DNA from: Bacillota bacterium
Lineage (GTDB): Bacteria; Bacillota; SHA-98; UBA4971
Length of the DNA stretch: 64,000 nt
Assembly (NCBI GenBank): GCA_014360195.1
Contig: JACIXY010000003.1
Location: forward strand, 17,100-81,099
Direction: 5' to 3'
A program made the translations under genes and the position numbers. The notes below the pieces were generated by a model that was not told the DNA's origin, did no database searches, and saw only the letters and a list, made by a program, of their open reading frames with translations. Below, one piece after another: positions 1-64,000 of the stretch (positions are counted from its first letter, which is position 1; every line of letters begins with the position of its first letter).

Positions 1-86
1 CGCTGGCCGAGGCCCTCCCGGAACTTCGCCGGGATCGCAAGTCGGCCCTTATCATCCACAGAGTGGTCGTAGGTCCCGATAAACAC
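1..86 (-). CDS. mraZ: MraZ transcriptional regulator, N-terminal fragment (gene runs leftwards out of the window)
   Basis: Edge-truncated, so absent from the ORF track. Reverse-strand translation from GTG at 86-84 reads [28 protein letters not shown], the canonical MraZ N-terminus (MF.GEY.H.LD.KGR..IPAKFR). Alternative GTG starts lie 18-21 nt upstream. Confidence 0.8.
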
Positions 87-101
87 TGGGGGCGCCGCTT
101 C

Positions 102-127
102 CACCACTTCTCCCCACTTTTCCCCAC
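102..127 (-). promoter_or_regulatory. Three 10-bp-phased MraZ-box-like repeats (GTGGGG-N4-GTGGGG-N4-GTGGTG on the minus strand)
   Basis: The plus strand shows CACCAC (102-107), CCCCAC (112-117) and CCCCAC (122-127), exactly 10 bp apart and 16 nt upstream of the mraZ GTG. MraZ is known to autoregulate through tandem GTGGG/TGGGN repeats with about 10-bp periodicity. Confidence 0.6.
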
Positions 128-361
128 ATTGGTAACACCTTTCTTCTATATCGCGGCCGGGATTCCTTCTCCTCGAAGCAACTTTTTTCTTGAATCTGCA
201 GGGTTTGCGGCCCCAGAGCGGGGCGAAGAGGGCCAGGATGAGTCCGCGGCCGTCCGATCACCCTGGCTAGCCAGGGGACAGCTTTGTAGCACCCTTTGGC
301 CAAGCTCATACACTATAGTGAACCCGGAACTTACGGGTAGAACACCCAGCGCCTTGGAGGG

Positions 362-781
362 ATGAGGGTGAACGATACAACGGAGTACCATGAGCCCCAT
401 ATGCGGGTATTAAGGATCGTTCAAGACTGTGAAGCCATATGTGAAGATACAATTGCTGTTATATTGGCGAGACCAGACGTCCAGCCAAGGAGGACACAGC
501 TCCAATTGCTGCGCGACTGTGCGGACATTTGTACCTTAACTGCGAAATACTTTGCACGCAACAGCACTTTCTCAAGGCACATGGCCCATCTCTGTGCGAT
601 AGTGTGTGAGGTCTGTAGAAATGAGTGCCTGAGGCACTCCGACCCAGAATCGCAGCACTGCGGCCGTGTTTGCCTGGAGTGTGCAAGGGAGTGCAGGGCT
701 TTTGCGGGCCACCCCGGCTATCCCGGCCCTGGTAGCGGTGATATGTTCGGAGTATACTCCGAACCGGAGAAGAAGGACTAA
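362..781 (+). CDS. Cysteine-rich four-helix-bundle (DUF326-type, copper-binding-like) protein
   Basis: Repeated C-x3-C-x2-C type motifs (DCEAICEDT, DCADICT, CAIVCEVCRNEC, CGRVCLECAREC). Start is uncertain: ATG 362, GTG 368 (GGAGGG + 6 nt) or ATG 401. The TAA stop lies inside repeat R1. Confidence 0.7.
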   Translation: MRVNDTTEYHEPHMRVLRIVQDCEAICEDTIAVILARPDVQPRRTQLQLLRDCADICTLTAKYFARNSTFSRHMAHLCAIVCEVCRNECLRHSDPESQHCGRVCLECARECRAFAGHPGYPGPGSGDMFGVYSEPEKKD

Positions 782-904
782 GTGAGGGTGCGTTACTTCT
801 TGTCCCTTTTCCAGTGGTTGCCGGGTCGCCGGTGTTGCACTCTCTCTTTGAGTCACCGGCAACCCTTCCCCAGAAGTTGGAGGCATTTCCGCACCCTCAC
901 TTAG
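778..904 (+). repeat. R1: TIR-bounded hairpin element, short form (MITE-like)
   Basis: CTAAGTGAGGGTGCG (778-792) and CGCACCCTCACTTAG (890-904) form a perfect 15-bp terminal inverted repeat. Central hairpin is GCCGGTG-ttgcactctctctttgagt-CACCGGC. Same architecture as R2-R10. Confidence 0.9.
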
Positions 905-1014
905 AGGGGGCGGTTGGGAAAGCGGCCCGGGCATGTGCTGCCAGGGCCGCCGGAACCTGAAACCGTGTCCATCCTGCGCCGGGGTGGTCGCCTTCCTTCA
1001 AGATATGCAATAAC

Positions 1015-1557
1015 CTACGACGCCACCCGGCATCGAGGGCACTTGATGAAGTCCTCTCGTTCGAGCACCATCAGGATGACCTTCCTGGGGGATTTTCCCG
1101 CCTCGAGCTTCCGGGTCATTATCCACTCCTTGCGGAAGCCGCACTTCTCGAAACACTTGACAGCAGGGACGTTCTCCGCCAGCACGCGCAGGTAAATTCG
1201 GGTCAGCTTCGTGTTGCTGAAGACGTACTCAAGCAGACAGCTTACGGCATCCTGCCCGTAGCCCCTGCCTCTGTACCGATCGTCGCCAATCCTCACGACA
1301 AGCTCGGCCTCACGTTTGCGCCAGCTTATCTCCACGAGGCCGATGTCTCCGATGAGCGAGCCGTCGCGAGCTTCGATGGCGAACATCCTCGCCGTCCGGG
1401 AACGCAGGATCCTTTCGTAGTCCTTTCGGTTATCGAGGTGCCGGTCATCGCTTGGTCCGGGCACTGCTGCAACGTAGTAGTCCAAGTCCCATCCACAGAC
1501 AGTTTCCAGGTCTTTTTCGCCCAGCGGGCGAAGTACTACTTTTATTCCTTCGATCAC
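1015..1557 (-). CDS. GNAT family N-acetyltransferase (RimJ/RimL-like)
   Basis: Acetyltransferase core (RIGDDRYRGRGYGQDAVSCLLEYVF, NVPAVKCFEKCGFRKE). The track ORF extends to 1671, but GTG at 1557 has AGAGGTG 8 nt upstream and gives a typical product of about 180 aa. Confidence 0.75.
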   Translation of the reverse strand: MIEGIKVVLRPLGEKDLETVCGWDLDYYVAAVPGPSDDRHLDNRKDYERILRSRTARMFAIEARDGSLIGDIGLVEISWRKREAELVVRIGDDRYRGRGYGQDAVSCLLEYVFSNTKLTRIYLRVLAENVPAVKCFEKCGFRKEWIMTRKLEAGKSPRKVILMVLEREDFIKCPRCRVAS

Positions 1558-1717
1558 TTGCGCGACACCTCTATTTCTGTTCTTCACCTCCCCACCTGTC
1601 GCAGAAAAAGTTCGACCGTACGAGGGCAATACCTTCATGTAATTATATCCGCTTCTAGCAGCTGCGGCCATGGATGCGCCCGCGATTCGGACGGTATCAC
1701 GGCGCTCGGGTAGCCCC

Positions 1718-1978
1718 TTACCTGGGCTGCACTATGAGCTTAATAGCGGTGCGTTCCTCGCCATCGATCTCGACGTCAGCGAAAGCGGGTATCATGACCA
1801 GATCCATGCCGCTCGGCGCCACGAAGCCCCGAGCGATCGCAACGGCTTTCACGGCCTGGTTGAGCGCCGCGGCGCCTATGGCCTGCACCTCAGCGAAACC
1901 GCGCTCCCTCACTACGCCGGCGAGGGCACCCGCAACTGAGTTCGGGTTCGACTTTGAGGACACCTTGAGAACTTCCAT
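1718..1978 (-). CDS. spoVS: Stage V sporulation protein S
   Basis: 86-aa protein MEVLKVSSKSNPNSVAGALAGVVRE...AIGAAALNQAVKAVAIARGF, the characteristic SpoVS sequence. Confidence 0.9.
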   Translation of the reverse strand: MEVLKVSSKSNPNSVAGALAGVVRERGFAEVQAIGAAALNQAVKAVAIARGFVAPSGMDLVMIPAFADVEIDGEERTAIKLIVQPR

Positions 1979-2074
1979 GTATAATTCCTCCTAACATGGT
2001 TGGGACTACCTGCTGCCATGTTCATAGTTATATGCTGCTAGCCAGATTCCTGCTAATCGCATGTTCACATTGTG

Positions 2075-2104
2075 AAAAAAGCTGGGCCGCGCATACGCGC
2101 GGCC
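2075..2104 (-). terminator. Rho-independent terminator downstream of ymdB
   Basis: Minus strand reads GGCCGCGC-gtat-GCGCGGCC followed by cagcTTTTTT. 8-bp GC stem at 2085-2092/2097-2104, T-tract at 2075-2080. Confidence 0.6.
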
Positions 2105-2120
2105 GGACGATCTTTTAAGG

Positions 2121-2912
2121 TCATGCGCTCTCCACTGCAAGCACTCTCTCGATGCTCTTAGCCTTCCCCGTCGCCCCGTCAATCGTCACCACAGCCCCGG
2201 AGATCTGCGCGCGGCCCGATGCAGTCTCGAACTTCGCAGGTAGTCCGGTAAGAAACCGCCCGATGATGATGTCTTTCCGCACCCCGATCACCGACTCAAC
2301 CGGACCTGTCATTCCGAGGTCGGTAATAAACGCCGTCCCGCCGGGCAGGACCCTCTCATCGGCCGTCTGAACATGCGTGTGGGTGCCGACCACACACGCG
2401 ACCCGACCGTCAAGGTACCAGCCCAAAGCGACCTTTTCAGAGGTCGCCTCGGCGTGGAAATCCACAACGAACACGTCACACCTTGAGGACAGTTCCTCGA
2501 GGATCCTGTCGGCCGTGCGGAACGGGCAGTCGATCGGCGCCATGAAGACCCGGCCCGCAAGGTTGACCACACAGAGACGCAACCCGCTTGCAAGCTGGAC
2601 CACCGTCGCGCCTCTCCCCGGCGCCCCCGGAGGATAGTTCGCCGGTCGTAGCACCCGCTCGCTGGTGGCCAGTATCTGGTAGAACTCTTTCTTATTCCAC
2701 ACATGGTTGCCCGTGGTGATGACATTCACGCCGCAGCCGAAGATCTCGTCCGCCGTGTCCGCAGTGAGGCCAAAGCCCCCTGCCGCGTTCTCCCCATTGG
2801 CGATCACCGCATCGGGTCGCAACTCCTGTACAAGACCAGGGAGCAGAACCCGGCAGGCCCTGCGCCCTGGCTTACCCACGATATCGCCGATGAAGAGAAT
2901 CCTTAGAATCAT
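2121..2912 (-). CDS. ymdB: YmdB-type metallophosphoesterase (2',3'-cyclic-nucleotide 2'-phosphodiesterase, TIGR00282 family)
   Basis: MILRILFIGDIVGKPGR, NGENAAGGFG, GNHVWNKKE and DFHAEATSEK motifs. Conserved position downstream of rny. Confidence 0.9.
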   Translation of the reverse strand: MILRILFIGDIVGKPGRRACRVLLPGLVQELRPDAVIANGENAAGGFGLTADTADEIFGCGVNVITTGNHVWNKKEFYQILATSERVLRPANYPPGAPGRGATVVQLASGLRLCVVNLAGRVFMAPIDCPFRTADRILEELSSRCDVFVVDFHAEATSEKVALGWYLDGRVACVVGTHTHVQTADERVLPGGTAFITDLGMTGPVESVIGVRKDIIIGRFLTGLPAKFETASGRAQISGAVVTIDGATGKAKSIERVLAVESA

Positions 2913-3487
2913 GACCTGGTCCGCTCGCTCCGCTTCTCGCTCTGCTTGTTGAAGACGAGCACCCGCCCGTCGTCGCGGAAACCGATGAGCTTTCTGTGCT
3001 GTATGGTCTCCTTAAGATCTTCCAGCATATTCTCTATCATTTCGTCCTGGAACACGAGATCTTCGTCGAAAGCCGCTTCATCCGTCACGCCCTCGGTCAC
3101 AAGCGAGGACCCCAGTTGGCCCCTGGCAAACTCGATTATGAGCGATATCTCCTCCTGGGTCAGAGTGGCGGCGTCTCTGGAGATCTCGACCAGGGACACC
3201 CCGTCGTAGTCACGCCGCTCCACCCGCAGCATTGGGGACATGCCGTGGACCAGCGCCGCATACCCCTCGACACTTTCGTGCAAGCCATCGCGGAATGCCT
3301 TCCATACATCTTCCGAGATCGGCCTCGACACCATGAACGTGAACTTGAGCACCTTCCCCTGAGGAACGAAGTTCACGGTAGCTATCTCGGGGTATCGTAC
3401 GAGTATGGAGATGAGAAGGCTCACGCTGTTCGCGGTGCCATCGTCAACTGCGCGAGACTCACCAACACGCCCTGCCACTTTGACCAC
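2909..3487 (-). CDS. Hypothetical protein between rny and ymdB
   Basis: 192-aa ORF whose stop overlaps the ymdB start (ATGA-type overlap at 2909-2912). Acidic C-terminal half; I recognise no family. Start is GTG 3487 or GTG 3478 (GAGGGAGG upstream). Confidence 0.6.
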   Translation of the reverse strand: MVKVAGRVGESRAVDDGTANSVSLLISILVRYPEIATVNFVPQGKVLKFTFMVSRPISEDVWKAFRDGLHESVEGYAALVHGMSPMLRVERRDYDGVSLVEISRDAATLTQEEISLIIEFARGQLGSSLVTEGVTDEAAFDEDLVFQDEMIENMLEDLKETIQHRKLIGFRDDGRVLVFNKQSEKRSERTRS

Positions 3488-3606
3488 CCTCCCTCAACAC
3501 CTACAACAGGATTCTCTACTCGCGCCCAAACTCCTGCTTGAGGCTTTTTCAGAAGGATATGGCAGGGTGGGATGTTCCCGCCTTGCCTCCACCTTTTGGT
3601 CTCGCA

Positions 3607-5142
3607 TCACTTCGCGTAATCAACCACGCGCGTCTCGCGGATGACGGTGACCTTGATCTGGCCCGGGTACTCAAGCTCTTCTTCGATCTTCTTCACGATA
3701 TCCCGCGCAAGCCGGACCGCCGCCAGGTCATCGATCTTTTCGGGCTTCACCATTATTCTGATCTCGCGGCCGGCCTGAATCGCGTAGGCCTTCTCCACAC
3801 CATCGAAGGAGTCGGCAACCTCCTCCAGTTTCGTCAGGCGCTTGATATAGGCCTCCAGCGTCTCGCGTCTCGCGCCGGGCCGCGCCGCTGAAATCGCGTC
3901 CGCCGCCTGGACCAGGACAGCCTCGATCGTCTTCGGCTCCTCGTCCCCGTGGTGCGTCGCGATGGCGTGAATCACCTCCGGCGACTCCCTGTACTTACGT
4001 GCCAGGTCAACCCCTATCTGGACATGAGGACCTTCGACCTCATGGTCGACGGCCTTACCGATGTCATGGAGCAGGCCCGCCCGCTTCGCCACCGCGATGT
4101 TCGCCCCAAGCTCAGCGGCCATGCCCGCCGCGAGATGCGCAACCTCAAGAGAGTGCTTCAGCACATTCTGGCCGAAGCTGGACCTGAACTTCAGCCTCCC
4201 CAGAAGACGTATGAGTTCGGGATGGAGACCGTGCACCCCCGCCTCGATGGCGGCGCTCTCTCCCTCCTCCTTGATGATGGCTTCCACTTCCTTCTGGGCT
4301 TTCTCCACCATCTCCTCGATGCGCGCCGGGTGGATCCGCCCGTCGGAGATCAGTTTCTCCAGAGCCACCTTGGCGATCTCCCGCCGCACCGGATCGAAAC
4401 CGGACAGGATAACAGCCTCAGGAGTATCGTCGATTATCAGGTCGATTCCGGTAAGCGTCTCAAGGGCCCGGATATTCCTGCCCTCACGCCCGATGATTCT
4501 GCCCTTCATCTCGTCATTTGGAAGAGAGACCACCGACACGCTGGTCTCGGCCACGTGATCCGCCGCGCACCGCTGGATGGCGGCTGCCACAATCTCTCGG
4601 GCGCGCCTGTCCGCCTCCTCTTTCGCCTGTGCTTCGATGTCCCTTATCATGACCGCGGCCTCATGGCGGATCTCGTTCTCGATATCCTTCAGGAGAAGCG
4701 CCTTCGCTTCCTCCGACGACAGCCCGGATATCCGCTGGAGCTCGGCCCTTTGCTCCGCGTGCAGCCTTGCGAGTTCCTCCTTCGCCGCCTCAAGCTCCCG
4801 CTCTTTTCTGGTTATGGACTCCTCTTTGCGTTCGAGCGCTTCCAGTTTCCTGTCGAGGCTTTCTTCCTTCTGAAGGAGCCGCCTTTCGGTTCTCTGGAGC
4901 TCAGCCCGGCGGGTCCGCTCTTCCTGCTCGATCTCGTTGCGGAGCCGGTGCGCCTCCTCCTTGGCTTCCAGCAGGATCTCCCTTTTGGCAGCCTCGGCCT
5001 CTTTCTCAGCCTCTTCAACGATCCTCTTCGCGGCAAGCTCCGCCGACTCGATCTTGGCCTCTGCCAGGGTCTTCCTGGCGACGTACCCGAGGGCAGCTCC
5101 AACCACGACAGAAATGACGACTGCTACTATGACTGCAATAAT
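3607..5142 (-). CDS. rny: Ribonuclease Y
   Basis: Coiled-coil N-region, KH domain ([21 protein letters not shown]) and HD domain ([12 protein letters not shown]). The track ORF starts at GTG 5106, but the expected N-terminal TM helix ([21 protein letters not shown]) is encoded in frame upstream. I therefore place the start at ATT 5142-5140, 8 nt after GGAGGTG (see finding). Confidence 0.9.
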
Positions 5143-5374
5143 ATCGGATTCACCTCCCTCTCATAAACAAAGCCGAGCATGAACTCGGCCACTAGATGGA
5201 AGACACATTATATGTCATCATAGAGTCTAGTGCCGGAGCGCTGTCTCCGGCCGGAACCGGAATTCACGTTTATTGTACCTTTTCCGCTTTTAGGTGTCAA
5301 GGCAATCGCGAAACCACGCAAGCGCGCGAGCGCGGGCAAGGCAACGTCCCCGCAGACGCCGCCAGGGGGCCGAG

Positions 5375-5887
5375 CTAGCCCAGTACCTTGCGGAGTGCCC
5401 TCTCGATGACCTCGGACGAGAACCCGCGCCGGGCGAGAAAGCCGTAGAGCCTCCGTCGCGCAACGCCCTCATTTCCGCCGAGCGACATGCCGAGCCGCTC
5501 CAGCCATGTGCGTGCCAGGGCAAGCGCTACTTCGCTTTCCCTCTCACCCTCGAACGCCCGGCGTAACGCCTGCTCTATGATAGACCCTGGCACGCCCCGC
5601 CGCGAGAGCTCAGCCCGTATGCGATGAGGGCCAATGCCCCGTCTTTCTGCACCGTTCTCAGCGAATCTTGCCGCCAGCTTCTCATCGTCGAGATATCCCA
5701 GAGACATCATCTCCGCCAGGACCTCGCCGACGACATCCTCTGGAAAGCCTTTCCTCCGGAGCTTTGATTCAAGCTCCTTTACGGTCCGATCACTCATCGC
5801 GAGGAGCCTGAGAGCATAGCTCCTTGCCTTCTGGTCCAGGTTCGCCGGACCGCCACCTCTCGCGTCACCCTCTCTTACTGTGATCAC
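5375..5887 (-). CDS. recX: Recombination regulator RecX
   Basis: Three-repeat helical RecX-like sequence (ALRLLAMSDRTVKELESKLRRKGFPEDVVGEVL...) directly downstream of recA. Confidence 0.85.
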   Translation of the reverse strand: MITVREGDARGGGPANLDQKARSYALRLLAMSDRTVKELESKLRRKGFPEDVVGEVLAEMMSLGYLDDEKLAARFAENGAERRGIGPHRIRAELSRRGVPGSIIEQALRRAFEGERESEVALALARTWLERLGMSLGGNEGVARRRLYGFLARRGFSSEVIERALRKVLG

Positions 5888-6172
5888 CCTCTCCTCAATA
5901 AATGTTTACTCTCCATCTTCTTGGCATTTTACTTCGACCCGCAAATCGTCCGGTCTCGCCCGCAAAGCACGCAGGCATCCCTGCCATCGCTTCCGGATAC
6001 ATTATCGGCTTTGCCCATCCGTGACATGCCCCCAGGCACCCACCCGCCGCCGGGGCACGGCTGCGGCATCTCGTTCCCAACTAAACGTTCTCGTCTTTGT
6101 CGAAAACTCCTTCTGAGTCTCGTCCGTCAGGCGTCACCCTGCGACGCATCCGGCGCGCGGTCGACAGGTACT

Positions 6173-6202
6173 ACAAAACGAGGGAAGGCAATGGGCCTTC
6201 CC
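6173..6202 (-). terminator. Rho-independent terminator downstream of recA
   Basis: Minus strand reads GGGAAGGC-ccatt-GCCTTCCC followed by tcgTTTTGT, 40 nt after the recA stop. Confidence 0.65.
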
Positions 6203-6241
6203 CCTCTCACAGGCTATGAATATGCTTGCGGAAACACACCG

Positions 6242-7273
6242 TCAACTTGTCTCGCCCTCAGCCGAGCTTGACGGGCCAGGCGAAGGCAGCTTGAGACCTG
6301 CGAGATGCCGGATCTTGTTCTCGATCTCAGCAGCAAGGTCTGGATTATCCCGCAGGAACTCGCGGGCGTTTTCTCTGCCCTGCCCTAGCTTTATGTCGCC
6401 GTACGAGTACCAGGTGCCGCTTCGCGTTATTATGTCATTGGCCTCGCCCAGATCGAGTATGCTACCCTCACGGGAGATACCCTGGCCGTAGATGATGTCG
6501 AACTCAGCCTCGCGGAAGGGAGGCGCGATCTTGTTCTTGACGACTCTAGCCCTGGTGCGACTGCCGATCATCTGCTGCCCCTGCTTCAGCACCTCGACCC
6601 GCTTCACCTCAAGCCGTATGGTCGCATAGAACTTGAGCGCCCGCCCCCCAGGAGTAACCTCCGGGTTTCCGAACATCACCCCGACCTTCTCACGAATCTG
6701 GTTGATGAATATGGCGCATGTGCGTGACTTGCCGATGGCGGCCGTAAGCTTGCGAAGCGCCTGCGACATCAGCCTCGCCTGCAGCCCCACGTGGGCATCG
6801 CCCATCTCACCTTCGATCTCCGCCCGAGGGGTAAGGGCCGCCACAGAGTCGATGACCACCACATCCACCGCGCCGCTGCGCACCAGCGCCTCCGCTATCT
6901 CCAGCGCCTGCTCTCCTGTGTCGGGCTGGGAGATAAGAAGGTTGTCAATATCCACCCCGAGCCTCTTCGCATAGACCGGGTCAAGGGCGTGCTCCGCGTC
7001 AATGAACGCAGCGATCCCCCCGGCTTTCTGTGCTTCGGCAATGACGTGCAGGGCCACTGTGGTCTTGCCGGAAGACTCCGGGCCGAATATCTCTATCACT
7101 CTCCCCCGAGGCATCCCGCCTATCCCGAGCGCGATATCCAACGACAGAGCACCGGTGGGAATCGCCTCGACGGAGAGGCGGGCGTCGGCCTCACCCAGCC
7201 TCATGATTGAGCCCTTTCCGAACTGCTTTTCTATCTGTGACAAGGCCATCTCGAGAGCCTTCTCCTTCTCCAT
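6242..7273 (-). CDS. recA: Recombinase RecA
   Basis: [28 protein letters not shown], Walker [10 protein letters not shown], and [17 protein letters not shown]. The track ORF has a 32-codon 5' extension; ATG 7273 has GGAGGA 5 nt upstream. Confidence 0.97.
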
Positions 7274-7485
7274 CGCGTTCCTCCTTCTCAGGAATGTGTC
7301 TTCTGCCAGAGGCGTGCCCAAACCGTGTTCCCCAGCACCCTGCGTGTCCTGTGCCGGTTTCCTGTACACGGGTCATACAGGTCGACCGAAGCCATCGGAG
7401 CGCAAGTGCGCTTGCCCCATTCTCGGGGCAGCCTGAGACGCGCGGCCATCGCAGCGAGCGGTAGCGGGACACGCCGCACATTTGA

Positions 7486-7514
7486 ATTGTACCTTACTCT
7501 CTCAACTCCCACAA
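7486..7514 (-). promoter_or_regulatory. Candidate sigma-A-type promoter for recA (TTGTGG-17 nt-TACAAT)
   Basis: On the minus strand, -35 TTGTGG (7514-7509), a 17-nt spacer and -10 TACAAT (7491-7486). Implies a leader of about 205 nt. Confidence 0.4.
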
Positions 7515-7570
7515 TAGGCGCAGAACACCGTCTGTCGGCGGAAACGGCCCCCTCCCCCTCGGAGGGAGAA

Positions 7571-7584
7571 AGAACGTCTGTTCG
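7571..7584. promoter_or_regulatory. Cheo/LexA-box-like palindrome AGAACGTCTGTTCG
   Basis: Matches the Gram-positive SOS box core GAAC-N4-GTTC. It lies about 300 nt upstream of the recA ATG and about 60 nt upstream of the candidate -35. One chance occurrence of this 8-nt core is expected per window of this size. Confidence 0.35.
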
Positions 7585-7629
7585 CTTTACGCCTCTCACG
7601 CACACGCCGCCGCGCCGGTTCTCTCTGTC

Positions 7630-7753
7630 CTAAGTGAGAGTGCGTTGGTTCTTGTCCCCTTGCCAGTAGTTGCCCGGTTGACGGTGTTGCGTTCTCTCCT
7701 TGAGTCACCGGCAACCTTCCAAGAGTCGGGAGCATTTCTACACCCACACTTAG
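7630..7753 (+). repeat. R2: TIR-bounded hairpin element, short form
   Basis: Ends are CTAAGTGAGAGTGCG ... CTACACCCACACTTAG. Core is GACGGTG-ttgcgttctctccttgagt-CACCGGC. The thpR TAA stop (7752-7750) lies in the right end. Confidence 0.9.
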
Positions 7754-8328
7754 GAAAGCGAAACGATCGCAACCGGGCTGTATATCGGCCCGCGGCTCGC
7801 AAGCTCGCTCGCTACCAGCTGGACCGTGTCAACTCTCATCGTACCCTCCAGGGGCGCACTGGACGAAAGCCGGTCCGCGAGCGCATGCAGGTTGCGGCCC
7901 GACCTCACCCGTCCTATAGTGAGGTGCGGCGAGATGCCTTTGCCTTCACTCCTGAAGCCCTCTGCCTTCATCGTCTCCTCCACTATGGAGGCGAGTGTCA
8001 CGAAGGGCTGCCTACCGACGCTCACCCCGACCCATATCACCCGCGGGTCCTGGATCCGCGGGAAGGCTCCGGCAGCCCCCAGACCCAGCTCGAACGCGTC
8101 TACACCTCCCACGCAAGCCTGGAGCCTCTTGGTCAAGGCCTCCAGCCTCGATTCCTCGACGTCACCAAGGAACTTGAGGGTGAAGTGAAGGTTCTCGGGC
8201 TCGACCCACTTGACATCCGCTCCGCTCTGGGCAAGGTGCCTCTGAAGGGCTACCACCTGCGGGCGAAGGGCCGGGTCCAGAAAAACGGCGATGAAACATC
8301 GAACGGACCTCAAATTGAAACCTCCCAA
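7750..8328 (-). CDS. thpR: RNA 2',3'-cyclic phosphodiesterase (2'-5' RNA ligase family, ThpR/LigT)
   Basis: Two H-x-T-x motifs (HFTLKFLG and HLTIGRV), typical of the 2H phosphoesterase family. Confidence 0.85.
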   Translation of the reverse strand: MGGFNLRSVRCFIAVFLDPALRPQVVALQRHLAQSGADVKWVEPENLHFTLKFLGDVEESRLEALTKRLQACVGGVDAFELGLGAAGAFPRIQDPRVIWVGVSVGRQPFVTLASIVEETMKAEGFRSEGKGISPHLTIGRVRSGRNLHALADRLSSSAPLEGTMRVDTVQLVASELASRGPIYSPVAIVSLS

Positions 8329-8361
8329 AGACCGGCTGATGATCTCTTCTACACCGTAGGG

Positions 8362-9855
8362 CTATTTCCTGCTTTTGCCATGCTGTCCTGAAGGAATTTC
8401 CTTCGCCTGGGCGCGACCTGTGTAAGGCAGTCCCACCACCCTCCGCTCGAGGTCGAAGCCCTGCCTTTCGCCGAAGATGCGGATGGTGTCGACAGCCACA
8501 AGCTCAACGGAGCTGCGGCCATCCCGTCCGCCGGAGCCGCCCACGGCGAAATGAAGGAGGGCCACGCTCATGGGGACTCCTCCCTCCACCTGAAGCCCCC
8601 GCATGCCCGCGCCTCCCGCGGTCCCAGCATCTACGGTTACCGTCCCTTCGCGCACGGCGACAGAGAGGCGGTGGTCGTGGCCGCTGAGCACCACGGCCAC
8701 TTTGCCCAGGGCACCTTCGGCGGCCCGCAGATCATGCACCGCCAGGACGTCGGGTACCCTGCCTCCACGGTCGTCAGGGGACGCAAGGAGGGCCGCTACG
8801 CGGTCTCTCGCCCGGTCCAGCTCCTCCGGGCTCGCCGGGGCCATGTCCGCCCGGAGGGCCCCAGGGTCCCCGAGGGCAGCGATGCGAATGCCCCGGAAAT
8901 CAACAACGCCGTCGGCCAGGAGGGTCGCGCCACCCTCCGAGGACATCACCCTTGCCACCTCGGGAGAATCGTGGTTGCCCGGGACAAAGAGATAAGGAAC
9001 ACCGAGCGCGCGCACCCTGCGCGCCGCCATCCTCGCCTCCGGGGCGGTGCCGAAGTCGGTCATGTCCCCCGTATCAATGATGAAGTCCGGCTTGAAGCTC
9101 TTGACCACCTGGGTCAGGAAGTCGAAGGCCTGAGGGTTATTGTGGATGTCCGATACATGGAGCACCCTCACAAACGGCCTGTCGCTTTCGAGCTGGTGGA
9201 ACGCTTCGGCCTTGTCGAAGAATGTGCGGATGTTGGTGGCGATGGTCTGCATGCTTCCTGCGACCTCGCCCGCCTTGAGGAGGCTGCCGTCCAACAGACC
9301 CAGCATCCACGGGGCTGCCTCGATCGCTCCCTCATAGCGGGGGTTCGCGAGCCTGCGTTCGTCGAACGTGACATACGTAAGCGCAAGCAGCGCCGAGCTT
9401 GCCACAAAGCCCACCATGGCCCCTGTGAGCACCCGCCGCAGGCTCCAACCTGACGCGGCTGCGGCTCCGAAGGCTCCCCCCGCGATGGCGAGCAGGGCTA
9501 TGCGCAGCGCGAAAGCCACCACAAGCCGCCCCGAGTCCCTCTTGAACTGCCGGCTGATGCTGGAGGGGGCTTCGCCCTGGGAGATTGCATCCTGGAGCAC
9601 GCCCGGGTCGATGTTCTCAAGGGAAGCCTCAAGCTGAAGGGGCGTAAAGTGTGTCCTCGCCTCGACCCGGCCGATGGGGGGGATGGCGAGCCTGCTGTAG
9701 CCCGGTATCCCGACCCGCGCCAATATGCGGATATCGAGACCGGCCACATGATAGGATATGGATCCAAAGAGGTTGATGGCTGCATAGACGCACGCGAGCG
9801 TCACGAGGACCCACCATACGGGCGCACTCACGGCGCTGCGGCTGCGGGCCCTCAT
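8362..9855 (-). CDS. Membrane-anchored calcineurin-like metallophosphoesterase
   Basis: N-terminal TM segments followed by VLHVSDIHNN, DTGDMTDFG, VPGNHD and LSGHDH motifs. The track ORF (to 10053) overlaps cinA; ATG 9855 (MRARSRS..TM) or ATG 9939 is more plausible. Confidence 0.75.
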   Translation of the reverse strand: MRARSRSAVSAPVWWVLVTLACVYAAINLFGSISYHVAGLDIRILARVGIPGYSRLAIPPIGRVEARTHFTPLQLEASLENIDPGVLQDAISQGEAPSSISRQFKRDSGRLVVAFALRIALLAIAGGAFGAAAASGWSLRRVLTGAMVGFVASSALLALTYVTFDERRLANPRYEGAIEAAPWMLGLLDGSLLKAGEVAGSMQTIATNIRTFFDKAEAFHQLESDRPFVRVLHVSDIHNNPQAFDFLTQVVKSFKPDFIIDTGDMTDFGTAPEARMAARRVRALGVPYLFVPGNHDSPEVARVMSSEGGATLLADGVVDFRGIRIAALGDPGALRADMAPASPEELDRARDRVAALLASPDDRGGRVPDVLAVHDLRAAEGALGKVAVVLSGHDHRLSVAVREGTVTVDAGTAGGAGMRGLQVEGGVPMSVALLHFAVGGSGGRDGRSSVELVAVDTIRIFGERQGFDLERRVVGLPYTGRAQAKEIPSGQHGKSRK

Positions 9856-9932
9856 GGGGAGGCCGCTCGGATCATCAGCTCGGTGCGTCGTGCAGGATAC
9901 ACCCCGCACGGCCGGTGGGCGGCCCGTTATGC

Positions 9933-11183
9933 TTACCATCTTCGCAGGACATGCCTGCGCAGAAGGTCCAGGGCCCTTCTGGCGGCCCTCTCCTTGATCT
10001 CGGTCCGCGTACCGAACAGGCTCAGCCTGGCGCACGCAACCCCGCGCCGCCATGCAAGGCCTACGAAAACGAGCCCCACCGGTTTTTTCGCGCTTCCTCC
10101 CGATGGCCCGGCGATCCCGGTGGTCGAGATGGCCACATCAGCGCGCCCCCTGGCAAGAACCCCCTTCGCCATGGCTATCGCCACCTCGCGGCTCACCGCG
10201 CCGTGCCTTTCCAGGACCTCCGCCGGAACCCCGAGGATCTCACGCTTGGCCTCGTTGCTGTAGCTCGTTACCGCAAGCCCCAGCACAGCGGAGCAACCGG
10301 GCACTTGCGTGAGCTTGTGGGCGATGAGCCCCCCGGTAACCGACTCCGCAACGGCGCAGCTAAGCCCCCTCCCCGCAAGCAGCCGCACCACGGCATCCTG
10401 GAGTTCGTCGTCATCGGTTCCGTAAACATCGTCGCCAAGCCTCTCGCGGATCTCCGCCTCAACCGGGGCGATCATGGCCTCTGCCTCTTCCGGGGACCCC
10501 GCTTTCGCTGTTATCCGGAGCATCACTTCCCCCAGCGACACGAGGGGTGCCACAGTGGGATTGGTCCTGCAGTGGAGAAGGTCACGCACCTCGTCTTCGA
10601 CCGATGCTTCGCCCCGGCCGCAGATCTTGAGCACTTTCCACAGGATGACGCCGGCAGCGTTCCCCATCCTGCTGCGCAGGTAAGGAAGGACGGTGGACTC
10701 CATCATCCCCCGCATCTCTCCAGGAACGCCCGGCATCGAGATGACGGCCTTCCCGCCCTTCTCCGCTATGAATCCGCATGCCGTGCCCCGATCATTGTCG
10801 ACGGTCGCGGCACCCTCGGGTATCCTCGCCTGGCGCACCGCGCTTTCGCCCGCAGCCTCGTGCCCGGCCCTCGCTAGCAGAGACTCCGCGTGACGCCGGG
10901 CCTCCTCGGACACCACTAGCGGCAGCCCCATGGCCCTCGCAACGGCTTCCCTGGTGGGATCGTCCTCAGTGGGTCCGAGGCCTCCCGTGGTGATCACGAC
11001 GTCCGCTCTGCTGAGAGCGTCCGCAATTGCGGCGACGGCTCTATCCAGGTTGTCTCCTACCGTAACCCTGTGAAAGACGTCAATGCCGATCTCGGCCAGC
11101 CTGCGACAGATGTAGGCAGCGTTCGTGTCCACGATCTGCCCCAGGAGCAATTCGGTTCCGATGGAGATCACCTCAGCCCTCAC
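9933..11183 (-). CDS. cinA: CinA family protein (competence/damage-inducible; MoCF-binding + NMN amidohydrolase PncC domains)
   Basis: VRAEVISIGTELLLGQIVDTNAAYI N-terminus and C-terminal CinA domain (SCAVAESVTGGLIAHKLT). GTG 11183 has GAGGTGA upstream and lies 5 nt after the ftsH-like stop. The track ORF's 141-codon extension is rejected. Confidence 0.9.
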   Translation of the reverse strand: MRAEVISIGTELLLGQIVDTNAAYICRRLAEIGIDVFHRVTVGDNLDRAVAAIADALSRADVVITTGGLGPTEDDPTREAVARAMGLPLVVSEEARRHAESLLARAGHEAAGESAVRQARIPEGAATVDNDRGTACGFIAEKGGKAVISMPGVPGEMRGMMESTVLPYLRSRMGNAAGVILWKVLKICGRGEASVEDEVRDLLHCRTNPTVAPLVSLGEVMLRITAKAGSPEEAEAMIAPVEAEIRERLGDDVYGTDDDELQDAVVRLLAGRGLSCAVAESVTGGLIAHKLTQVPGCSAVLGLAVTSYSNEAKREILGVPAEVLERHGAVSREVAIAMAKGVLARGRADVAISTTGIAGPSGGSAKKPVGLVFVGLAWRRGVACARLSLFGTRTEIKERAARRALDLLRRHVLRRW

Positions 11184-11188
11184 GGCGG

Positions 11189-12733
11189 TCACCTCGCGAG
11201 ACAGCGACTTAGGCCAGAGCCTGCGCCCCCAGCCAAAGCCTGCCTTCCAGCCGATCTGAGCATCTCTCTGAACTCGTCGCCATCGATCTTCTCGTTCTCG
11301 AGCAGCGCCACGCTGGCCTCCACGAGAGTATCTTTCCTGGATTCGAGGATCCGCCGGACCCTCCGCTCTTGACCTTTCATGATCGAACTCACAGTCTCGT
11401 GATAGAGCTGCCTCGGAAGCTCGTCCACGTTCACGACACCGAGCTGCGACATCCCGGAGCCCACGAGGCGCCTTGCGACTTCCAGCGCTTGCTCGAAATC
11501 GTTCGCCGCACCGGTGGACCGCGTTCCAAAGCGGATCTCCTCGGCTACCGCGCCACCCAGGAGCACGGCAAGCTGGTCCTCGAGCCAGTCGCGGGTGTAA
11601 AGGCACAGGTCCTCCTCCTGGGTTTGCCTGGTGTATCCCAGCGCCTTCCCCCGCGACGTCACGGTGATCGTCGAGACCGACCCGGGACGCAGTACCTCAC
11701 TTGCGAGCGCGTGACCGACCTCGTGGAACGCGATCCTCTCGAGGTCCGCTCGGCTCGGGCGGCGGTCAAGCCTCTCGCCCATGATGACCTTGTCTATGGC
11801 GTCTCTGAACTCCTTCGCCCCTATGGCGCTCTTGCCCTGGCGCATTGCCAGGATGGCTGCCTCGTTGACGAGGTTCTCGAGGTGGGCCCCGGAGAACCCG
11901 AACGTATCCCTGGCGATCTCCTCCAGATCGACGTCCTCCGCGAGCGGCTTGCCCTTCGTGTGGATGCGAAGGATATGCAGCCGCCCCTCGCGGTCGGGCA
12001 GGTTGACCTGCACTACCCGGTCGAACCTCCCGGGCCGCAGGAGCGCGGGGTCGAGGAGATCCGCCCGGTTCGTGGCGCCTATCACCAGGAGCCTGATATC
12101 GTCGTACGGGTTGATTCCGTCCATCTCCACAAGCAACTGGTTGAGCGTCTGGTCGTACTCAAGGTGGCTCGCGTGCTTGCCGCGCTTGCCGCCGAGCACC
12201 TCGATCTCGTCTATGAAGATCATTGCGCTGCCGCGCTTCTCGCGGGCGGCGCGCGTCCTCGCCATATTGAAAAGCTGGCGCACTCGCTGGGCGCCCACTC
12301 CGGCGTACATCTCGACGAACTCAGACCCGCTCGCAGCCAGGAACACGCTACCGGTGTAGCTGGCAGCAGCCTTCGCGAGCAGGGTCTTGCCCGTGCCGGG
12401 GGGCCCTGTAAGCAGGATTCCCCGCAAGGGGCGAATGCCCAGGGCCTTAACCTTGTCGGCGTTGACCACAAACTCCAGCGCCTCCAGGAGCTCTCGCTTT
12501 GCGACTTCCTGTCCTCCGATATCGCTGAAAGAGACCCCTGGGACCCCTGGCCCCTGCCGGTCGCCGCCCAGCACATGGAAACGCTTGCCGACCCCCACAC
12601 CCGAGCCGGTCTGTAGATACCATAGAGCGATCGCGATGCCGAAAAGCAGCAGTACTGGCGTTATGTTATAGCCGGACACGGCGAGGAACGTGGCCACAGC
12701 GAGCGACGCCCCCACGCCGATTTCCTTGAGCAT
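11189..12733 (-). CDS. FtsH-like AAA+ zinc metalloprotease paralogue with a short N-terminal membrane region
   Basis: Walker A GPPGTGKTLLAKA, Walker B IFIDEIE, and the M41 zinc site HEVGHAL. At 514 aa it lacks the long extracytoplasmic domain of canonical FtsH. Confidence 0.85.
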   Translation of the reverse strand: MLKEIGVGASLAVATFLAVSGYNITPVLLLFGIAIALWYLQTGSGVGVGKRFHVLGGDRQGPGVPGVSFSDIGGQEVAKRELLEALEFVVNADKVKALGIRPLRGILLTGPPGTGKTLLAKAAASYTGSVFLAASGSEFVEMYAGVGAQRVRQLFNMARTRAAREKRGSAMIFIDEIEVLGGKRGKHASHLEYDQTLNQLLVEMDGINPYDDIRLLVIGATNRADLLDPALLRPGRFDRVVQVNLPDREGRLHILRIHTKGKPLAEDVDLEEIARDTFGFSGAHLENLVNEAAILAMRQGKSAIGAKEFRDAIDKVIMGERLDRRPSRADLERIAFHEVGHALASEVLRPGSVSTITVTSRGKALGYTRQTQEEDLCLYTRDWLEDQLAVLLGGAVAEEIRFGTRSTGAANDFEQALEVARRLVGSGMSQLGVVNVDELPRQLYHETVSSIMKGQERRVRRILESRKDTLVEASVALLENEKIDGDEFREMLRSAGRQALAGGAGSGLSRCLAR

Positions 12734-12871
12734 CGTTGAATTTCGTCACCCTTTCGCAACGCGAGTGCGACTATTCCTGAGCTTTCTTCACCGCCCGGCG
12801 AACACTTTTACCTGCCCGGACCGAAGCTGTGACTGTGCGCCAAAAACTCAGGACCGAGAGTACGGGCGCGT

Positions 12872-13447
12872 CTACCACAGGGTGGCCCTCACACGCGAGC
12901 CCGGCCCCGCGTCACCCCGGGATGTCGAGGGTTCCTGCCTCGGGATTACTTCGTAGAGGTAATGCCCACTCTTATGCAACTGCAGGTACACGTTTCCGGA
13001 ATCGACGTACACGCCCCACCTGTCGAGGCCGGCTTCCTGAGCTTGGGAGTCTATGGCCTTCGCCATCTCTCGGAAGGTCCCTCGCGCTATCGCCTCTTCC
13101 ACAGCGAGGCGCATTCGCCTGTATATGGCGGAAAGCTCACGGGTCCGGGCGTCTTCGATAACGAGAGCCGGCGTCCTCCCTGTCGCCCGCGCAAGGCCAT
13201 CGCAAAGGTCGAGGTAAGTGGCCTGGATGTCGCCGACGTCGCGGAGCCTCACACGCACCTCAAGGCCCGCGGATTCGCCCCCCCGCACGAGCCGCCAGTC
13301 CACGACATCCGGGCGCTCCCGGAGAAACGCTTCAAGGGGCCTTTCCACCCGCACGTGATAAGCGGCGATCCGTCCTCCAGTGAGGATGCCGAACGTCACG
13401 AGGAACGCAAGTATGATTTTTGTAACATCGAGCCCGAACAGTTTCAC
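12872..13447 (-). CDS. Hypothetical protein with an N-terminal TM anchor
   Basis: 191-aa ORF with an N-terminal hydrophobic helix (IILAFLVTFGILTGG). I recognise no family. Confidence 0.55.
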   Translation of the reverse strand: MKLFGLDVTKIILAFLVTFGILTGGRIAAYHVRVERPLEAFLRERPDVVDWRLVRGGESAGLEVRVRLRDVGDIQATYLDLCDGLARATGRTPALVIEDARTRELSAIYRRMRLAVEEAIARGTFREMAKAIDSQAQEAGLDRWGVYVDSGNVYLQLHKSGHYLYEVIPRQEPSTSRGDAGPGSRVRATLW

Positions 13448-13466
13448 CTGCTCGCCCTCCCACGGG

Positions 13467-13606
13467 TTAAGTGAGGGTGCGCTAGTTCTCGCTCTTCTTC
13501 CAGTAGTTGCCGGGTTGCCGGTGTTGCACTCTCTCTTTGAGTCACCCTCTTTGAGTCACCGGCAACCCCTCCCGAGAGTCGGGAGCATTTCTGCACCCTC
13601 ACTTAG
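13467..13606 (+). repeat. R3: TIR-bounded hairpin element, short form with an internal 14-bp tandem duplication
   Basis: Ends are TTAAGTGAGGGTGCG ... TGCACCCTCACTTAG. CTCTTTGAGTCACC is duplicated (13533-13546 and 13547-13560) inside the central hairpin. Confidence 0.9.
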
Positions 13607-13742
13607 CAGCAATTATAACACAAGACCCCCGCCTTCCGCGAGGGCAAACATCAGGCAAACATGGCAATCAGCTCGCTCCGGCCGGCCTGCCCGGGCCGTC
13701 TCCGTACCTGGTCCATACGAGGCGAGGGAGACACAGGCTTCG

Positions 13743-14411
13743 TTAGCAGGACGGGAGTACCGAGGACGCACTCCTCCTCAGGCGTTCGATGTTCGCGCAC
13801 GGGTCGCCTCCGCCGAACACGAAGTTCCCCGCGACGAGCACGTTCGCGCCGGCCTTCACCACGAGGGGCGCCGTCGCATCGGATATGCCGCCGTCCACCT
13901 CGATGTCGATGCGCCTGTCGGCGTCCTCGATCATCGCCCTGACCTGCCTCACCTTGGCGAGCATCCCGCTGATGAACTCCTGCCCGCCGAACCCGGGGTT
14001 CACGGTCATCACGAGAATGAGGTCCACGAGATCAAGGATATGCTCAAGGAAATGTGCCGGGGTGGCAGGACAAATGGCAACACCGGCCTTCGCACCCGCG
14101 GCCTTCACGGCCTGGAGTGTCCTGTGCACGTGGGGCGTCGCCTCGGCGTGGACCGTGACTATCGAGGCCCCCGCCTCCGCAAAGCGGCCGACATAGGCAT
14201 CGGGATTGGCGATCATGAGGTGGACATCGAGGGGAAGACCCGTCGCCGCCCGCAACGAGGCCACCACCGGTGGGCCCACGGTGATGTTCGGGACGAAATG
14301 TCCGTCCATTACGTCCACGTGCAGGAGGTCAGCGCACCGCTCCACGCGAGCCACCTCGTCAGCAAGGCGCGCAAAGTCCGCAGAGAGTATGGATGGTGCT
14401 ATCCTTACCAA
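13743..14411 (-). CDS. rpe: Ribulose-phosphate 3-epimerase
   Basis: IAPSILSADFARL, HVDVMDGHFVPN, MTVNPGFGGQ and VDGGI motifs. Confidence 0.95.
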   Translation of the reverse strand: MVRIAPSILSADFARLADEVARVERCADLLHVDVMDGHFVPNITVGPPVVASLRAATGLPLDVHLMIANPDAYVGRFAEAGASIVTVHAEATPHVHRTLQAVKAAGAKAGVAICPATPAHFLEHILDLVDLILVMTVNPGFGGQEFISGMLAKVRQVRAMIEDADRRIDIEVDGGISDATAPLVVKAGANVLVAGNFVFGGGDPCANIERLRRSASSVLPSC

Positions 14412-15328
14412 AGCTTCCCCTTCCTTTCCGCCTCGATGATCTCTTCGAGGAACTTCACATAATGCTCATAGCGCGAAGAAGACACTTCGCCTGCCTCCAC
14501 CGCAGCTTTCACGGCGCACCCCGGCTCTTTGTGGTGCAGGCATCCTGTAAACCTGCAGCCGTCGCGCCTTGCCACGAACTCAGGAAAGAAATCGTCAAGA
14601 TCCTCGCGCCGCAGGCCGGCAAGATCCAGGTCGAGCCTGGAGAACCCTGGCGTGTCTGCGACATACCCGCCGGGCCGCACCTCGAGGAGCACCGAGTAGC
14701 GCGTCGTGTGCCTGCCGCGCCCGGTCTTCGCGCTTATCTCGCCGCATCGCAGACGCAGGCCTGGCTCGAGAGCGTTGAGAAGCGCAGACTTGCCGACGCC
14801 CGACGGCCCGGAGAAAACGGAGATCTTCCCGATAAGCGCCCTCCGGAGCGGCCGAAGGCCCCAGCCTGCCCTCGCGCTCGTTCGGACCACGACGTAGCCT
14901 GCGCGCCTGTAGGGCCTCGCAATCTTCCTAGAGGCGTAGTCGCTCACGAGGTCCATCTTGTTGAAGCATATCACGGCCTCAAGCCCCGCGGACATTACCG
15001 CCACGAGCATGCGGTCGAGAAGCTCGAGGTCCGGCTCGGGATCCGCGCAAGCCATCACGATCACCGCCTGGTCCACGTTCGCCACCGGAGGCCTTACGAG
15101 GCGCGATTTCCTCGGGAGCACGTCCTCGATAACGCCGCTTCCGGGCCCGGTCACGCTGAAGGAGACCATGTCCCCCACCAGGACTTCCTTGCCTTCTTTT
15201 CGAAGCCTGCCCCGGGCCACGCAGTCGAGCATCGTCCCTTGCGAATCCACATAATAATGCCCGGCGTAAGCCCTGGTAACCCGCCCTTCCGGCACTTGCC
15301 GCCCTCCCGTTATCCCTTCGGCACCCAC
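14405..15328 (-). CDS. rsgA: Ribosome small-subunit biogenesis GTPase RsgA
   Basis: Circularly permuted GTPase (NKMDL ... GPSGVGKSALLNAL) and C-terminal zinc finger CRFTGCLHHKEPGCAV. Confidence 0.9.
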   Translation of the reverse strand: MGAEGITGGRQVPEGRVTRAYAGHYYVDSQGTMLDCVARGRLRKEGKEVLVGDMVSFSVTGPGSGVIEDVLPRKSRLVRPPVANVDQAVIVMACADPEPDLELLDRMLVAVMSAGLEAVICFNKMDLVSDYASRKIARPYRRAGYVVVRTSARAGWGLRPLRRALIGKISVFSGPSGVGKSALLNALEPGLRLRCGEISAKTGRGRHTTRYSVLLEVRPGGYVADTPGFSRLDLDLAGLRREDLDDFFPEFVARRDGCRFTGCLHHKEPGCAVKAAVEAGEVSSSRYEHYVKFLEEIIEAERKGKLW

Positions 15329-17262
15329 TCGTCCTTATACAGGATCCCGGCAATGTACACTCTGATCCTAACCTTCCTGCCCCACGCGTTCACCTGTTTC
15401 TCGATGCGCTCGCCGGGCGAGTGCATCCCCACATAGTAATCCCTTTCGCCATAGTAATCGTTGATCTTGATCCTGACCTCCTGCTGGTCCGCACCCGGGG
15501 GCACGAGGATCGTAACCAGCGTCGAAATCGGAGTTATGGCATCGAGAATCGAGGATGAGTCGCCCGTTCCGGCGGACACCACCAGGTCCACGGGTGTGCC
15601 GCGTTGCACCTCCTGCCCGGGCGGTGGGACCTGCCCGAGGACGACCCCGGGGCTTTCACCCTCGCGGGACTCCTCGGTCACGTTGCCTTTTACGAGGCCG
15701 GCCAGCGCCAGCTGAGACTCGGCCTCGGAGATCGTAGCGCCCACAAGGTCCGGCACGGCCACGACGTTCGGCTCAGGCCCTGCCGAAAGCACGATATCAA
15801 CGGGGACACCTTTCTCCACGCGCCTCCCGGCCTCAGGTGACTGCGATAGCACCCGCCCGCGCTCGATTTCAGAGCTGTACTCTTCGGACTGCACCCCCGC
15901 TTTGAGCTCGACGCGCTCCAGCTCGAGGAGAGCCTGTCGGAGGTCCATGCCTCTGAGGTCCGGGACCTCCACCATCTCCTTGCCCATGCTCACCACCAGG
16001 GTGACTCTGCTGTTGAGCTTGACCTTCTCGTATGGCGCAGGCCGTTGGGAGATTACGGAATTGGGCGGCGCGGAGTCATCGTAACGCCTGTCAGGCTCGT
16101 CCAGACGAAGACCGGCCTCGTCCGCCATGAGCCTCGCCTCATCCAGCGTCTTCCCTGTGAAGTCGGGGACCCGGACCTCCTCCACATACAGCCATTCGGG
16201 CAGCTTGATGATGGCCACCGCTGCGAGGGCCAAGAGAGCCACGGCGACAGCCATGATCGTCACGACAGCCCTTCCGAAACCGTGCGAAGCCTTCTCGGGT
16301 CTTGCCAGGGTGTCATCCACTCCTTTCGGGCCTGAAATGCGGGGCGTTGCAGGCACCCGGAAAACCTCGGTGGGCGCCTCCGCCGTCCTGCCCTCCTTGC
16401 CGCCGGCCCCGACCCCGGCGTCCGCACCGACCTCCACACCGGCCGGGATAGACGCATATCTCTCCAGAGCACGCATCATGTCCCGGGCATGCTGGTAGCG
16501 GCGAGAGGGGTCCTTTTCAAGGGCCTTCATCACCACCCGGCCGAGATCCCGCGGCACCCTGGGGTTGAGCTCCGAAGGAGGGATCGCCGTACTCTGCAAG
16601 TGCTGAAGGGCGATGCCTATGGGGGTGTCGCCCCTGAACGGCACCCTGCCAGTGAGCATCTCGTAAAGCACGACGCCCAGGGAGTAAATGTCGGACCCGA
16701 CGCCCGCGGCCTCGCCCCTGGCCTGCTCCGGTGAGAAGTAGTTCACGGTCCCGATGATGGTGCCCGTCTCGGTGAGCGCCGAAGTGCTGGTCGCGCGGGC
16801 TATGCCGAAGTCGGTTACCTTGACCCTGCCCTCGGGAGTCACTAAGATGTTGTGGGGCTTTATGTCCCTGTGGACGATGTTGTTCTTATGGGCGTGGTCC
16901 AGCGCCGCCAGGATCTGAGAGGCTATCCACGCCGCCCTGTCGGGAGAAAGCGGCCCCTGCTCGCGGATGAGATCCTTCAGGCTTCGGCCGCTCACGTACT
17001 CCATGACGATGTAGTAGCGGTCGCCGTCCTGACCCACGTCGTAGATGCTGACGATATTCGGGTGGGAGAGGCTCGCCGCCGCCTGCGCCTCCCTGCGGAA
17101 CCTCTCCACGAACTCCTCGTCGGACGCGAACTGGGGCCGGAGCACCTTTATGGCAACGATCCGGTTGAGCACAGAGTCGCGGGCCCTGTAAACCTCGGCC
17201 ATGCCACCCTCGCCCACCTTCGACAGGATCCTGTATCTTCTCCCCAGGACCTCCTCTGTCAT
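15310..17262 (-). CDS. prkC: Ser/Thr protein kinase with extracellular PASTA repeats (PrkC/PknB type)
   Basis: Kinase motifs (GEGGMAEVY, HRDIKPHN, DFGIA), a TM segment, then three PASTA-like repeats (VPDFTGKTLDEA, VPDLRGMDLRQA, VPDLVGATISEA). Confidence 0.92.
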   Translation of the reverse strand: MTEEVLGRRYRILSKVGEGGMAEVYRARDSVLNRIVAIKVLRPQFASDEEFVERFRREAQAAASLSHPNIVSIYDVGQDGDRYYIVMEYVSGRSLKDLIREQGPLSPDRAAWIASQILAALDHAHKNNIVHRDIKPHNILVTPEGRVKVTDFGIARATSTSALTETGTIIGTVNYFSPEQARGEAAGVGSDIYSLGVVLYEMLTGRVPFRGDTPIGIALQHLQSTAIPPSELNPRVPRDLGRVVMKALEKDPSRRYQHARDMMRALERYASIPAGVEVGADAGVGAGGKEGRTAEAPTEVFRVPATPRISGPKGVDDTLARPEKASHGFGRAVVTIMAVAVALLALAAVAIIKLPEWLYVEEVRVPDFTGKTLDEARLMADEAGLRLDEPDRRYDDSAPPNSVISQRPAPYEKVKLNSRVTLVVSMGKEMVEVPDLRGMDLRQALLELERVELKAGVQSEEYSSEIERGRVLSQSPEAGRRVEKGVPVDIVLSAGPEPNVVAVPDLVGATISEAESQLALAGLVKGNVTEESREGESPGVVLGQVPPPGQEVQRGTPVDLVVSAGTGDSSSILDAITPISTLVTILVPPGADQQEVRIKINDYYGERDYYVGMHSPGERIEKQVNAWGRKVRIRVYIAGILYKDEWVPKG

Positions 17263-17280
17263 GGTCTCACCTCGCCTGTA

Positions 17281-18699
17281 TCACCGCAAGGTGTCCCGAA
17301 GCGCCGCGCGCAGGATCTCGCGCGCCACAGGCGCGGCAACCCGCCCGCCCGATCCGCCGTTCTCCACCACGACCGCCACCGCGCAGCGCGGGTCCTCCGC
17401 CGGAGCAAACCCCACAAACCACGCGTGGGGCGCGCCGTGGGGGTTCTGGGCGGTGCCTGTCTTGCCTGCGACCCTCACCCCCGGCAACCCCGCCGCCCGC
17501 GCGGTCCCGCTCGTGACCGCCTCCACCATCATGTCCTTCACGCGTCGGGCGACCGTCGCAGGGACGGGCACGCGCAGGATCGTGCTGGGCGTCCTGCGAA
17601 GCTTGGTCCCGTCGGGGGAGCGCACCTCGCGGACCACGTACGGGCGGCGCATGACCCCGCCGTTCCCGATCGCCCCAATGGCGCACGCCATCTCGAGGGG
17701 GCTTGCGACGAGCGTGCCCTGGCCGATGGATATCTGCGCCACGGCCGCCCTGTCGAGGTTGACGCCTCCCGCGCTGATGGCGCCCGCCGCGGTCGGCACG
17801 TCAAAGGGCAATGCCACTCCGAAATGAAAGCTCTGAAGACCATTATACAGCTTTTCGCGGCCGACGCGCCACCCGATCTGGGCAAACGCGACGTTGCACG
17901 AGCGAGCTATGGCTGCCGCGAGATCCACGTCCCCATGCGCCCGACCGTCGGAACACGACACCTCACGCTCGTCATCAGCGCGGTTGCCGACCCTTATGGC
18001 ACCTTCGCACCGGAACCTGTCCTCTGGGCTTACCACCCCCGAAGACAGGGCTATCGCGGCGATTATCGGCTTTACCGCCGAGCCGGGCGGGTAGAGCCCG
18101 AGGGTTGCCCTGTTGAAAAGCGGGCTTCCGTCGTCCTTCACAAGGCGCTCCCACTCGAACGAGATCCGCCCGGGGGAAAAGCCCGGGTTGCTCACCATCG
18201 CGAGGATGGCGCCGGTCTTCGGGTCGAGCGCGACGGCTGCGCCGCGACGCCCTGCCATTGCCCGCTCCGCCGCTCGCTGGACGCCCATATCCACGGTCAG
18301 GATGATGTCGTTGCCGCGCGCGGGACCCGCCGCGAAGATGTTCCTCGCGAGGCTGGCGACCGAGCTTTCTCCGCCGAGCCCGAGGAGCTCAGAGTTATAG
18401 CTCGCCTCAAGCCCGGCGGTGCCGTACCTTGCGTCTTCATAGCCGGTGAGGTGCACAAGGCCAGGCGGGCCCATGTACACCCTCGGCCCGCCGGGCGCGC
18501 TGTCCTTTGCAACGGGTTCTCCACGGGAGAGGTATATCCCTCCACGGACGATGTCGCGCCTCACCGCTGCCACCCTGGGGTTACGCGGATGAGCTGAAAG
18601 GTCTGGCGCACGCAGGACGCCCACAAGGAAGAGCCTCGCCGACAGCACGGCGAACGCAACGAGAAACGCGATGGAGATCCGGCGGACGCTATCCTTCAA
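17281..18699 (-). CDS. Class B penicillin-binding protein (PbpA/FtsI-type transpeptidase)
   Basis: SxxK (GSAVKP), SxN (RSCNV) and KTGT (AGKTGTAQ) motifs with an N-terminal TM anchor. Confidence 0.9.
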   Translation of the reverse strand: MKDSVRRISIAFLVAFAVLSARLFLVGVLRAPDLSAHPRNPRVAAVRRDIVRGGIYLSRGEPVAKDSAPGGPRVYMGPPGLVHLTGYEDARYGTAGLEASYNSELLGLGGESSVASLARNIFAAGPARGNDIILTVDMGVQRAAERAMAGRRGAAVALDPKTGAILAMVSNPGFSPGRISFEWERLVKDDGSPLFNRATLGLYPPGSAVKPIIAAIALSSGVVSPEDRFRCEGAIRVGNRADDEREVSCSDGRAHGDVDLAAAIARSCNVAFAQIGWRVGREKLYNGLQSFHFGVALPFDVPTAAGAISAGGVNLDRAAVAQISIGQGTLVASPLEMACAIGAIGNGGVMRRPYVVREVRSPDGTKLRRTPSTILRVPVPATVARRVKDMMVEAVTSGTARAAGLPGVRVAGKTGTAQNPHGAPHAWFVGFAPAEDPRCAVAVVVENGGSGGRVAAPVAREILRAALRDTLR

Positions 18700-20017
18700 C
18701 GCTCACCCTTCCCTCCTCTTTCTCGTGCTCTTCCTGCTCCTCCCGGGCGGCTCGGAGCACAAGCCCGGTCGCGGCGAAGCTTGCGATCATCGAACTACCA
18801 CCGTAGCTCACAAACGGCAGCGTGACCCCGGTAAGTGGAACAAGCCCCAGGACCCCGCCGATTATCGTGAGCGCTTGCAGCCCGATGAGGGACGTCATGC
18901 CCGCGGCGAGGAGCGCCCGAAAATCGTCGGTCGCCCGCGAGGCCCAGAAAAGCCCCCTGTACACCAGCAGCGCGTACGCACCGATCACCGCAAGCCCTCC
19001 CACCAGGCCCATCTCCTCGCATATGGCAGCGAAAACGAAGTCGGTCGGCGCGGCCGGGATGACATGGGGCATTCCCCGGCCCGGCCCAAGCCCGATGAGT
19101 CCCCCCGCCGCTACGGCAAACATGGACTGCACGGTCTGGTAGCCGGCAGAATCCATGAACCGCCATGGGTTGAGCCATACGATGAATCTGGCCCTCACGT
19201 GCGGGAACAGCCAGGAGCACGCCGCGCCGCCTGCCGCCAGGAGGGCCGCCCCTCCCAGCACGTATGACGCCCTGCCTGACGCCACGTATAACATCAGCAG
19301 GAAGACGCCGAAAAAGAGCACCGCCGCCCCGAGGTCCCTCTGAAACACCAGGAGGACAAGGGCGAGGCCCCACATCAGGGTGAGTGGTCCTGCATACGAG
19401 AGATCCGGCAGAAGAACGCCGAGAAGCCTCTTTGACGATCTCCTCAAGAGCGCCCTCGTATCCTTGAGGTAGCCTGCGTAAAACACCACCATGAGGACCT
19501 TAGCGGCCTCCGATGGTTGCACCGCCACAGGCCCAAGGTCGAGCCACGACTTCGCGCCTCCTGCCTCGACGCCGAAGATTATGGTGCTTGCCAGAAGCAC
19601 GCAGGATGTCGCCGCGGCAATAAACCTGTACCTCTCGAGCACCCGCAGATCTGGAGTGAACGCCACCAGCACCGAGCTCAGCGCGACCCCCATGGCAAGA
19701 TGCCCGACCTGTCTTGCGGCAAGCCCCGGGTCGAGCCTGAGGACCTCGGCCAGGCCGACTCCCGAGAGAAAAGCCACCAGTGAAAAGATCACCGGGTCAC
19801 CGACCCGGCGCCCCCTGCCGAACAGGACGTGGCATACAAGAAACACCCCGGAGAAACCCGCGAGCACAAGCCACCCCGGCGAACGCTCCAGTTTCCCGGA
19901 GGCAAGCGTTGCCATGAGCATGCCGAGCATGCCCGGGAGAAGCGCTGTGGCGAATAGAGTATCAGGGGAGGATGGTCCCCGCCGGCCCCAGGCCGCGTTG
20001 CGTGTGTCGCGTGTCAT
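18689..20017 (-). CDS. SEDS family peptidoglycan polymerase (FtsW/RodA/SpoVE)
   Basis: Polytopic membrane protein with the conserved C-terminal SEDS block (PAAPTDFVFAAICEEMGLVG ... TGVTLPFVSYGGSSM). Confidence 0.9.
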   Translation of the reverse strand: MTRDTRNAAWGRRGPSSPDTLFATALLPGMLGMLMATLASGKLERSPGWLVLAGFSGVFLVCHVLFGRGRRVGDPVIFSLVAFLSGVGLAEVLRLDPGLAARQVGHLAMGVALSSVLVAFTPDLRVLERYRFIAAATSCVLLASTIIFGVEAGGAKSWLDLGPVAVQPSEAAKVLMVVFYAGYLKDTRALLRRSSKRLLGVLLPDLSYAGPLTLMWGLALVLLVFQRDLGAAVLFFGVFLLMLYVASGRASYVLGGAALLAAGGAACSWLFPHVRARFIVWLNPWRFMDSAGYQTVQSMFAVAAGGLIGLGPGRGMPHVIPAAPTDFVFAAICEEMGLVGGLAVIGAYALLVYRGLFWASRATDDFRALLAAGMTSLIGLQALTIIGGVLGLVPLTGVTLPFVSYGGSSMIASFAATGLVLRAAREEQEEHEKEEGRVSVEG

Positions 20018-20730
20018 GGCAGGTCCAGGAACACCGCTACGGCGGTGATGTTGTCGTGGCCGCCTCCGCGCATCGCAAGCTCCACAAGCTGGTCCACCGC
20101 AGACTTCGGGTCGGACGCGGAGATCATCACCTTCAGTATCTCGCCATCGTCCACCGCGCCGGAGAGGCCGTCGGTGCAGAGGAGAAACCGGTCGTGTCCC
20201 GCCAGCTTGCAGTAGCCCACCTCGATTTCCACATCGGGTTGCGTACCGATGGCGCGGGTGAGGAGGTTCCGCTGTGGGTGAGCCCTCGCCTCAGGCTCCG
20301 AGAGCATGCCCATGCGGATGAGCTCCCCGACGATGGAGTGGTCCTCGGTCAGCCTGTATATCTTGTTCTCTCTTACAAGATATGCCCGGCTGTCGCCGAC
20401 GTGGCCTATGTACGCCCTGTCACCCGCAATGAGCAGCACAGTGAGGGTGGTGCCCATCCCCTCGCAGGAAGGATCATCCACTGACCGCCTATAGATGGCC
20501 CGGTTGATCCCCTCCAGGGCTTCCGCCAGGGCGACCCCCGGGTCCCCGTCTTCAGGAGGTTTGAACTCTTTCAGTATGCGGATGGCCATCTGGCTTGCGA
20601 TCTCGCCCGCTTCGTGGCCACCAAGACCGTCGGCCACGGCGAAGATGCCCTCGCCAACCAGGTAGTCATCCTCGTTCACGGACCTCACGAGACCCACGTC
20701 CGTCCGGGCAGAGGCCTGCATAACGCTCAC
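20014..20730 (-). CDS. PP2C-family Ser/Thr phosphatase (PrpC/PstP type)
   Basis: TDVGLVRSVNEDD, ADGLGGH, LLCTDGL and HGGHDNITAV motifs. The start overlaps the FHA gene stop by 4 nt. Confidence 0.92.
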   Translation of the reverse strand: MSVMQASARTDVGLVRSVNEDDYLVGEGIFAVADGLGGHEAGEIASQMAIRILKEFKPPEDGDPGVALAEALEGINRAIYRRSVDDPSCEGMGTTLTVLLIAGDRAYIGHVGDSRAYLVRENKIYRLTEDHSIVGELIRMGMLSEPEARAHPQRNLLTRAIGTQPDVEIEVGYCKLAGHDRFLLCTDGLSGAVDDGEILKVMISASDPKSAVDQLVELAMRGGGHDNITAVAVFLDLP

Positions 20731-21149
20731 CCCCGAAACCGAAATACGGTGTCGCCAAGCTCCAGCCGGTCTCCTTTCCGGAGGATCCGCTCCCGGCTAA
20801 GCCTCCTGCCGTTTACATAAGTGCCGTTGGCACTGCCAAGATCATGCACGAAAAACCCGGAGTCCGCACGGACGATCTCGGCGTGCTTCGCGGATACATA
20901 CGGGTCGAGGATGACGATATCGCTCTCAGGCGACCGCCCGAGGACCGTGACCGGACCCAGGGAAAACCGCTCTCCGCGCGAGGGAACTCCAGGCCCGGCT
21001 TCCACCTCGAGTTCGCCCCGACCCCGACCCCGCCCGCGCGGGAGCCGATCCCGCTCTGTGACAAGCCCCGCCGCCCGGGCCGCCCGGTAGAGAAACAAGC
21101 ATATCAGGCCCGCGAGGGCGACGCGCGCGAGGAGCCACATGAACGCCAC
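20727..21149 (-). CDS. Membrane-anchored FHA-domain protein (FhaB/FipA-like)
   Basis: N-terminal TM helix, RG-rich linker, then an FHA domain (LGRSPESDIVILDPYVSAKHAEI ... DLGSANGTYVNG). Confidence 0.85.
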   Translation of the reverse strand: MAFMWLLARVALAGLICLFLYRAARAAGLVTERDRLPRGRGRGRGELEVEAGPGVPSRGERFSLGPVTVLGRSPESDIVILDPYVSAKHAEIVRADSGFFVHDLGSANGTYVNGRRLSRERILRKGDRLELGDTVFRFRG

Positions 21150-21152
21150 CCG

Positions 21153-21986
21153 TCACGCCTCCTTGAAGCGGGCCGCGACCTTGCCGAAGCTCACAAGATC
21201 CCCGTCGGCAAGGAGCTGTCGCGACACCCTCCTCCCGTTGACGTACGTGCCGTTGGTGCTCCCGAGGTCGGCGACGTAGAACCGCCCCGCCTCCCGCCCG
21301 ATCTCGGCATGGCGCCGGGACACCCCGGCATCCTCGATGACGATGTCACACGAGCTCGACCGACCCACGATTACCTTCTCGTCTCCGAGCGGGAACACGC
21401 GTTCCCTGCCTGGGCCGCACCGGAGCACAAGGTACGGTTGCCTCGGCCGGCCCCGGTCAGGAAGACCGGCAGCGCCACGACCGGAGATGAGTGTCCGCGA
21501 GGCGTCCTGCGGACAGCTTTCCGCCGGCGCCCTCGCTTCAGGGAGCTCGTAGCCGTATCCTTCCCCGACCGCGCAAGACCGGCGGGTGGAGGCTGCGTCA
21601 TCCGCCCCCTCCCCCTCCTCATCCTCGACGAAAAACCCATCGACCTTGATGTCGCCCGGCCTTGCATCTTCGTCGGCAACGAACTCCACATCGACCCGAC
21701 CGACGAAGGAATACCCCTGCCTGCGGGCGCGTGAAATCACGTGGCCCGCAAGTTCGCGCGACACGGTGCGGGCGAGCGGCCCAAGGTACTCCACATCCCG
21801 GGCGTGCAGCTTCACCCTGTAACGATTGGGGACGTACGTGCGAGACACGGAGATCCTCTTCTCGTCCTCCATCTCCCGCAAGAGGTACCGCCCTATCTCG
21901 ACAGGATGGGTCGCCTCGCGGGCCTTGCGGAAGATGCCCTCAACGATCTCCTCGATTGCCCGTTCGATCCGTGCGAGGAAGCTCAT
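21153..21986 (-). CDS. FhaA-like protein (DUF3662 N-domain + C-terminal FHA domain)
   Basis: N-terminus MSFLARIERAIEEIVEGIF...YVPNRYRVKL is DUF3662-like. C-terminal FHA domain (VGRSSSCDIVIEDAGVSRRHAEI ... DLGSTNGTYVNG). Confidence 0.85.
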   Translation of the reverse strand: MSFLARIERAIEEIVEGIFRKAREATHPVEIGRYLLREMEDEKRISVSRTYVPNRYRVKLHARDVEYLGPLARTVSRELAGHVISRARRQGYSFVGRVDVEFVADEDARPGDIKVDGFFVEDEEGEGADDAASTRRSCAVGEGYGYELPEARAPAESCPQDASRTLISGRGAAGLPDRGRPRQPYLVLRCGPGRERVFPLGDEKVIVGRSSSCDIVIEDAGVSRRHAEIGREAGRFYVADLGSTNGTYVNGRRVSRQLLADGDLVSFGKVAARFKEA

Positions 21987-22090
21987 GACAAGGTCCCCCG
22001 AAACCCCGCGCCGTGCGCACGCTCACGCCGTTTCGCACCTGTGACATGGCCGCCTGGTTGCTCCCAGTCGCAGTATATCGCTACCGTAGC

Positions 22091-23182
22091 TCACCTGCAA
22101 TATCTACGGCGGAGCTGTCCGCACGCCGCGTCGATATCGAGTCCAAGTTCCCTTCTTATAGTTACGGGAATCCGCGCCTGCCTCAGAATGGCGAAAAAGC
22201 GCATCACCCTCTCCCGAGACGGACGCTGGTAACCCTTTTCCGCTACAGGGTTCAGCGGGATGAGGTTCACGTGGGCGAGCATGCCTCTGAGCAGCTCCGA
22301 AAGCTTGCGGGCTTGGGCCGGGCCATCGTTGACGTCGCGGATGAGCGCGTACTCGAAGGTGACCCGGCGCCCGGTGCGGCCGGCGTAGAACGACGCCGCC
22401 TCCATCACCTCGGGGATCGGGTAACGCCTGTTGATCGGCATGATCTCGTCACGCAGCTCGTCTGTGGGAGCGTGCAGGGAGATTGAAAGGGTAACAGGGA
22501 TCCCTTCCTCGGCGAGCCGACGGATGCCAGGCACGAGGCCGCACGTGGATACCGTCATCCGGCGGAAACTCAAGTTGAGGCCCTCCCTGGCGTTCAGTAT
22601 GCGGAGCGCCTTCACGGACGCGCCGTAGTTGTCGAGCGGTTCACCCGTCCCCATGAGCACGACCCACCCGACGCGGGCGACGCGGGACTGCTCCTGGGGC
22701 GCCTGGGAGAGGTCGAGGTTCATCTTGAGCACCTGGTCCACGATCTCGCCGGGGCTGAGGTTTCGCACGAATCCCCCCGCCCCCGACGCGCAAAACGCGC
22801 ATGCCATCTTGCAGCCTACCTGCGTCGAAACGCACGCCGACATGCCGTAGGTATACTTCATCCTGACGGCCTCCACCGAGTTGCCGTCGCCGAGGCCGAG
22901 GAGATACTTGACCGTGCCTTCCGTGCCGGACCTGCGCGAGAGGACCTCGAGGTTCGTAATGCGCGCGACCTCGGCCAGCTTCCTGCGCAGGGCAACCGGG
23001 AGGTTCGTCATCTCATCAAATGACGCGGCGCATTTCTGGTGTACCCACGAGAAGACCTGTGTCCCCCTGTACGAAGGCTCCCCCATGCTTACGAGAAACT
23101 CGGACATCTCATCCGGCAGGAAGCCCTTGAGGTCCGGCTTGAGGCCAGGCCTAGAACCAGCCTCTTCGCTTGAAATAGACAA
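22091..23182 (-). CDS. rlmN: 23S rRNA/tRNA adenine-C2 methyltransferase RlmN (radical SAM)
   Basis: Radical SAM cluster CKMACAFCASG, with GTGEPLDN and SLHAP blocks. The 5' end overlaps the corA stop by 32 nt. Confidence 0.92.
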   Translation of the reverse strand: MSISSEEAGSRPGLKPDLKGFLPDEMSEFLVSMGEPSYRGTQVFSWVHQKCAASFDEMTNLPVALRRKLAEVARITNLEVLSRRSGTEGTVKYLLGLGDGNSVEAVRMKYTYGMSACVSTQVGCKMACAFCASGAGGFVRNLSPGEIVDQVLKMNLDLSQAPQEQSRVARVGWVVLMGTGEPLDNYGASVKALRILNAREGLNLSFRRMTVSTCGLVPGIRRLAEEGIPVTLSISLHAPTDELRDEIMPINRRYPIPEVMEAASFYAGRTGRRVTFEYALIRDVNDGPAQARKLSELLRGMLAHVNLIPLNPVAEKGYQRPSRERVMRFFAILRQARIPVTIRRELGLDIDAACGQLRRRYCR

Positions 23183-24131
23183 GGAAACCTCCCCCCACGA
23201 GCAGCATGACGATCCACACCATGAGATAACCGTATCTCCACTCCAGTTCCGGCATATACCTAAAGTTCATGCCGTACACTCCTGCAATGAAGGTAAGAGG
23301 CAGGAAGATCGTCGCAACTATGGTGAGCCTCTGCATCACGAGGTTCGCCCTGTGGGACGATATTGAGAGGTACAGCTCGAACAGGCTGGCCACTGCATCC
23401 CTCGCCGAGTCGAGCATGCCATGCACTCTTAGGAGGTGGTCGGAGACATCTCTGAAGTACCACGCCGCCTGTTCCGAGATGAATGCCACGTCGCGCCTGG
23501 CCAGGCTTCCGACCACATCTCTCGTGGGCGCGACGCTCTTGCGAGCCCGGAGGATGTTTCTCCTTATGGTAGTCAGCCTCTGGAGAACGTTCCTCGTGCG
23601 CCCCAGGAGAAGCCCCTCCTCGATCTCGTCGAGCCGGTCGTCCCATCGGTCAACGAGCGGAAAGAACGAGTCCACTAGCGCGTCCAGGAGGGCGTAGACC
23701 AGGAAGTCCGGCCCCATCGCGGGCATGTCCGGGTGTTCCCGGAACCTCTTGACGCACTGATCCACGATGCCCGCACGCTGCGTGTGGACCGTCACCACGA
23801 ATGTGTGCCCGATGAATATGTCCAGCTCTCCGAGGGAAAGCCTGCCACAAGCCGCGTCATCGGGGGTGCAGGCTACATAGTGAGTCACTACGAACAGATA
23901 CTCGGAGAACTCGTCTACCTTGGGAAGCTCGCTATACGTACGGCAGTCCTCGATGGATAGCGGATGGAAGCGGAAGACGCGCGAGAGCATCTCGAACTCG
24001 TCCTCCGCCGGCGCCTGGAGGTCAACCCATAGCACGCCCTCCCCGCGCCGCGCCGCCTCTTCAATCTCGGACTCGCCCTCTAGAGGCTGCGCCGCCTTGC
24101 CCGGGCCCCCGAAGAGAAACGCCCGCACCAT
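23151..24131 (-). CDS. corA: CorA-family magnesium/cobalt transporter
   Basis: C-terminal two TM helices with the GVYGMNF (GMN) signature. Confidence 0.9.
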   Translation of the reverse strand: MVRAFLFGGPGKAAQPLEGESEIEEAARRGEGVLWVDLQAPAEDEFEMLSRVFRFHPLSIEDCRTYSELPKVDEFSEYLFVVTHYVACTPDDAACGRLSLGELDIFIGHTFVVTVHTQRAGIVDQCVKRFREHPDMPAMGPDFLVYALLDALVDSFFPLVDRWDDRLDEIEEGLLLGRTRNVLQRLTTIRRNILRARKSVAPTRDVVGSLARRDVAFISEQAAWYFRDVSDHLLRVHGMLDSARDAVASLFELYLSISSHRANLVMQRLTIVATIFLPLTFIAGVYGMNFRYMPELEWRYGYLMVWIVMLLVGGGFLVYFKRRGWF

Positions 24132-24280
24132 GCCGCCTCACCTCACCTCCTCAAGATTCGTTGCAAACGCCCGACCTCCTGCCGAAAGTATCTCCCTCTG
24201 GTAACCTGCTGTATGCTGCCCTCCGGAACGCGCTCTCCAATCCTCAGGAGCACGCGCACGCTGGCAAAAGGACGAGGCAC

Positions 24281-24478
24281 AAAGTGGGGGTGCAGAAATG
24301 CTCCCGACTTTTGGGAGGGGTTGCCGGTGATTGCATGAGGGGTGTCAAAATCCGGCCACCGGCCTGATGGGCTGGATTTTGGCGAAGCGCGCCCCGCTTG
24401 GAGCGCAGTCCCCGAGTGCAACACCGGCAACCCGCCAACTACTGGAAACAGGGCAAGGACTAACGCACCCTCACTAAG
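24281..24478 (-). repeat. R4: TIR-bounded hairpin element, long form (extra apical module of about 75 nt), reverse orientation
   Basis: The reverse complement aligns end to end with R8 and R10. Core is GGTTGCCGGTGTTGCACTCGGGG...CCCCTCATGCAATCACCGGCAACC. Ends are AAAGTGGGGGTGCAG and CGCACCCTCACTAAG. Confidence 0.9.
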
Positions 24479-24603
24479 TCCTTCTTCGCTTTCCGGTACT
24501 TGCCAGGTAGCCGGTACCTGCCAGGTAGGCGGTTCTACCCTCTTTCTCTGAGCCGCCGGGAACCTTTCCCAAAAGTCGGAAGCGATTCTGCACTCATACT
24601 AAG
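24475..24603 (+). repeat. R5: divergent family member, head-to-head with R4
   Basis: Same layout but diverged sequence. Left arm has a tandem CCGGTAC(T/C)TGCCAGGTAG x2, central hairpin is GGCGGTTC-loop-GAGCCGCC, right arm is CTTTCCCAAAAGTCGGAAGCGATTCTGCACTCATACTAAG. Confidence 0.7.
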
Positions 24604-24673
24604 CAGGAGATCCGGCACGGGGCGTCGAAACGCAGGAAAGCTCATCACGTTCGGGGGAACAGGGAGGATGCCC

Positions 24674-25294
24674 ATGGCGACTCGCGTGTTTCTCGTCCGG
24701 CACGGGGAGACCGAGTGGAACGCGGCCCGGAGGTATCAGGGCCATCACGACGTCCCCCTCTCACCCGCCGGGGAGCGTCAGGCGGAAAGGCTCGCCCTCC
24801 GACTTGCGCGGGAGAAGTTCGCCGCCGTGTATACGAGCGACCTCTCGCGGGCGGTCGCGACGGCTCGGGCCATCGCAAGGCCCCACGGCGTCCCTGTAGT
24901 GCAGTTGAGAGAGCTGCGGGAGATAGACGTGGGCGAGTGGGAAGGTATGAGCTTCGACGAGCTTCAGAGGACGAGGCCCGCGGAAGTCGCAAGATGGCTT
25001 GAGGACACAGTAAACAACCCCATCCCCGGCGGCGAGTCGTACGCCAGCCTGAGGGACAGAGTTGTTCCGAAGGTGATGGAGCTTGTCCGGACTCATCCCG
25101 ACGCCTCATTCTGCGTCGTGAGCCATGCAGGCCCCGTGAAGATGGTTCTTTGTGATGCGCTCGGGATCACGCTTGAGTTTCGTCACAGGATAGACCTTGC
25201 GAACGCATCCCTCTGCGCCGTCGAGTACTCCCCGGGGAGAGCCCCGAGGGTGCTTTTCATGAACGATACCTGCCACCTTCACCTTCTTACTTGA
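24674..25294 (+). CDS. Histidine phosphatase family protein (phosphoglycerate mutase/CobC-like)
   Basis: MATRVFLVRHGETEWN (RHG catalytic motif) and VVSHAGP. ATG 24674 follows GGGAGG by 6 nt. The track ORF's extension from 24500 runs through repeat R5. Confidence 0.85.
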   Translation: MATRVFLVRHGETEWNAARRYQGHHDVPLSPAGERQAERLALRLAREKFAAVYTSDLSRAVATARAIARPHGVPVVQLRELREIDVGEWEGMSFDELQRTRPAEVARWLEDTVNNPIPGGESYASLRDRVVPKVMELVRTHPDASFCVVSHAGPVKMVLCDALGITLEFRHRIDLANASLCAVEYSPGRAPRVLFMNDTCHLHLLT

Positions 25295-26483
25295 CCACGA
25301 GGCCAAGTATGGCCACGGCCGCCAGGAGCACCTTGAGGAGGCCATTCTCCTTTCGCAGAGAGTCCACATCCTTTGCGGTTTGCGCTTTGTGGGCGGCAAG
25401 GTCCGAAGCAAGGTCTGTGAGCGCCGTCTGGAGCGAGGTGTCCGTGGATATCCTCGCCGCGCGCTCTGTCGAAAGGTTCTCCTCGAGACTCAGCGTTTTC
25501 CCGGAGACTACACTAAGGTCCTTTTCCAACTTTGCGTCGCGTGCGCCAAGCTCTGCCACGCGCGCGTCAAGCGTGCTGGCGAGCGCCCCGAGGTCCTTCC
25601 GCAGGGCGAGGATGTCGCCTCTGGCCGCCCCGAGGTCAAGCCTGAGCGTCTCGATGCTCTTCCCAAGGTCCCTCTTCGCGGTCACAAGGCCCTCTGTAAC
25701 CAGCGCAACCTGAGGTTCGAGAGTGCTCAGGCGGAGGATGGCTGCGGAGAGATCTTCGTCAAGCTGCGCGAGTTTGGCATCGTGGGCGTCGAGCCGACTG
25801 GCAAGGCCCTTGTCAGACGCATCCATGCGGTCAGCGAGATCCTTGAGAGACGCTTGAGTGTTATCGAACCCCCTGGCGACGTCGTCTGCCAGGCGACCTA
25901 TGTGCTGCACGTTCTCGTCGATCCTCGCGGAGAGCCTATCCTCAGCCTGCCGAGCCCTCTGATCGGCTGCGGCGATGCTCTTCTCGGTGGACGCGGTGAT
26001 GTCCGCGATCATCTTCTCCACCTCGGACCTCATTTGCTGCTGTGTGAAGGTGAGACGCGCGAGGTCCTCTCTCATGACAGCCTGGGCGCGAGACTGCTCA
26101 TCGAGGGATTTCTTGAAGACGCCGAGCTCGTTCGCGACCTGCACAAGCTCCTCACGGAACTCTCCCGAGAGCTTGCGTAGAAGCTCCACGTCCTCGGGGG
26201 TGGCGCCCACCTTTCCTGTTTCGATTTCTCTCAGGATTCTCGCTATCACCACGGCAAGCGTGTATCTATCCACCGGCTTTCCGCCCTGGAAAGTGCCGTC
26301 GTCATATACCGCAAGATAACCCTTGTCCACAAGAGCCTTCACAGCCTGGTACGCCCAGTGGTCCTTCGGAACGTCCTTGATCTCCGCCGCCATCCCGGCC
26401 GAGGGCACGGCCACAAGCGCCACGGACAACAGGACAACGCATAGAGTCCTCGCAGGTAGTCCAAGAAGTGTTCTCGTACTCAT
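25287..26483 (-). CDS. SLH-domain / long coiled-coil / C-terminal TM protein (Omp-alpha-like envelope tether)
   Basis: Signal peptide, then an SLH domain (IKDVPKDHWAYQAVKALVDKGYL..GTFQGGKPVDRYTLAVVIARIL), about 290 aa of heptad-rich Ala/Leu/Asp/Lys sequence, then a hydrophobic C-terminus LLKVLLAAVAILGLVVK. Confidence 0.8.
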   Translation of the reverse strand: MSTRTLLGLPARTLCVVLLSVALVAVPSAGMAAEIKDVPKDHWAYQAVKALVDKGYLAVYDDGTFQGGKPVDRYTLAVVIARILREIETGKVGATPEDVELLRKLSGEFREELVQVANELGVFKKSLDEQSRAQAVMREDLARLTFTQQQMRSEVEKMIADITASTEKSIAAADQRARQAEDRLSARIDENVQHIGRLADDVARGFDNTQASLKDLADRMDASDKGLASRLDAHDAKLAQLDEDLSAAILRLSTLEPQVALVTEGLVTAKRDLGKSIETLRLDLGAARGDILALRKDLGALASTLDARVAELGARDAKLEKDLSVVSGKTLSLEENLSTERAARISTDTSLQTALTDLASDLAAHKAQTAKDVDSLRKENGLLKVLLAAVAILGLVVK

Positions 26484-26539
26484 TGCACTCCCCCCAGCAC
26501 GGGCAGGGCCCGCTGCGTTCTATCTTCTTACTGTCGTTT

Positions 26540-28573
26540 CTACTCTCTCACCGTCACGGAGGCGCCCTCCACCGAGCCGGAAACGGCCGCCCCGCCATCG
26601 CCGGCAAGGGACACGTTCTCCAGCGAGATGCGGCAAACCCCCGGGGCTTTCGCACGAAAACTGATGGTCGCGAGGATGCCTGTCACATCCCGCGCCTTTC
26701 CGAACCGACCCAGAACGCCCTTCACAACACCCTGCGAGTTATCGATCACCCCCTCCCGCCAGTAAGCCATCCGGGTCTCCTCCACAAAAGCCGTCCCTCT
26801 GGACACAAAGACGGCTTCAACCACTGAAGGGTCGAAACGCACATCGAACCGCGCCTCCACGAGACCCGGGAGGTTTCTCCCGACGATATCGACTGTGAAG
26901 AACTCGCCCACGCGCCGCGGCAGAGCCGGCGCATCCACAATCACCCTCAAGGGAAGCTCCGGAACACGCACGCGTCCGGTCGCGAACCTCTCGTCCGTGC
27001 TGCGCGACTCAACCTTCACCACGTAATCGAAATCCCCCGCTTCGCCGGAGGGCACTATCTGCCACAGGACCCCGCACGTCTCACCAGGCGCCACCGTGCC
27101 GGGGAACCTTGATGCCTTCTCGCGCTCGGCAAGCCGGACCCCCTGGCCGAGAGCGAGCATCGTCTTCACGCCGTACGCAGGTGCGCCGCCGACATTCTCA
27201 ACAAACGCTTTCACCCCGAGCGGATAGGGATCGAACCCGTCGTCCTTCACCCCGAACCCTGACGGCGCCTCCACTCGCACCAGCAGCCTCGGCGGGGCCA
27301 GCACCCTGACCGCCCGCCTTACCCGGTTGGGCTCGGCGTTCTCGGCCTCCACCGCCACCGAGTACTCCAGATCCGCCTGGTCGCGCACCTCGGGCGCAAC
27401 CTCCCAGGCCACCTGCGCCGTTTCGCCAGTATCGAGGTCGCCGAGCACGCGGGTGGCCTGTTCCCCGGGAACGAGCGTAAGCCCCGGCGGCAGTTCGATG
27501 GTTACACGGACGCCCAGCGCCACCGTGGGGCCGGAGTTCTCCACGTACGCTATCACAGGGAAGGTGGCCGGCCTGTCCTTGCCGCACGTGACCTCGGCGG
27601 GAGATGTTACCCCTATCGACAGCACACCGGGCGCAATACTGATGCCACCCATCCCATAAAGCGTGGTGTATTCCCTCGAGTCTCCCGGAGCCAGAGGTGC
27701 CGGATCCCAGTACAGCGCGATCGCGCTGTCAAGCTCGTACTCGCCCGCTCTGGTGAAGTCACGGCCGGGTGAGAAATCGGCGTCCCAGACCCCGTCGGCG
27801 AGGCTCCCCCAGTTCGTGAAGAGCACGCGGTCCGGCACGGTGACCTCAGGCCCGGCAAGCGTCCCCTGGCTCGTCACCGATGGGCTGGAGAGGGAATCAA
27901 ACGCCTGCCAGAAGTGCGGCATCTCGCGGGACCCGAACACAGTGTCAGAAACGATCGCCTTGTCCTTCGCGCGAAACGGCGCCCCGTCGTTTGCCCCGAG
28001 CATCGTGTCCAGCATTATGCGAAGCCCCACACTGTGCGGATTCGAGCCATAGTTCGTGGCTATGTACGTGATCTTCGCCGTGTCGAAAAGCCCCGTGGTG
28101 GTACTCCTCACGATGGAAAGCACCTGGGAAACCTCGATATCGCCGAACCTCCACGTCGCAACGATGTTGCCGCCGGAGAGCGTCGGCCCGAGCACCTCTA
28201 CGCCGTAGCTTCCATCCTTGCCTGCGCGGCGCTGGGTCCTCCCGCCGAAAACGTAATCCGCACCGTCCACTCTCACGGTGGTGTACGATGTCCATGGGCA
28301 TGGACGGCCGTATACGAGGGGCTTGTCGTCATCAGCCGGGTTAAGCGGGTCACCCCCCGTTGAGTCCACGGCGAATCTCGCGGTACCGTCGTCGGTCGCG
28401 TTCACGAACACCTTTATGTACTGGTTGCGTATCTCAAGGTTGGGGTTCGTCCCCTCGGCCTGCAGCGCGGCCGGACCCAGCGTGGGGAGGCCCCACGCGC
28501 AGGCAATAGCCGCTACCGTAAGCACGAGGAGAAGCGCGCACCGCCTGGTCCGCCTGGTCTTCCAACAGGTCAC
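26540..28573 (-). CDS. Large secreted protein with Ig/CARDB-like middle repeats and a C-terminal cohesin-like domain
   Basis: Signal peptide (RRCALLLVLTVAAIACAWG). Repeated beta-sandwich-like segments (VTIELPPGLTLVPGEQATRVLGDLDTGETAQVAWEV). C-terminal cohesin-like segment (VEARFDVRFDPSVVEAV...ISFRAKAPGVCRISLENV). GTG 28573 has GGGAGGG 7 nt upstream. Confidence 0.7.
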   Translation of the reverse strand: MTCWKTRRTRRCALLLVLTVAAIACAWGLPTLGPAALQAEGTNPNLEIRNQYIKVFVNATDDGTARFAVDSTGGDPLNPADDDKPLVYGRPCPWTSYTTVRVDGADYVFGGRTQRRAGKDGSYGVEVLGPTLSGGNIVATWRFGDIEVSQVLSIVRSTTTGLFDTAKITYIATNYGSNPHSVGLRIMLDTMLGANDGAPFRAKDKAIVSDTVFGSREMPHFWQAFDSLSSPSVTSQGTLAGPEVTVPDRVLFTNWGSLADGVWDADFSPGRDFTRAGEYELDSAIALYWDPAPLAPGDSREYTTLYGMGGISIAPGVLSIGVTSPAEVTCGKDRPATFPVIAYVENSGPTVALGVRVTIELPPGLTLVPGEQATRVLGDLDTGETAQVAWEVAPEVRDQADLEYSVAVEAENAEPNRVRRAVRVLAPPRLLVRVEAPSGFGVKDDGFDPYPLGVKAFVENVGGAPAYGVKTMLALGQGVRLAEREKASRFPGTVAPGETCGVLWQIVPSGEAGDFDYVVKVESRSTDERFATGRVRVPELPLRVIVDAPALPRRVGEFFTVDIVGRNLPGLVEARFDVRFDPSVVEAVFVSRGTAFVEETRMAYWREGVIDNSQGVVKGVLGRFGKARDVTGILATISFRAKAPGVCRISLENVSLAGDGGAAVSGSVEGASVTVRE

Positions 28574-28596
28574 TTCTTAGCCCTCCCATGTGACTT

Positions 28597-28620
28597 GGAA
28601 ACGCACTCGGAAACGCACTC
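28597..28620. repeat. Tandem 12-bp direct repeat GGAAACGCACTC x2 in the leader of the cohesin-domain gene
   Basis: Two perfect adjacent copies, 24-47 nt upstream of the GTG start (minus-strand reading GAGTGCGTTTCC x2). Confidence 0.8.
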
Positions 28621-28683
28621 ACGTCTCGAGCCCGAGCCCCCGCGCCACCGCAGGCGCCGGGCGAATCCACCGTAAGCCCACAC

Positions 28684-29814
28684 TCAGTCCCCGAGGACCT
28701 TGACGCCCCCAAAGGCGAGCTCCACCGACCCCTTTCGGAACGTCACTCGGACCGACAACTCGTACGGCCATCCGATGGCCTGGAAATGCCAGCCCCGGGA
28801 TACCGCGCGCATGGCCGCCTCGTCAAGGCGCGGGTCTCCGGACCCCGCCGTCACGACGACCTTCGTGGCAGTGCCAAGCGCGTTAACAGCCACAGATAGC
28901 GAGACGACGCCCTCTACCCCTTCGTTCTGGGCGTTCTTGGGGTAGACCGGCGGAACGCCCGACAGAACCAGAGCGCGCCCTGTGCCGAACTCCTCCCCCT
29001 TGGGCTTCGGCGGCGCGGCAGGAGCAGCGGCCTTATCCGGCCCAGCAGGTTCTGAGGGCTCGGCAGGCCCGGCCGTCGTCTGTCCTGCCCCCTCGCCTGT
29101 GGACTCGCCTGCGCCTGTGGCCGCACCGCTCGCCGAGGCCGTCCCTGGCGCGGCAGGCCCCCCTCCTCCCGCCGCACCAACCGGCGGGGCCGGGACGGTC
29201 TCTTCGGACTTGCCGGTGAGCACGTTCTCGTTCGTCGTGTCAGCTGTAGCGGTACCTGTCCCTTCCTCCGTGTCCGCACCGGCGGTTTCGGATTCCGCGG
29301 AGGCGGGCGTGCTGGTGGGGGGCCTGTTCTCAGCTTGAGCGTCCGCCGCATGTTCGCCTGAAGCGGCCCCGGGCTTGGGAGGTTGCTGCTTCTCCTGCGA
29401 ATCGATTACCTGCACCTTCTCAGGTGCAGGCGCCTGCTGCTTCGGCTTCGCGGCAGGCTTGGGCGACGGGGCAGATGTGGGTCTCGGCTCGGGTGCCGGC
29501 TTCGGTTCAGGTTTGGGTGCCGGCTTCGGTTCAGGTTTGGGTGCCGGCTTGACGGCCACCTGTGTCTCCGGCGCGTCTCCCTGGACGGCCGGCGAAGCCT
29601 GCTTCGTTTCCGGCAGGGGTGCGGCGGCCACGTCGCCATCTGGACTCCCTGCCTTGGGCGACTCGAACGCGTGCTCGATCTCGCCGAACTCCACAGGGTA
29701 AATCACGACCCTGCCTGGATTCGCCACCGGTACGAGCAGTATCACGGCAGCGTGAACCAGGAGCGAAACCAGGACCGCAAGCCCCATCCTCGACCTTCCG
29801 CTGTCACGCTCCAT
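28684..29814 (-). CDS. tonB: TonB-family energy transducer with a very long Pro/Ala-rich spacer
   Basis: N-terminal TM helix (LAVLVSLLVHAAVILLV), KPAPKPEPKPAPKPEPKPAPEP repeats, and a C-terminal TonB domain (PVYPKNAQNEGVEGVVSLSVAV...G..TKVVVTAGSGDPRLDEAAMRAV). Confidence 0.8.
   Translation of the reverse strand: MERDSGRSRMGLAVLVSLLVHAAVILLVPVANPGRVVIYPVEFGEIEHAFESPKAGSPDGDVAAAPLPETKQASPAVQGDAPETQVAVKPAPKPEPKPAPKPEPKPAPEPRPTSAPSPKPAAKPKQQAPAPEKVQVIDSQEKQQPPKPGAASGEHAADAQAENRPPTSTPASAESETAGADTEEGTGTATADTTNENVLTGKSEETVPAPPVGAAGGGGPAAPGTASASGAATGAGESTGEGAGQTTAGPAEPSEPAGPDKAAAPAAPPKPKGEEFGTGRALVLSGVPPVYPKNAQNEGVEGVVSLSVAVNALGTATKVVVTAGSGDPRLDEAAMRAVSRGWHFQAIGWPYELSVRVTFRKGSVELAFGGVKVLGD
29491..29551. 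repeat. 24-bp tandem repeat (about 2.5 units) inside tonB, encoding the KPEPKPAP spacer
   Basis: GGGTGCCGGCTTCGGTTCAGGTTT at 29491-29514 and 29515-29538, plus a partial third unit. Confidence 0.9.
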
Positions 29815-29866
29815 CTACGCCACCGTCCTTTCCCTCCAGGCCGCTTCTGCTCATCCGCTCCCGTTG

Positions 29867-30280
29867 CTATCTTTCCGCTGGCTTTCTATCCGCAGCAAGC
29901 GCAAGTCGGGTTGCTCCCGCAAGCCTTGCAGCATCCATGACCTCAACGAGCCTGGAATACCTCGTAGCGCTATCAGCCCTGATTATCACGATCTGGCTCG
30001 GATTCTCCTGCACGCTTTTCTTGATGTCGTATCTCAGCCCTTCCAGAGTAATCCTGCGGTTGTTCAGGTACACGTCGCCTGCCCTGTCTATCACCACGAT
30101 GATCCCTGCGGACTCCTGCGGGGTCGCCGTTACAGCCCTGGGCAGTTTGATGGCAAGGCCTGCGGGGTTCGTGCGAAACGTGGTGAACAGCATGAAGAAC
30201 GCGATGAGGAACGTCATCACGTCCACCATCGGAAGGATCTCAACTCGAGGCCTTTTGCGGTTGTTTCTGCGAAAGTTCAC
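29867..30280 (-). CDS. exbD: ExbD/TolR family protein
   Basis: MNFRRNNRKRPRVEILPMVDVMTFLIAFFMLF N-terminus and a periplasmic domain typical of ExbD/TolR. Confidence 0.85.
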   Translation of the reverse strand: MNFRRNNRKRPRVEILPMVDVMTFLIAFFMLFTTFRTNPAGLAIKLPRAVTATPQESAGIIVVIDRAGDVYLNNRRITLEGLRYDIKKSVQENPSQIVIIRADSATRYSRLVEVMDAARLAGATRLALAADRKPAER

Positions 30281-30908
30281 CCTCGCTCACCCTTTCCGAC
30301 AGCAGGTTCACAAGGCTCGACCCAAACTCGCTCATCTCGACGAGCCTCTTATCTATCAGCCCCGTGATGTACACATGGAGGATAAACGCCGGGACGGCGA
30401 TGATAAGTCCTGCGGCCGTTGTGATGAGAGCCTCGGCTATGCCGGCGGAGAGCGCCCCCGCCTCGAGCACCTGAGGAGTCTGGGCAAGGATCTGGAAGTT
30501 CTTGATGAGCCCCAGCACCGTGCCGAGCAGCCCTAGGAGCGGCGCCACCGTCACTATCATGTCCAGGACGGGAAGGTGGCTCTCAAGGAGGAAGGCTTCA
30601 CGCTCTCCGACAGCCTTAACCTCCGCCTCGAGCTCGGCCCTGGGCCGGTTCGAGTTGGTGAGCGCCGCCGTAGCGAGCGCACCAATCTGCCCCCGCAACT
30701 GCTGCACTGCCGCGACGGCCTCAGCCATGCGGTCGCGATCGATAGCCACCGAGATAAGCCGCAAAGCCCGCTCGGGGTCCTGCGAGGTCCTGAGCATGTA
30801 CAGGATGCGTTCAAACGCTACGGCAAGCGCCAGAACTGAGCAGAGAAGAAGTGGGATCATCACCGGTCCGCCTTTGATGAGAACATCAACCATGTCGTGC
30901 TCCTCCAA
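30240..30908 (-). CDS. exbB: MotA/TolQ/ExbB proton-channel family protein
   Basis: Three TM helices with the conserved C-terminal block (LLGLLGTVLGLIKNF ... GIAEALITTAAGLIIAVPA). Confidence 0.88.
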   Translation of the reverse strand: MEEHDMVDVLIKGGPVMIPLLLCSVLALAVAFERILYMLRTSQDPERALRLISVAIDRDRMAEAVAAVQQLRGQIGALATAALTNSNRPRAELEAEVKAVGEREAFLLESHLPVLDMIVTVAPLLGLLGTVLGLIKNFQILAQTPQVLEAGALSAGIAEALITTAAGLIIAVPAFILHVYITGLIDKRLVEMSEFGSSLVNLLSERVSEGELSQKQPQKASS

Positions 30909-31028
30909 TCAGCTATGGGTCGCATGCTCATCGGAGGGTTTTTCGACATGAGGTTCCATACTTCCTTCCCGTATTCCAGAAACCTTGAGGTTTTTCCACA
31001 TAGAAGGCTTCTGCCATTTCATGGCACC

Positions 31029-31080
31029 ACAAAACGAGGCCGGGGGCGCGCCGCCTCGCCGCGGCGTATCCTCCCCGGCC
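31029..31080 (-). terminator. Rho-independent terminator after the ABC permease gene
   Basis: Minus strand reads GGCCGGGG-(27-nt GC-rich loop/inner stem)-CCCCGGCC followed by tcgTTTTGTGG. Confidence 0.6.
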
Positions 31081-31114
31081 GCCTTACTGACGTCTCATAC
31101 CACTAAAGGTCCCG

Positions 31115-32059
31115 CTATCCCTGCCGTTCGTAAGGGATACCGTCCGCCGCAGGCGGGACGGCCCTACCGATCACCCCTGCAAGCGCCGCCATGGTCAGGA
31201 TGTACGGCGCCATGAGCAGGAACTCTCTCGGGATTACCATAATGCCGAGGGTCTGCGAAAGGATCTGCAGCGCGTCGGCGAACCCGAAGAGCAGACAGGC
31301 AGCGAGCGACCCGAAGGGAGTCCATTTTCCGAATATCATGGCGGCGAGGGCGATGAACCCCCTACCACCCGTCATGTTCTCCTGGAACTGGCTTAAGAAG
31401 CCAACCGACAGCGACGCGCCCCCGAGGCCTGCCAGGACCCCACTTGCAAGAACGCACATGTACCGGATCTTGAAAACGTTTATCCCCACGGTCTCGGCGG
31501 CGCGGGGATGCTCCCCGACCGCCCTGATGCGAAGCCCGAGCGCCGTCCTGAAGAGCACGAAGTGGGACACTGCCACAGCAAGAAGCGCGATGTACACAAA
31601 CGGCGTGTGCTTCCCTATCATCGCCCCCAGGACCGGAACCTTCTCCAGAAGGGGAATGGTCCAGTCAGCCACCTTGGGAACTGGCGGGGACTGGCCCGCG
31701 TGCTGGAACACGCTTCGAAGCATGAACCCTGTGAATCCAAGCGCGAAAATGTTTATGGCGACTCCGCTTACGACCTGGTCTGCTCTGTACTTTATGGACA
31801 CCACGGCGTGTATCGCCGCAACCCCGACCCCGGCCACCATTGCGCCAAACACCCCAAGCCAGGGCATTCCGGTGAAGTGCGAGATGAGCATTGCTATGAA
31901 GGCCGCAACGAGCATGATGCCCTCGAGGGCGATGTTCACCACGCCCGACCGCTCCGAGAACACCCCGCCCAGCGAGGCCAGAATGAGGGGCGTCGCCATC
32001 CGGAGCGTGGACACCACGAGGGCTATGTAGACGGTGACGTCCGTAAGCCTATGCGCCAT
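31115..32059 (-). CDS. ABC transporter permease (BMP/nucleoside-type, second permease)
   Basis: Polytopic membrane protein of the type paired with BMP-family binding proteins. Overlaps the upstream permease stop by 11 nt. Confidence 0.88.
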
Positions 32060-33164
32060 GGTCGGCTCCCCCCTCCACGCCGTTCAGAGCCGCCTGCGCG
32101 GCTGCCGCTGGCGCCGCCTTCCGCCTGGGCGCGATGAACCGCCTTATGATCTCGTCCGCCGCCACAAACAGGACGATGGTTGCCTGCACGATGCCGATGA
32201 TCTCCTTAGGTATCCTCGCTATACTCTGCATGAGGATGGCTCCCCTCGCCAGAGTTCCGAAGAGGCAGGCCGCAGCAAGGACGCCGAGCGGGTGGTTCCT
32301 GCCGAGCAGTGCCACGGCTATGCCGTCGAACCCGTACCCGGTAAAGCTGAATATGTCGAGGAACTTGTACTGAAGCCCCAGCACCTGGACAGCACCTGCG
32401 GCCCCTGCCAGCCCTCCGCTTATGACCATGGCCAGCACGATGTTCCTGCGGACGCTGATGCCGCCGTAGCGCGCCGCCTCCGGGTTCTGGCCCACAGCCC
32501 GGATCTCGTACCCCAGCGTGGTCCGGAACAGAACGTAATACACCAGCCACACAGCGGCCACGGCCAAGACGACGCCCAGGTGCAGCCTGGTGGGCGGGAG
32601 GAACCTCCAGAGCCTTGCGGCGGGCGCAATCGTGGGCGTCACGGGAAGAGGGCCTGGCGCCTTGAGCGGCCCGATCACGAGGTAATGGCTGAGGTACAGC
32701 GCGATGTAGTTCATCATTATCGTATTGATGACCTCGTGCACCCCGAGCCTCGCCTTTAGATAGCCGGGCACGGCACCCCACGCGGCGCCCGCTGCCACGC
32801 CGGCCACGAGGGCGAGGGGCATGTGCACGAACGCGGGCAGGCCTGTAAGGGCGAAACCCACCCAGGCGGACGCCACCTGCCCCATGATGAGCTGGCCCTC
32901 GGCACCGATGTTAAAGAGCCCACACCTGAACGAAAACGCAACTGCAAGCCCGGTGAAGATCAGCGGGGTGACATTGATAAGGGTCTCCGCCAGGTTTCCG
33001 ACACCGCCGAAGGCCCCGCGCACGAGAGCGCTGTATGCAGCCACAGGGCTCTTGCCGCCCAGCTTCACCAGGACGGCCCCGAGCACGAGCGCGAGCGCCA
33101 CCGCCACGACCGGGATGAAAAGCTCCCTCGTCTCTTCACGTTGCAACAAGGTGCGCCGTTCCAT
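32049..33164 (-). CDS. ABC transporter permease (BMP/nucleoside-type, first permease)
   Basis: Polytopic membrane protein. Start is probably ATG 33164 (MERRTLLQ); the track ORF begins at 33206. Confidence 0.85.
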
Positions 33165-34758
33165 GGGCCCCTTCGTGCCCTGCCCCGACTTTGGCATCGC
33201 GCTCACCTCCCGCTCTCATCCCCGCCTGCGCTTCCATTTCGGCATCGGCAGCAGGCCCACGGCGACCACCAGCCATCAGGAACCCTATCTCCTGTTCCGT
33301 GGCTTCCTCAGCTTTCATGCTGCCCACTATCCGCCCCTCGTAGAGCACCAGGATCCTATCCGAAAGCGACATGATCTCGTCAAGCTCCAGCGACACAAGG
33401 AGTATGGCCTTGCCTTCGTCGCGCTGGGACACAAGCCTCCTGTGCACAAACTCTATCGCCCCGACGTCGAGGCCCCTAGTGGGCTGGGACGCGATGAGAA
33501 GTCGAGGCCCCAGAGAAAGCTCCCTTGCCACTACCACCTTCTGCTGGTTCCCGCCGGAGAGGGCCCCAACCCGCACGTTCTCGCTCGGGGTACGAACGTC
33601 GAACTCCGAAATGAGCTTGCGCGCGTAACCCCGCACCGCCCGGAAATCCAGGTTGATCCCGCGCGCAAACGGCGGTCTGTGGTATCGCTCAAGAATGAGG
33701 TTCTCGGCGATAGAGAAGTTGAGGACGAGGCCACGCCGCTGGCGGTCCTCGGGGATATGACCCACGCCCTTCGTGATCACATCGCGGGGAGGCCTGTTCG
33801 TAATGTCGATGCCACCCACGGAGATGCGGCCCGAGCTCACCTTGCGGAGGCCCGTCAGCGCCTCCACCAGCTCACTCTGGCCGTTCCCCTCTATGCCTGC
33901 GATGCCTACGATCTCACCCGCCCTCACCTCGAAGGAGACGCCCCTCAGGGCAGGCAAGCCCCGTGCGCTCTTCACGTGGATGTCCTCAACCCGGAGGACC
34001 ACATCCCCGGTCCTGGCTGGCCCCTTTTCCACCGAAAGGACCACGTCGCGGCCCACCATCATCCGCGCGAGGTCCTCGGGCGTCGTCTCGCGTGTGGGAA
34101 CCGTGCCCACGACCTTGCCCCTTCGAAGGACCGTCACCCGGTCGCTTATGGCCATGACCTCTTTGAGCTTGTGGGTGATGAATATTATGGCCTTTCCCTG
34201 GCTTGCGAGGTTGCGCATGATCCCTGCGAGTTCGTCCACCTCTTGCGGCGTGAGGACCGCGGTGGGTTCGTCAAGGATGAGGACCTCCGCGCCGCGGTAC
34301 AGTGCCTTAAGGATCTCCACTCGTTGCTGCATCCCGACGGATATGTTCTCAACTCTAGCACCTGGGTCGACCGCAAGCCCATACTTTGCCGAAAGATCCT
34401 TCACGTCCCGCACCGCGCGGGCCATGTCAAGGACCCCGCCCGCGCCCACAGGCTCCGTGCCGAGCACTATGTTCTCAGCCACGGTAAAGGGCGGTATCAG
34501 CATGAAGTGCTGGTGTACCATGCCGAGGCCAAGCCTGATGGCGTCGTTGGGGTCCCGGATGCTCACGGGCTTGCCCCGGACCCGGATCTCGCCCCGGTCA
34601 GGCCTGTAAAGCCCGTAAAGGACGTTCATAAGAGTTGTCTTTCCAGCGCCGTTCTCGCCCAGAAGCGCCAGGATCTCCCCCGGGTACACGTCGATGCTGA
34701 CATTGTCGTTTGCGACAACCCCCGGGAACGTCACGGTGATACCGCGCATCTCAACCAC
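33136..34758 (-). CDS. ABC transporter ATP-binding protein, duplicated ATPase domains
   Basis: Two Walker A / signature sets (GENGAGKTT ... LILDEPT; SGGNQQKV). GTG 34758 follows GAGAGGG by 5 nt. Confidence 0.9.
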   Translation of the reverse strand: MVEMRGITVTFPGVVANDNVSIDVYPGEILALLGENGAGKTTLMNVLYGLYRPDRGEIRVRGKPVSIRDPNDAIRLGLGMVHQHFMLIPPFTVAENIVLGTEPVGAGGVLDMARAVRDVKDLSAKYGLAVDPGARVENISVGMQQRVEILKALYRGAEVLILDEPTAVLTPQEVDELAGIMRNLASQGKAIIFITHKLKEVMAISDRVTVLRRGKVVGTVPTRETTPEDLARMMVGRDVVLSVEKGPARTGDVVLRVEDIHVKSARGLPALRGVSFEVRAGEIVGIAGIEGNGQSELVEALTGLRKVSSGRISVGGIDITNRPPRDVITKGVGHIPEDRQRRGLVLNFSIAENLILERYHRPPFARGINLDFRAVRGYARKLISEFDVRTPSENVRVGALSGGNQQKVVVARELSLGPRLLIASQPTRGLDVGAIEFVHRRLVSQRDEGKAILLVSLELDEIMSLSDRILVLYEGRIVGSMKAEEATEQEIGFLMAGGRRGPAADAEMEAQAGMRAGGERDAKVGAGHEGAHGTAHLVAT

Positions 34759-34909
34759 GGGAGCCCTCTCACGCGCTGACAGCGAACATACCCCCTTTTC
34801 CAAAGGTGCCAGGGGCCGCCGCTTGCGCGAGCCGGCACCTGGCACCTTCCTGCCGGGCCCCGCTCATTGGGGACCACGTCACACTCCCGTATCTTCGCCG
34901 CCCCGCGGC

Positions 34910-35953
34910 TTACAGAGCAGGCGGCGTGAATGTCTCAAGTTCGACCCTGGTGGCGGGGATGACGAGTTCCCCGGCAACGATCTTCTCCTTGTAGGCGTTG
35001 ACCTTGTCCAGGACCTCCTGCGGCACGTGCTTCGAGGTCTCGTCGCATGGGCCGACACCGTCTTCCGCGAGGCCGTACACGTAGTGGGTTGCTTCGAAGG
35101 TACCGTCCTTCACCTTCGACGTAACATCGTAAACCGCCACGTCGACGCGCTTCATCATGCACGACATGACGTTGTCGGGCGCGAGGTGATGCTGACAGGA
35201 GTCCACACCCATGGCCCAGAACCCCTGGCCCTTCTCCTTCGCAGCTTCGATGACGCCTATGCCGCACGCGCCGGACGCGTGGTACACGATGTCTGCACCC
35301 TGGCTGAACTGCGCGAGGGCCACCTCCTTGCCCTTGGCCGGGTCGTCGAACTTCCCGGTGTAGCCGATGAGCACCTTTACGTCAGGGTTCACAGTGCGCA
35401 CTCCGGCCACATAACCTACCTCAAACCTCTCAATGACAGGCACATCCATACCGCCCACAAACCCGACGGTACCCGTCTTCGTCATGCTTGCTGCGATTAT
35501 CCCGAGGAGGTAGGAGCCCTCCTGTTCCTTGAAGGTGACGGAAGCGACGTTCGGCTGCTCCACCACGCTGTCGATTATACCGAACTTTAACTCAGGATAC
35601 TGCGGCGCCACGTTGTTCAGGGCATCGGTCATCAGGAAGCCGATGGCCCAGGTTATGTCGTACTCCTGGTCTGCGAGGCTGCGGAGGTTGGGTTCGTAGT
35701 CGTCCATTTTCTTGGACTCGACCACGTTTATCTCGGCGCCGAGCTCATTCTTGGCTCTCTCCAGGCCCCGATAAGCCGCGTCGTTGAATGACTGGTCTCC
35801 AAGGCCCCCGATGTCGGTCACCATGCCGGCCTTGAATGCCTGCTGGGCCTCCTCGGCCTGCTTCGCCGTGGGAAGCCCGCGAACTGCCACGTAAACCGCA
35901 GCAAGCACCACGATCACCGCAACCACCACGATCCAGGTGGTCCTCCTGGACAT
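34910..35953 (-). CDS. BMP-family (Med/PnrA-like) ABC substrate-binding protein
   Basis: DIGGLGDQSFNDAAYRGL and VGFVGGMDVPVI blocks typical of basic membrane protein / nucleoside-binding lipoproteins. ATG 35953 follows GGAGG by 10 nt. Confidence 0.88.
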   Translation of the reverse strand: MSRRTTWIVVVAVIVVLAAVYVAVRGLPTAKQAEEAQQAFKAGMVTDIGGLGDQSFNDAAYRGLERAKNELGAEINVVESKKMDDYEPNLRSLADQEYDITWAIGFLMTDALNNVAPQYPELKFGIIDSVVEQPNVASVTFKEQEGSYLLGIIAASMTKTGTVGFVGGMDVPVIERFEVGYVAGVRTVNPDVKVLIGYTGKFDDPAKGKEVALAQFSQGADIVYHASGACGIGVIEAAKEKGQGFWAMGVDSCQHHLAPDNVMSCMMKRVDVAVYDVTSKVKDGTFEATHYVYGLAEDGVGPCDETSKHVPQEVLDKVNAYKEKIVAGELVIPATRVELETFTPPAL

Positions 35954-36177
35954 ACTGAAAGCGCCTCCTTTCGCATTCAAGAAGCTACGCGAACGCTAGT
36001 CGAAGAGGGAACTGCCCACCGCATCCCTCCCTTCAAGCCGGGATAACGGGACCACGGGAAAACGTCTCCGGGCTGCGCTGGTTATGCCAGCCACGTTCCC
36101 AGAAAATATAAATTCTACGCTTCCCCCCGTTCCTCCTTCCCTGCGTCAAAAATCGTTGCCATAGCGCCTCCAGGTAC

Positions 36178-36217
36178 GGAAAGACCCGCCTCAACCTGCC
36201 GCCAGGTGAGGCGGGTC
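36178..36217 (-). terminator. Candidate terminator downstream of gdh
   Basis: Minus strand reads GACCCGCCTCA-(13 nt)-TGAGGCGGGTC followed by only TTTCC, a weak T-tract. Confidence 0.45.
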
Positions 36218-36302
36218 GGGCCTGCAACCGGTCCCGGCCTGGTCTTCCGGCACTGTCGCGCGGCCCCAGGACCCTTATGTGGCGAGGCTGCTTCCCTCCG
36301 GG

Positions 36303-37562
36303 TCACGGATAGATGCCTCTCAGCTTCACGGCCTCCGCCACCCTTGAGATCGCAAGCATATAGGCGGCGTTCCTCATGTGGACCTTCCTCTTCTGCGCCA
36401 TGTCGAGCACCGCTTCGAAGCTGTGATTCATAATCTGTTCCAGCTTCCTGTTGACTTCCTCTTCCGTCCAATAGTAGACCATGAGGTTCTGCACCCACTC
36501 GAAGTAGGAAACGGTCACGCCGCCCGCGTTCGCCAGGATGTCGGGGATGACCATGACGCCCTTATCGAAAAGGATGTCATCCGCCTCGGGAGTCGTCGGC
36601 CCGTTCGCCGCCTCGGCCACAACCCTGGCCCGCACATGCGGCGCATTGTCGGCCGTTATCTGGTTCTCGAGGGCGGCCGGCACAAGCACGTCGCAGTCGA
36701 GTTCAAGCAAGTCCGCGTTGGAGATGAACTCCGTTCCCTCGGCCTCCACCACGGAACCCGTGAGCTTCTTGTGGGCGAGAACCTTTGCCGGGTCAAGACC
36801 TTTGTCGCTGTACGCACCGCCCTTGGAGTCGGATACGGCAATGATCTTGCAGCCGTCTGCATGGAGGAGAGATGCAGCTATGGAACCGGCGTTGCCGTAG
36901 CCCTGGATGGCAACGCGCAGACGATCCATGGGGATTCCGAGATGCTTTGCAGCCTGCCTTATGGTGAACACGCAGCCCCTTGCAGTGGCTTCATTGCGCC
37001 CCAGCGACCCGCCCAGCTCGATGGGCTTGCCGGTCACCACGCCAGGCACGAACTTGCCCTTGTGGATGCTGTAGGTGTCCATGATCCACGCCATGACCTG
37101 GGCGTTAGTGTAGACGTCCGGCGCCGGGATATCTGTATACGGCCCTATGATGCTGCTGATCTCGGTCGTAAAGCGCCTGGTGAGCCTCTCAATCTCGCCC
37201 TGGGACATCTCTTTGGGGTTGCACACCACGCCGCCTTTTGCACCGCCGAACGGGATGCCGACCACTGCGCACTTCCAGGTCATCCACATTGCGAGCGCTT
37301 TGACCTCGTCGAAAGTCACGCCAGGGTGGTACCTAATGCCGCCTTTGCCCGGGCCCCTCGCGGTGTTGTGGATGACCCGGTAGCCCGTTATGACCTTCAC
37401 CGTGCCGTCGTCCATCTTGACAGGAAACGCCACCTCAAGAGCTGTCTTGGGATGGCGTAATAGTTCACGTATTCCCGGGTCGATATCCAGTTTCTCCGCG
37501 ACGGCGTCATACTGCTGTAGGGCGATCTCGTAGGCGCTCTTCGGCCTCGTCTCCCCGCTCAT
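36303..37562 (-). CDS. gdhA: Glutamate dehydrogenase (Glu/Leu/Phe/Val dehydrogenase family)
   Basis: [11 protein letters not shown], catalytic-Lys block [10 protein letters not shown], and Rossmann motif [11 protein letters not shown]. Confidence 0.93.
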
Positions 37563-37625
37563 TTTGCATTCCTCTCCTCTCTTGCGTGCTGGATGACGTG
37601 AGAGATCCTGACAACACCCTGCATC

Positions 37626-37640
37626 GCAAACTGCGTGCCA
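37626..37640 (-). promoter_or_regulatory. Sigma-54 (-24/-12) promoter upstream of gdh
   Basis: Minus strand reads TGGCACGCAGTTTGC, an exact match to TGGCAC-N5-TTGC. The -12 GC lies about 64 nt upstream of the gdh ATG. Confidence 0.7.
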
Positions 37641-37785
37641 ACATCACATCGTCGGCCATTTGCGCGGCAATGGCACGGCGCCCGCGTGCACCGCAGCTCT
37701 ACGCCCATATTCCCATTCTCCCCGGTGAACTCCACGGTCGGACAGCGGTCACATGTGCAACCCTCTGCATGGTCGCAGAGAAAGA

Positions 37786-37803
37786 TTGCACTTTTTTGCA
37801 CAA
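37786..37803. promoter_or_regulatory. Candidate enhancer (UAS) for the gdh sigma-54 promoter
   Basis: TTGCAC-tttt-TTGCAC-AA (TGCA-N6-TGCA on either strand), about 150 nt upstream of the -24 element, a typical EBP distance. Purely positional and pattern-based. Confidence 0.3.
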
Positions 37804-37918
37804 ACCCGGCCGGCCTCGCTGCCCGGGACCGGCCGTTCATCCGTCTGTCGTCGCAGCCGTGTCAGGATTTCTTACAGCATTCCTGGACCACCTGAAACGC
37901 AAACCGCATAGCTTACTT

Positions 37919-39295
37919 CTACGGGACCCGGGCATCTCCTGCTTCACCGGCACCAGGCGCTAAAGTCTCGCCCACAAGATCGTAGTCGCCCGCGTCAACT
38001 ATTCTCACACGCCGGAACTCCCCCGGTGCCGGGTGCTCGTTGCCGATGTAAATGAGACCGTCTATCTCCGGCGCCTCCGCCTGGGAGCGACCCACTGTGA
38101 CAAGATCGCTCTCCTCCGAACGCCCCTCGATGAGCACATCGAACACCTTACCCACCCTGGCCTCGTTCTTCTCGCGGGAGATGGTCTTCTGCACCTCCAT
38201 GGCCTCGCGCCGCCGTCTCTCCTTCACCCGTGCGGGCACCCGGCCATGCAGCCTCGCCGCCGGCGTGCCCGGCTGCGGGGAGTAGGCGAACACCCCGACC
38301 CTGTCGAGGCGGACTTCCTTCAGAAAGTCGAGAAGCCGCCCGAACTTCTCATCGGTTTCCCCCGGAAACCCCACGATGAACGTGCTCCTTATGGTGACGT
38401 CGGGCATCGCTTGCCGGAACCTCGCGATGATCTCGCGCGCGTCGTCCGAAGTCCCCCGGCGGTTCATAGCCCGGAGGATGTCGTCATCGGCGTGCTGAAG
38501 AGGCAGGTCAACATACTTGCAGATCTTAGGCTCGGAGGCCATGACCTCGATAAGCTCGCCAGTTACCCTCGTCGGGTACATGTATAGGACCCGCACCCAC
38601 CTCGGGCCATCGACCTTGCAGACCTCCCGAAGCAGCCTTGCGAGGGACGGGTGCCCATAGATGTCCTCTCCGTACCTCGTGGTGTCTTGGGCAATCAGGA
38701 TGAGTTCCTTCGCCCCGCCACGCGCAAGCTTCCGGACCTCGGCGATGATGGACTCCATGGGTCTCGACCGATAGGGCCCACGAAGGTCCGGGATCACACA
38801 GTACGAACACTGGTTGCTGCAGCCCTCTGCGATCTTGACGTAGGCCACATAAGGCGGGGTTGAGAGGATGCGTGGGGCGTTCTCGTCATACAGGTAGCAG
38901 GGGGTGCCGACAAGCCTGACCCGCTCGCCCGAAAGGGCCCTCCTGACCACATCGGCGATCAGGGGAAAGTCGCCCGTGCCGACCACGGCGTCAATCTCAG
39001 GTATCTCCGCGAGGAGCTCGGACGCGAACCTCTGGGCGAGACACCCCGTAACCACTAGCGCGCGGCACCGCCCCGCTTCCTTGTGTTTCGCGAGGTCAAG
39101 TATGGTGTCGACCGCCTCCTGTTGCGCCTCACCTATGAAGGCGCAGGTGTTCACGACAATGACGTCGGCGTCCCCCGGGAACGACGTCATCCGGTAGCCC
39201 GCCGCAGTGAGGAGGCCCGCCATCACCTCGGAGTCCACCAGGTTTTTTGCGCATCCCAGGGATACCAGGGCAACAGCTTCGCTCATAACACTCAC
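37919..39295 (-). CDS. rimO: Ribosomal protein S12 methylthiotransferase RimO
   Basis: MTTase N-domain (VSLGCAKNLVDSE), radical SAM motif CSNQCSYCVIP, and a C-terminal TRAM domain. Confidence 0.92.
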   Translation of the reverse strand: MSVMSEAVALVSLGCAKNLVDSEVMAGLLTAAGYRMTSFPGDADVIVVNTCAFIGEAQQEAVDTILDLAKHKEAGRCRALVVTGCLAQRFASELLAEIPEIDAVVGTGDFPLIADVVRRALSGERVRLVGTPCYLYDENAPRILSTPPYVAYVKIAEGCSNQCSYCVIPDLRGPYRSRPMESIIAEVRKLARGGAKELILIAQDTTRYGEDIYGHPSLARLLREVCKVDGPRWVRVLYMYPTRVTGELIEVMASEPKICKYVDLPLQHADDDILRAMNRRGTSDDAREIIARFRQAMPDVTIRSTFIVGFPGETDEKFGRLLDFLKEVRLDRVGVFAYSPQPGTPAARLHGRVPARVKERRRREAMEVQKTISREKNEARVGKVFDVLIEGRSEESDLVTVGRSQAEAPEIDGLIYIGNEHPAPGEFRRVRIVDAGDYDLVGETLAPGAGEAGDARVP

Positions 39296-40188
39296 GGATA
39301 TATTGCCCGAAGCCCCCCAGGAATAAGAGTGAACTCCATCGATTCGGTCACGAACGCCTCGCCGTCCATATGGAGCGGCACGGGGGCAGACGAGCGGATG
39401 GATACGTACCGCCCGCGCAGCATGGTGGCCTTTTCCATCTTAGTGTGAGATCCCGTGAAGACCTTCGGAAGGTTGTATAGCGTCTCCAAGCTCCCCATGG
39501 ACTCGACAACGCATATGTCGTACAGCCCGTCGTCAGGCTCCGCATAAGGCACGATCTTCATGCCCCCGGCATACGTCCTGCCGATGCCGACCGCCACAAG
39601 AAGCGGCCGCACCGTCATCACCTTCTCGTCCACTGTCAAAAGCATCTCGCACGCTTTGTAGTCCGCCAGCGTCTTCAGGACGGCGATAACGTAGAGAGGC
39701 GCCCCGCGCACCGGAAGCCACCTCAAGTCATTGCTGGCCACCCTGGCGACGGTGGCGTCGAACCCGACTCCGACGGCGTTGACGAAGTACCTGTCGATGA
39801 CGCGCCCGAGGTCGCGCTTGCGCATCTTGCCACTTAGAAGGACGCGGCACGCCTGCTCGACATCCTTGGGGATCCCCAGGCTGATGGCCATATCGTTCCC
39901 GCTGCCGCACGGGATGACTCCAAGAGCCGCCTCTCGCCCGGCTATGCCGTTGGCGACCTCGTTTGTGGTGCCATCACCTCCCGCCGCCGCGATCACCTCG
40001 TACCCTTCGTCTACCGCCCTGCTAGCCGCTGTTATGGCGTCGCCAGGCCCCCGGGTCACGTAGATGTCGTAGTCCGCCTTGCCCTTCTCTAGCGCGCGGC
40101 AGATGACCGGAATGGCCCTCGCCGCGCGGCCTCGCCCTGCCATAGGATTCACGATAACCTTAACCCGCAACCCGCCAACCCCCTGCAT
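39292..40188 (-). CDS. Diacylglycerol/lipid kinase family protein (YegS/BmrU type)
   Basis: VIVNPMAGRG and AAGGDGTTNEV motifs. The stop overlaps the rimO start. Confidence 0.85.
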   Translation of the reverse strand: MQGVGGLRVKVIVNPMAGRGRAARAIPVICRALEKGKADYDIYVTRGPGDAITAASRAVDEGYEVIAAAGGDGTTNEVANGIAGREAALGVIPCGSGNDMAISLGIPKDVEQACRVLLSGKMRKRDLGRVIDRYFVNAVGVGFDATVARVASNDLRWLPVRGAPLYVIAVLKTLADYKACEMLLTVDEKVMTVRPLLVAVGIGRTYAGGMKIVPYAEPDDGLYDICVVESMGSLETLYNLPKVFTGSHTKMEKATMLRGRYVSIRSSAPVPLHMDGEAFVTESMEFTLIPGGLRAIYP

Positions 40189-40436
40189 TCTCCAGACTGC
40201 ACCCGCCCCGCCCGGTCCTCACCTGCGGCGGGCACTTTGGCCTGTCCACCTGGCGCCGGCTCCGCGCCGCCCGGTGCTCCCCACCACGAAAACTGCGGGT
40301 CTACTAATTCTACACGAAGCAAGACATTCCTACCATAAGCGCAAAAAAGCGGCCCGGGCATCTGCCCGTCCGCTCTTTCTCAAGGTGCCCCGCCCGCTGC
40401 TTCATGAGCCGAAAACCCCGCCGCGTCAAATACCCT

Positions 40437-40499
40437 CTAGGTGGGGGTGCAGAAATGCTTCCGACTTTGTGGAGGGTTGCCGGTGACTCAAAGAAAGAG
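40437..40499 (-). repeat. R6: truncated half-copy (right arm + half hairpin), reverse orientation
   Basis: CTAGGTGGGGGTGCAGAAATGCTTCCGACTTTGTGGAGGGTTGCCGGTGACTCAAAGAAAGAG. It ends exactly at the E2 stop codon (40500-40502). Confidence 0.8.
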
Positions 40500-41861
40500 T
40501 TAGATGCCAGTGTCAGGATCAAGCGACTCGATGATCTCCTTCACCCGTCCCAGGAACTTCGCGGCGCTTGCCCCGTCAAGCACGCGATGGTCGGCGGAGA
40601 GGGTCAGCCTCATCACCATGCCCGGGACCACGGTGCTTCCCTTCACAACGGGCCGCTCCCGGACGGCGCCCACCCCGAGGATCGCAGCCTGTGGCGGGTT
40701 GATTATCGCGCACAGCTCGTCCACGCCGAACATGCCGAGGTTGGATATGGTGAAGGTACCACCCGCGACATTCTCCGGCTCGAGGCGGCCCTCCCTGGCG
40801 CGGCCCGCAAGCTCCTTTGTCTCCCGGGCAATCTCAAAAAGCGTCTTGCTGTCTGCGTCATGGACGACGGGCACCACGAGGCCCTGTTCTGTCGCGACAG
40901 CCACGCCAATATTGATTTCCTGGTAGATGACGACCCCGTCGTCAGCCGCCGACGCGTTGGCGTGGCGATGCTCGGCGAGGGCCCTCGCCACCGCCTTGAC
41001 GAGGATGTCGTTGATGGAGGGCCGGACGGTCTCACCTGTTTCGCCACAGGAAACATCCCCAAGGATCCTCTCCCTGAATGCAAGGAGCGCCGTCGCGTCC
41101 ACGTCCATGGATATGTAGAAATGTGGTGCCGTCCGAAAGCTCATGCTGGTTCTCTCGGCAGAGGTCCTTCCGATAGCTGTATACGGGACGCTCGTCCCCG
41201 AAGGGGCGGTCCCCAGAGGACCAGCATGAGGCTCTCCTGCGCCACGCTCCCCTGTGGCCCTGGCAATGATATCCGCCGCCGCCCCGAGCATCCTGTCGAG
41301 GAAGGCGCGCACGTCTCCCTCCACCACGCGTCCGCCCGGGCCCGTTCCTGGGACCTTCGCGAGGTCCACGTTGTGTTCCCGGGCAAGCTTCTTTGCTGCT
41401 GGCGAGGCACGGACGACGTCACCTGCCGCCCCCGGTGCCTCGGGCCGCCCGCAGGGCGGCGTCACTCCTTCGCCGCGAGGACCTCCGATCGCGGACGCCG
41501 ACGCCCTGTCCGACCCTGCCGCCCCCTGGGGCTGCGCCGGCCCCTGATTCTCCTCTTGTCCATGTTCGGGCTCTTGCCGGGGGCCTTCGCCCCCGCCTGC
41601 CTGCCCTGGTGCACCAGCCTCGGCTGTCACCTCGGCACGCGCCACCACCGCCCCAACGGGAACGGTCTCCCCCTCGTTTACGAGGATCTCCGCAATCCTC
41701 CCATCCGTCTGAGCTTCAACGGCGAAGGTGATCTTGTCGGTGACGGCCTCGAAGAGCGGGTCTCCTTTCCTGTACGGCTCGCCCTTTGACACGATCCACC
41801 TGGCGAGAGTCCCCTCGCTCATCGTGAGGCCCAGTTTCGGCATGACGATATCCTGCAGCAT
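40500..41861 (-). CDS. Dihydrolipoamide acyltransferase (E2) of a 2-oxoacid dehydrogenase complex
   Basis: Lipoyl domain (IVMPKLGLTMSEGTLARW...AVTDKITF), E1/E3-binding domain (ASPAAKKLAREHNVDLAKVPGTGPGGRV), and catalytic DHRVLDGA. Confidence 0.9.
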   Translation of the reverse strand: MLQDIVMPKLGLTMSEGTLARWIVSKGEPYRKGDPLFEAVTDKITFAVEAQTDGRIAEILVNEGETVPVGAVVARAEVTAEAGAPGQAGGGEGPRQEPEHGQEENQGPAQPQGAAGSDRASASAIGGPRGEGVTPPCGRPEAPGAAGDVVRASPAAKKLAREHNVDLAKVPGTGPGGRVVEGDVRAFLDRMLGAAADIIARATGERGAGEPHAGPLGTAPSGTSVPYTAIGRTSAERTSMSFRTAPHFYISMDVDATALLAFRERILGDVSCGETGETVRPSINDILVKAVARALAEHRHANASAADDGVVIYQEINIGVAVATEQGLVVPVVHDADSKTLFEIARETKELAGRAREGRLEPENVAGGTFTISNLGMFGVDELCAIINPPQAAILGVGAVRERPVVKGSTVVPGMVMRLTLSADHRVLDGASAAKFLGRVKEIIESLDPDTGI

Positions 41862-41918
41862 GAGCGATATCCTCCTGTCCCGTCCAGCAGAGCCCGGGTG
41901 CCCGGGCCACTCTCCGAC

Positions 41919-42043
41919 CTAAGTGCGGGTTCGTTAGTTCCTCCCACTTTGCCAACATCTGGGGTTTCCCGGTGACTCAAAGAGAGAGTGTAACACCGGC
42001 AACCCCTCCCAAGAGTCGGGAACATTTCTGCACTCTCACTCAG
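41919..42043 (+). repeat. R7: short form whose central hairpin module is inverted relative to the arms
   Basis: The arms are in forward orientation (CTAAGTGCGGGTTCGTTAGTT... / ...AGTCGGGAACATTTCTGCACTCTCACTCAG). The core reads CCGGTG-actcaaagagagagtgtaa-CACCGG, the reverse complement of the R1/R3 core. The dctM TGA stop (42042-42040) lies in the right end. Confidence 0.9.
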
Positions 42044-43329
42044 TGCATAAGAAGGCCCGGAAGCCACGTCGATAGCACCGGAACGTACGTGATGATAAGG
42101 AGTGCCACGATCGCCGCGATCACAAACGGCACCACTGCCCGCGAGATCTCGTCCATGGAGATCCCCGCGATGTTGGCACCCACGTACAGGTTCACAGCGA
42201 CCGGCGGCGTGACCTGTCCGACCGCCAGGTTCACACACATGAGAATACCGAACCAGATCGGGTCCCACCCGAAGTGCGCCATGATGGGCATGAGGAGCGG
42301 CGTGAGTATATAGTAGATGGAGATGGCATCGAGCAGCATCCCGGCGATAAGGAGAACGACGTTGATGATGAGGAGCACAAGATACTGATTGGAGCTTATG
42401 GCAATCGCCGCCTGCGATACCTTCTCCACCACCCCGAGCGTCGTCATGGCCCATCCGAAGATCCCCGCGAGCGAGACGACGAGCATGACCACAGCGGACG
42501 ACACGCACGCCTCAACGAGCAATTCATAGAGGTCCTTCAAGGTAAGCGTGCGGTATATGACGAACCCCACGAAGAGTCCGTATACGACTGCGACCGCCGC
42601 TGCCTCAGTCGGCGTGAAGATGCCACCGTATATCCCGCCCAGGATTATGAGGGGCGCGATAAGCCCCCAGAACGCTTCTTTGAACGCACGCCAGACCTCG
42701 GCCAGCTTCCCGAAGGCGCCGCCCCGGTAATCGCGGGCAACCGAGATGAGAAACGCCGCGATTATCAGGAACACGCCCACCACGATCCCGGGCACTATCC
42801 CTGCGATGAACAGTTTGCCTATGGACGCCCCGGTGATCACACCGTACACGATGAAGGCGATGCTCGGCGGGATGATTATCGCGAGCCCCGCCGACGCCGA
42901 CATGAGGGCGGCCGCGAAACCTTTATCGTATCCCTCTCTCACCATCCCGGGGATGAGGATCGTCCCCAGCGCCGCCACGGTCGCAGGTCCCGAGCCAGAC
43001 ACAGCACCCCAGAAAAGGGCGGTTATGACCGTGACCACAGCAAGCCCGCCCCTGATGGGACCCACGATCAGGGAGATCAGGCGGATTATCTTATCGGATA
43101 TCTTCGCCCTCCCCATTATGACCCCGGCCAGGATGAAAAACGGGATGGCGAGGAGGGAGAATTTCGAGATGTTTGCGAAGAACACCGGCGCGAACATTGC
43201 GGAGCCGAGCCCACTGAGGTAGACCACGGCCATGCCCGCGATCCCGAGTGCCACCGCTACGGGCACCCTGGCCACCAGAAGGATGAGAAAGAGGCCCAGA
43301 AGGACGATTCCTGGATCTATCGCTGCCAC
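42040..43329 (-). CDS. dctM: TRAP transporter large permease (DctM family)
   Basis: 429-aa polytopic protein with typical DctM composition and length, following dctQ/dctP. Confidence 0.9.
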   Translation of the reverse strand: MAAIDPGIVLLGLFLILLVARVPVAVALGIAGMAVVYLSGLGSAMFAPVFFANISKFSLLAIPFFILAGVIMGRAKISDKIIRLISLIVGPIRGGLAVVTVITALFWGAVSGSGPATVAALGTILIPGMVREGYDKGFAAALMSASAGLAIIIPPSIAFIVYGVITGASIGKLFIAGIVPGIVVGVFLIIAAFLISVARDYRGGAFGKLAEVWRAFKEAFWGLIAPLIILGGIYGGIFTPTEAAAVAVVYGLFVGFVIYRTLTLKDLYELLVEACVSSAVVMLVVSLAGIFGWAMTTLGVVEKVSQAAIAISSNQYLVLLIINVVLLIAGMLLDAISIYYILTPLLMPIMAHFGWDPIWFGILMCVNLAVGQVTPPVAVNLYVGANIAGISMDEISRAVVPFVIAAIVALLIITYVPVLSTWLPGLLMH

Positions 43330-43422
43330 GACATCACCCCCGCTATTCCTTCAACTCGTCCGGCGTAGCCGCCCGCGTCCGCCGTCCCGGGCGGCGCAGC
43401 CCCACCCCGGGCGACAACCCGC

Positions 43423-43950
43423 TCACGCCTTCCCGGCGGCCTTCCTCCGCCCGTCGCCTCCCCTGCGGCCGAGTTCCCGTATCTCGGTGAGGCCGGCCTG
43501 GACCACCCTGATGATCAGCAGGGCGCTGCCAACCGGCACCGCGAGCCCGAACCACCACATAGGAAGGCCCATCGAGTAGGTCGTCATCTGGGATCGGTAC
43601 TCAGAAACCACGAGGTTCACCCCGTGTGCGAAGAGCAGCGCGAAAAGCCCGCCGCCACATACCATGGAGATGACAGCGATGACTTTCTGGTATCTCCTCG
43701 GCAGGGCGTTCGCAGCCATGGTCATGCTGAGGTGCGCGCCCTTGCGCATGCCTATGGCCGCGCCAAGCATGGTAATCCACACGAAGAGGTTGACCAATAG
43801 CTCTTCGGAGAACGCGAACGACATCGTCGTGAGGTATCTCACGATGACGTTTGCAAAGGCAAGGAGCGCCATGAAAAGGAGCATAGCTGCGCACGTGTAC
43901 TCTTCGAATTTGTCAAGAAACTTGAGCAACGTCCTCCCTCCCCTCTCCAT
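43423..43950 (-). CDS. dctQ: TRAP transporter small permease (DctQ family)
   Basis: Four-TM small protein (LLKFLDKFEEYTCAAMLLFMALLAFANVIVRY). ATG 43950 is preferred over the track start at 44007, which overlaps dctP. Confidence 0.8.
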   Translation of the reverse strand: MERGGRTLLKFLDKFEEYTCAAMLLFMALLAFANVIVRYLTTMSFAFSEELLVNLFVWITMLGAAIGMRKGAHLSMTMAANALPRRYQKVIAVISMVCGGGLFALLFAHGVNLVVSEYRSQMTTYSMGLPMWWFGLAVPVGSALLIIRVVQAGLTEIRELGRRGGDGRRKAAGKA

Positions 43951-44003
43951 GTCGCGCGGGCGCCCTTCGTGCGGGCGCCCGCGCACGGCGCATGGGGTGC
44001 TCG

Positions 44004-45017
44004 TCACTTTACGCTCGCGACCGCTTCCTCGAAAGCTTTCACGATGTCAAGGCCAACCTTCTCTGCCCACTTGTCATAAACGGGTTTCGTCTTCTCGCGG
44101 AAGGCGGCAAGCTGCTCGGGGGTGAGGTCGGTCACGACCATGCCCTTCGACCTCAGGAAGTCGTTGCCCTCCTTGAGGCCCTGCCTGCTTATGCCGACCT
44201 GCCACTTCATGGCGTCGGCCGCCGCCCGCCGGAGCTGCTCCTGGATGTCCGCTGGGAAGCTTTGCCACACATTCTTGTTCACAGCGAGCACGAGCGCGTC
44301 ATATGAGTAGTGCCAGTTCGTGAGGTATTTCTGTACCTCGTAGACCTTTGTGGGGATTATGATCCCGACCACCGGGTTCTCCTGGCCGTCGATGACCCTC
44401 TGCTGCAACGAGGTGAAGACCTCACCCCAGTTCATGGCGACAGGGTTCGCGCCGAGTGCCCGCATGATGTCGACGTATATCGGGACGGTCACCCTGATCT
44501 TGAGGCCCTTCATGTCATCTGGCGAAGTGATGGGCCTCACGTTGTTGGTGAGTTCGCGGAACCCGTTCTCGCCCCACCCCAGGCCGACCATGTTGTACTT
44601 CTCGAGGACCTTGAAGAGCTTGTCGCCGGCGGGCGAGTTCACCGCCGCGTCCACCGCCTCATAGCTCGGAAAGAGGAACGGGAGGGCGAACACGTTGAAC
44701 TCGCTGATCATCGGCGAGATGTTGATGGTCGAGTTGAGCATGAAGTCGATGGCGCCGCTCTGCACCATCTCTGCCTGTCGCATCTGATCGCCGCCCACCA
44801 GAACCGCGTTGGGATACACCTTGATGTTGACCTTTCCGCCGGTATACTCCTTTGCAAGCTCGGCAAACTTCACCGCTCCTCTGCCCCATGCTGTCTCGTT
44901 GGCCACGTTGGTGGTAAGCTTATACTCGGCTTTCAGCTTCGCGGCTACGCTCGCCCCCGATGTGATGAGCGCGAACAGGGTCAGCATCACCGCAGCAAGG
45001 ATTATAACTCTTCTCAT
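44004..45017 (-). CDS. dctP: TRAP transporter substrate-binding protein (DctP family)
   Basis: Signal peptide plus DctP-like blocks (WGRGAVKFAELAKEYTGGKVNIKVYPN..LGGD, GLGWGENGFRELTN). Confidence 0.88.
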   Translation of the reverse strand: MRRVIILAAVMLTLFALITSGASVAAKLKAEYKLTTNVANETAWGRGAVKFAELAKEYTGGKVNIKVYPNAVLVGGDQMRQAEMVQSGAIDFMLNSTINISPMISEFNVFALPFLFPSYEAVDAAVNSPAGDKLFKVLEKYNMVGLGWGENGFRELTNNVRPITSPDDMKGLKIRVTVPIYVDIMRALGANPVAMNWGEVFTSLQQRVIDGQENPVVGIIIPTKVYEVQKYLTNWHYSYDALVLAVNKNVWQSFPADIQEQLRRAAADAMKWQVGISRQGLKEGNDFLRSKGMVVTDLTPEQLAAFREKTKPVYDKWAEKVGLDIVKAFEEAVASVK

Positions 45018-45119
45018 CGACGTGCACCCGGCATTCCCGGGCGCATCACCTCCTCGTCTCTGACGGTTTTCGAAGCGATTCTGGGTAGGTGACTTCAGCC
45101 GCGTCCGCCATTTTCGATG

Positions 45120-46091
45120 CTAGACGATCTTCCGCACCGCTTCCACTATCTCTTTCTTCCGAGGCACCACGCGCGCCTCCAGGGGCGGGCTGAACGGGAT
45201 CGGGACGTCAAGGGTTCCGACCCGGACAACCGGCGCATCAAGGTAATCGAACGCTTCTTCTGCGATCGTTGCGGCGATCTCCGCTCCGGCCCCACCGCGA
45301 CGGCAGGCCTCGTGGGCCACCACCACCTTCTTCGTTTTCCTCACCGACTGAAGGACCGTATCGATGTCCATCGGGACGAGAGTACGCAGGTCGACCACCT
45401 CGACCTCGATCCCGTCCCTGGCGAGATCCTCCGCGCCCTCCAGCGCCCTGTGGACCATGATCGAGTACGTGACGCACGTCACGTCCCTCCCGGGCCTCTT
45501 GACATCGGCTTTGCCTATGGGAACAATGTACTCTTCCTCGGGCACGGGGCCTTTCATGGCGAAGAGGGCCTTGTGCTCGAAGTAAAGCACTGGGTTGTCG
45601 TCCCTTATCGCGGCCTTCAGAAGCCCCTTTGCATCGTACGGCGTGGACGGGATCACAATCTTGAGACCCGGCACATGCACAAACCACGCCTCCAGGCTCT
45701 GCGAGTGCTGGGCTGCCGCGGACTTGATGACCCCGTCAGGCGCCCTCACCACGAGGGGCAACCGGGCCTGTCCACCGAACATGTATTGGATCTTCGCCGC
45801 CTGGTTCGCGATCTCATCCATCGCGCATGTGACAAAATCTGCAAAATGCATGTCCGCGACGGGCCTCATCCCCGTGAGCGCAGCCCCAACAGCCGAGCCC
45901 ACTATTGCGGTTTCGGATATCGGCGTGTCCAGCACCCTCTCATATCCGAACTCATTGGGAAGCCCTTTGAACTGGCCGAATATGCCTCCCTGCCGAGCTA
46001 TGTCCTCGCCGAGCACGAACACGGTTGGGTCGCGCCTCATCTCCTCGGCCATGGCCTCGAGCGTCGCCTGAGAGAACGTTATCTCCCTCAT
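45120..46091 (-). CDS. 2-oxoacid (pyruvate/acetoin-type) dehydrogenase E1 beta subunit
   Basis: MREITFSQATLEAMAEEM..DPTVFVLGEDI..GG.F transketolase-like pyrimidine-binding and C-terminal domains. ATG 46091 overlaps the E1 alpha TGA (ATGA). Confidence 0.92.
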   Translation of the reverse strand: MREITFSQATLEAMAEEMRRDPTVFVLGEDIARQGGIFGQFKGLPNEFGYERVLDTPISETAIVGSAVGAALTGMRPVADMHFADFVTCAMDEIANQAAKIQYMFGGQARLPLVVRAPDGVIKSAAAQHSQSLEAWFVHVPGLKIVIPSTPYDAKGLLKAAIRDDNPVLYFEHKALFAMKGPVPEEEYIVPIGKADVKRPGRDVTCVTYSIMVHRALEGAEDLARDGIEVEVVDLRTLVPMDIDTVLQSVRKTKKVVVAHEACRRGGAGAEIAATIAEEAFDYLDAPVVRVGTLDVPIPFSPPLEARVVPRKKEIVEAVRKIV

Positions 46092-47074
46092 CTCCCGCAT
46101 CCCTCCCCTTGTGCGTCTGACACGTACAGGTCCGAAAAGGCGTCGTCAGGGTCGGGGTATGGGCTTTCCTCTGCGAAGCTGACTGCCTCAAGGATCTCCC
46201 GGCGCGCCGCGGCTTTGATCGCCTCCATCTCGGCGTCGGCGAGAACCCCTTCAGCCCGCAGCCGGTCCTCGAAGCGCAGGATGGGACATTTCGCTTTCCA
46301 CCTCTCGACCTCAGAGCGATCGCGGTACTTTTCGGGGTCTCCGACGAAGTGTCCCTTGATACGGTAGGTTTTCGCCTCCAGAAGGGTAGGCCCGCCTCCC
46401 CGCCGGGCCCGATCTATCGCCTCGCGGGCAGCCTCGTACACCGCGAGGACGTCGTTCCCGTCAACGGTCACGCCGGGGATGCCGTAGCCCACGGCACGGT
46501 CGGCCACGTCCCTCACGGACACGGAGTAAGCTGCGGGAGTCGTCGACGCGTACTGGTTGTGCTCGCAGACGAAGACGCACGGAAGCTGGAACACGCTCGC
46601 CATGTTCAGGGCCTCATGGAACGTGCCGCGGTTCGAGGCCCCATCGCCGAAAAAGCACACCGCCACCTGGCCTGAGCGCCTCATCTTCGCGGAAAGCGCC
46701 GCGCCGACGGCGATGTTGAACCCTCCTCCCACCACCCCATTCGCGCCGAGCATGCCTACAGAGAAATCGGCGATGTGCATGCTCCCGCCTTTGCCCTTGC
46801 AATATCCGGTGCTCTTTCCCAGGATCTCCGCCATCATCCGGCGCGGGCTCGCTCCCTTTGCGATGCAATGCCCATGGCCCCTGTGCGTGCTCACGATGTA
46901 ATCGGAGCGGTCAAGCGGGGCACACACGCCCGAAGCGACCGCCTCCTCACCAATGTACAGGTGGACGAACCCCGGAATCTTCCCGGCGAGGAAAAGCTCC
47001 TCCACCTTTTCCTCGAACGCCCTGATCCTCACCATCGTGGTATAAATATGGACAAGTGTGTCGCGGTCTGGCAA
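46088..47074 (-). CDS. 2-oxoacid (pyruvate/acetoin-type) dehydrogenase E1 alpha subunit (TPP-binding)
   Basis: IRAFEEKVEELFLAGKIPGFVHLYIGEEA, and the TPP motif GDGASNRGTFHEALN. The track ORF's 48-codon extension contains the sigma-54 promoter. TTG 47074 follows AGGAGGG by 6 nt. Confidence 0.9.
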   Translation of the reverse strand: MPDRDTLVHIYTTMVRIRAFEEKVEELFLAGKIPGFVHLYIGEEAVASGVCAPLDRSDYIVSTHRGHGHCIAKGASPRRMMAEILGKSTGYCKGKGGSMHIADFSVGMLGANGVVGGGFNIAVGAALSAKMRRSGQVAVCFFGDGASNRGTFHEALNMASVFQLPCVFVCEHNQYASTTPAAYSVSVRDVADRAVGYGIPGVTVDGNDVLAVYEAAREAIDRARRGGGPTLLEAKTYRIKGHFVGDPEKYRDRSEVERWKAKCPILRFEDRLRAEGVLADAEMEAIKAAARREILEAVSFAEESPYPDPDDAFSDLYVSDAQGEGCGR

Positions 47075-47145
47075 CTTGCTCCCTCCTGTCGTCAACTCTC
47101 CTCTCGCCGGGCTCGTGGGATCGTGCCGGCTCACGCAACGGTCAG

Positions 47146-47161
47146 TGCAAGATCTTTGCCA
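47146..47161 (-). promoter_or_regulatory. Sigma-54 (-24/-12) promoter of the E1alpha-E1beta-TRAP-E2 operon
   Basis: Minus strand reads TGGCAAAGATCTTGCA (GG and GC at consensus spacing), about 70 nt upstream of the TTG start and immediately downstream of the sigma-54 activator gene. Confidence 0.7.
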
Positions 47162-47267
47162 GCCGCTCCCGCGCCGAAAGATGGCGGAAACACCGCACCG
47201 CATCTGGGATTGACGCACTAAAGAAGGAGCGAGGTGGAACCTCGCCCCTTCATGCCATGTTCACATT

Positions 47268-47348
47268 CAGGACAGCGCGCGCCATCTTCCGTGCAGGATC
47301 GCCAGGTCTGCGCCTGTCCTGATTCTGCACACTGTCCTGGATCAGGAC
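47268..47348. promoter_or_regulatory. Candidate enhancer sites for the AcoR-like activator (CAGGACAG / CTGTCCTG motif, four occurrences)
   Basis: CAGGACAG at 47268-47275, CTGTCCTG at 47314-47321 and 47332-47339, and the palindrome GTCCTG-GAT-CAGGAC at 47334-47348. They lie 107-190 nt upstream of the -24 element. Confidence 0.35.
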
Positions 47349-49393
47349 GCCCCCGCAGTCTCGAGTCCGGTCGCCCCTGTCGAGCCACCCGCAGCAATGC
47401 CGAACTTCCTCATCTTGCAGTAAAGGGTATTCCTGCTGATACCGAGGACCTTCGCCGCGCGAGACACGTTCCCACCGGAGGCTGCGAGCGCCGCCGCGAT
47501 GGCGTGCCGTTCGGCCTCAGCAAGCGACCACACCTCCGCCTCCGCAGCTGAGCTCGGGAGCGCCTGAGGCTGCGCACCCTGACGTACGCCATGTCGCTGT
47601 CTCAGGTAACCGGGCAGATGCTCAACATCCACGGTATCGCCCGGAACAACTGCGAGCGCCCTCTCGACGACGTTCTCGAGCTCGCGCACGTTGCCGGGCC
47701 AATCATGCCTGATGAGCACATTCATGACCTGCGGGGTTACCTCCACCGACTCCTTGCCCAGTTTCCGCCCGACCTTCTTGAGGAAGTGCCGGACAAGGAT
47801 GGGAATGTCGCTCTTCCTCTCCCTGAGCGGGGGGACGGTGATGGTGAACACGTTGAGACGGTAGTACAGGTCCTGCCTGAAGTTGCCGTCGGCCACGTCG
47901 CGGGCGAGATCCCTGTTGCTCGCGGCTATGACCCTGGCGTCAACCGGCAGCACGACATCCCCGCCCACCCGGGTGATGCGCCGCTCCTGAAGCACGCGCA
48001 GGAGCTTGGCCTGCACGTCGAGGGACATCTCGCCTATCTCGTCCAGGAGAAGCGTCCCGCCTGAGGCAAGCTCGAACTTGCCCGGGTGCCCGGACGCCCT
48101 CGCCCCGGTGAAGGCCCCTTTCTCGTAGCCGAAAAGCTCGCTCTCGACAAGCTCGCGGGGTATGGCCGCACAGTTGATGGCCACAAACGGGCCGTCTTTC
48201 ACCGCGCTCGCATTGTGGATGGCCTGCGCGAACATTTCCTTGCCAGTGCCGCTTTCCCCCTGGATGAGCACGTTCGAGGAGGTCTTTGCGGCCATCTCCG
48301 CAAGCCGTCTGGCCTCACGCATGGTAGGGGCATCCCCGATGATGTCGTCGAACGTGAAGTTTGCGAAGGCCCCGACCATGTAATGGACGAGCCGACGCAC
48401 CCTGCGGATCTCCCTGAACACGTCCACGACCCCGGTAAGCTCGCCGCGCTCATCGCGAATGGGGACCGCCGACTTTATGAAGTGAAGAGCACCGCGCTTG
48501 CTGTTCACCACGAACTCACGATCGATATATCCTTCGCCCGTCTTGATCACATTCAGCACGACGGGACGGAAGTCCACGATGTCGCTCACATGCTGCCCCA
48601 CGACGGCCTTATGGTCAACCCCGAGTATCCTGCCGCCCGCCGAGTTCATGTAGGTCACGTACCCCTCAGCATCAACGGTGAGGAGCCCGTCGGAGATGTG
48701 CTCAACTATCGCGGCCTGATACTTGGAGGCAAGCGCGAGGTCAGCAAGGGCCTTCTCCACCCCGAGCTGGTTTTCGATGGCCCTCGCCGTGGCAACCACC
48801 ATTCCCAGCGTGTGACGGTGCGGCTTCGCGCCGAGCCCTGAGACATTGAGAGCGCCTATGACGCCTCCGGCCGGGTCCCGTATGGGCGCTGCGGAGCAGG
48901 TCCACGCCCTGTGAACTCGGCAGAAATGCTCTGCCCCGGCCACTTGGGCAGGGCGCCCGCTGGCAAGCGCGATCCCGATGGCAGTGGTGCCGACCAGCTT
49001 CTCCGTCCACCTGACGCCAGGCACGAAATTCACGCTCCGGGCCGATTCCAGCACGCCTGGGTCGCCGGTGGCGGAAAGCACATACCCGTCGGCATCCACG
49101 AGCACTATCACGTAGCCCGAGCCTGCGACGAGCTCATAGAGGCTGGACATGAGCGGCTCGGCCACCTTCAGGAGCCGCGAGCTTGCAGCCCTTCTCTCCG
49201 CAAGCTCCTCGGGCGACAGCACGACGGTGCTCATGCCGCCTTCCGGGTCGACTCCGAGGGCGCGGCAGCGCTCCCAGGAAGCTGCGATCAGGTCACGAGC
49301 GCCCGGGGGTTCCGGTCGCACGGGCCCGAACCAGCGCGCGTCCAGGTCCCGTTCCACGCCGGACTCGTCAGGCTTCAGGTTGAGCGCCGACAT
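47342..49393 (-). CDS. Sigma-54-dependent transcriptional activator (AcoR-like: GAF + PAS + AAA+ + Fis-type HTH)
   Basis: [29 protein letters not shown], and a C-terminal HTH ([25 protein letters not shown]). ATG 49393 follows GGAGGGGG by 7 nt. Confidence 0.9.
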
Positions 49394-49448
49394 ACTGAAA
49401 CCCCCTCCGCAATCGCATGTTCGCCACAAGGCACCGCAAGACGCAGGC

Positions 49449-49955
49449 TCACTTCCGCCCGCCGAGGCCACTTGCCAGCAAAACGATGCCGGCGATGACG
49501 AGGGCGACGGGCCACAGCGCGCCGAGATTCAGCCAGGGCCAGAAATTCCGGGCGAGGAAAAGCGCCCCCACGCACACAAGGGCGATACCTATGATCCTTG
49601 CGCCGCTGTCATCTCGACGTGCGCGGCCTGTCCCCGTCGGGGCCCCCTCGCCCGGTGGGGGGCTGGCAGGCTGCGCTTCTCCCTTCAGTCTGGCCTCCAC
49701 CTCTTTCGCCCTGTCTATGACTTCCTGCCGGATACCTTCGGTTTTCTCGAACCTCTCGCTCGACTCCGCGTACGGGTTCGCCGGGATGATTATCCAGGCA
49801 ATGATGTACGCGAGCACGCCGATGCCGTCGGCGAGCGCAAGAAGTACCCACAGTATCCTCACGATCGTGGGGTCGATGTCGAAGTACTCGGCGATCCCCC
49901 CAGCAACGCCCCCGATTACGCACTCACTTTTCGAACGATAGAGCCGTTTCGCCAC
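49449..49955 (-). CDS. PspC-domain membrane protein
   Basis: KRLYRSKSECVIGGVAGGIAEYFDIDPTIVRILWVL is the PspC domain. GTG 49955 follows GAGGAG by 7 nt. Confidence 0.8.
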   Translation of the reverse strand: MAKRLYRSKSECVIGGVAGGIAEYFDIDPTIVRILWVLLALADGIGVLAYIIAWIIIPANPYAESSERFEKTEGIRQEVIDRAKEVEARLKGEAQPASPPPGEGAPTGTGRARRDDSGARIIGIALVCVGALFLARNFWPWLNLGALWPVALVIAGIVLLASGLGGRK

Positions 49956-49976
49956 CGGATTCACTCCTCACAGCGG

Positions 49977-50087
49977 CTACTTCTTCGTGCCGCAGGACCG
50001 AGTGCCTTTCTTCTTGGTGTCCTTCTCAGCCTCTTGCTTTGGCGCCGCCGGCTTCTTGGAGTCGCCGCACCCGCAGGACTCGCACAT
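49977..50087 (-). CDS. Candidate 36-aa Cys/Lys-rich small protein (unannotated sORF)
   Basis: MCESCGCGDSKKPAAPKQEAEKDTKKKGTRSCGTKK. The ATG follows GGGGGTGAAGAAGG. The stop lies a few nt before the pspC SD. Below the 60-aa ORF-track cut-off. Confidence 0.4.
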   Translation of the reverse strand: MCESCGCGDSKKPAAPKQEAEKDTKKKGTRSCGTKK

Positions 50088-50329
50088 CCTTCTTCACCCC
50101 CTCTCTCTCCTCATGATACCTCGTCACGACGCGGAGTCGGAAGCGCTCTTGCCGCATTGTTCGCTTATACATTCGCAATGTGGCCCCGCGATTCCTTCTG
50201 GGACACGGGAAGGTTCGACAGGACCTTGCAGCAAAAGGATATTCGTCGAGGCCCCCTGCTTGGGGCTCCGTTCCCGGAGTGCAACATCGCGAGCCGCTGG
50301 AAAGGCGGCAGCGATCTCGGAACACACAC

Positions 50330-51046
50330 TTAGAACGGGCCGCGTTCCATGAAGTCCACAAGTTCTTCGAAAGTCCCCCGGAAGTCAGGGTGGTTCTGCG
50401 CCCGGCCTCGATCGAGGAGGAAATCCTCCACGAGGTACGTTTTCATCCCTAGCGTGCCCGCGATGATGTCCTCCTCGACATCGTTGCCCACCATGAAGCA
50501 CTCCTCGGGCGTGCGACCGATGAGCGCAAGGACCTCCTCATAGTACTCGCGGTTGGGCTTGCAAAAGTGCATGGTCTCGTACGATGTCACAAGCCGGTAT
50601 GGAAGCCCTTCCAGACCTCCCCACCTCATCCGTTCTTCGATGGCGATGAGGGGGAACACAGGGTTCGTGGCTATGACGACCTCAAGACCCCTGGAGATGA
50701 GGCGCTCGATCATCCGCCGGGCGGCAGGATGTGCACGTATGCCCAGTCGATCCTTGATCTGTGGGAAATCGCTCCGGTAGAAATCGTCGAACACCGGCAT
50801 GAGCACGTCCTCGGGTATCCCTATGGCAGGGAAGAAATCCTCGGCGAACACCTCCCGGTTGGTTTTGCGCGGGTCCAGGTTTCGCACCATGGCATCGGTA
50901 GACTTCATGACCTGCCTCACAAGGAGCCCCGGCTCGACCATGTTCGCCAGTTTCGCACCGAGGGTTACCAGGTACTCCTTGACGAATGTATCGAAGTCGT
51001 AGTGAACTAAAGTACCGTCGAGGTCGAAGAGTATCGCCCGGATCAC
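50330..51046 (-). CDS. HAD-superfamily hydrolase
   Basis: ILFDLDGTLV (motif I), VIATN (motif II region), and VGNDVEEDI (motif IV-like). Confidence 0.85.
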   Translation of the reverse strand: MIRAILFDLDGTLVHYDFDTFVKEYLVTLGAKLANMVEPGLLVRQVMKSTDAMVRNLDPRKTNREVFAEDFFPAIGIPEDVLMPVFDDFYRSDFPQIKDRLGIRAHPAARRMIERLISRGLEVVIATNPVFPLIAIEERMRWGGLEGLPYRLVTSYETMHFCKPNREYYEEVLALIGRTPEECFMVGNDVEEDIIAGTLGMKTYLVEDFLLDRGRAQNHPDFRGTFEELVDFMERGPF

Positions 51047-51126
51047 ATTATCACCCCACGTGATTTCGAAACGCTGCCGCTAGAGTAGGCTGGCACGGGC
51101 AGCCATCACCCCTTCCGGCCGGTCAC

Positions 51127-51338
51127 CTAAGTAGACCGCCACAAGCAATCGCCGGTTTCAGAGAGCACACGTGCCGCGCAGGGTTGCCGGTGTTGCACTC
51201 GGGGACGGCGCCTCAAGCGGGGCGCGCTTCGCCAAAATCCGGCCCGTCTGGCTAGGCAGCCGGATTCTGACACCCCTCGTGCAATCACCGGCAACCCAAG
51301 ACTCGGAAAACGGAGAAAACTGATGACCTCATACTTAG
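51127..51338 (+). repeat. R8: long form with degenerate ends
   Basis: Ends are CTAAGTAGACCGCC ... GACCTCATACTTAG. The core plus apical module aligns with R4 and R10 (GGTTGCCGGTGTTGCACTCGGGGACGGCGCCTCAAGCGGGGCGCGCTTCGCCAAAATCCGG...). Confidence 0.85.
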
Positions 51339-51515
51339 ACACATTCAGTCCCCCCGTCTCCTGGCACCATGGAAGGATTACGAGGAGCTTCCGTCGAAAG
51401 AACCTTAAGATACATCTCCACCCACTCGGGTCCGCGTGAGGACCACCACCGGCAGTAAGCCCCACGGCAAACGGCCGGTAGACAGGGACCGGGTGCAGCG
51501 AAAGGAGCGCCTCTC

Positions 51516-51710
51516 ATGGAGTGTAACGTCAAAAGCAACATCGAGACCTGCACGTGCACTTACGAGCCCTGCCACCGCAAGGGGAAGTGCTGCGAGTGCA
51601 TAGCGTTCCACAGGGCCAGCGGGGAGTTGCCGGGATGCCTTTTCCCGCCTTCTGCCGAGCGGACGTACGATAGAAGCATCAGGCGGTTCATCGCGTGTCA
51701 CTCTCGCTAG
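51516..51710 (+). CDS. Small Cys-rich protein (DUF6485-like)
   Basis: [44 protein letters not shown]...[10 protein letters not shown]. From memory this resembles the DUF6485 family; not verified. AAAGGAG lies upstream of the ATG. Confidence 0.7.
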
Positions 51711-51761
51711 CGCCTGCCCCGCGGCAGAGGCGACAGCCCGCACGGCGAGAAGGGTCGAGGC

Positions 51762-52040
51762 ATGCCCCACTTCTACTCTGAGCCGATAGACGTCATATTC
51801 CATTCCCACCCGGGCCCGCCTGCGGCCTTCATCTGGCGCGGCGAAGAGCACCGGATAGCCTCCGTCGAGGCCGCGTGGCAGGACCATGGCGTCGGCACCG
51901 TGAGCCCGAAGCATGCCAACTGGCGCCTGCGCCGCCACCGCAATTACTACCGCGTTCGGACGGATGACGGGAGGGTCTTCGAATTCTACCTGGACCGGGG
52001 CGGCGGCAGGCGCAGGTGGGTGCTTTACCGGGAGCTGTAG
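51762..52040 (+). CDS. Small conserved hypothetical protein (DUF6504-like)
   Basis: 92 aa (…FIWRGEEHRI.SVEAAWQDH…NYYRVRTDDGRVFEFYLDR…RWVLYREL), 51 nt downstream of the previous gene. The family assignment is from memory only. Confidence 0.6.
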   Translation: MPHFYSEPIDVIFHSHPGPPAAFIWRGEEHRIASVEAAWQDHGVGTVSPKHANWRLRRHRNYYRVRTDDGRVFEFYLDRGGGRRRWVLYREL

Positions 52041-52195
52041 GCTCAACTCCGCCCGTCGGGAGGACCTCGCCGCCGGCCAGGTCGGACCACTACCCACGGA
52101 GGCTGTCACTGCCCGTCTCACAGCTTCATGGTAGCCGGGGCACCACCTTCAGGCACCCTAACGCCCGGTCAGGCAGGCCGACCGGGGAGGGACTC

Positions 52196-53068
52196 TCACC
52201 CCGCTACCTGCGCTCCACCCGTGCGCCTCGCAACCTCGGCAGAGTATGCTGACGCAAGCGCTCGTGTCACCGGGCCCGGCTTCCCATCTCCCACCGGCCG
52301 GCCGTCCACCTTCACGCACGGCACGACCTCCAGCGTGGTGCTGGTTATAAACACCTCGTCAGCTCCGGCCAGGAAACCCGGCGCAAAGAAATCTTCCACT
52401 ATCAACATACCCTTCTCGCGCGCAAGCCGCAACACAATGGACCTCGTTATGCCTGAAAGGATTCGCGGCCCCTCGGGAGCTGTATGTATCGTGCCGTCCT
52501 TCACGACGAACACGTTTGTACTGGCCCCTTCCGTAACATAGGCCCCGTCCCTTATCATGATGGCTTCCAGCGCACCGGCCCGCCTCGCCTTCTCTTTCGC
52601 GATGACATTGGGCAGAAGATCCGTGGACTTGATGTCGCACCGCAGCCATCGCTCGTCCGGAACGGTTATGACCGGAACCCCTAGAGCGGTGCGGTCGCGC
52701 GGGGCCGGCTTCGCGGGCCGGACCGTGATGACAAGGGTGGGCTTCACCGTCTCCGGAAACGCGTGGTTACGAGGGGCCCATCCCCGGGTGACTTGCATGT
52801 AGAGGACCGCTTCAGAGATTCCGCTTCTATGGAGGGCCTCGACCGCAAGCTCCCCGAGCCGGCGCGCATCTTCGGGCAGCGGCAGTTCGATGCCGGCCGC
52901 GCTTCTTTCCAGCCTGCCAAGGTGCTCCTCGAGCGCGAACGGCGTGCCGCGGTAACACCTCACGACCTCGTATACGCCATCTCCAAACTGAAACCCGCGG
53001 TCTTCGACGGACACGCGCGCCTCCGATAGCCCCATAAACTCCCCGTCCACGTATGCGATTTCCGGCAT
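52196..53068 (-). CDS. dat: D-amino-acid (D-alanine) aminotransferase, fold-type IV PLP enzyme
   Basis: Collinear with my memory of Bacillus Dat: EDRGFQFGDGVYEVVR, VTRGWAPRNH, RWLRCDIKSTDLLPNV, TEGASTNVF, and ILSGITR. ATG 53068 is preferred over the track start at 53143. Confidence 0.9.
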   Translation of the reverse strand: MPEIAYVDGEFMGLSEARVSVEDRGFQFGDGVYEVVRCYRGTPFALEEHLGRLERSAAGIELPLPEDARRLGELAVEALHRSGISEAVLYMQVTRGWAPRNHAFPETVKPTLVITVRPAKPAPRDRTALGVPVITVPDERWLRCDIKSTDLLPNVIAKEKARRAGALEAIMIRDGAYVTEGASTNVFVVKDGTIHTAPEGPRILSGITRSIVLRLAREKGMLIVEDFFAPGFLAGADEVFITSTTLEVVPCVKVDGRPVGDGKPGPVTRALASAYSAEVARRTGGAQVAG

Positions 53069-53165
53069 GTGAGCAACTCGCCCCCTCACTAGCTTCGTCC
53101 TAACCGTCTCCTTCTTTCTCCACAACCTGAGAAATCCCTCCATACTCAGACATGAGATTCAGACC

Positions 53166-53289
53166 CTAAGTGAGGATTTGTTGGCTCCTCCCGGTACACC
53201 AATATCTGGTGGGTTGCCGGTATTGCGCTCTCTGTTTGACTTACCGGCGACCACTCCCAAAGTCGGGAGCATTTCTGCATCCGCGATTA
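53166..53289 (+). repeat. R9: short form, diverged ends
   Basis: Ends are CTAAGTGAGGATTTG ... CTGCATCCGCGATTAG. Core is GGTTGCCGGTA-ttgcgctctctgtttgact-TACCGGCGACC. Confidence 0.85.
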
Positions 53290-53374
53290 GAGCACCGCGG
53301 CGCCACGCCCCTTGCCCGCGACACTCATAAAACCGCGCGAACATGAGGAAACTACACGTGTCACGGAAAGCTGA

Positions 53375-53746
53375 GTGGCGGCGATGAAGGACATACGTGA
53401 CCTGGAGCGCACAATCGTGAGGCGGGCGACGATAGTCCTTGCCGTGGCGGCGCCCCTCCTGGCAGCAGCCGGGCTTCATCGTGTCGCCTTCGGCGGCCTC
53501 GCCGGGACGGCCTTCGGCCTCGCCAGCTTCCACCTCCTGGGCGCCGCCATCACGGCCGCCGTGACGGCGGGGCCCATACACGCGCCGGCGCAGGCGGGCC
53601 TCAAGTATCTGGCAAGGTACGCCCTGACAGCACTGGTCCTGTACGCCGCGCTGCGCAGCGATGCCGGATTGTTCCTGGGAACAGTAGCCGGCATGATCAT
53701 GGTGAAGTTCATCATTCTGCTGACGGGCATCCTGGGGCCACTTTGA
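53375..53746 (+). CDS. atpI: ATP synthase protein I (AtpI-like small membrane protein)
   Basis: 123-aa hydrophobic protein with AtpI-like helices (LKYLARYALTALVLYAAL; MIMVKFIILLTGIL), upstream of atpB. Confidence 0.65.
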   Translation: MAAMKDIRDLERTIVRRATIVLAVAAPLLAAAGLHRVAFGGLAGTAFGLASFHLLGAAITAAVTAGPIHAPAQAGLKYLARYALTALVLYAALRSDAGLFLGTVAGMIMVKFIILLTGILGPL

Positions 53747-53985
53747 GCGGCTGGTCACGGGTCCACCGTCCAGCTCAGTCCGTGAAGGTTGATACTATGA
53801 GTGGGTTCCCGAATCGCCGCGAGGGCCACGTACCACGTGCCAGCCCCCGGTCGCCGGCACCAAATGAAGGTGCGCCAGACTGTTGACCTTTCCCACATCA
53901 TGGCAACGCAACTCGGTTGAGTCGCCCCACAGCCGTCGCCGTGCTCGACCAAACTGGCAGCTGCTGGCGAAGTTCAACAGTCTCG

Positions 53986-54173
53986 TGCGTTAGTTCTCGT
54001 CCCTTCTCCAGTGGTTGCCGGGTTGCCGGTGTTGCACTCGGGGGCGGCGCCCCAGGCGGGGCGCGCTTCGCCAAGAGCCGGCCCATCGGGCCGGCGGCCG
54101 GATCTTGGCACCCCTCGTGCAACCACCGGTAACCCCTCCCGAAGGTCGGCAGCACTTCTGCACCCTCACTTAG
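53986..54173 (+). repeat. R10: long form, left terminal repeat missing
   Basis: Starts at GTGCGTTAGTTCTCGTCCCTTCTCCAGTGG, so the CTAAGTGAGG end is absent. Right end is CTGCACCCTCACTTAG. Lies in the atpI-atpB spacer. Confidence 0.9.
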
Positions 54174-54250
54174 GGAATTGGGGACGCCCCACAGGAGGCC
54201 AGGCACCCGCACCCGAGAAGCGGGGCCAGTAGAGGAGGCAATGACAGCGG

Positions 54251-54910
54251 ATGCCATTTCTCGCGAGGGCATATCGCGTGCTGGGCTACGAGATACCCGA
54301 GACCCTCGTCACGACGTGGGCGATCATGGTCGTACTCGTCGTCGCGTCGCGCATCGCGGTGGGGTTGATGCTGTCTCGCCCGCCTGAGCAACCGCCGTCT
54401 GGAAAGCGCCTCGTGCCTGAGCTTGTGTACGAGGCTGTCCAGTGGCTCGTGGACGGGACCATGGGCAGGGAGAACAGGGGATTCATACCGTACATAGGTA
54501 CGCTCGCACTGTTCCTCCTGGTCGCAAACCTCACGGGCCTCATCGGAGTTGCACCGCCCACCGCTGACCTCAACACCACCCTCGCCCTCGCCACGATCAC
54601 GTTCGTGAACATCCAGTACTACTCCATCCGGCGAAAGGGGATCGTGGCGTACCTCAAAGGATTCTTCGAGCCTGTGGCATTCCTCGCCCCCTTGAACGTC
54701 ATAAGCGAGATCGCCCTGCCGTTCTCAATGGCATTCCGCCTCTTCGGCAACATGCTCGGGGGGGCCATCATCATGGGTCTCCTGTACTCGGTGCTACCGG
54801 TACTCGTGCCTGTTCTCCCCCACATGTACTTCGACATCTTCGCGGGGGTCATCCAGACGTTTATCTTCGTGATGCTCACGATGACTTTCATTGCGAGGGC
54901 GATGGACTGA
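54251..54910 (+). CDS. atpB: F-type ATP synthase Fo subunit a
   Basis: Conserved stator arginine block SMAFRLFGNMLGG and the overall five-to-six-helix a-subunit layout. Confidence 0.9.
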   Translation: MPFLARAYRVLGYEIPETLVTTWAIMVVLVVASRIAVGLMLSRPPEQPPSGKRLVPELVYEAVQWLVDGTMGRENRGFIPYIGTLALFLLVANLTGLIGVAPPTADLNTTLALATITFVNIQYYSIRRKGIVAYLKGFFEPVAFLAPLNVISEIALPFSMAFRLFGNMLGGAIIMGLLYSVLPVLVPVLPHMYFDIFAGVIQTFIFVMLTMTFIARAMD

Positions 54911-55507
<597 letters not shown>

Positions 55508-55583
55508 TAGCGGTCGGCGCAAGACCACATACCACGGTCGGCCCGGCGCCCACGCCAATCTGCACAGCGTATGGACATGGACA

Positions 55584-55605
55584 GGGGGAGCCACCAGGCT
55601 CCCCC
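55584..55605. terminator. GC-rich hairpin between convergent atpE and the NCS2 permease gene
   Basis: GGGGGAGCC-acca-GGCTCCCCC, with no clear T-tract on either strand. Confidence 0.45.
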
Positions 55606-55695
55606 AAGAACGCAATTCCTCTTGAGCCTCGTTAGCATTGCGCCGCCGGCAAACGTTACCTGCTCCTGGACCGGCGGGAATCGATGGACAGGGCT

Positions 55696-56949
55696 TCAGC
55701 CTTCCTGGCCTTTTCCGGCCTCCCTTGGCAGGATCTGGTTCAGGATGATGCCGATGATGGCCGCAAGGCCGATCCCACCGAACTGGAGGTTCCCCCAGAT
55801 CTTCACCATAGCGCCGCCGATACCAACTACCAGCATAATGCTGGCGATGAGCAGGTTCCTCGGCTGCTTCATGTCGACCTGGTTCTCGACGACGGTCCTT
55901 ACGCCGATGGCGGCGATCATTCCGAAGAGCACAATGGAGATGCCGCCGATGACCGGCTCGGGAATGGTCCTTATGGCCGCGCCCAGCTTGCCGATGAACG
56001 CAAGCAGAATCGCCATAATCGCGGCAACCCTCATGACCTCGGGCTTCCAGACCCGGGTGAGGGCGAGCACTCCGGTGTTCTCCGAATACGTGGTGTTTGC
56101 AGGGCCTCCGAACAAGCCTGCGAGGGAAGTCCCGATGCCGTCGCCGATGAGCGTACGGTGGAGCCCGGGATCCTTGACGAAGTCATCCTCGACAGTAGCC
56201 CCGACAGCCAGCACGTCCCCGACGTGCTCTACCATCGTGGCTACTGCCACCGGGGCTATGAGCCCGATGGCCGCCGCATTGAACACGGGCCACGTGAAGT
56301 GAGGCATCCCGACCCACGCTGCCTCGACCACGGGCCTCGTGTCCACTATGCCCCATATCAGGCTGACGATGTACCCCACGACTATCCCCGATATGACCGG
56401 AAGGAGCCGCAGGAACCCTTTTACGTAAAGGTTCACGAAAGCGACGGTCGCAAGCACAATGAGCGCGATTATCCAGTTCTTGCTGGCGCTTCCGATGGCC
56501 ACGGGGGCAAGGTTTAGACCGATGACCATTATGATCGGCCCGGTCACAACCGGTGGCAAAAGGGATTCCATGAACTTCGGGCCCACGAAGTATATGATCA
56601 CCGCGAGGACACAGTACAGTAAACCTGCTACGATGATTCCGCCCTGCGCCGCCGAGTTCCCCATCTCCTTGATCACGAGCGCGACGGGGGCGATGAAGGC
56701 AAATGATGAACCAAGGAATACCGGGACCCTTCGTTTCGTCACAAGATGGAACCACAGGGTCCCGATGCCAGCCGTAAAGAGCGCCACGCTCACGTCAAGC
56801 CCTGTGAGCAGTGGCACCAGGACCGTCGCGCCGAACATGGTGAACGTGTGCTGGAGACCGAGAACCAGAAGCTGAGAGAAAGGTAGCGGGTCTCCGGGCC
56901 TTATGGGCCCCCTGACTTGCGCCTTCACAGTCGGCTGGGTGCTTGCCAC
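55696..56949 (-). CDS. NCS2-family nucleobase (uracil/xanthine) permease
   Basis: 417-aa polytopic protein (LLVLGLQHTFTMFGATVLVPLLTG ... NTTYSENTGVLALTRV), typical of UraA/PyrP/PbuX transporters. Confidence 0.88.
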   Translation of the reverse strand: MASTQPTVKAQVRGPIRPGDPLPFSQLLVLGLQHTFTMFGATVLVPLLTGLDVSVALFTAGIGTLWFHLVTKRRVPVFLGSSFAFIAPVALVIKEMGNSAAQGGIIVAGLLYCVLAVIIYFVGPKFMESLLPPVVTGPIIMVIGLNLAPVAIGSASKNWIIALIVLATVAFVNLYVKGFLRLLPVISGIVVGYIVSLIWGIVDTRPVVEAAWVGMPHFTWPVFNAAAIGLIAPVAVATMVEHVGDVLAVGATVEDDFVKDPGLHRTLIGDGIGTSLAGLFGGPANTTYSENTGVLALTRVWKPEVMRVAAIMAILLAFIGKLGAAIRTIPEPVIGGISIVLFGMIAAIGVRTVVENQVDMKQPRNLLIASIMLVVGIGGAMVKIWGNLQFGGIGLAAIIGIILNQILPREAGKGQEG

Positions 56950-57017
56950 GGATCTCTCCTCCCTTCAAATCTGCTGTCCGCTACAGGCCATCTCCGTCCA
57001 GGTGGTTGAGTCAACGC

Positions 57018-59354
57018 CTACTTTTGCCTAAGGGCCCAATAAACGTTCTCCGACGTCATGGGAAGACGCTTCACCCGGACGCCCACCGCGTGGAACAGCG
57101 CATTAGCGATGGCAGGCGGCGTCGGCACCATGACGTGCTCCCCAATACCCCTCGCTCCGTACGGTCCGTCTTCCTGCGGAACCTCGACAAAGCCTACCAG
57201 CATCTCCGGGATTTCAGCTGCTGTCGCTATTTTGTAGTCAACGTAGGACGGGTTCAGCAGCTTGCCCCTTTCGTCAAACTTCATCTCCTCGAACAGCCCG
57301 ATGCTTAACCCCTGCACAACACCTCCTTCAACCTGAGATGTGGCCGTCACAGGGTTGATGACGCGCCCTGCGTCGTACACAGCCGCCACTTTCTTGACAT
57401 CGATCCTCCCAGTTTCGAGGTCCAGTTCGATCTCGACCGCCTGGGCCCCGTAGGTCCAGTTCGCCACGGGTTTAGGACTCTGGCCTGTTTCGGCATCCAT
57501 TGCCACAATTCCTTCTGGTATGAACTTGCCCCGACCGACGACCGGGCCACCATAGCCGCTGAAATCCGGAAGCGTGGCACCAAGAGCAAGCGTGCCCACG
57601 GGGACACGCCTCGACGGGTTACTCTTCACGAACACCTCGCCATCGACCACATCTACGTCCTCAGCGGGGACACCGAAGTATCTGGACGCGTGATCAATAA
57701 GCTGCCTTTTGGCATCCCGGGCGGCCTCCATCACGGCGCGGCCGCAGGAGTATGTAATGCGGCTTGCCACCGTTTGCCACTCGTACGCGCCGTGGTCGGT
57801 GTCTACAGGGTATATCCTGATGTCCTCGTACCGGACGCCAAGCTCCTCCGCGCAGATCTGCGCGAGCACCGTGAAGGCGCCTTGACCCAGCTCCTGGGCA
57901 GATATGTTCAGCACGACGGTTCCGTCGTCGTTGAGCTTCACGATCGCAGTCGAGGCGGCATCGTTGGGCATGGCCGGGGCCTTGGTCATACAGGCGATCC
58001 CTTTCGCCCGCACCTTTTTTGTGCCGGGCTCTATCTTCCCCGGGCCTGTCACCTTCGTCCAGCCTATGAGCCTCGCCGTCTCCTCCAGGCACTTGCCGAT
58101 GCCCACGTTGTGAAGGACCTGGCCGGTGGCATTGGTGGACCCCTCCCGCTGGAGGTTAATCATCCGAAATTCCACGGGGTCCATGCCCAGCCTGTGGGCG
58201 ATCTGGTCCATGTGCTGCTCGATGGCCCAGTGGTTCTCGCCGTGGCCGAAACCGCGCAAGGGTCCGCCGACAGGCTTGTTCGTATAGACACAGTAAGAGT
58301 CGGTCTTCATGTTGGGGATGTCGTACACCCCGGCGGAACTGTAACCGGCGGCCCGCGTCACGTTGACGCCGTACTCAGTGTAGGCGCCGCCGTCCCAGTA
58401 CATCTCGAACTCCTGCGCGGTGATCCGCCCGTTCCGCTTCACCCCGGTTTTCAGGCGGCACCACATCCCCTGCCGGACGAACGTGTCCCTGAACTCCTCC
58501 TCCCGCGTGCAAACCAGCTTCATCGGGTAGCCCCTGGCCTTCATCGCCAGAGGAACCAGGGTGGCCTCCACGTTGAGGCCTGCCTTGCCCCCGAACCCGC
58601 CGCCCACGTACGGGCCGATGACGCGTATCTTGTGCATCGGCCATTTGAGGCTCTGGCTGAGTATCTTCCTCATGGCAAAGGGTGACTGGGAGCTTGCCCA
58701 GATGGTCAGCTTGCCCTCTCGATCGTAGAGTGCGATCGCGGCATGAGGCTCGAGCGGTGAGTGCTGAATCTGCGGAACGTAGTACGTATCCTCGACGATG
58801 AGGTCGGCCTCGGCAAACCCCTTTTCCACGTCGCCCTTTCTGATCTTGAAGTGGTTGCTGATGTTCGTATGGGGCACGGGGAATATCGCCGGGACGTGTT
58901 CGTACTCATGAAGGTTCGGATGAACCAGAGGCGACTCGGGCTTTATGGCCTCCAGAACGTCGAGGACGGGCGGCAGCTCCTCGTATTCGACTTCTATCAG
59001 CGACAGGGCCTCTTCTGCTATCTCGGGCGAGATGGCGGCCACGCCGGCGACCGGCTCGCCATAGTATCGCACCTTGTCAACGGCGTACGGGGTTCGGTCG
59101 ACAAGGTACAGGCCCATCCGATAAGGAAAGTCCTTGCCTGTCACGACCGCCTTTACCCCGGGCAGCTTCGCGGCCTTGGATGCGTCCACGCGCACGAGGC
59201 GGGCATGAGCATACTTGCTTCGGAGAAGCTTCGCGTATAGCATCCGGTCGAACTTGAGGTCACCCGCGTATCGCGCAGTCCCTGTCACCTTCTCTCGCGC
59301 GTCGTTGCGCACAACTCCGGCTCCTATGTAGCTTGTCTTCGCTGCCACTGTCAC
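57018..59354 (-). CDS. Xanthine dehydrogenase family molybdopterin-binding large subunit
   Basis: 778 aa with aldehyde oxidase/XDH a/b-hammerhead and MoCo-binding blocks (GGGFGGK, RGFGHGE...). Substrate is not inferable from sequence alone. Confidence 0.9.
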   Translation of the reverse strand: MTVAAKTSYIGAGVVRNDAREKVTGTARYAGDLKFDRMLYAKLLRSKYAHARLVRVDASKAAKLPGVKAVVTGKDFPYRMGLYLVDRTPYAVDKVRYYGEPVAGVAAISPEIAEEALSLIEVEYEELPPVLDVLEAIKPESPLVHPNLHEYEHVPAIFPVPHTNISNHFKIRKGDVEKGFAEADLIVEDTYYVPQIQHSPLEPHAAIALYDREGKLTIWASSQSPFAMRKILSQSLKWPMHKIRVIGPYVGGGFGGKAGLNVEATLVPLAMKARGYPMKLVCTREEEFRDTFVRQGMWCRLKTGVKRNGRITAQEFEMYWDGGAYTEYGVNVTRAAGYSSAGVYDIPNMKTDSYCVYTNKPVGGPLRGFGHGENHWAIEQHMDQIAHRLGMDPVEFRMINLQREGSTNATGQVLHNVGIGKCLEETARLIGWTKVTGPGKIEPGTKKVRAKGIACMTKAPAMPNDAASTAIVKLNDDGTVVLNISAQELGQGAFTVLAQICAEELGVRYEDIRIYPVDTDHGAYEWQTVASRITYSCGRAVMEAARDAKRQLIDHASRYFGVPAEDVDVVDGEVFVKSNPSRRVPVGTLALGATLPDFSGYGGPVVGRGKFIPEGIVAMDAETGQSPKPVANWTYGAQAVEIELDLETGRIDVKKVAAVYDAGRVINPVTATSQVEGGVVQGLSIGLFEEMKFDERGKLLNPSYVDYKIATAAEIPEMLVGFVEVPQEDGPYGARGIGEHVMVPTPPAIANALFHAVGVRVKRLPMTSENVYWALRQK

Positions 59355-59848
59355 TCACCTCCCACCTTCGAGGACTCGGCAGCCCGGGCCGCCTCAGCCG
59401 CCTGCATGATGGCGTCCACGATACGGGCATAACCTGTGCACCGACAGAGATTGCCGCTTATAGCCTCCACAACCTCCTCACGCGTGGGGCTTGGGTTGCG
59501 TACGAGAAGTGCCTTGGCCGACATGATCATGCCCGGTATGCAGTACCCGCACTGCAGCGCCGAGTTCTCGACGAAAGCTTCCTGCACCGGGTCGAGACCG
59601 TCAGCGTCGCCCAGGCCTTCAACGGTAAGGACATCCGCGCCGTCAGCCTCTACGGCAAGCATGAGGCACGCGTTGATAGGCTCTCCGTTCACCAGCACCG
59701 TGCAGGCGCCGCACTCCCCGCCGCCGCAGCCTTCCTTCGCCCCTATGAGGTCGAGGTCCTCGCGAAGGAAATCCAGTAGCCTCCTGTGAGAGGGCACGCA
59801 GGCTTCGACCCATTCACCGTTGACCTTGACGCGTATGTTGTGGATCAT
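59351..59848 (-). CDS. XDH-family [2Fe-2S] small subunit
   Basis: Two cluster motifs: GCGGGECGACTV and QCGYCIPGM ... CRCTGY. Confidence 0.92.
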   Translation of the reverse strand: MIHNIRVKVNGEWVEACVPSHRRLLDFLREDLDLIGAKEGCGGGECGACTVLVNGEPINACLMLAVEADGADVLTVEGLGDADGLDPVQEAFVENSALQCGYCIPGMIMSAKALLVRNPSPTREEVVEAISGNLCRCTGYARIVDAIMQAAEAARAAESSKVGGE

Positions 59849-59868
59849 GGCCTATCCCCCCTCCTGAC

Positions 59869-60732
59869 CTACCTGGCGCGTGCGGCAAGGCCTGCGAGGG
59901 CCTGCTCGATGGCTCTTGCAGTCAGCACTTCGGTCATCTCGAGCCGGTACTCCCTGCTCGCACGGATGTCGCTGATTGGCGCCGCGAGGCGCCTGGCCGC
60001 CGCGGCAGCCTCCTTGATAGCCTCTTTGTCCTTCCGGTTACGAAGGATGGCCTCTGCCTCTCTTACCCTTATGGGTGTAGGCGCAACCGCGCCCAGGGCA
60101 AGGCGGACCTCGCCGCCTTCAAGCGCCAGCGCCGCCACGCTCACGATCGCAAGGTCAACCGCTCGAGTCCTCCCAAGCTTGAGGTACACTCCGAAGGACC
60201 GTTCCTTGAGGATTGGCAGCCTCACCTTGAACACGAACTCGCCCTCGCCGAGCGCCGTGGCCCCGGGGCCCTTGAAGAACTCACCTATAAGGATCTTCCT
60301 TCCCCCGGACGGGCCCCACGTCAGGATCTCCGCTTCATAAAGCAACAGGGCGGGAGCAGTGTCAGCAGCGGGCGATGCGTTGCTGATGTTCCCGCCCAGA
60401 GAGGCACGGTTGCGGATCTGCACCGAACCTACGGTGTGCGCCGCCTCGGCCAGAAGGCCGTATCTGGAGCGCACCAGCTCGTCCCTTATCAAGCGGTTCA
60501 GGGGGGTGGCAGCTCCCACCACAAGGCCCTCGCCGTCGCAGGAGTTGATGGCCTGCATGCCCTCGATCCCCTTCAGGTCTATGACGACCTTGGGACGTAG
60601 CTGCCTGTCATGAATACGCACCAGGAGGTCAGTGCCCCCCGCGAGGAACCTGCCCCCGGCACCGGCCCGCAGAGCCAGGTCCACTGCCTCTTCCCTGCTT
60701 CGCGCCCGGACGTAGTCGAAAGGCAGCAGCAT
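59869..60732 (-). CDS. XDH/CO-dehydrogenase-family FAD-binding medium subunit
   Basis: FLAGGTDLLV FAD-binding signature; length 287 aa. Confidence 0.88.
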   Translation of the reverse strand: MLLPFDYVRARSREEAVDLALRAGAGGRFLAGGTDLLVRIHDRQLRPKVVIDLKGIEGMQAINSCDGEGLVVGAATPLNRLIRDELVRSRYGLLAEAAHTVGSVQIRNRASLGGNISNASPAADTAPALLLYEAEILTWGPSGGRKILIGEFFKGPGATALGEGEFVFKVRLPILKERSFGVYLKLGRTRAVDLAIVSVAALALEGGEVRLALGAVAPTPIRVREAEAILRNRKDKEAIKEAAAAARRLAAPISDIRASREYRLEMTEVLTARAIEQALAGLAARAR

Positions 60733-60875
60733 CGTTCGCCCTCCTTTCTGCGTACTGGTCGCGCGACTTTATGCTCGTTATGTGCCTACTTATGCAAGCA
60801 CCTGAAGATTTCGCTATTTTTTGGCAGGAATCCTTCGTGATGATCAACAAAACGCTTCTCGCAGAAGTAGATACT

Positions 60876-60928
60876 CATCACAACCTTGTGATGGTCTATA
60901 TAGGCTTCCGACTATATGGGCTTCCGAC
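60876..60928. promoter_or_regulatory. Candidate operator cluster upstream of the xdh genes: 18-bp palindrome plus tandem 16-bp direct repeat
   Basis: CATCACAA-CC-TTGTGATG (60876-60893), then TATATAGGCTTCCGAC / TATATGGGCTTCCGAC (60897-60912 and 60913-60928). Set in a locally AT-rich spacer between the cyclase stop and the FAD-subunit start. Confidence 0.3.
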
Positions 60929-60930
60929 CA

Positions 60931-61740
60931 TCATGCCTCCTTCGTGTCGAACGCTACAATGCGGCAGATGGACGACTCCCCGCCCACGAACCTCCATGGG
61001 AAGCAGCCTATGATGAGCCTCCTGTTGAGGACCTTGTCGATGTCCCCGCCCACGTTCTCCGCATGGATTATGTCGTGTGGGAACAGCGCGATGTGCATGA
61101 CCTGGTAGTCCTCGGGGCGGAAGAAGTCGTCGAGGCCTTTGCCGTATCTCTTCCTGAGATGCTCATCGGCCTCCCTCGCCTGGACCGGCATCCACTCGCG
61201 GATCTTCGTGTTCATCGGGTGGTCGGCGGACCCGCAGTCCACGGCGAGCCACTTCAGCTTCATTTTTCTGCACCAGTCGGCGAACTCCCGCCCAGGGCCA
61301 GGGTGCTTGACCATGTACCGCACCTCATCGGCCTCGGGCTGGTCCCATGCGTAATGATGGTAGCCTGTGTGGATGACCAGGATATCCCCCTCGCGCACCT
61401 CGACGCGCTCGGTGATGTCCCGCGACGTATAGATCCCGTAGTCCTCGGCGATGTCACTGATATCCACCACGACCCCCGGGCCCACGAGGTAGTCAAGGGG
61501 CAGGCTCGCTATGTCCTTGCCGTGGGTGCAGAAATGCAGTGGGCCGTCCAGATGAGTCCCCACGTGGTTCGACGTCGTGATGAGCTGCCCGTTTGCGCCG
61601 TTGGGGCTCAGTCGCTTGAAGAACTTGATCTGAAGCGGCTCGTAGGTCGGCCAGGGCGGCGTGAGATGGCCAAGCGGCTGTGTCAGGTCGTACATCTGCA
61701 CCTTATCCCAGAACGACAACATCACAAAACCCCTCCTCAC
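60931..61740 (-). CDS. Cyclase-family protein (kynurenine-formamidase-like metal hydrolase)
   Basis: HxGTHxDxPxH signature (NHVGTHLDGPLHF). Confidence 0.85.
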   Translation of the reverse strand: MRRGFVMLSFWDKVQMYDLTQPLGHLTPPWPTYEPLQIKFFKRLSPNGANGQLITTSNHVGTHLDGPLHFCTHGKDIASLPLDYLVGPGVVVDISDIAEDYGIYTSRDITERVEVREGDILVIHTGYHHYAWDQPEADEVRYMVKHPGPGREFADWCRKMKLKWLAVDCGSADHPMNTKIREWMPVQAREADEHLRKRYGKGLDDFFRPEDYQVMHIALFPHDIIHAENVGGDIDKVLNRRLIIGCFPWRFVGGESSICRIVAFDTKEA

Positions 61741-61764
61741 CTGATTAAGTCTAGATGCTGCGGC

Positions 61765-63177
61765 TCACGCGTACCTCTCGGCAAAGGCCAGAAGCGCTTT
61801 CTCGAAGCACTCCCATGGTGGGGTCACAAGCCCAGCGCCAACCTGTCCTATCCCAGGATCCTTGTGGGCAATGCCCGTGTTTATCTGCGGCAGAATCCCC
61901 GTCTCCACCACCTTTCTGATGTCGATTCCGGTGGGCGTGCCACGAAAGCCCAGGACCGGTATGCTGAAGAACCTGTTCTCTGAGAGTGTGATGCTGTACA
62001 TCCTCCTGGAGAACCCCACCGCATCCTCCGGAGTCCCGCCCACGAACTGCACGATGGGGATGGCGGCCGCCATGGCGAACCCGCCCAGCCCCGCCGTTTC
62101 GGTTATCGAGGAATCGCCTATATCGGGGTTCGCGTCGTCGCCGCCGAATCCGGGGAAGTAAAGCCCCTTCACCTTCTGTGCCGGCCCGGTGAACCACCGG
62201 TCTCCGAGCCCGCTCACCTTGATCCCGAAATCCGTGCCGTTCCTGCTCATGACCGTGACCATAGTGCTTTTCGAGATGCCGTGGGCGGCCTCGAGCATCG
62301 CTTTGGCGGCAGGCATCGAGAGGTTGAGGAAGAAGTGGTCGTTGCCGTTGATGAACTCGAGGACGCGACGGATATCGGAAAGGGGGTAGCCAGTATCGAT
62401 CACGTAGGGCGCTATCGCGCGTATGAAGAGCGAGGTCGCGGCCCTGTTGCGGTTGTGGACCTCGTCCCCCATGTGCAGCGCCTGGGCGATGATGGACTTG
62501 AGATCGATCCCTCCGGAAAGCTCGATCCCCTTCGCAAGGACAGGCGCGAGGACATCGGCCATCCATCGCAGCCTCTCGAGGACCTCCGGACTGTACGCCC
62601 CATACCGCAGGACCTTCCCGAGACCCTCGTTGAGGGTGCAGTATGACCTGTTCCCGGCGGCCCTGTTCTCAATGATGAACACAGGCATGGACGGCGAGAC
62701 GACCCCCGCCATCGGGCCGACAGCGGAGTGCTCGTGGCACGGGGAGAACGCAACCTCTCCACCCGCCGCCACCTTTTCTGCCTCCTCGGCCGACCCGGCC
62801 CACCCCTCGTACATGATCGCCCCGATTACCGCGCCTCTCAAAGGGCCTGACATCCTCTCCCATGTGATGGGCGGGCCCGCGTGGAGCAACATGCGGTCGC
62901 GGAAGCCCGGAACGACGTCGCGCGCCCTCCCGATCCCGACAAGGACCGGCTGCGCGGAGCTATACCTCTCCAGCGCCACGCGGTTGGCCTCGTCGATGTC
63001 CTCCCGGCCTTCGAGGGCATCGAGAGCTCGGATGAGTTCCAGCCTGCCCCGGGCCGGTGGCCGCCACTCGACTTCGTACACGTTCGCGCCCTGATCGCGC
63101 ATGGACCTTGCAAAGACGCTGCTACCGAGATTGACCACTGCCCCTGTGGGAGGCCAATTCTTCACCGTCGCCACCAT
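61765..63177 (-). CDS. DUF1116 (YlbE-like) protein
   Basis: MVATVKNWPPTGAVVNLG...EVEWRPPA... matches my recollection of YlbE/DUF1116, encoded next to fdrA. ATG 63177 follows GGAGG by 7 nt. The track ORF's 179-codon extension overlaps fdrA and is rejected. Confidence 0.8.
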   Translation of the reverse strand: MVATVKNWPPTGAVVNLGSSVFARSMRDQGANVYEVEWRPPARGRLELIRALDALEGREDIDEANRVALERYSSAQPVLVGIGRARDVVPGFRDRMLLHAGPPITWERMSGPLRGAVIGAIMYEGWAGSAEEAEKVAAGGEVAFSPCHEHSAVGPMAGVVSPSMPVFIIENRAAGNRSYCTLNEGLGKVLRYGAYSPEVLERLRWMADVLAPVLAKGIELSGGIDLKSIIAQALHMGDEVHNRNRAATSLFIRAIAPYVIDTGYPLSDIRRVLEFINGNDHFFLNLSMPAAKAMLEAAHGISKSTMVTVMSRNGTDFGIKVSGLGDRWFTGPAQKVKGLYFPGFGGDDANPDIGDSSITETAGLGGFAMAAAIPIVQFVGGTPEDAVGFSRRMYSITLSENRFFSIPVLGFRGTPTGIDIRKVVETGILPQINTGIAHKDPGIGQVGAGLVTPPWECFEKALLAFAERYA

Positions 63178-63301
63178 CACACCCCTCCTTCGCTCCGGAG
63201 TGCGAGTCCTGAGATCTCTGCCACGTTTCCGGGGGTGCCGGTGTCGTGCTCCGGCGACGCCACCCCCGACGAGGCATCTTGACACGATTTGGGCACGCGC
63301 A

Positions 63302-64000
63302 TCACTGCTTACACTCCAACTTGAGCAGTAAAGCCACAAGCTTCGCGGCGGCCTGGTTGGATGAAAGGACCGTTGCACCTGCGTCCCGCAGCACCTTCTC
63401 CTGCCGGGCAAGTCCCTGGGGATCGCCGGAGGTACCCACCAATACCGCGATCTGGACAAGCTTTCGTCTCCCGCGTCTCGCGATCTCCGCCGCCTCGCGA
63501 ACCGCTTCCGCCATGACGCCCGCCGGGTCGGGGTGGCACCCGTACCCGAGGACCACGTCGAAAAGCAAGATCCCGACGTCAGGGTCGCGCGCCTCGCGGA
63601 GGTACCTCGGCACTCGAAGGCCAGGCTCGAGCATGGGATGCGGCCGGCCCCTGGTGAAATAGTCATCCCCCATGTCGATACATGTGTGGGCTTGGCTCGT
63701 CTCCGGGTCCTCAAGGAAAAGCTCCGGCCGCCAGGCCACGTTCGAGTATACGTCTATACCCGCTCTCGCGAGGACCGCCATGGTTTCCTCGCACAGAGTG
63801 CCCCCGCCGTAAAGACCCCTGAGATACCCAGGACTTGCTGTGCCGGCCCTACAGGCCAGACCTGCTGCAAGCTCGCAAGCCATAGCTTCTATTTGCTCCT
63901 GGGGATAGATCTCGCGGCTTCCCCCCTCGCCCGCCAGCGAGCAGGCCTTGACGGCGGCCTCCTCGAGGCTCCCGGCGAACCTGACCTTCCCGGCGCCAAC
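63302..64000 (-). CDS. fdrA: FdrA-family acyl-CoA-synthetase-like protein, C-terminal part (gene continues rightwards out of the window)
   Basis: The reading frame stays open from 63883 up to the window edge (VGAGKVRFAGSLEEAAVKACSLAGEGGSREIYPQEQIEAMACEL...). The C-terminal succinyl-CoA-synthetase-like domain is followed by DUF1116, as in E. coli fdrA-ylbE. Confidence 0.8.
   Translation of the reverse strand, partial: VGAGKVRFAGSLEEAAVKACSLAGEGGSREIYPQEQIEAMACELAAGLACRAGTASPGYLRGLYGGGTLCEETMAVLARAGIDVYSNVAWRPELFLEDPETSQAHTCIDMGDDYFTRGRPHPMLEPGLRVPRYLREARDPDVGILLFDVVLGYGCHPDPAGVMAEAVREAAEIARRGRRKLVQIAVLVGTSGDPQGLARQEKVLRDAGATVLSSNQAAAKLVALLLKLECKQ

Follow-up and report, generated by a model that had tools for sequence, protein, structure and literature searches.

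Correia elements (CREE/NEMIS) of Neisseria have 26-bp termini, contain an IHF site and undergo RNase III processing. ERIC/IRU and other enterobacterial repeats are imperfect palindromes of about 127 bp that lie in transcribed intergenic regions and have orientation-dependent effects. RUP is an accepted MITE of the IS630 type with TA targets (PMC2229807). For IS630, a 2-bp duplication and the target CTAG are given in Table 1 of PMC2577343 (citing Tenzen and Ohtsubo, 1991), and for ISY100 the transposase is described as sufficient by itself and as binding the terminal repeats (PMC2170065).

Here we consider a dispersed intergenic repeat found in 64 kb of Bacillota DNA; this whole analyzed stretch is referred to as the window. 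Its copies are probably non-coding MITEs of 120–195 bp, with ends AGTGAGGGTGC...GCACCCTCACT, which a DDE transposase of the IS630/Tc1-mariner type mobilizes in trans. The original prediction had pointed to an IS630/Tc1-type MITE with TA duplication. This is borne out by three pairs of filled and empty sites and by the statistics of the flanks, which place the TA within CTAG.

Copies in the window

All ten predicted copies, R1–R10, were found in the 64-kb window where they had been placed, and repeat searches, nhmmer and alignments demonstrated that they are mutually homologous. The count of ten was nevertheless too low: two more copies lie at 50237–50335 and at approximately 63197–63278, bringing the window to at least 12 copies or remnants of the TIR-bounded palindromic repeat. 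The 15-nt terminus CTAAGTGAGGGTGCG has 16 matches in the window at up to three mismatches, compared with 1.84 expected, and this number was reached in none of 100 shuffles. The family termini are inverted over 11–15 nt, AGTGAGGGTGC(G)/GCACCCTCACT, and the copies range from 118 to 200 bp. The two predicted forms are both real, a short one of about 124–127 bp and a long one of about 197–199 bp. The long form is the commoner in relatives (the first 69 loci include about 42 long and about 12 short copies), and the short form is probably its deletion derivative. Three sub-families can be distinguished; they have in common a 114-nt core shaped as a three-way junction and differ in their arms and termini. 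The termini carry stop codons, and the copies share no conserved ORF. As predicted, no coding sequence is interrupted, which holds with our own gene calls and Pfam: no copy lies inside a gene.

Several of the window copies are short forms. R1 (778–904, plus strand) belongs to family 1 and has both 15-nt termini perfect; TA and its first A form the TAA stop of the ORF at 362–781, which has no Pfam match. R2 (7630–7753, plus) is flanked by recA (6242–7369, minus) and LigT (7750–8328, minus), the stop codon of the latter consisting of TA and the terminal base of R2; in the relative (JAAYXB010000094.1) the orthologous copy is 92% identical. R3 (13467–13606, plus) contains a 14-bp internal tandem duplication (13533–13546 and 13547–13560). 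In R7 (41919–42043, plus) the central loop at 41974–41994 is inverted with respect to the arms, and the terminus contains the stop codon of the DctM gene (42040–43329, minus); the same site in the relative is occupied by a sister-family copy of about 195 bp in the opposite orientation. R9 (53166–53290, plus) has a variant left arm and lies between a class IV aminotransferase gene (minus) and atpI (plus). R5 (24475–24603, plus) is a degenerate short copy that has lost its left terminus and has just 66% identity with its ortholog in the relative. The long copy R4 (24281–24478, minus), with the full 114-nt core at 24319–24432, sits at this lost end of R5, and the orthologous site in the relative has no copy there.

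The remaining copies are partial, chimeric or decayed. R6 (40437–40499, minus) is a right-half copy that begins immediately after the stop codon of a 2-oxoacid dehydrogenase E2 gene (40500–41861, minus); its ortholog in the relative is 91% identical. The additional copy at 50237–50335 (minus) is the left part of an element of family 3, a sister family, with the terminus TAAGTGTGTGTTCC, and its junction creates the TAA stop of a HAD hydrolase gene (50330–51046, minus). R8 (51127–51338, plus) is a chimera. Its arms and termini, TAAGTAGACCGCCACAAG...CATACTTA, belong to family 2, a sister family, and its core at 51182–51296 is of the family-1 type (127 bits with the core model), so that only the region of about 114 nt is common to R8 and the other copies. 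R10 is a long form in the atpI–atpB interval (53860–54173, plus); its true left end, with a decayed terminus, is at 53860 and not where the original prediction had put it. A foreign 109-bp element (53876–53984, plus) is nested within its left inverted repeat. This nested element has inverted ends of its own, (C/G)AGACTGTTGA...TCAACAGTCTC, is flanked by the duplication GTGCG(C/T), and measures 108 bp in most of its other copies. The remnant at approximately 63197–63278 (plus) is decayed, with internal deletions, and is orthologous to a copy of about 91 bp in JAAYXB010000075.1 (L003, 1616–1706).

Insertion at CTAG and recent mobility

Insertion takes place at the TA within CTAG, and this TA is duplicated. 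Three comparisons of filled and empty sites are available, and TA duplication is seen in all of them, with an exact CTAG once. At R3, the filled site GGG-tTA[AGTG..CACT]TA-G-CAGC corresponds to GGG-CTAG-CAGC in the relative. In the second pair (L021 filled, L032 empty) the empty site, from a distant species, reads CCAG. In the third, the relative is filled with a long copy (L007, 7774–7969) and the window is empty, with CTAA at 37960–37963 in the context GGCG-CTAA-AGTCTC. Among 77 intact copies, 62 (81%) have TA on both sides; CTA precedes 65 and TAG follows 63, so that 82–84% conform to C-TA...TA-G, and bases further out are not conserved. R4, with its AA...AA junction, departs from the TA...TA pattern.

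The relative is about 94–95% identical to the window. R2, R5 and R6 are common to both, R3 and R4 are present in the window only, and one copy is present in the relative only. These differences in both directions between such close genomes demonstrate that the element has recently been mobile in this group of uncultured anaerobic-digester Bacillota.

In 23 of 77 copies (about 30%) the stop codon of a gene lies at or in the terminus, being formed by TA and the first A of the element. CTAG is depleted about 5.5-fold in these genomes (0.62 per kb against an expectation of 3.4). Genes contain 49% of the CTAG sites, yet they contain no copy of the element. As CTAG contains TAG and the element starts with A, insertion into a TAG stop would restore TAA on either strand. 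Since TAA is regenerated, such insertions would be harmless and would pile up at gene ends, and insertions inside genes would be purged. Probably, the transposase binds the terminal inverted repeats of about 11–13 bp and cuts at TA with a 2-nt stagger, and repair of this cut would yield the duplication.

Exact scans of 185,579 species genomes with both sub-terminal arms retrieved only about seven related uncultured Bacillota MAGs, apart from one chance match of the right arm in Paenibacillus; plasmids, phages and viral contigs gave no match. Many contigs end within a copy, and the UBA6811 copies contain internal runs of N, as is usual when a repeat of high copy number is assembled. The window has no transposase signature, in line with the original prediction. 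Neither an autonomous element with the same termini nor an IS630-like transposase turned up in the window or in the approximately 1.05 Mb of lineage DNA that surrounds more than 150 copies, a search that covered loci of MAGs, which usually lack assembled IS copies.

As no cognate transposase was found, the transposase family is assigned from the target and the duplication only, and an alternative is an origin from the IS5 group (e.g., the IS427 or IS1031 sub-groups) or from another family that duplicates TA or TNA. Some IS5-group elements duplicate TA or TNA, and some target YTAR-like sites. However, a 2-bp duplication, an exact CTAG once, and a symmetric C-TA...TA-G context in the large majority of copies make up the signature of IS630. 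Moreover, the AGTG that directly follows TA resembles the ends of Tc1 and Tc3, which read TA-CAGTG. Such an origin is therefore unlikely.

Another candidate is a REP/BIME-like or IS200/IS605-type palindrome moved as single-stranded DNA by an HUH enzyme (RAYT/TnpA). The elements are rich in hairpins, and their orientation relative to the majority gene strand is biased (55 vs. 31), to which replication-linked orientation would correspond. Elements of these types insert beside a specific tetra- or pentanucleotide and have neither TIRs nor target duplications, whereas both are present here. The TA duplications seen against empty sites contradict a REP/BIME or IS200/IS605 identity, and we regard this candidate as extremely improbable.

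Core, folding and orientation

The outer stem of the 114-nt core is nearly invariant in the three families, and its landmarks are the invariant inverted 11-mers GGTTGCCGGTG/CACCGGCAACC with an extra direct copy GTTGCCGG. The proposal that conservation is higher in the interior than at the ends thus holds at the super-family level, where arms and termini differ and the core is common. In the short form most of the core, including hairpins A and B, is missing and the termini are still intact. Flipping of the core within its arms is seen in three of 43 long copies and also in R7, and entire copies are found in either orientation.

Several copies have folding energies well below those of shuffled controls (z-scores from −4.8 to −6.7). 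In the core model, 94.8% of cells are paired and 20 of 39 pairs have double changes, and the covariation score exceeds those of all 500 shuffles, with far lower scores for slid controls; this alignment was fitted to the model, and most changes separate families rather than recurring independently. Compensatory, structure-preserving changes are thus present in the core. For the main family alone, the covariation term is just −0.93. Conservation of the core above that of the termini across three families, together with compensatory changes, is not predicted for a purely selfish, neutral MITE.

Where flanking genes are co-directional, one orientation prevails by about 3:1 (27 vs. 8, p = 0.002), and an independently seeded sample reproduced this bias (10 vs. 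3). The original prediction had called the prevailing orientation "sense", which has the wrong sign: most window copies as written lie on the plus strand between minus-strand genes, and in the larger sample the 27:8 ratio is for the reverse complement of the predicted consensus on the transcribed strand. This gene-orientation bias, too, is not predicted for a purely selfish, neutral MITE.

The original prediction had raised the possibility that the element acts as a structured RNA module and is not inert. Exaptation of the copies, or of the core, as a 3'-UTR stabilizer, an RNase processing site or a terminator would explain both the density and the structure, and the folding energies, the double changes and the replicated bias are in its favor, as is the presence of many copies in 3' UTRs and of one inside the atp operon. 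However, core mismatches include 79 G·U/U·G and 80 A·C/C·A, and this equality, together with the flipped cores, indicates that the constraint is not strand-specific; the compensatory changes mostly fall between families. The orthologous copies (92%, 91%, and 66% identical) diverge about as much as adjacent intergenic DNA (84–89%), and hence there is no clear purifying selection. Scans of two copy regions, R3 and R4/R5, revealed no terminator hairpin with a T-run or promoter consensus in a well-conserved copy, and the only such site inside a copy, in the decayed R5, is at chance level. Rfam has no match in the window at the gathering score, and even at E = 10 the copies give only chance-level miRNA and sRNA hits with E > 1. 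The RNA-module reading is not supported, and exaptation of this kind appears quite improbable.

The palindromic fold and the 114-nt core are best interpreted as features of the transposon DNA, which would serve as a substrate for protein binding or recombination and be homogenized among copies, and not as an RNA with a role in the host. More specifically, the core may be a DNA-level module, such as a binding platform for a transposase or a host protein, a cruciform or a recombination site, exchanged between families by recombination. The outer stem remains nearly invariant as arms and termini differ, R8 combines family-2 arms with a family-1 core, flipped cores are the expected product of recombination between the inverted 11-mers, and strand-symmetric mismatches fit a constraint on the duplex or cruciform. 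On the other hand, the binding protein is purely putative, and the short form, lacking hairpins A and B, still inserts anew, as R3 demonstrates. Mobility without most of the core indicates that the inner core is not essential for it. We consider such a module possible, if tentative.

It is more doubtful that the core, with its invariant inverted 11-mers and two hairpins maintained by compensatory changes, is a selected functional module, either RNA or protein-bound DNA, which at least three MITE families carry, exchange and flip, and which causes the orientation bias of about 3:1 by its effect on transcripts. In this case the MITE would be the vehicle by which such a cassette, regulatory or structural, spreads through the core genome of the lineage.

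Comparison with known repeats and IS elements

Like ERIC/IRU, the present copies are imperfect palindromes in presumably transcribed intergenic regions. They differ in the TA duplication at CTAG and in their recent polymorphism, and there is no sequence relationship.

The sequence of RUP is not known to resemble that of the present element. In other respects the two are alike. RUP is also small (about 107 bp), non-coding, bounded by inverted repeats and inserted at TA targets (PMC2229807); it is mostly intergenic, reaches a high copy number, and resides in a member of Bacillota, Streptococcus pneumoniae. It derives from IS630-Spn1, and its mobilization in trans is attributed to a transposase of the IS630 family (PMC2229807). 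The present element differs in having a long form with a 114-nt core, a strict CTAG context and frequent junctions with stop codons, and in that no parent IS was found.

The Correia element is likewise a TA-duplicating MITE, abundant next to genes, with long and short forms and a transcript that forms a stem-loop from one end to the other (PMC2229807). Its host phylum is different, its termini appear to differ, for its IHF site and its processing by RNase III there is no demonstrated equivalent in the present element, and the present element has no strand-specific structure signal.

Unlike IS630 of Shigella and E. coli, the present elements have no coding content, and the sampled DNA yielded no gene for a related transposase. 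With IS630, which like ISY100 belongs to the IS630/Tc1/mariner super-family, they have in common the TA duplication and the preference for CTAG, as these are given for IS630 in PMC2577343. The repeat is a new MITE family of an ordinary kind with some unusual details.

Copies, size classes and host lineage

Repeat finding, profile searches and alignments recovered, in place, all ten loci of the original prediction (R1-R10). However, that count was too low, as the 64 kb contain at least 12 copies or remnants; the missed copies are at 50237-50335 and ~63197-63278. The 15-nt terminus CTAAGTGAGGGTGCG has 16 matches in the window at three or fewer mismatches, compared with 1.84 expected, and none of 100 shuffles yielded as many. 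In the main family (family 1), the terminus is of the AGTGAGGGTGC type and lies directly inside a flanking TA. The short and long forms that had been described correspond to two size classes, ~120 bp and 191-194 bp between AGTG...CACT. The short form retains the outer central stem, while ~85 bp of the long-form interior is replaced by TCTCTTTGAG, and thus it is a deletion derivative of the long form. Individual copies deviate from the consensus: R3 contains a 14-bp tandem duplication (13533-13560, CTCTTTGAGTCACC twice), R5 lacks the left end, R8 has arms different from those of other copies, and R10, which harbors a nested foreign element, actually starts at 53860.

The window represents GC-rich (62.6%) core chromosome with recA, LigT, rpe, PASTA kinase, CorA, 2-oxoacid dehydrogenase E2, DctM, PspC, and atpI/atpB genes, nearly all genes being carried by the minus strand. 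One genome of each of 185,579 species was scanned for exact matches to one right-arm and one left-arm 21-mer, which retrieved 69 and 85 stretches, respectively. Save one chance Paenibacillus match to the right arm, both scans returned only the same ~7 uncultured MAGs, namely AS02xzSISU_21, Yes71-24, UBA6811, and MAG107, MAG111, MAG124 and MAG135 of PRJNA950955. The AS02xzSISU_21 contigs are ~94-95% identical to the window and are referred to below as the relative. No record is identical to the RecA product of the window, and the RecA matches listed were relatives with at most 76% identity. The carrier MAGs are labeled Bacillota, Firmicutes or Clostridia, with one Betaproteobacteria. The latter, MAG135, titled 'Betaproteobacteria bacterium', holds many copies of the element present in the Bacillota MAGs (retrieved stretches L001, L008, L011, L018, L033, and other JBLNCC01 contigs), and its label or binning is probably wrong.

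Rfam gave nothing meaningful, either for the whole window at the gathering score or for two copies at E up to 10. A long copy had no blastn match in plasmid and phage collections, and two exact-pattern scans found no match in IMG/VR viral contigs. By these searches of Rfam, plasmid, phage, and viral collections, the super-family is uncatalogued.

Many MAG contigs terminate within a copy, which explains the fragmentation of these assemblies, and in UBA6811 (L267-L313, DKEX01) the interior of copies with intact termini contains runs of N; a high-copy repeat would be expected to produce both effects. The N runs reflect either an interior unresolved in assembly or masking in the stored data. A 'medium' size class of 138-165 bp in UBA6811 was rejected, as it consists of copies with runs of N inside.

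Target site, recent mobility and gene ends

Three pairs of orthologous sites with and without a copy define the insertion event. At R3, the window reads GGG-tTA[AGTG...CACT]TA-G-CAGC and the relative GGG-CTAG-CAGC. In the second pair, L021 has CTC-TA[...]TA-GGGAGG vs. CTC-CA-GGGAGG in a more distant MAG. In the third pair, it is the relative that has the insertion, a long copy (GGCG-C-TA[...]TA-G-AGTCTC, vs. GGCG-CTAA-AGTCTC in the window). These pairs settle that the repeat is a transposon with TA duplication at CTAG. Flank statistics agree: TA is present on both flanks in 62 of 77 copies with intact ends, CTA on the left in 65 and TAG on the right in 63. The bases beyond CTA/TAG are not conserved, and hence the element boundary is fixed at AGTG...CACT. 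Family 2 copies have the identical C-TA...TA-G context. The IS630/Tc1-type MITE with TA duplication proposed originally is thus supported.

Six of the predicted window sites can be compared with the relative. R2, R5, and R6 are common to both genomes; R3 and R4 are present in the window only, and one further copy is present in the relative only. R4, which adjoins the decayed end of R5, has an untidy junction (AA...AA). At the site of R7 (41919-42043, short, family 1), the relative has, at the same CTAG, a ~195-bp long copy of family 3 in the opposite orientation (L007 3605-3808), suggesting that the site was used more than once or that one copy replaced another. Because sites differ between ~95% identical genomes, the copies may be used as strain-level markers. 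The repeats are best described as a real, lineage-restricted, and recently active MITE super-family of the IS630 type, demonstrated here from sequence only in a deep uncultured Bacillota lineage of anaerobic digesters.

As originally noted, no CDS is interrupted: all copies are located outside called genes. In 23 of 77 copies, a gene stop codon is at or in the terminus, as at the junctions of LigT with R2, DctM with R7 (a TGA variant), a HAD hydrolase with the 50237-50335 copy, and ORF 362-781 with R1. Insertion into C-TAG would produce C-TA-A(GTG...), and the other strand would read likewise at the other side. Since TA is followed by the first A of the element, a TAG stop would become TAA with the reading frame untouched; the next frame would also meet TGA, within TAAGTGA. 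Such regeneration of stop codons would imply target choice and purifying selection rather than a host function. A possible rule is that a CTAG-targeting element can fill gene ends harmlessly, converting TAG to TAA on either strand.

Compared with the 3.4 sites per kb expected from base composition, CTAG is ~5.5-fold under-represented (0.62 per kb) across the window and 84 related loci (661 kb), and about half of the remaining sites are inside genes. Gene calls in the same set end in TGA (238), TAG (148), and TAA (99).

The shared core, its constraint and copy orientation

Folding of a whole copy joins its two ends. For short copies, folding z-scores are -6.1 for R1 and -6.7 for R3 and weaker for R2, R5, R7, and R9 (-0.65 to -3.7); two long copies have -5.3 and -4.75. 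The 114-nt core of the long form, its three-way-junction interior, comprises an outer stem, GGTTGCCGGTG(TTGCAC)/(GTGCAA)TCACCGGCAACC, hairpin A, GGCGCCCC/GGGGCGC, and hairpin B, AAAATCCGGCC/GGCCGGATTTT. This architecture recurs in at least three families, each with arms and termini of its own (TA-AGTGAGGGTGCG, TA-AGTAGATCGCCAC, and TA-AGTGTGGGTTCAG in families 1, 2, and 3, respectively). The short form, devoid of hairpins A and B, is still newly inserted (R3), so the inner core is unnecessary for movement.

Variation within the main family is too small to test the structure (covariation term -0.93). Cores of all families were aligned by a covariance model, which matched 100 copies; an RNAalifold fold of a MAFFT alignment was discarded, the hairpins being misaligned between families. 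In the resulting alignment, itself fitted to the model, 94.8% of cells pair, both sides are changed in 20 of 39 pairs, all five measures are above all 500 shuffles, and the covariation score is 0.122 vs. 0.02-0.05 in slid controls. Compensatory changes affect 10 of 11 pairs of hairpin B. Most compensatory changes separate families and therefore represent few events.

Cores are also rearranged. The core is flipped relative to the arms in L024 6853-7049, L035 1886-2084, and L059 7516-7714, and R7 has an inverted loop of this kind (41974-41994). This minority presumably results from recombination between the inverted 11-mers GGTTGCCGGTG/CACCGGCAACC. R8 (51127-51338) has family-2 arms and termini and a family-1-type core, which scores 127 bits with the core model vs. 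52-80 for family-2 cores; this chimera suggests that families exchange cores.

The original prediction favored a structured RNA module, and the compensated core could be read in this way. If one RNA strand were selected, G·U pairs would be tolerated and A·C pairs would not. However, core pairs include 79 G·U and 80 A·C. The flipped core in 3 of 43 long copies and in R7, and the joining of family-2 arms to a family-1 core in R8, also argue against a strand-specific RNA. In the scanned R3 and R4/R5 regions, no well-conserved copy contained a sigma-70-like promoter or a hairpin leading into a T-run; only one match fell inside a copy, the decayed R5, and shuffles gave as many. Moreover, orthologous copies are 92, 91, and 66% identical, compared with 84-89% for adjacent intergenic DNA. 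A strand-specific RNA module is thus not supported, and constraint at the duplex or cruciform level with recombination among copies fits better.

The orientation of copies was counted using a simple codon-statistics gene caller, Pfam-checked in the window, with orthologous sites collapsed. Where both flanking genes run in one direction, intact family-1 copies point against them by 20:5 in the first sample and by 10:3 in an independently seeded one (27:8 overall, p = 0.002). With a looser copy set, the ratio was 33:17, and it was 55:31 when the strand with most genes of the locus served as the reference. Hence transcripts mostly contain the predicted consensus as its reverse complement, contrary to the sense orientation assigned to it. 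Speculative causes include polarity from the C-rich, G-poor arms, a CCUCC motif in the plus-strand RNA, and a replication-linked insertion bias, genes being co-oriented with replication. R10 (53860-54173), a long copy with a nested element, belongs to the minority 'same' class; it lies between atpI (53375-53746) and atpB (54251-54910), which are normally within a single ATP synthase operon.

The MITE reading accounts only in part for the orientation bias and for a core that is shared between families, compensated, and able to flip, and a functional module therefore keeps a modest probability. On present evidence, no new RNA class or new mechanism is revealed.

A nested element and the probable relation to IS630

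The element nested in R10, X, is ~108 bp long with its own inverted ends, GAGACTGTTGA...TCAACAGTCTC, and is flanked by a ~6-bp duplication (e.g., CTGCAC, GTGCAT, GTGCGT). Each of the 12 copies found sits within a terminal inverted repeat of the main MITE, always at one position but in either orientation; they include window 53876-53984, L055 688-795, L002 6862-6969, L088 4542-4649, L081 3807-3914, L105 85-192, L131 2002-2109, L102 6039-6157, L172 3341-3448, and L009 6929-7036. This looks like one MITE inserting site-specifically into the ends of another. Stand-alone ~138-bp units consist of the main-family left terminus, X, and the right terminus (L113 286-423, L174 2683-2820), an arrangement expected if an element with X in both ends underwent deletion between the two X copies. 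These units could be mobilized by the putative transposase of the main element. The modular core, core flipping, and insertion of X only in main-MITE inverted repeats provide material for studies of MITE diversification.

No transposase was found in the window or in ~1.05 Mb of DNA surrounding more than 150 copies in this lineage; MAGs rarely hold assembled IS copies. The matches listed for termini followed by non-MITE sequence were mostly accidental or represented variant MITEs and X composites. Every orphan terminus belonged to a variant, a truncated or N-gapped copy, or an X composite. An exhaustive exact left-arm scan returned MITE copies only, and a regular expression for the IS630 C-terminal motif gave chance matches only. 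In tblastn searches, IS630 and Mos1 probes, approximate sequences and therefore weak negative evidence, produced only weak matches to unrelated ORFs.

The target site relates the family to known systems. IS630, as listed in Table 1 of PMC2577343 (citing Tenzen & Ohtsubo 1991), generates a 2-bp duplication at the target CTAG, and the 2-bp duplication within CTAG is common to IS630 and this MITE. RUP of S. pneumoniae, an accepted IS630-type bacterial MITE, has TA targets (PMC2229807), as does the family described here.
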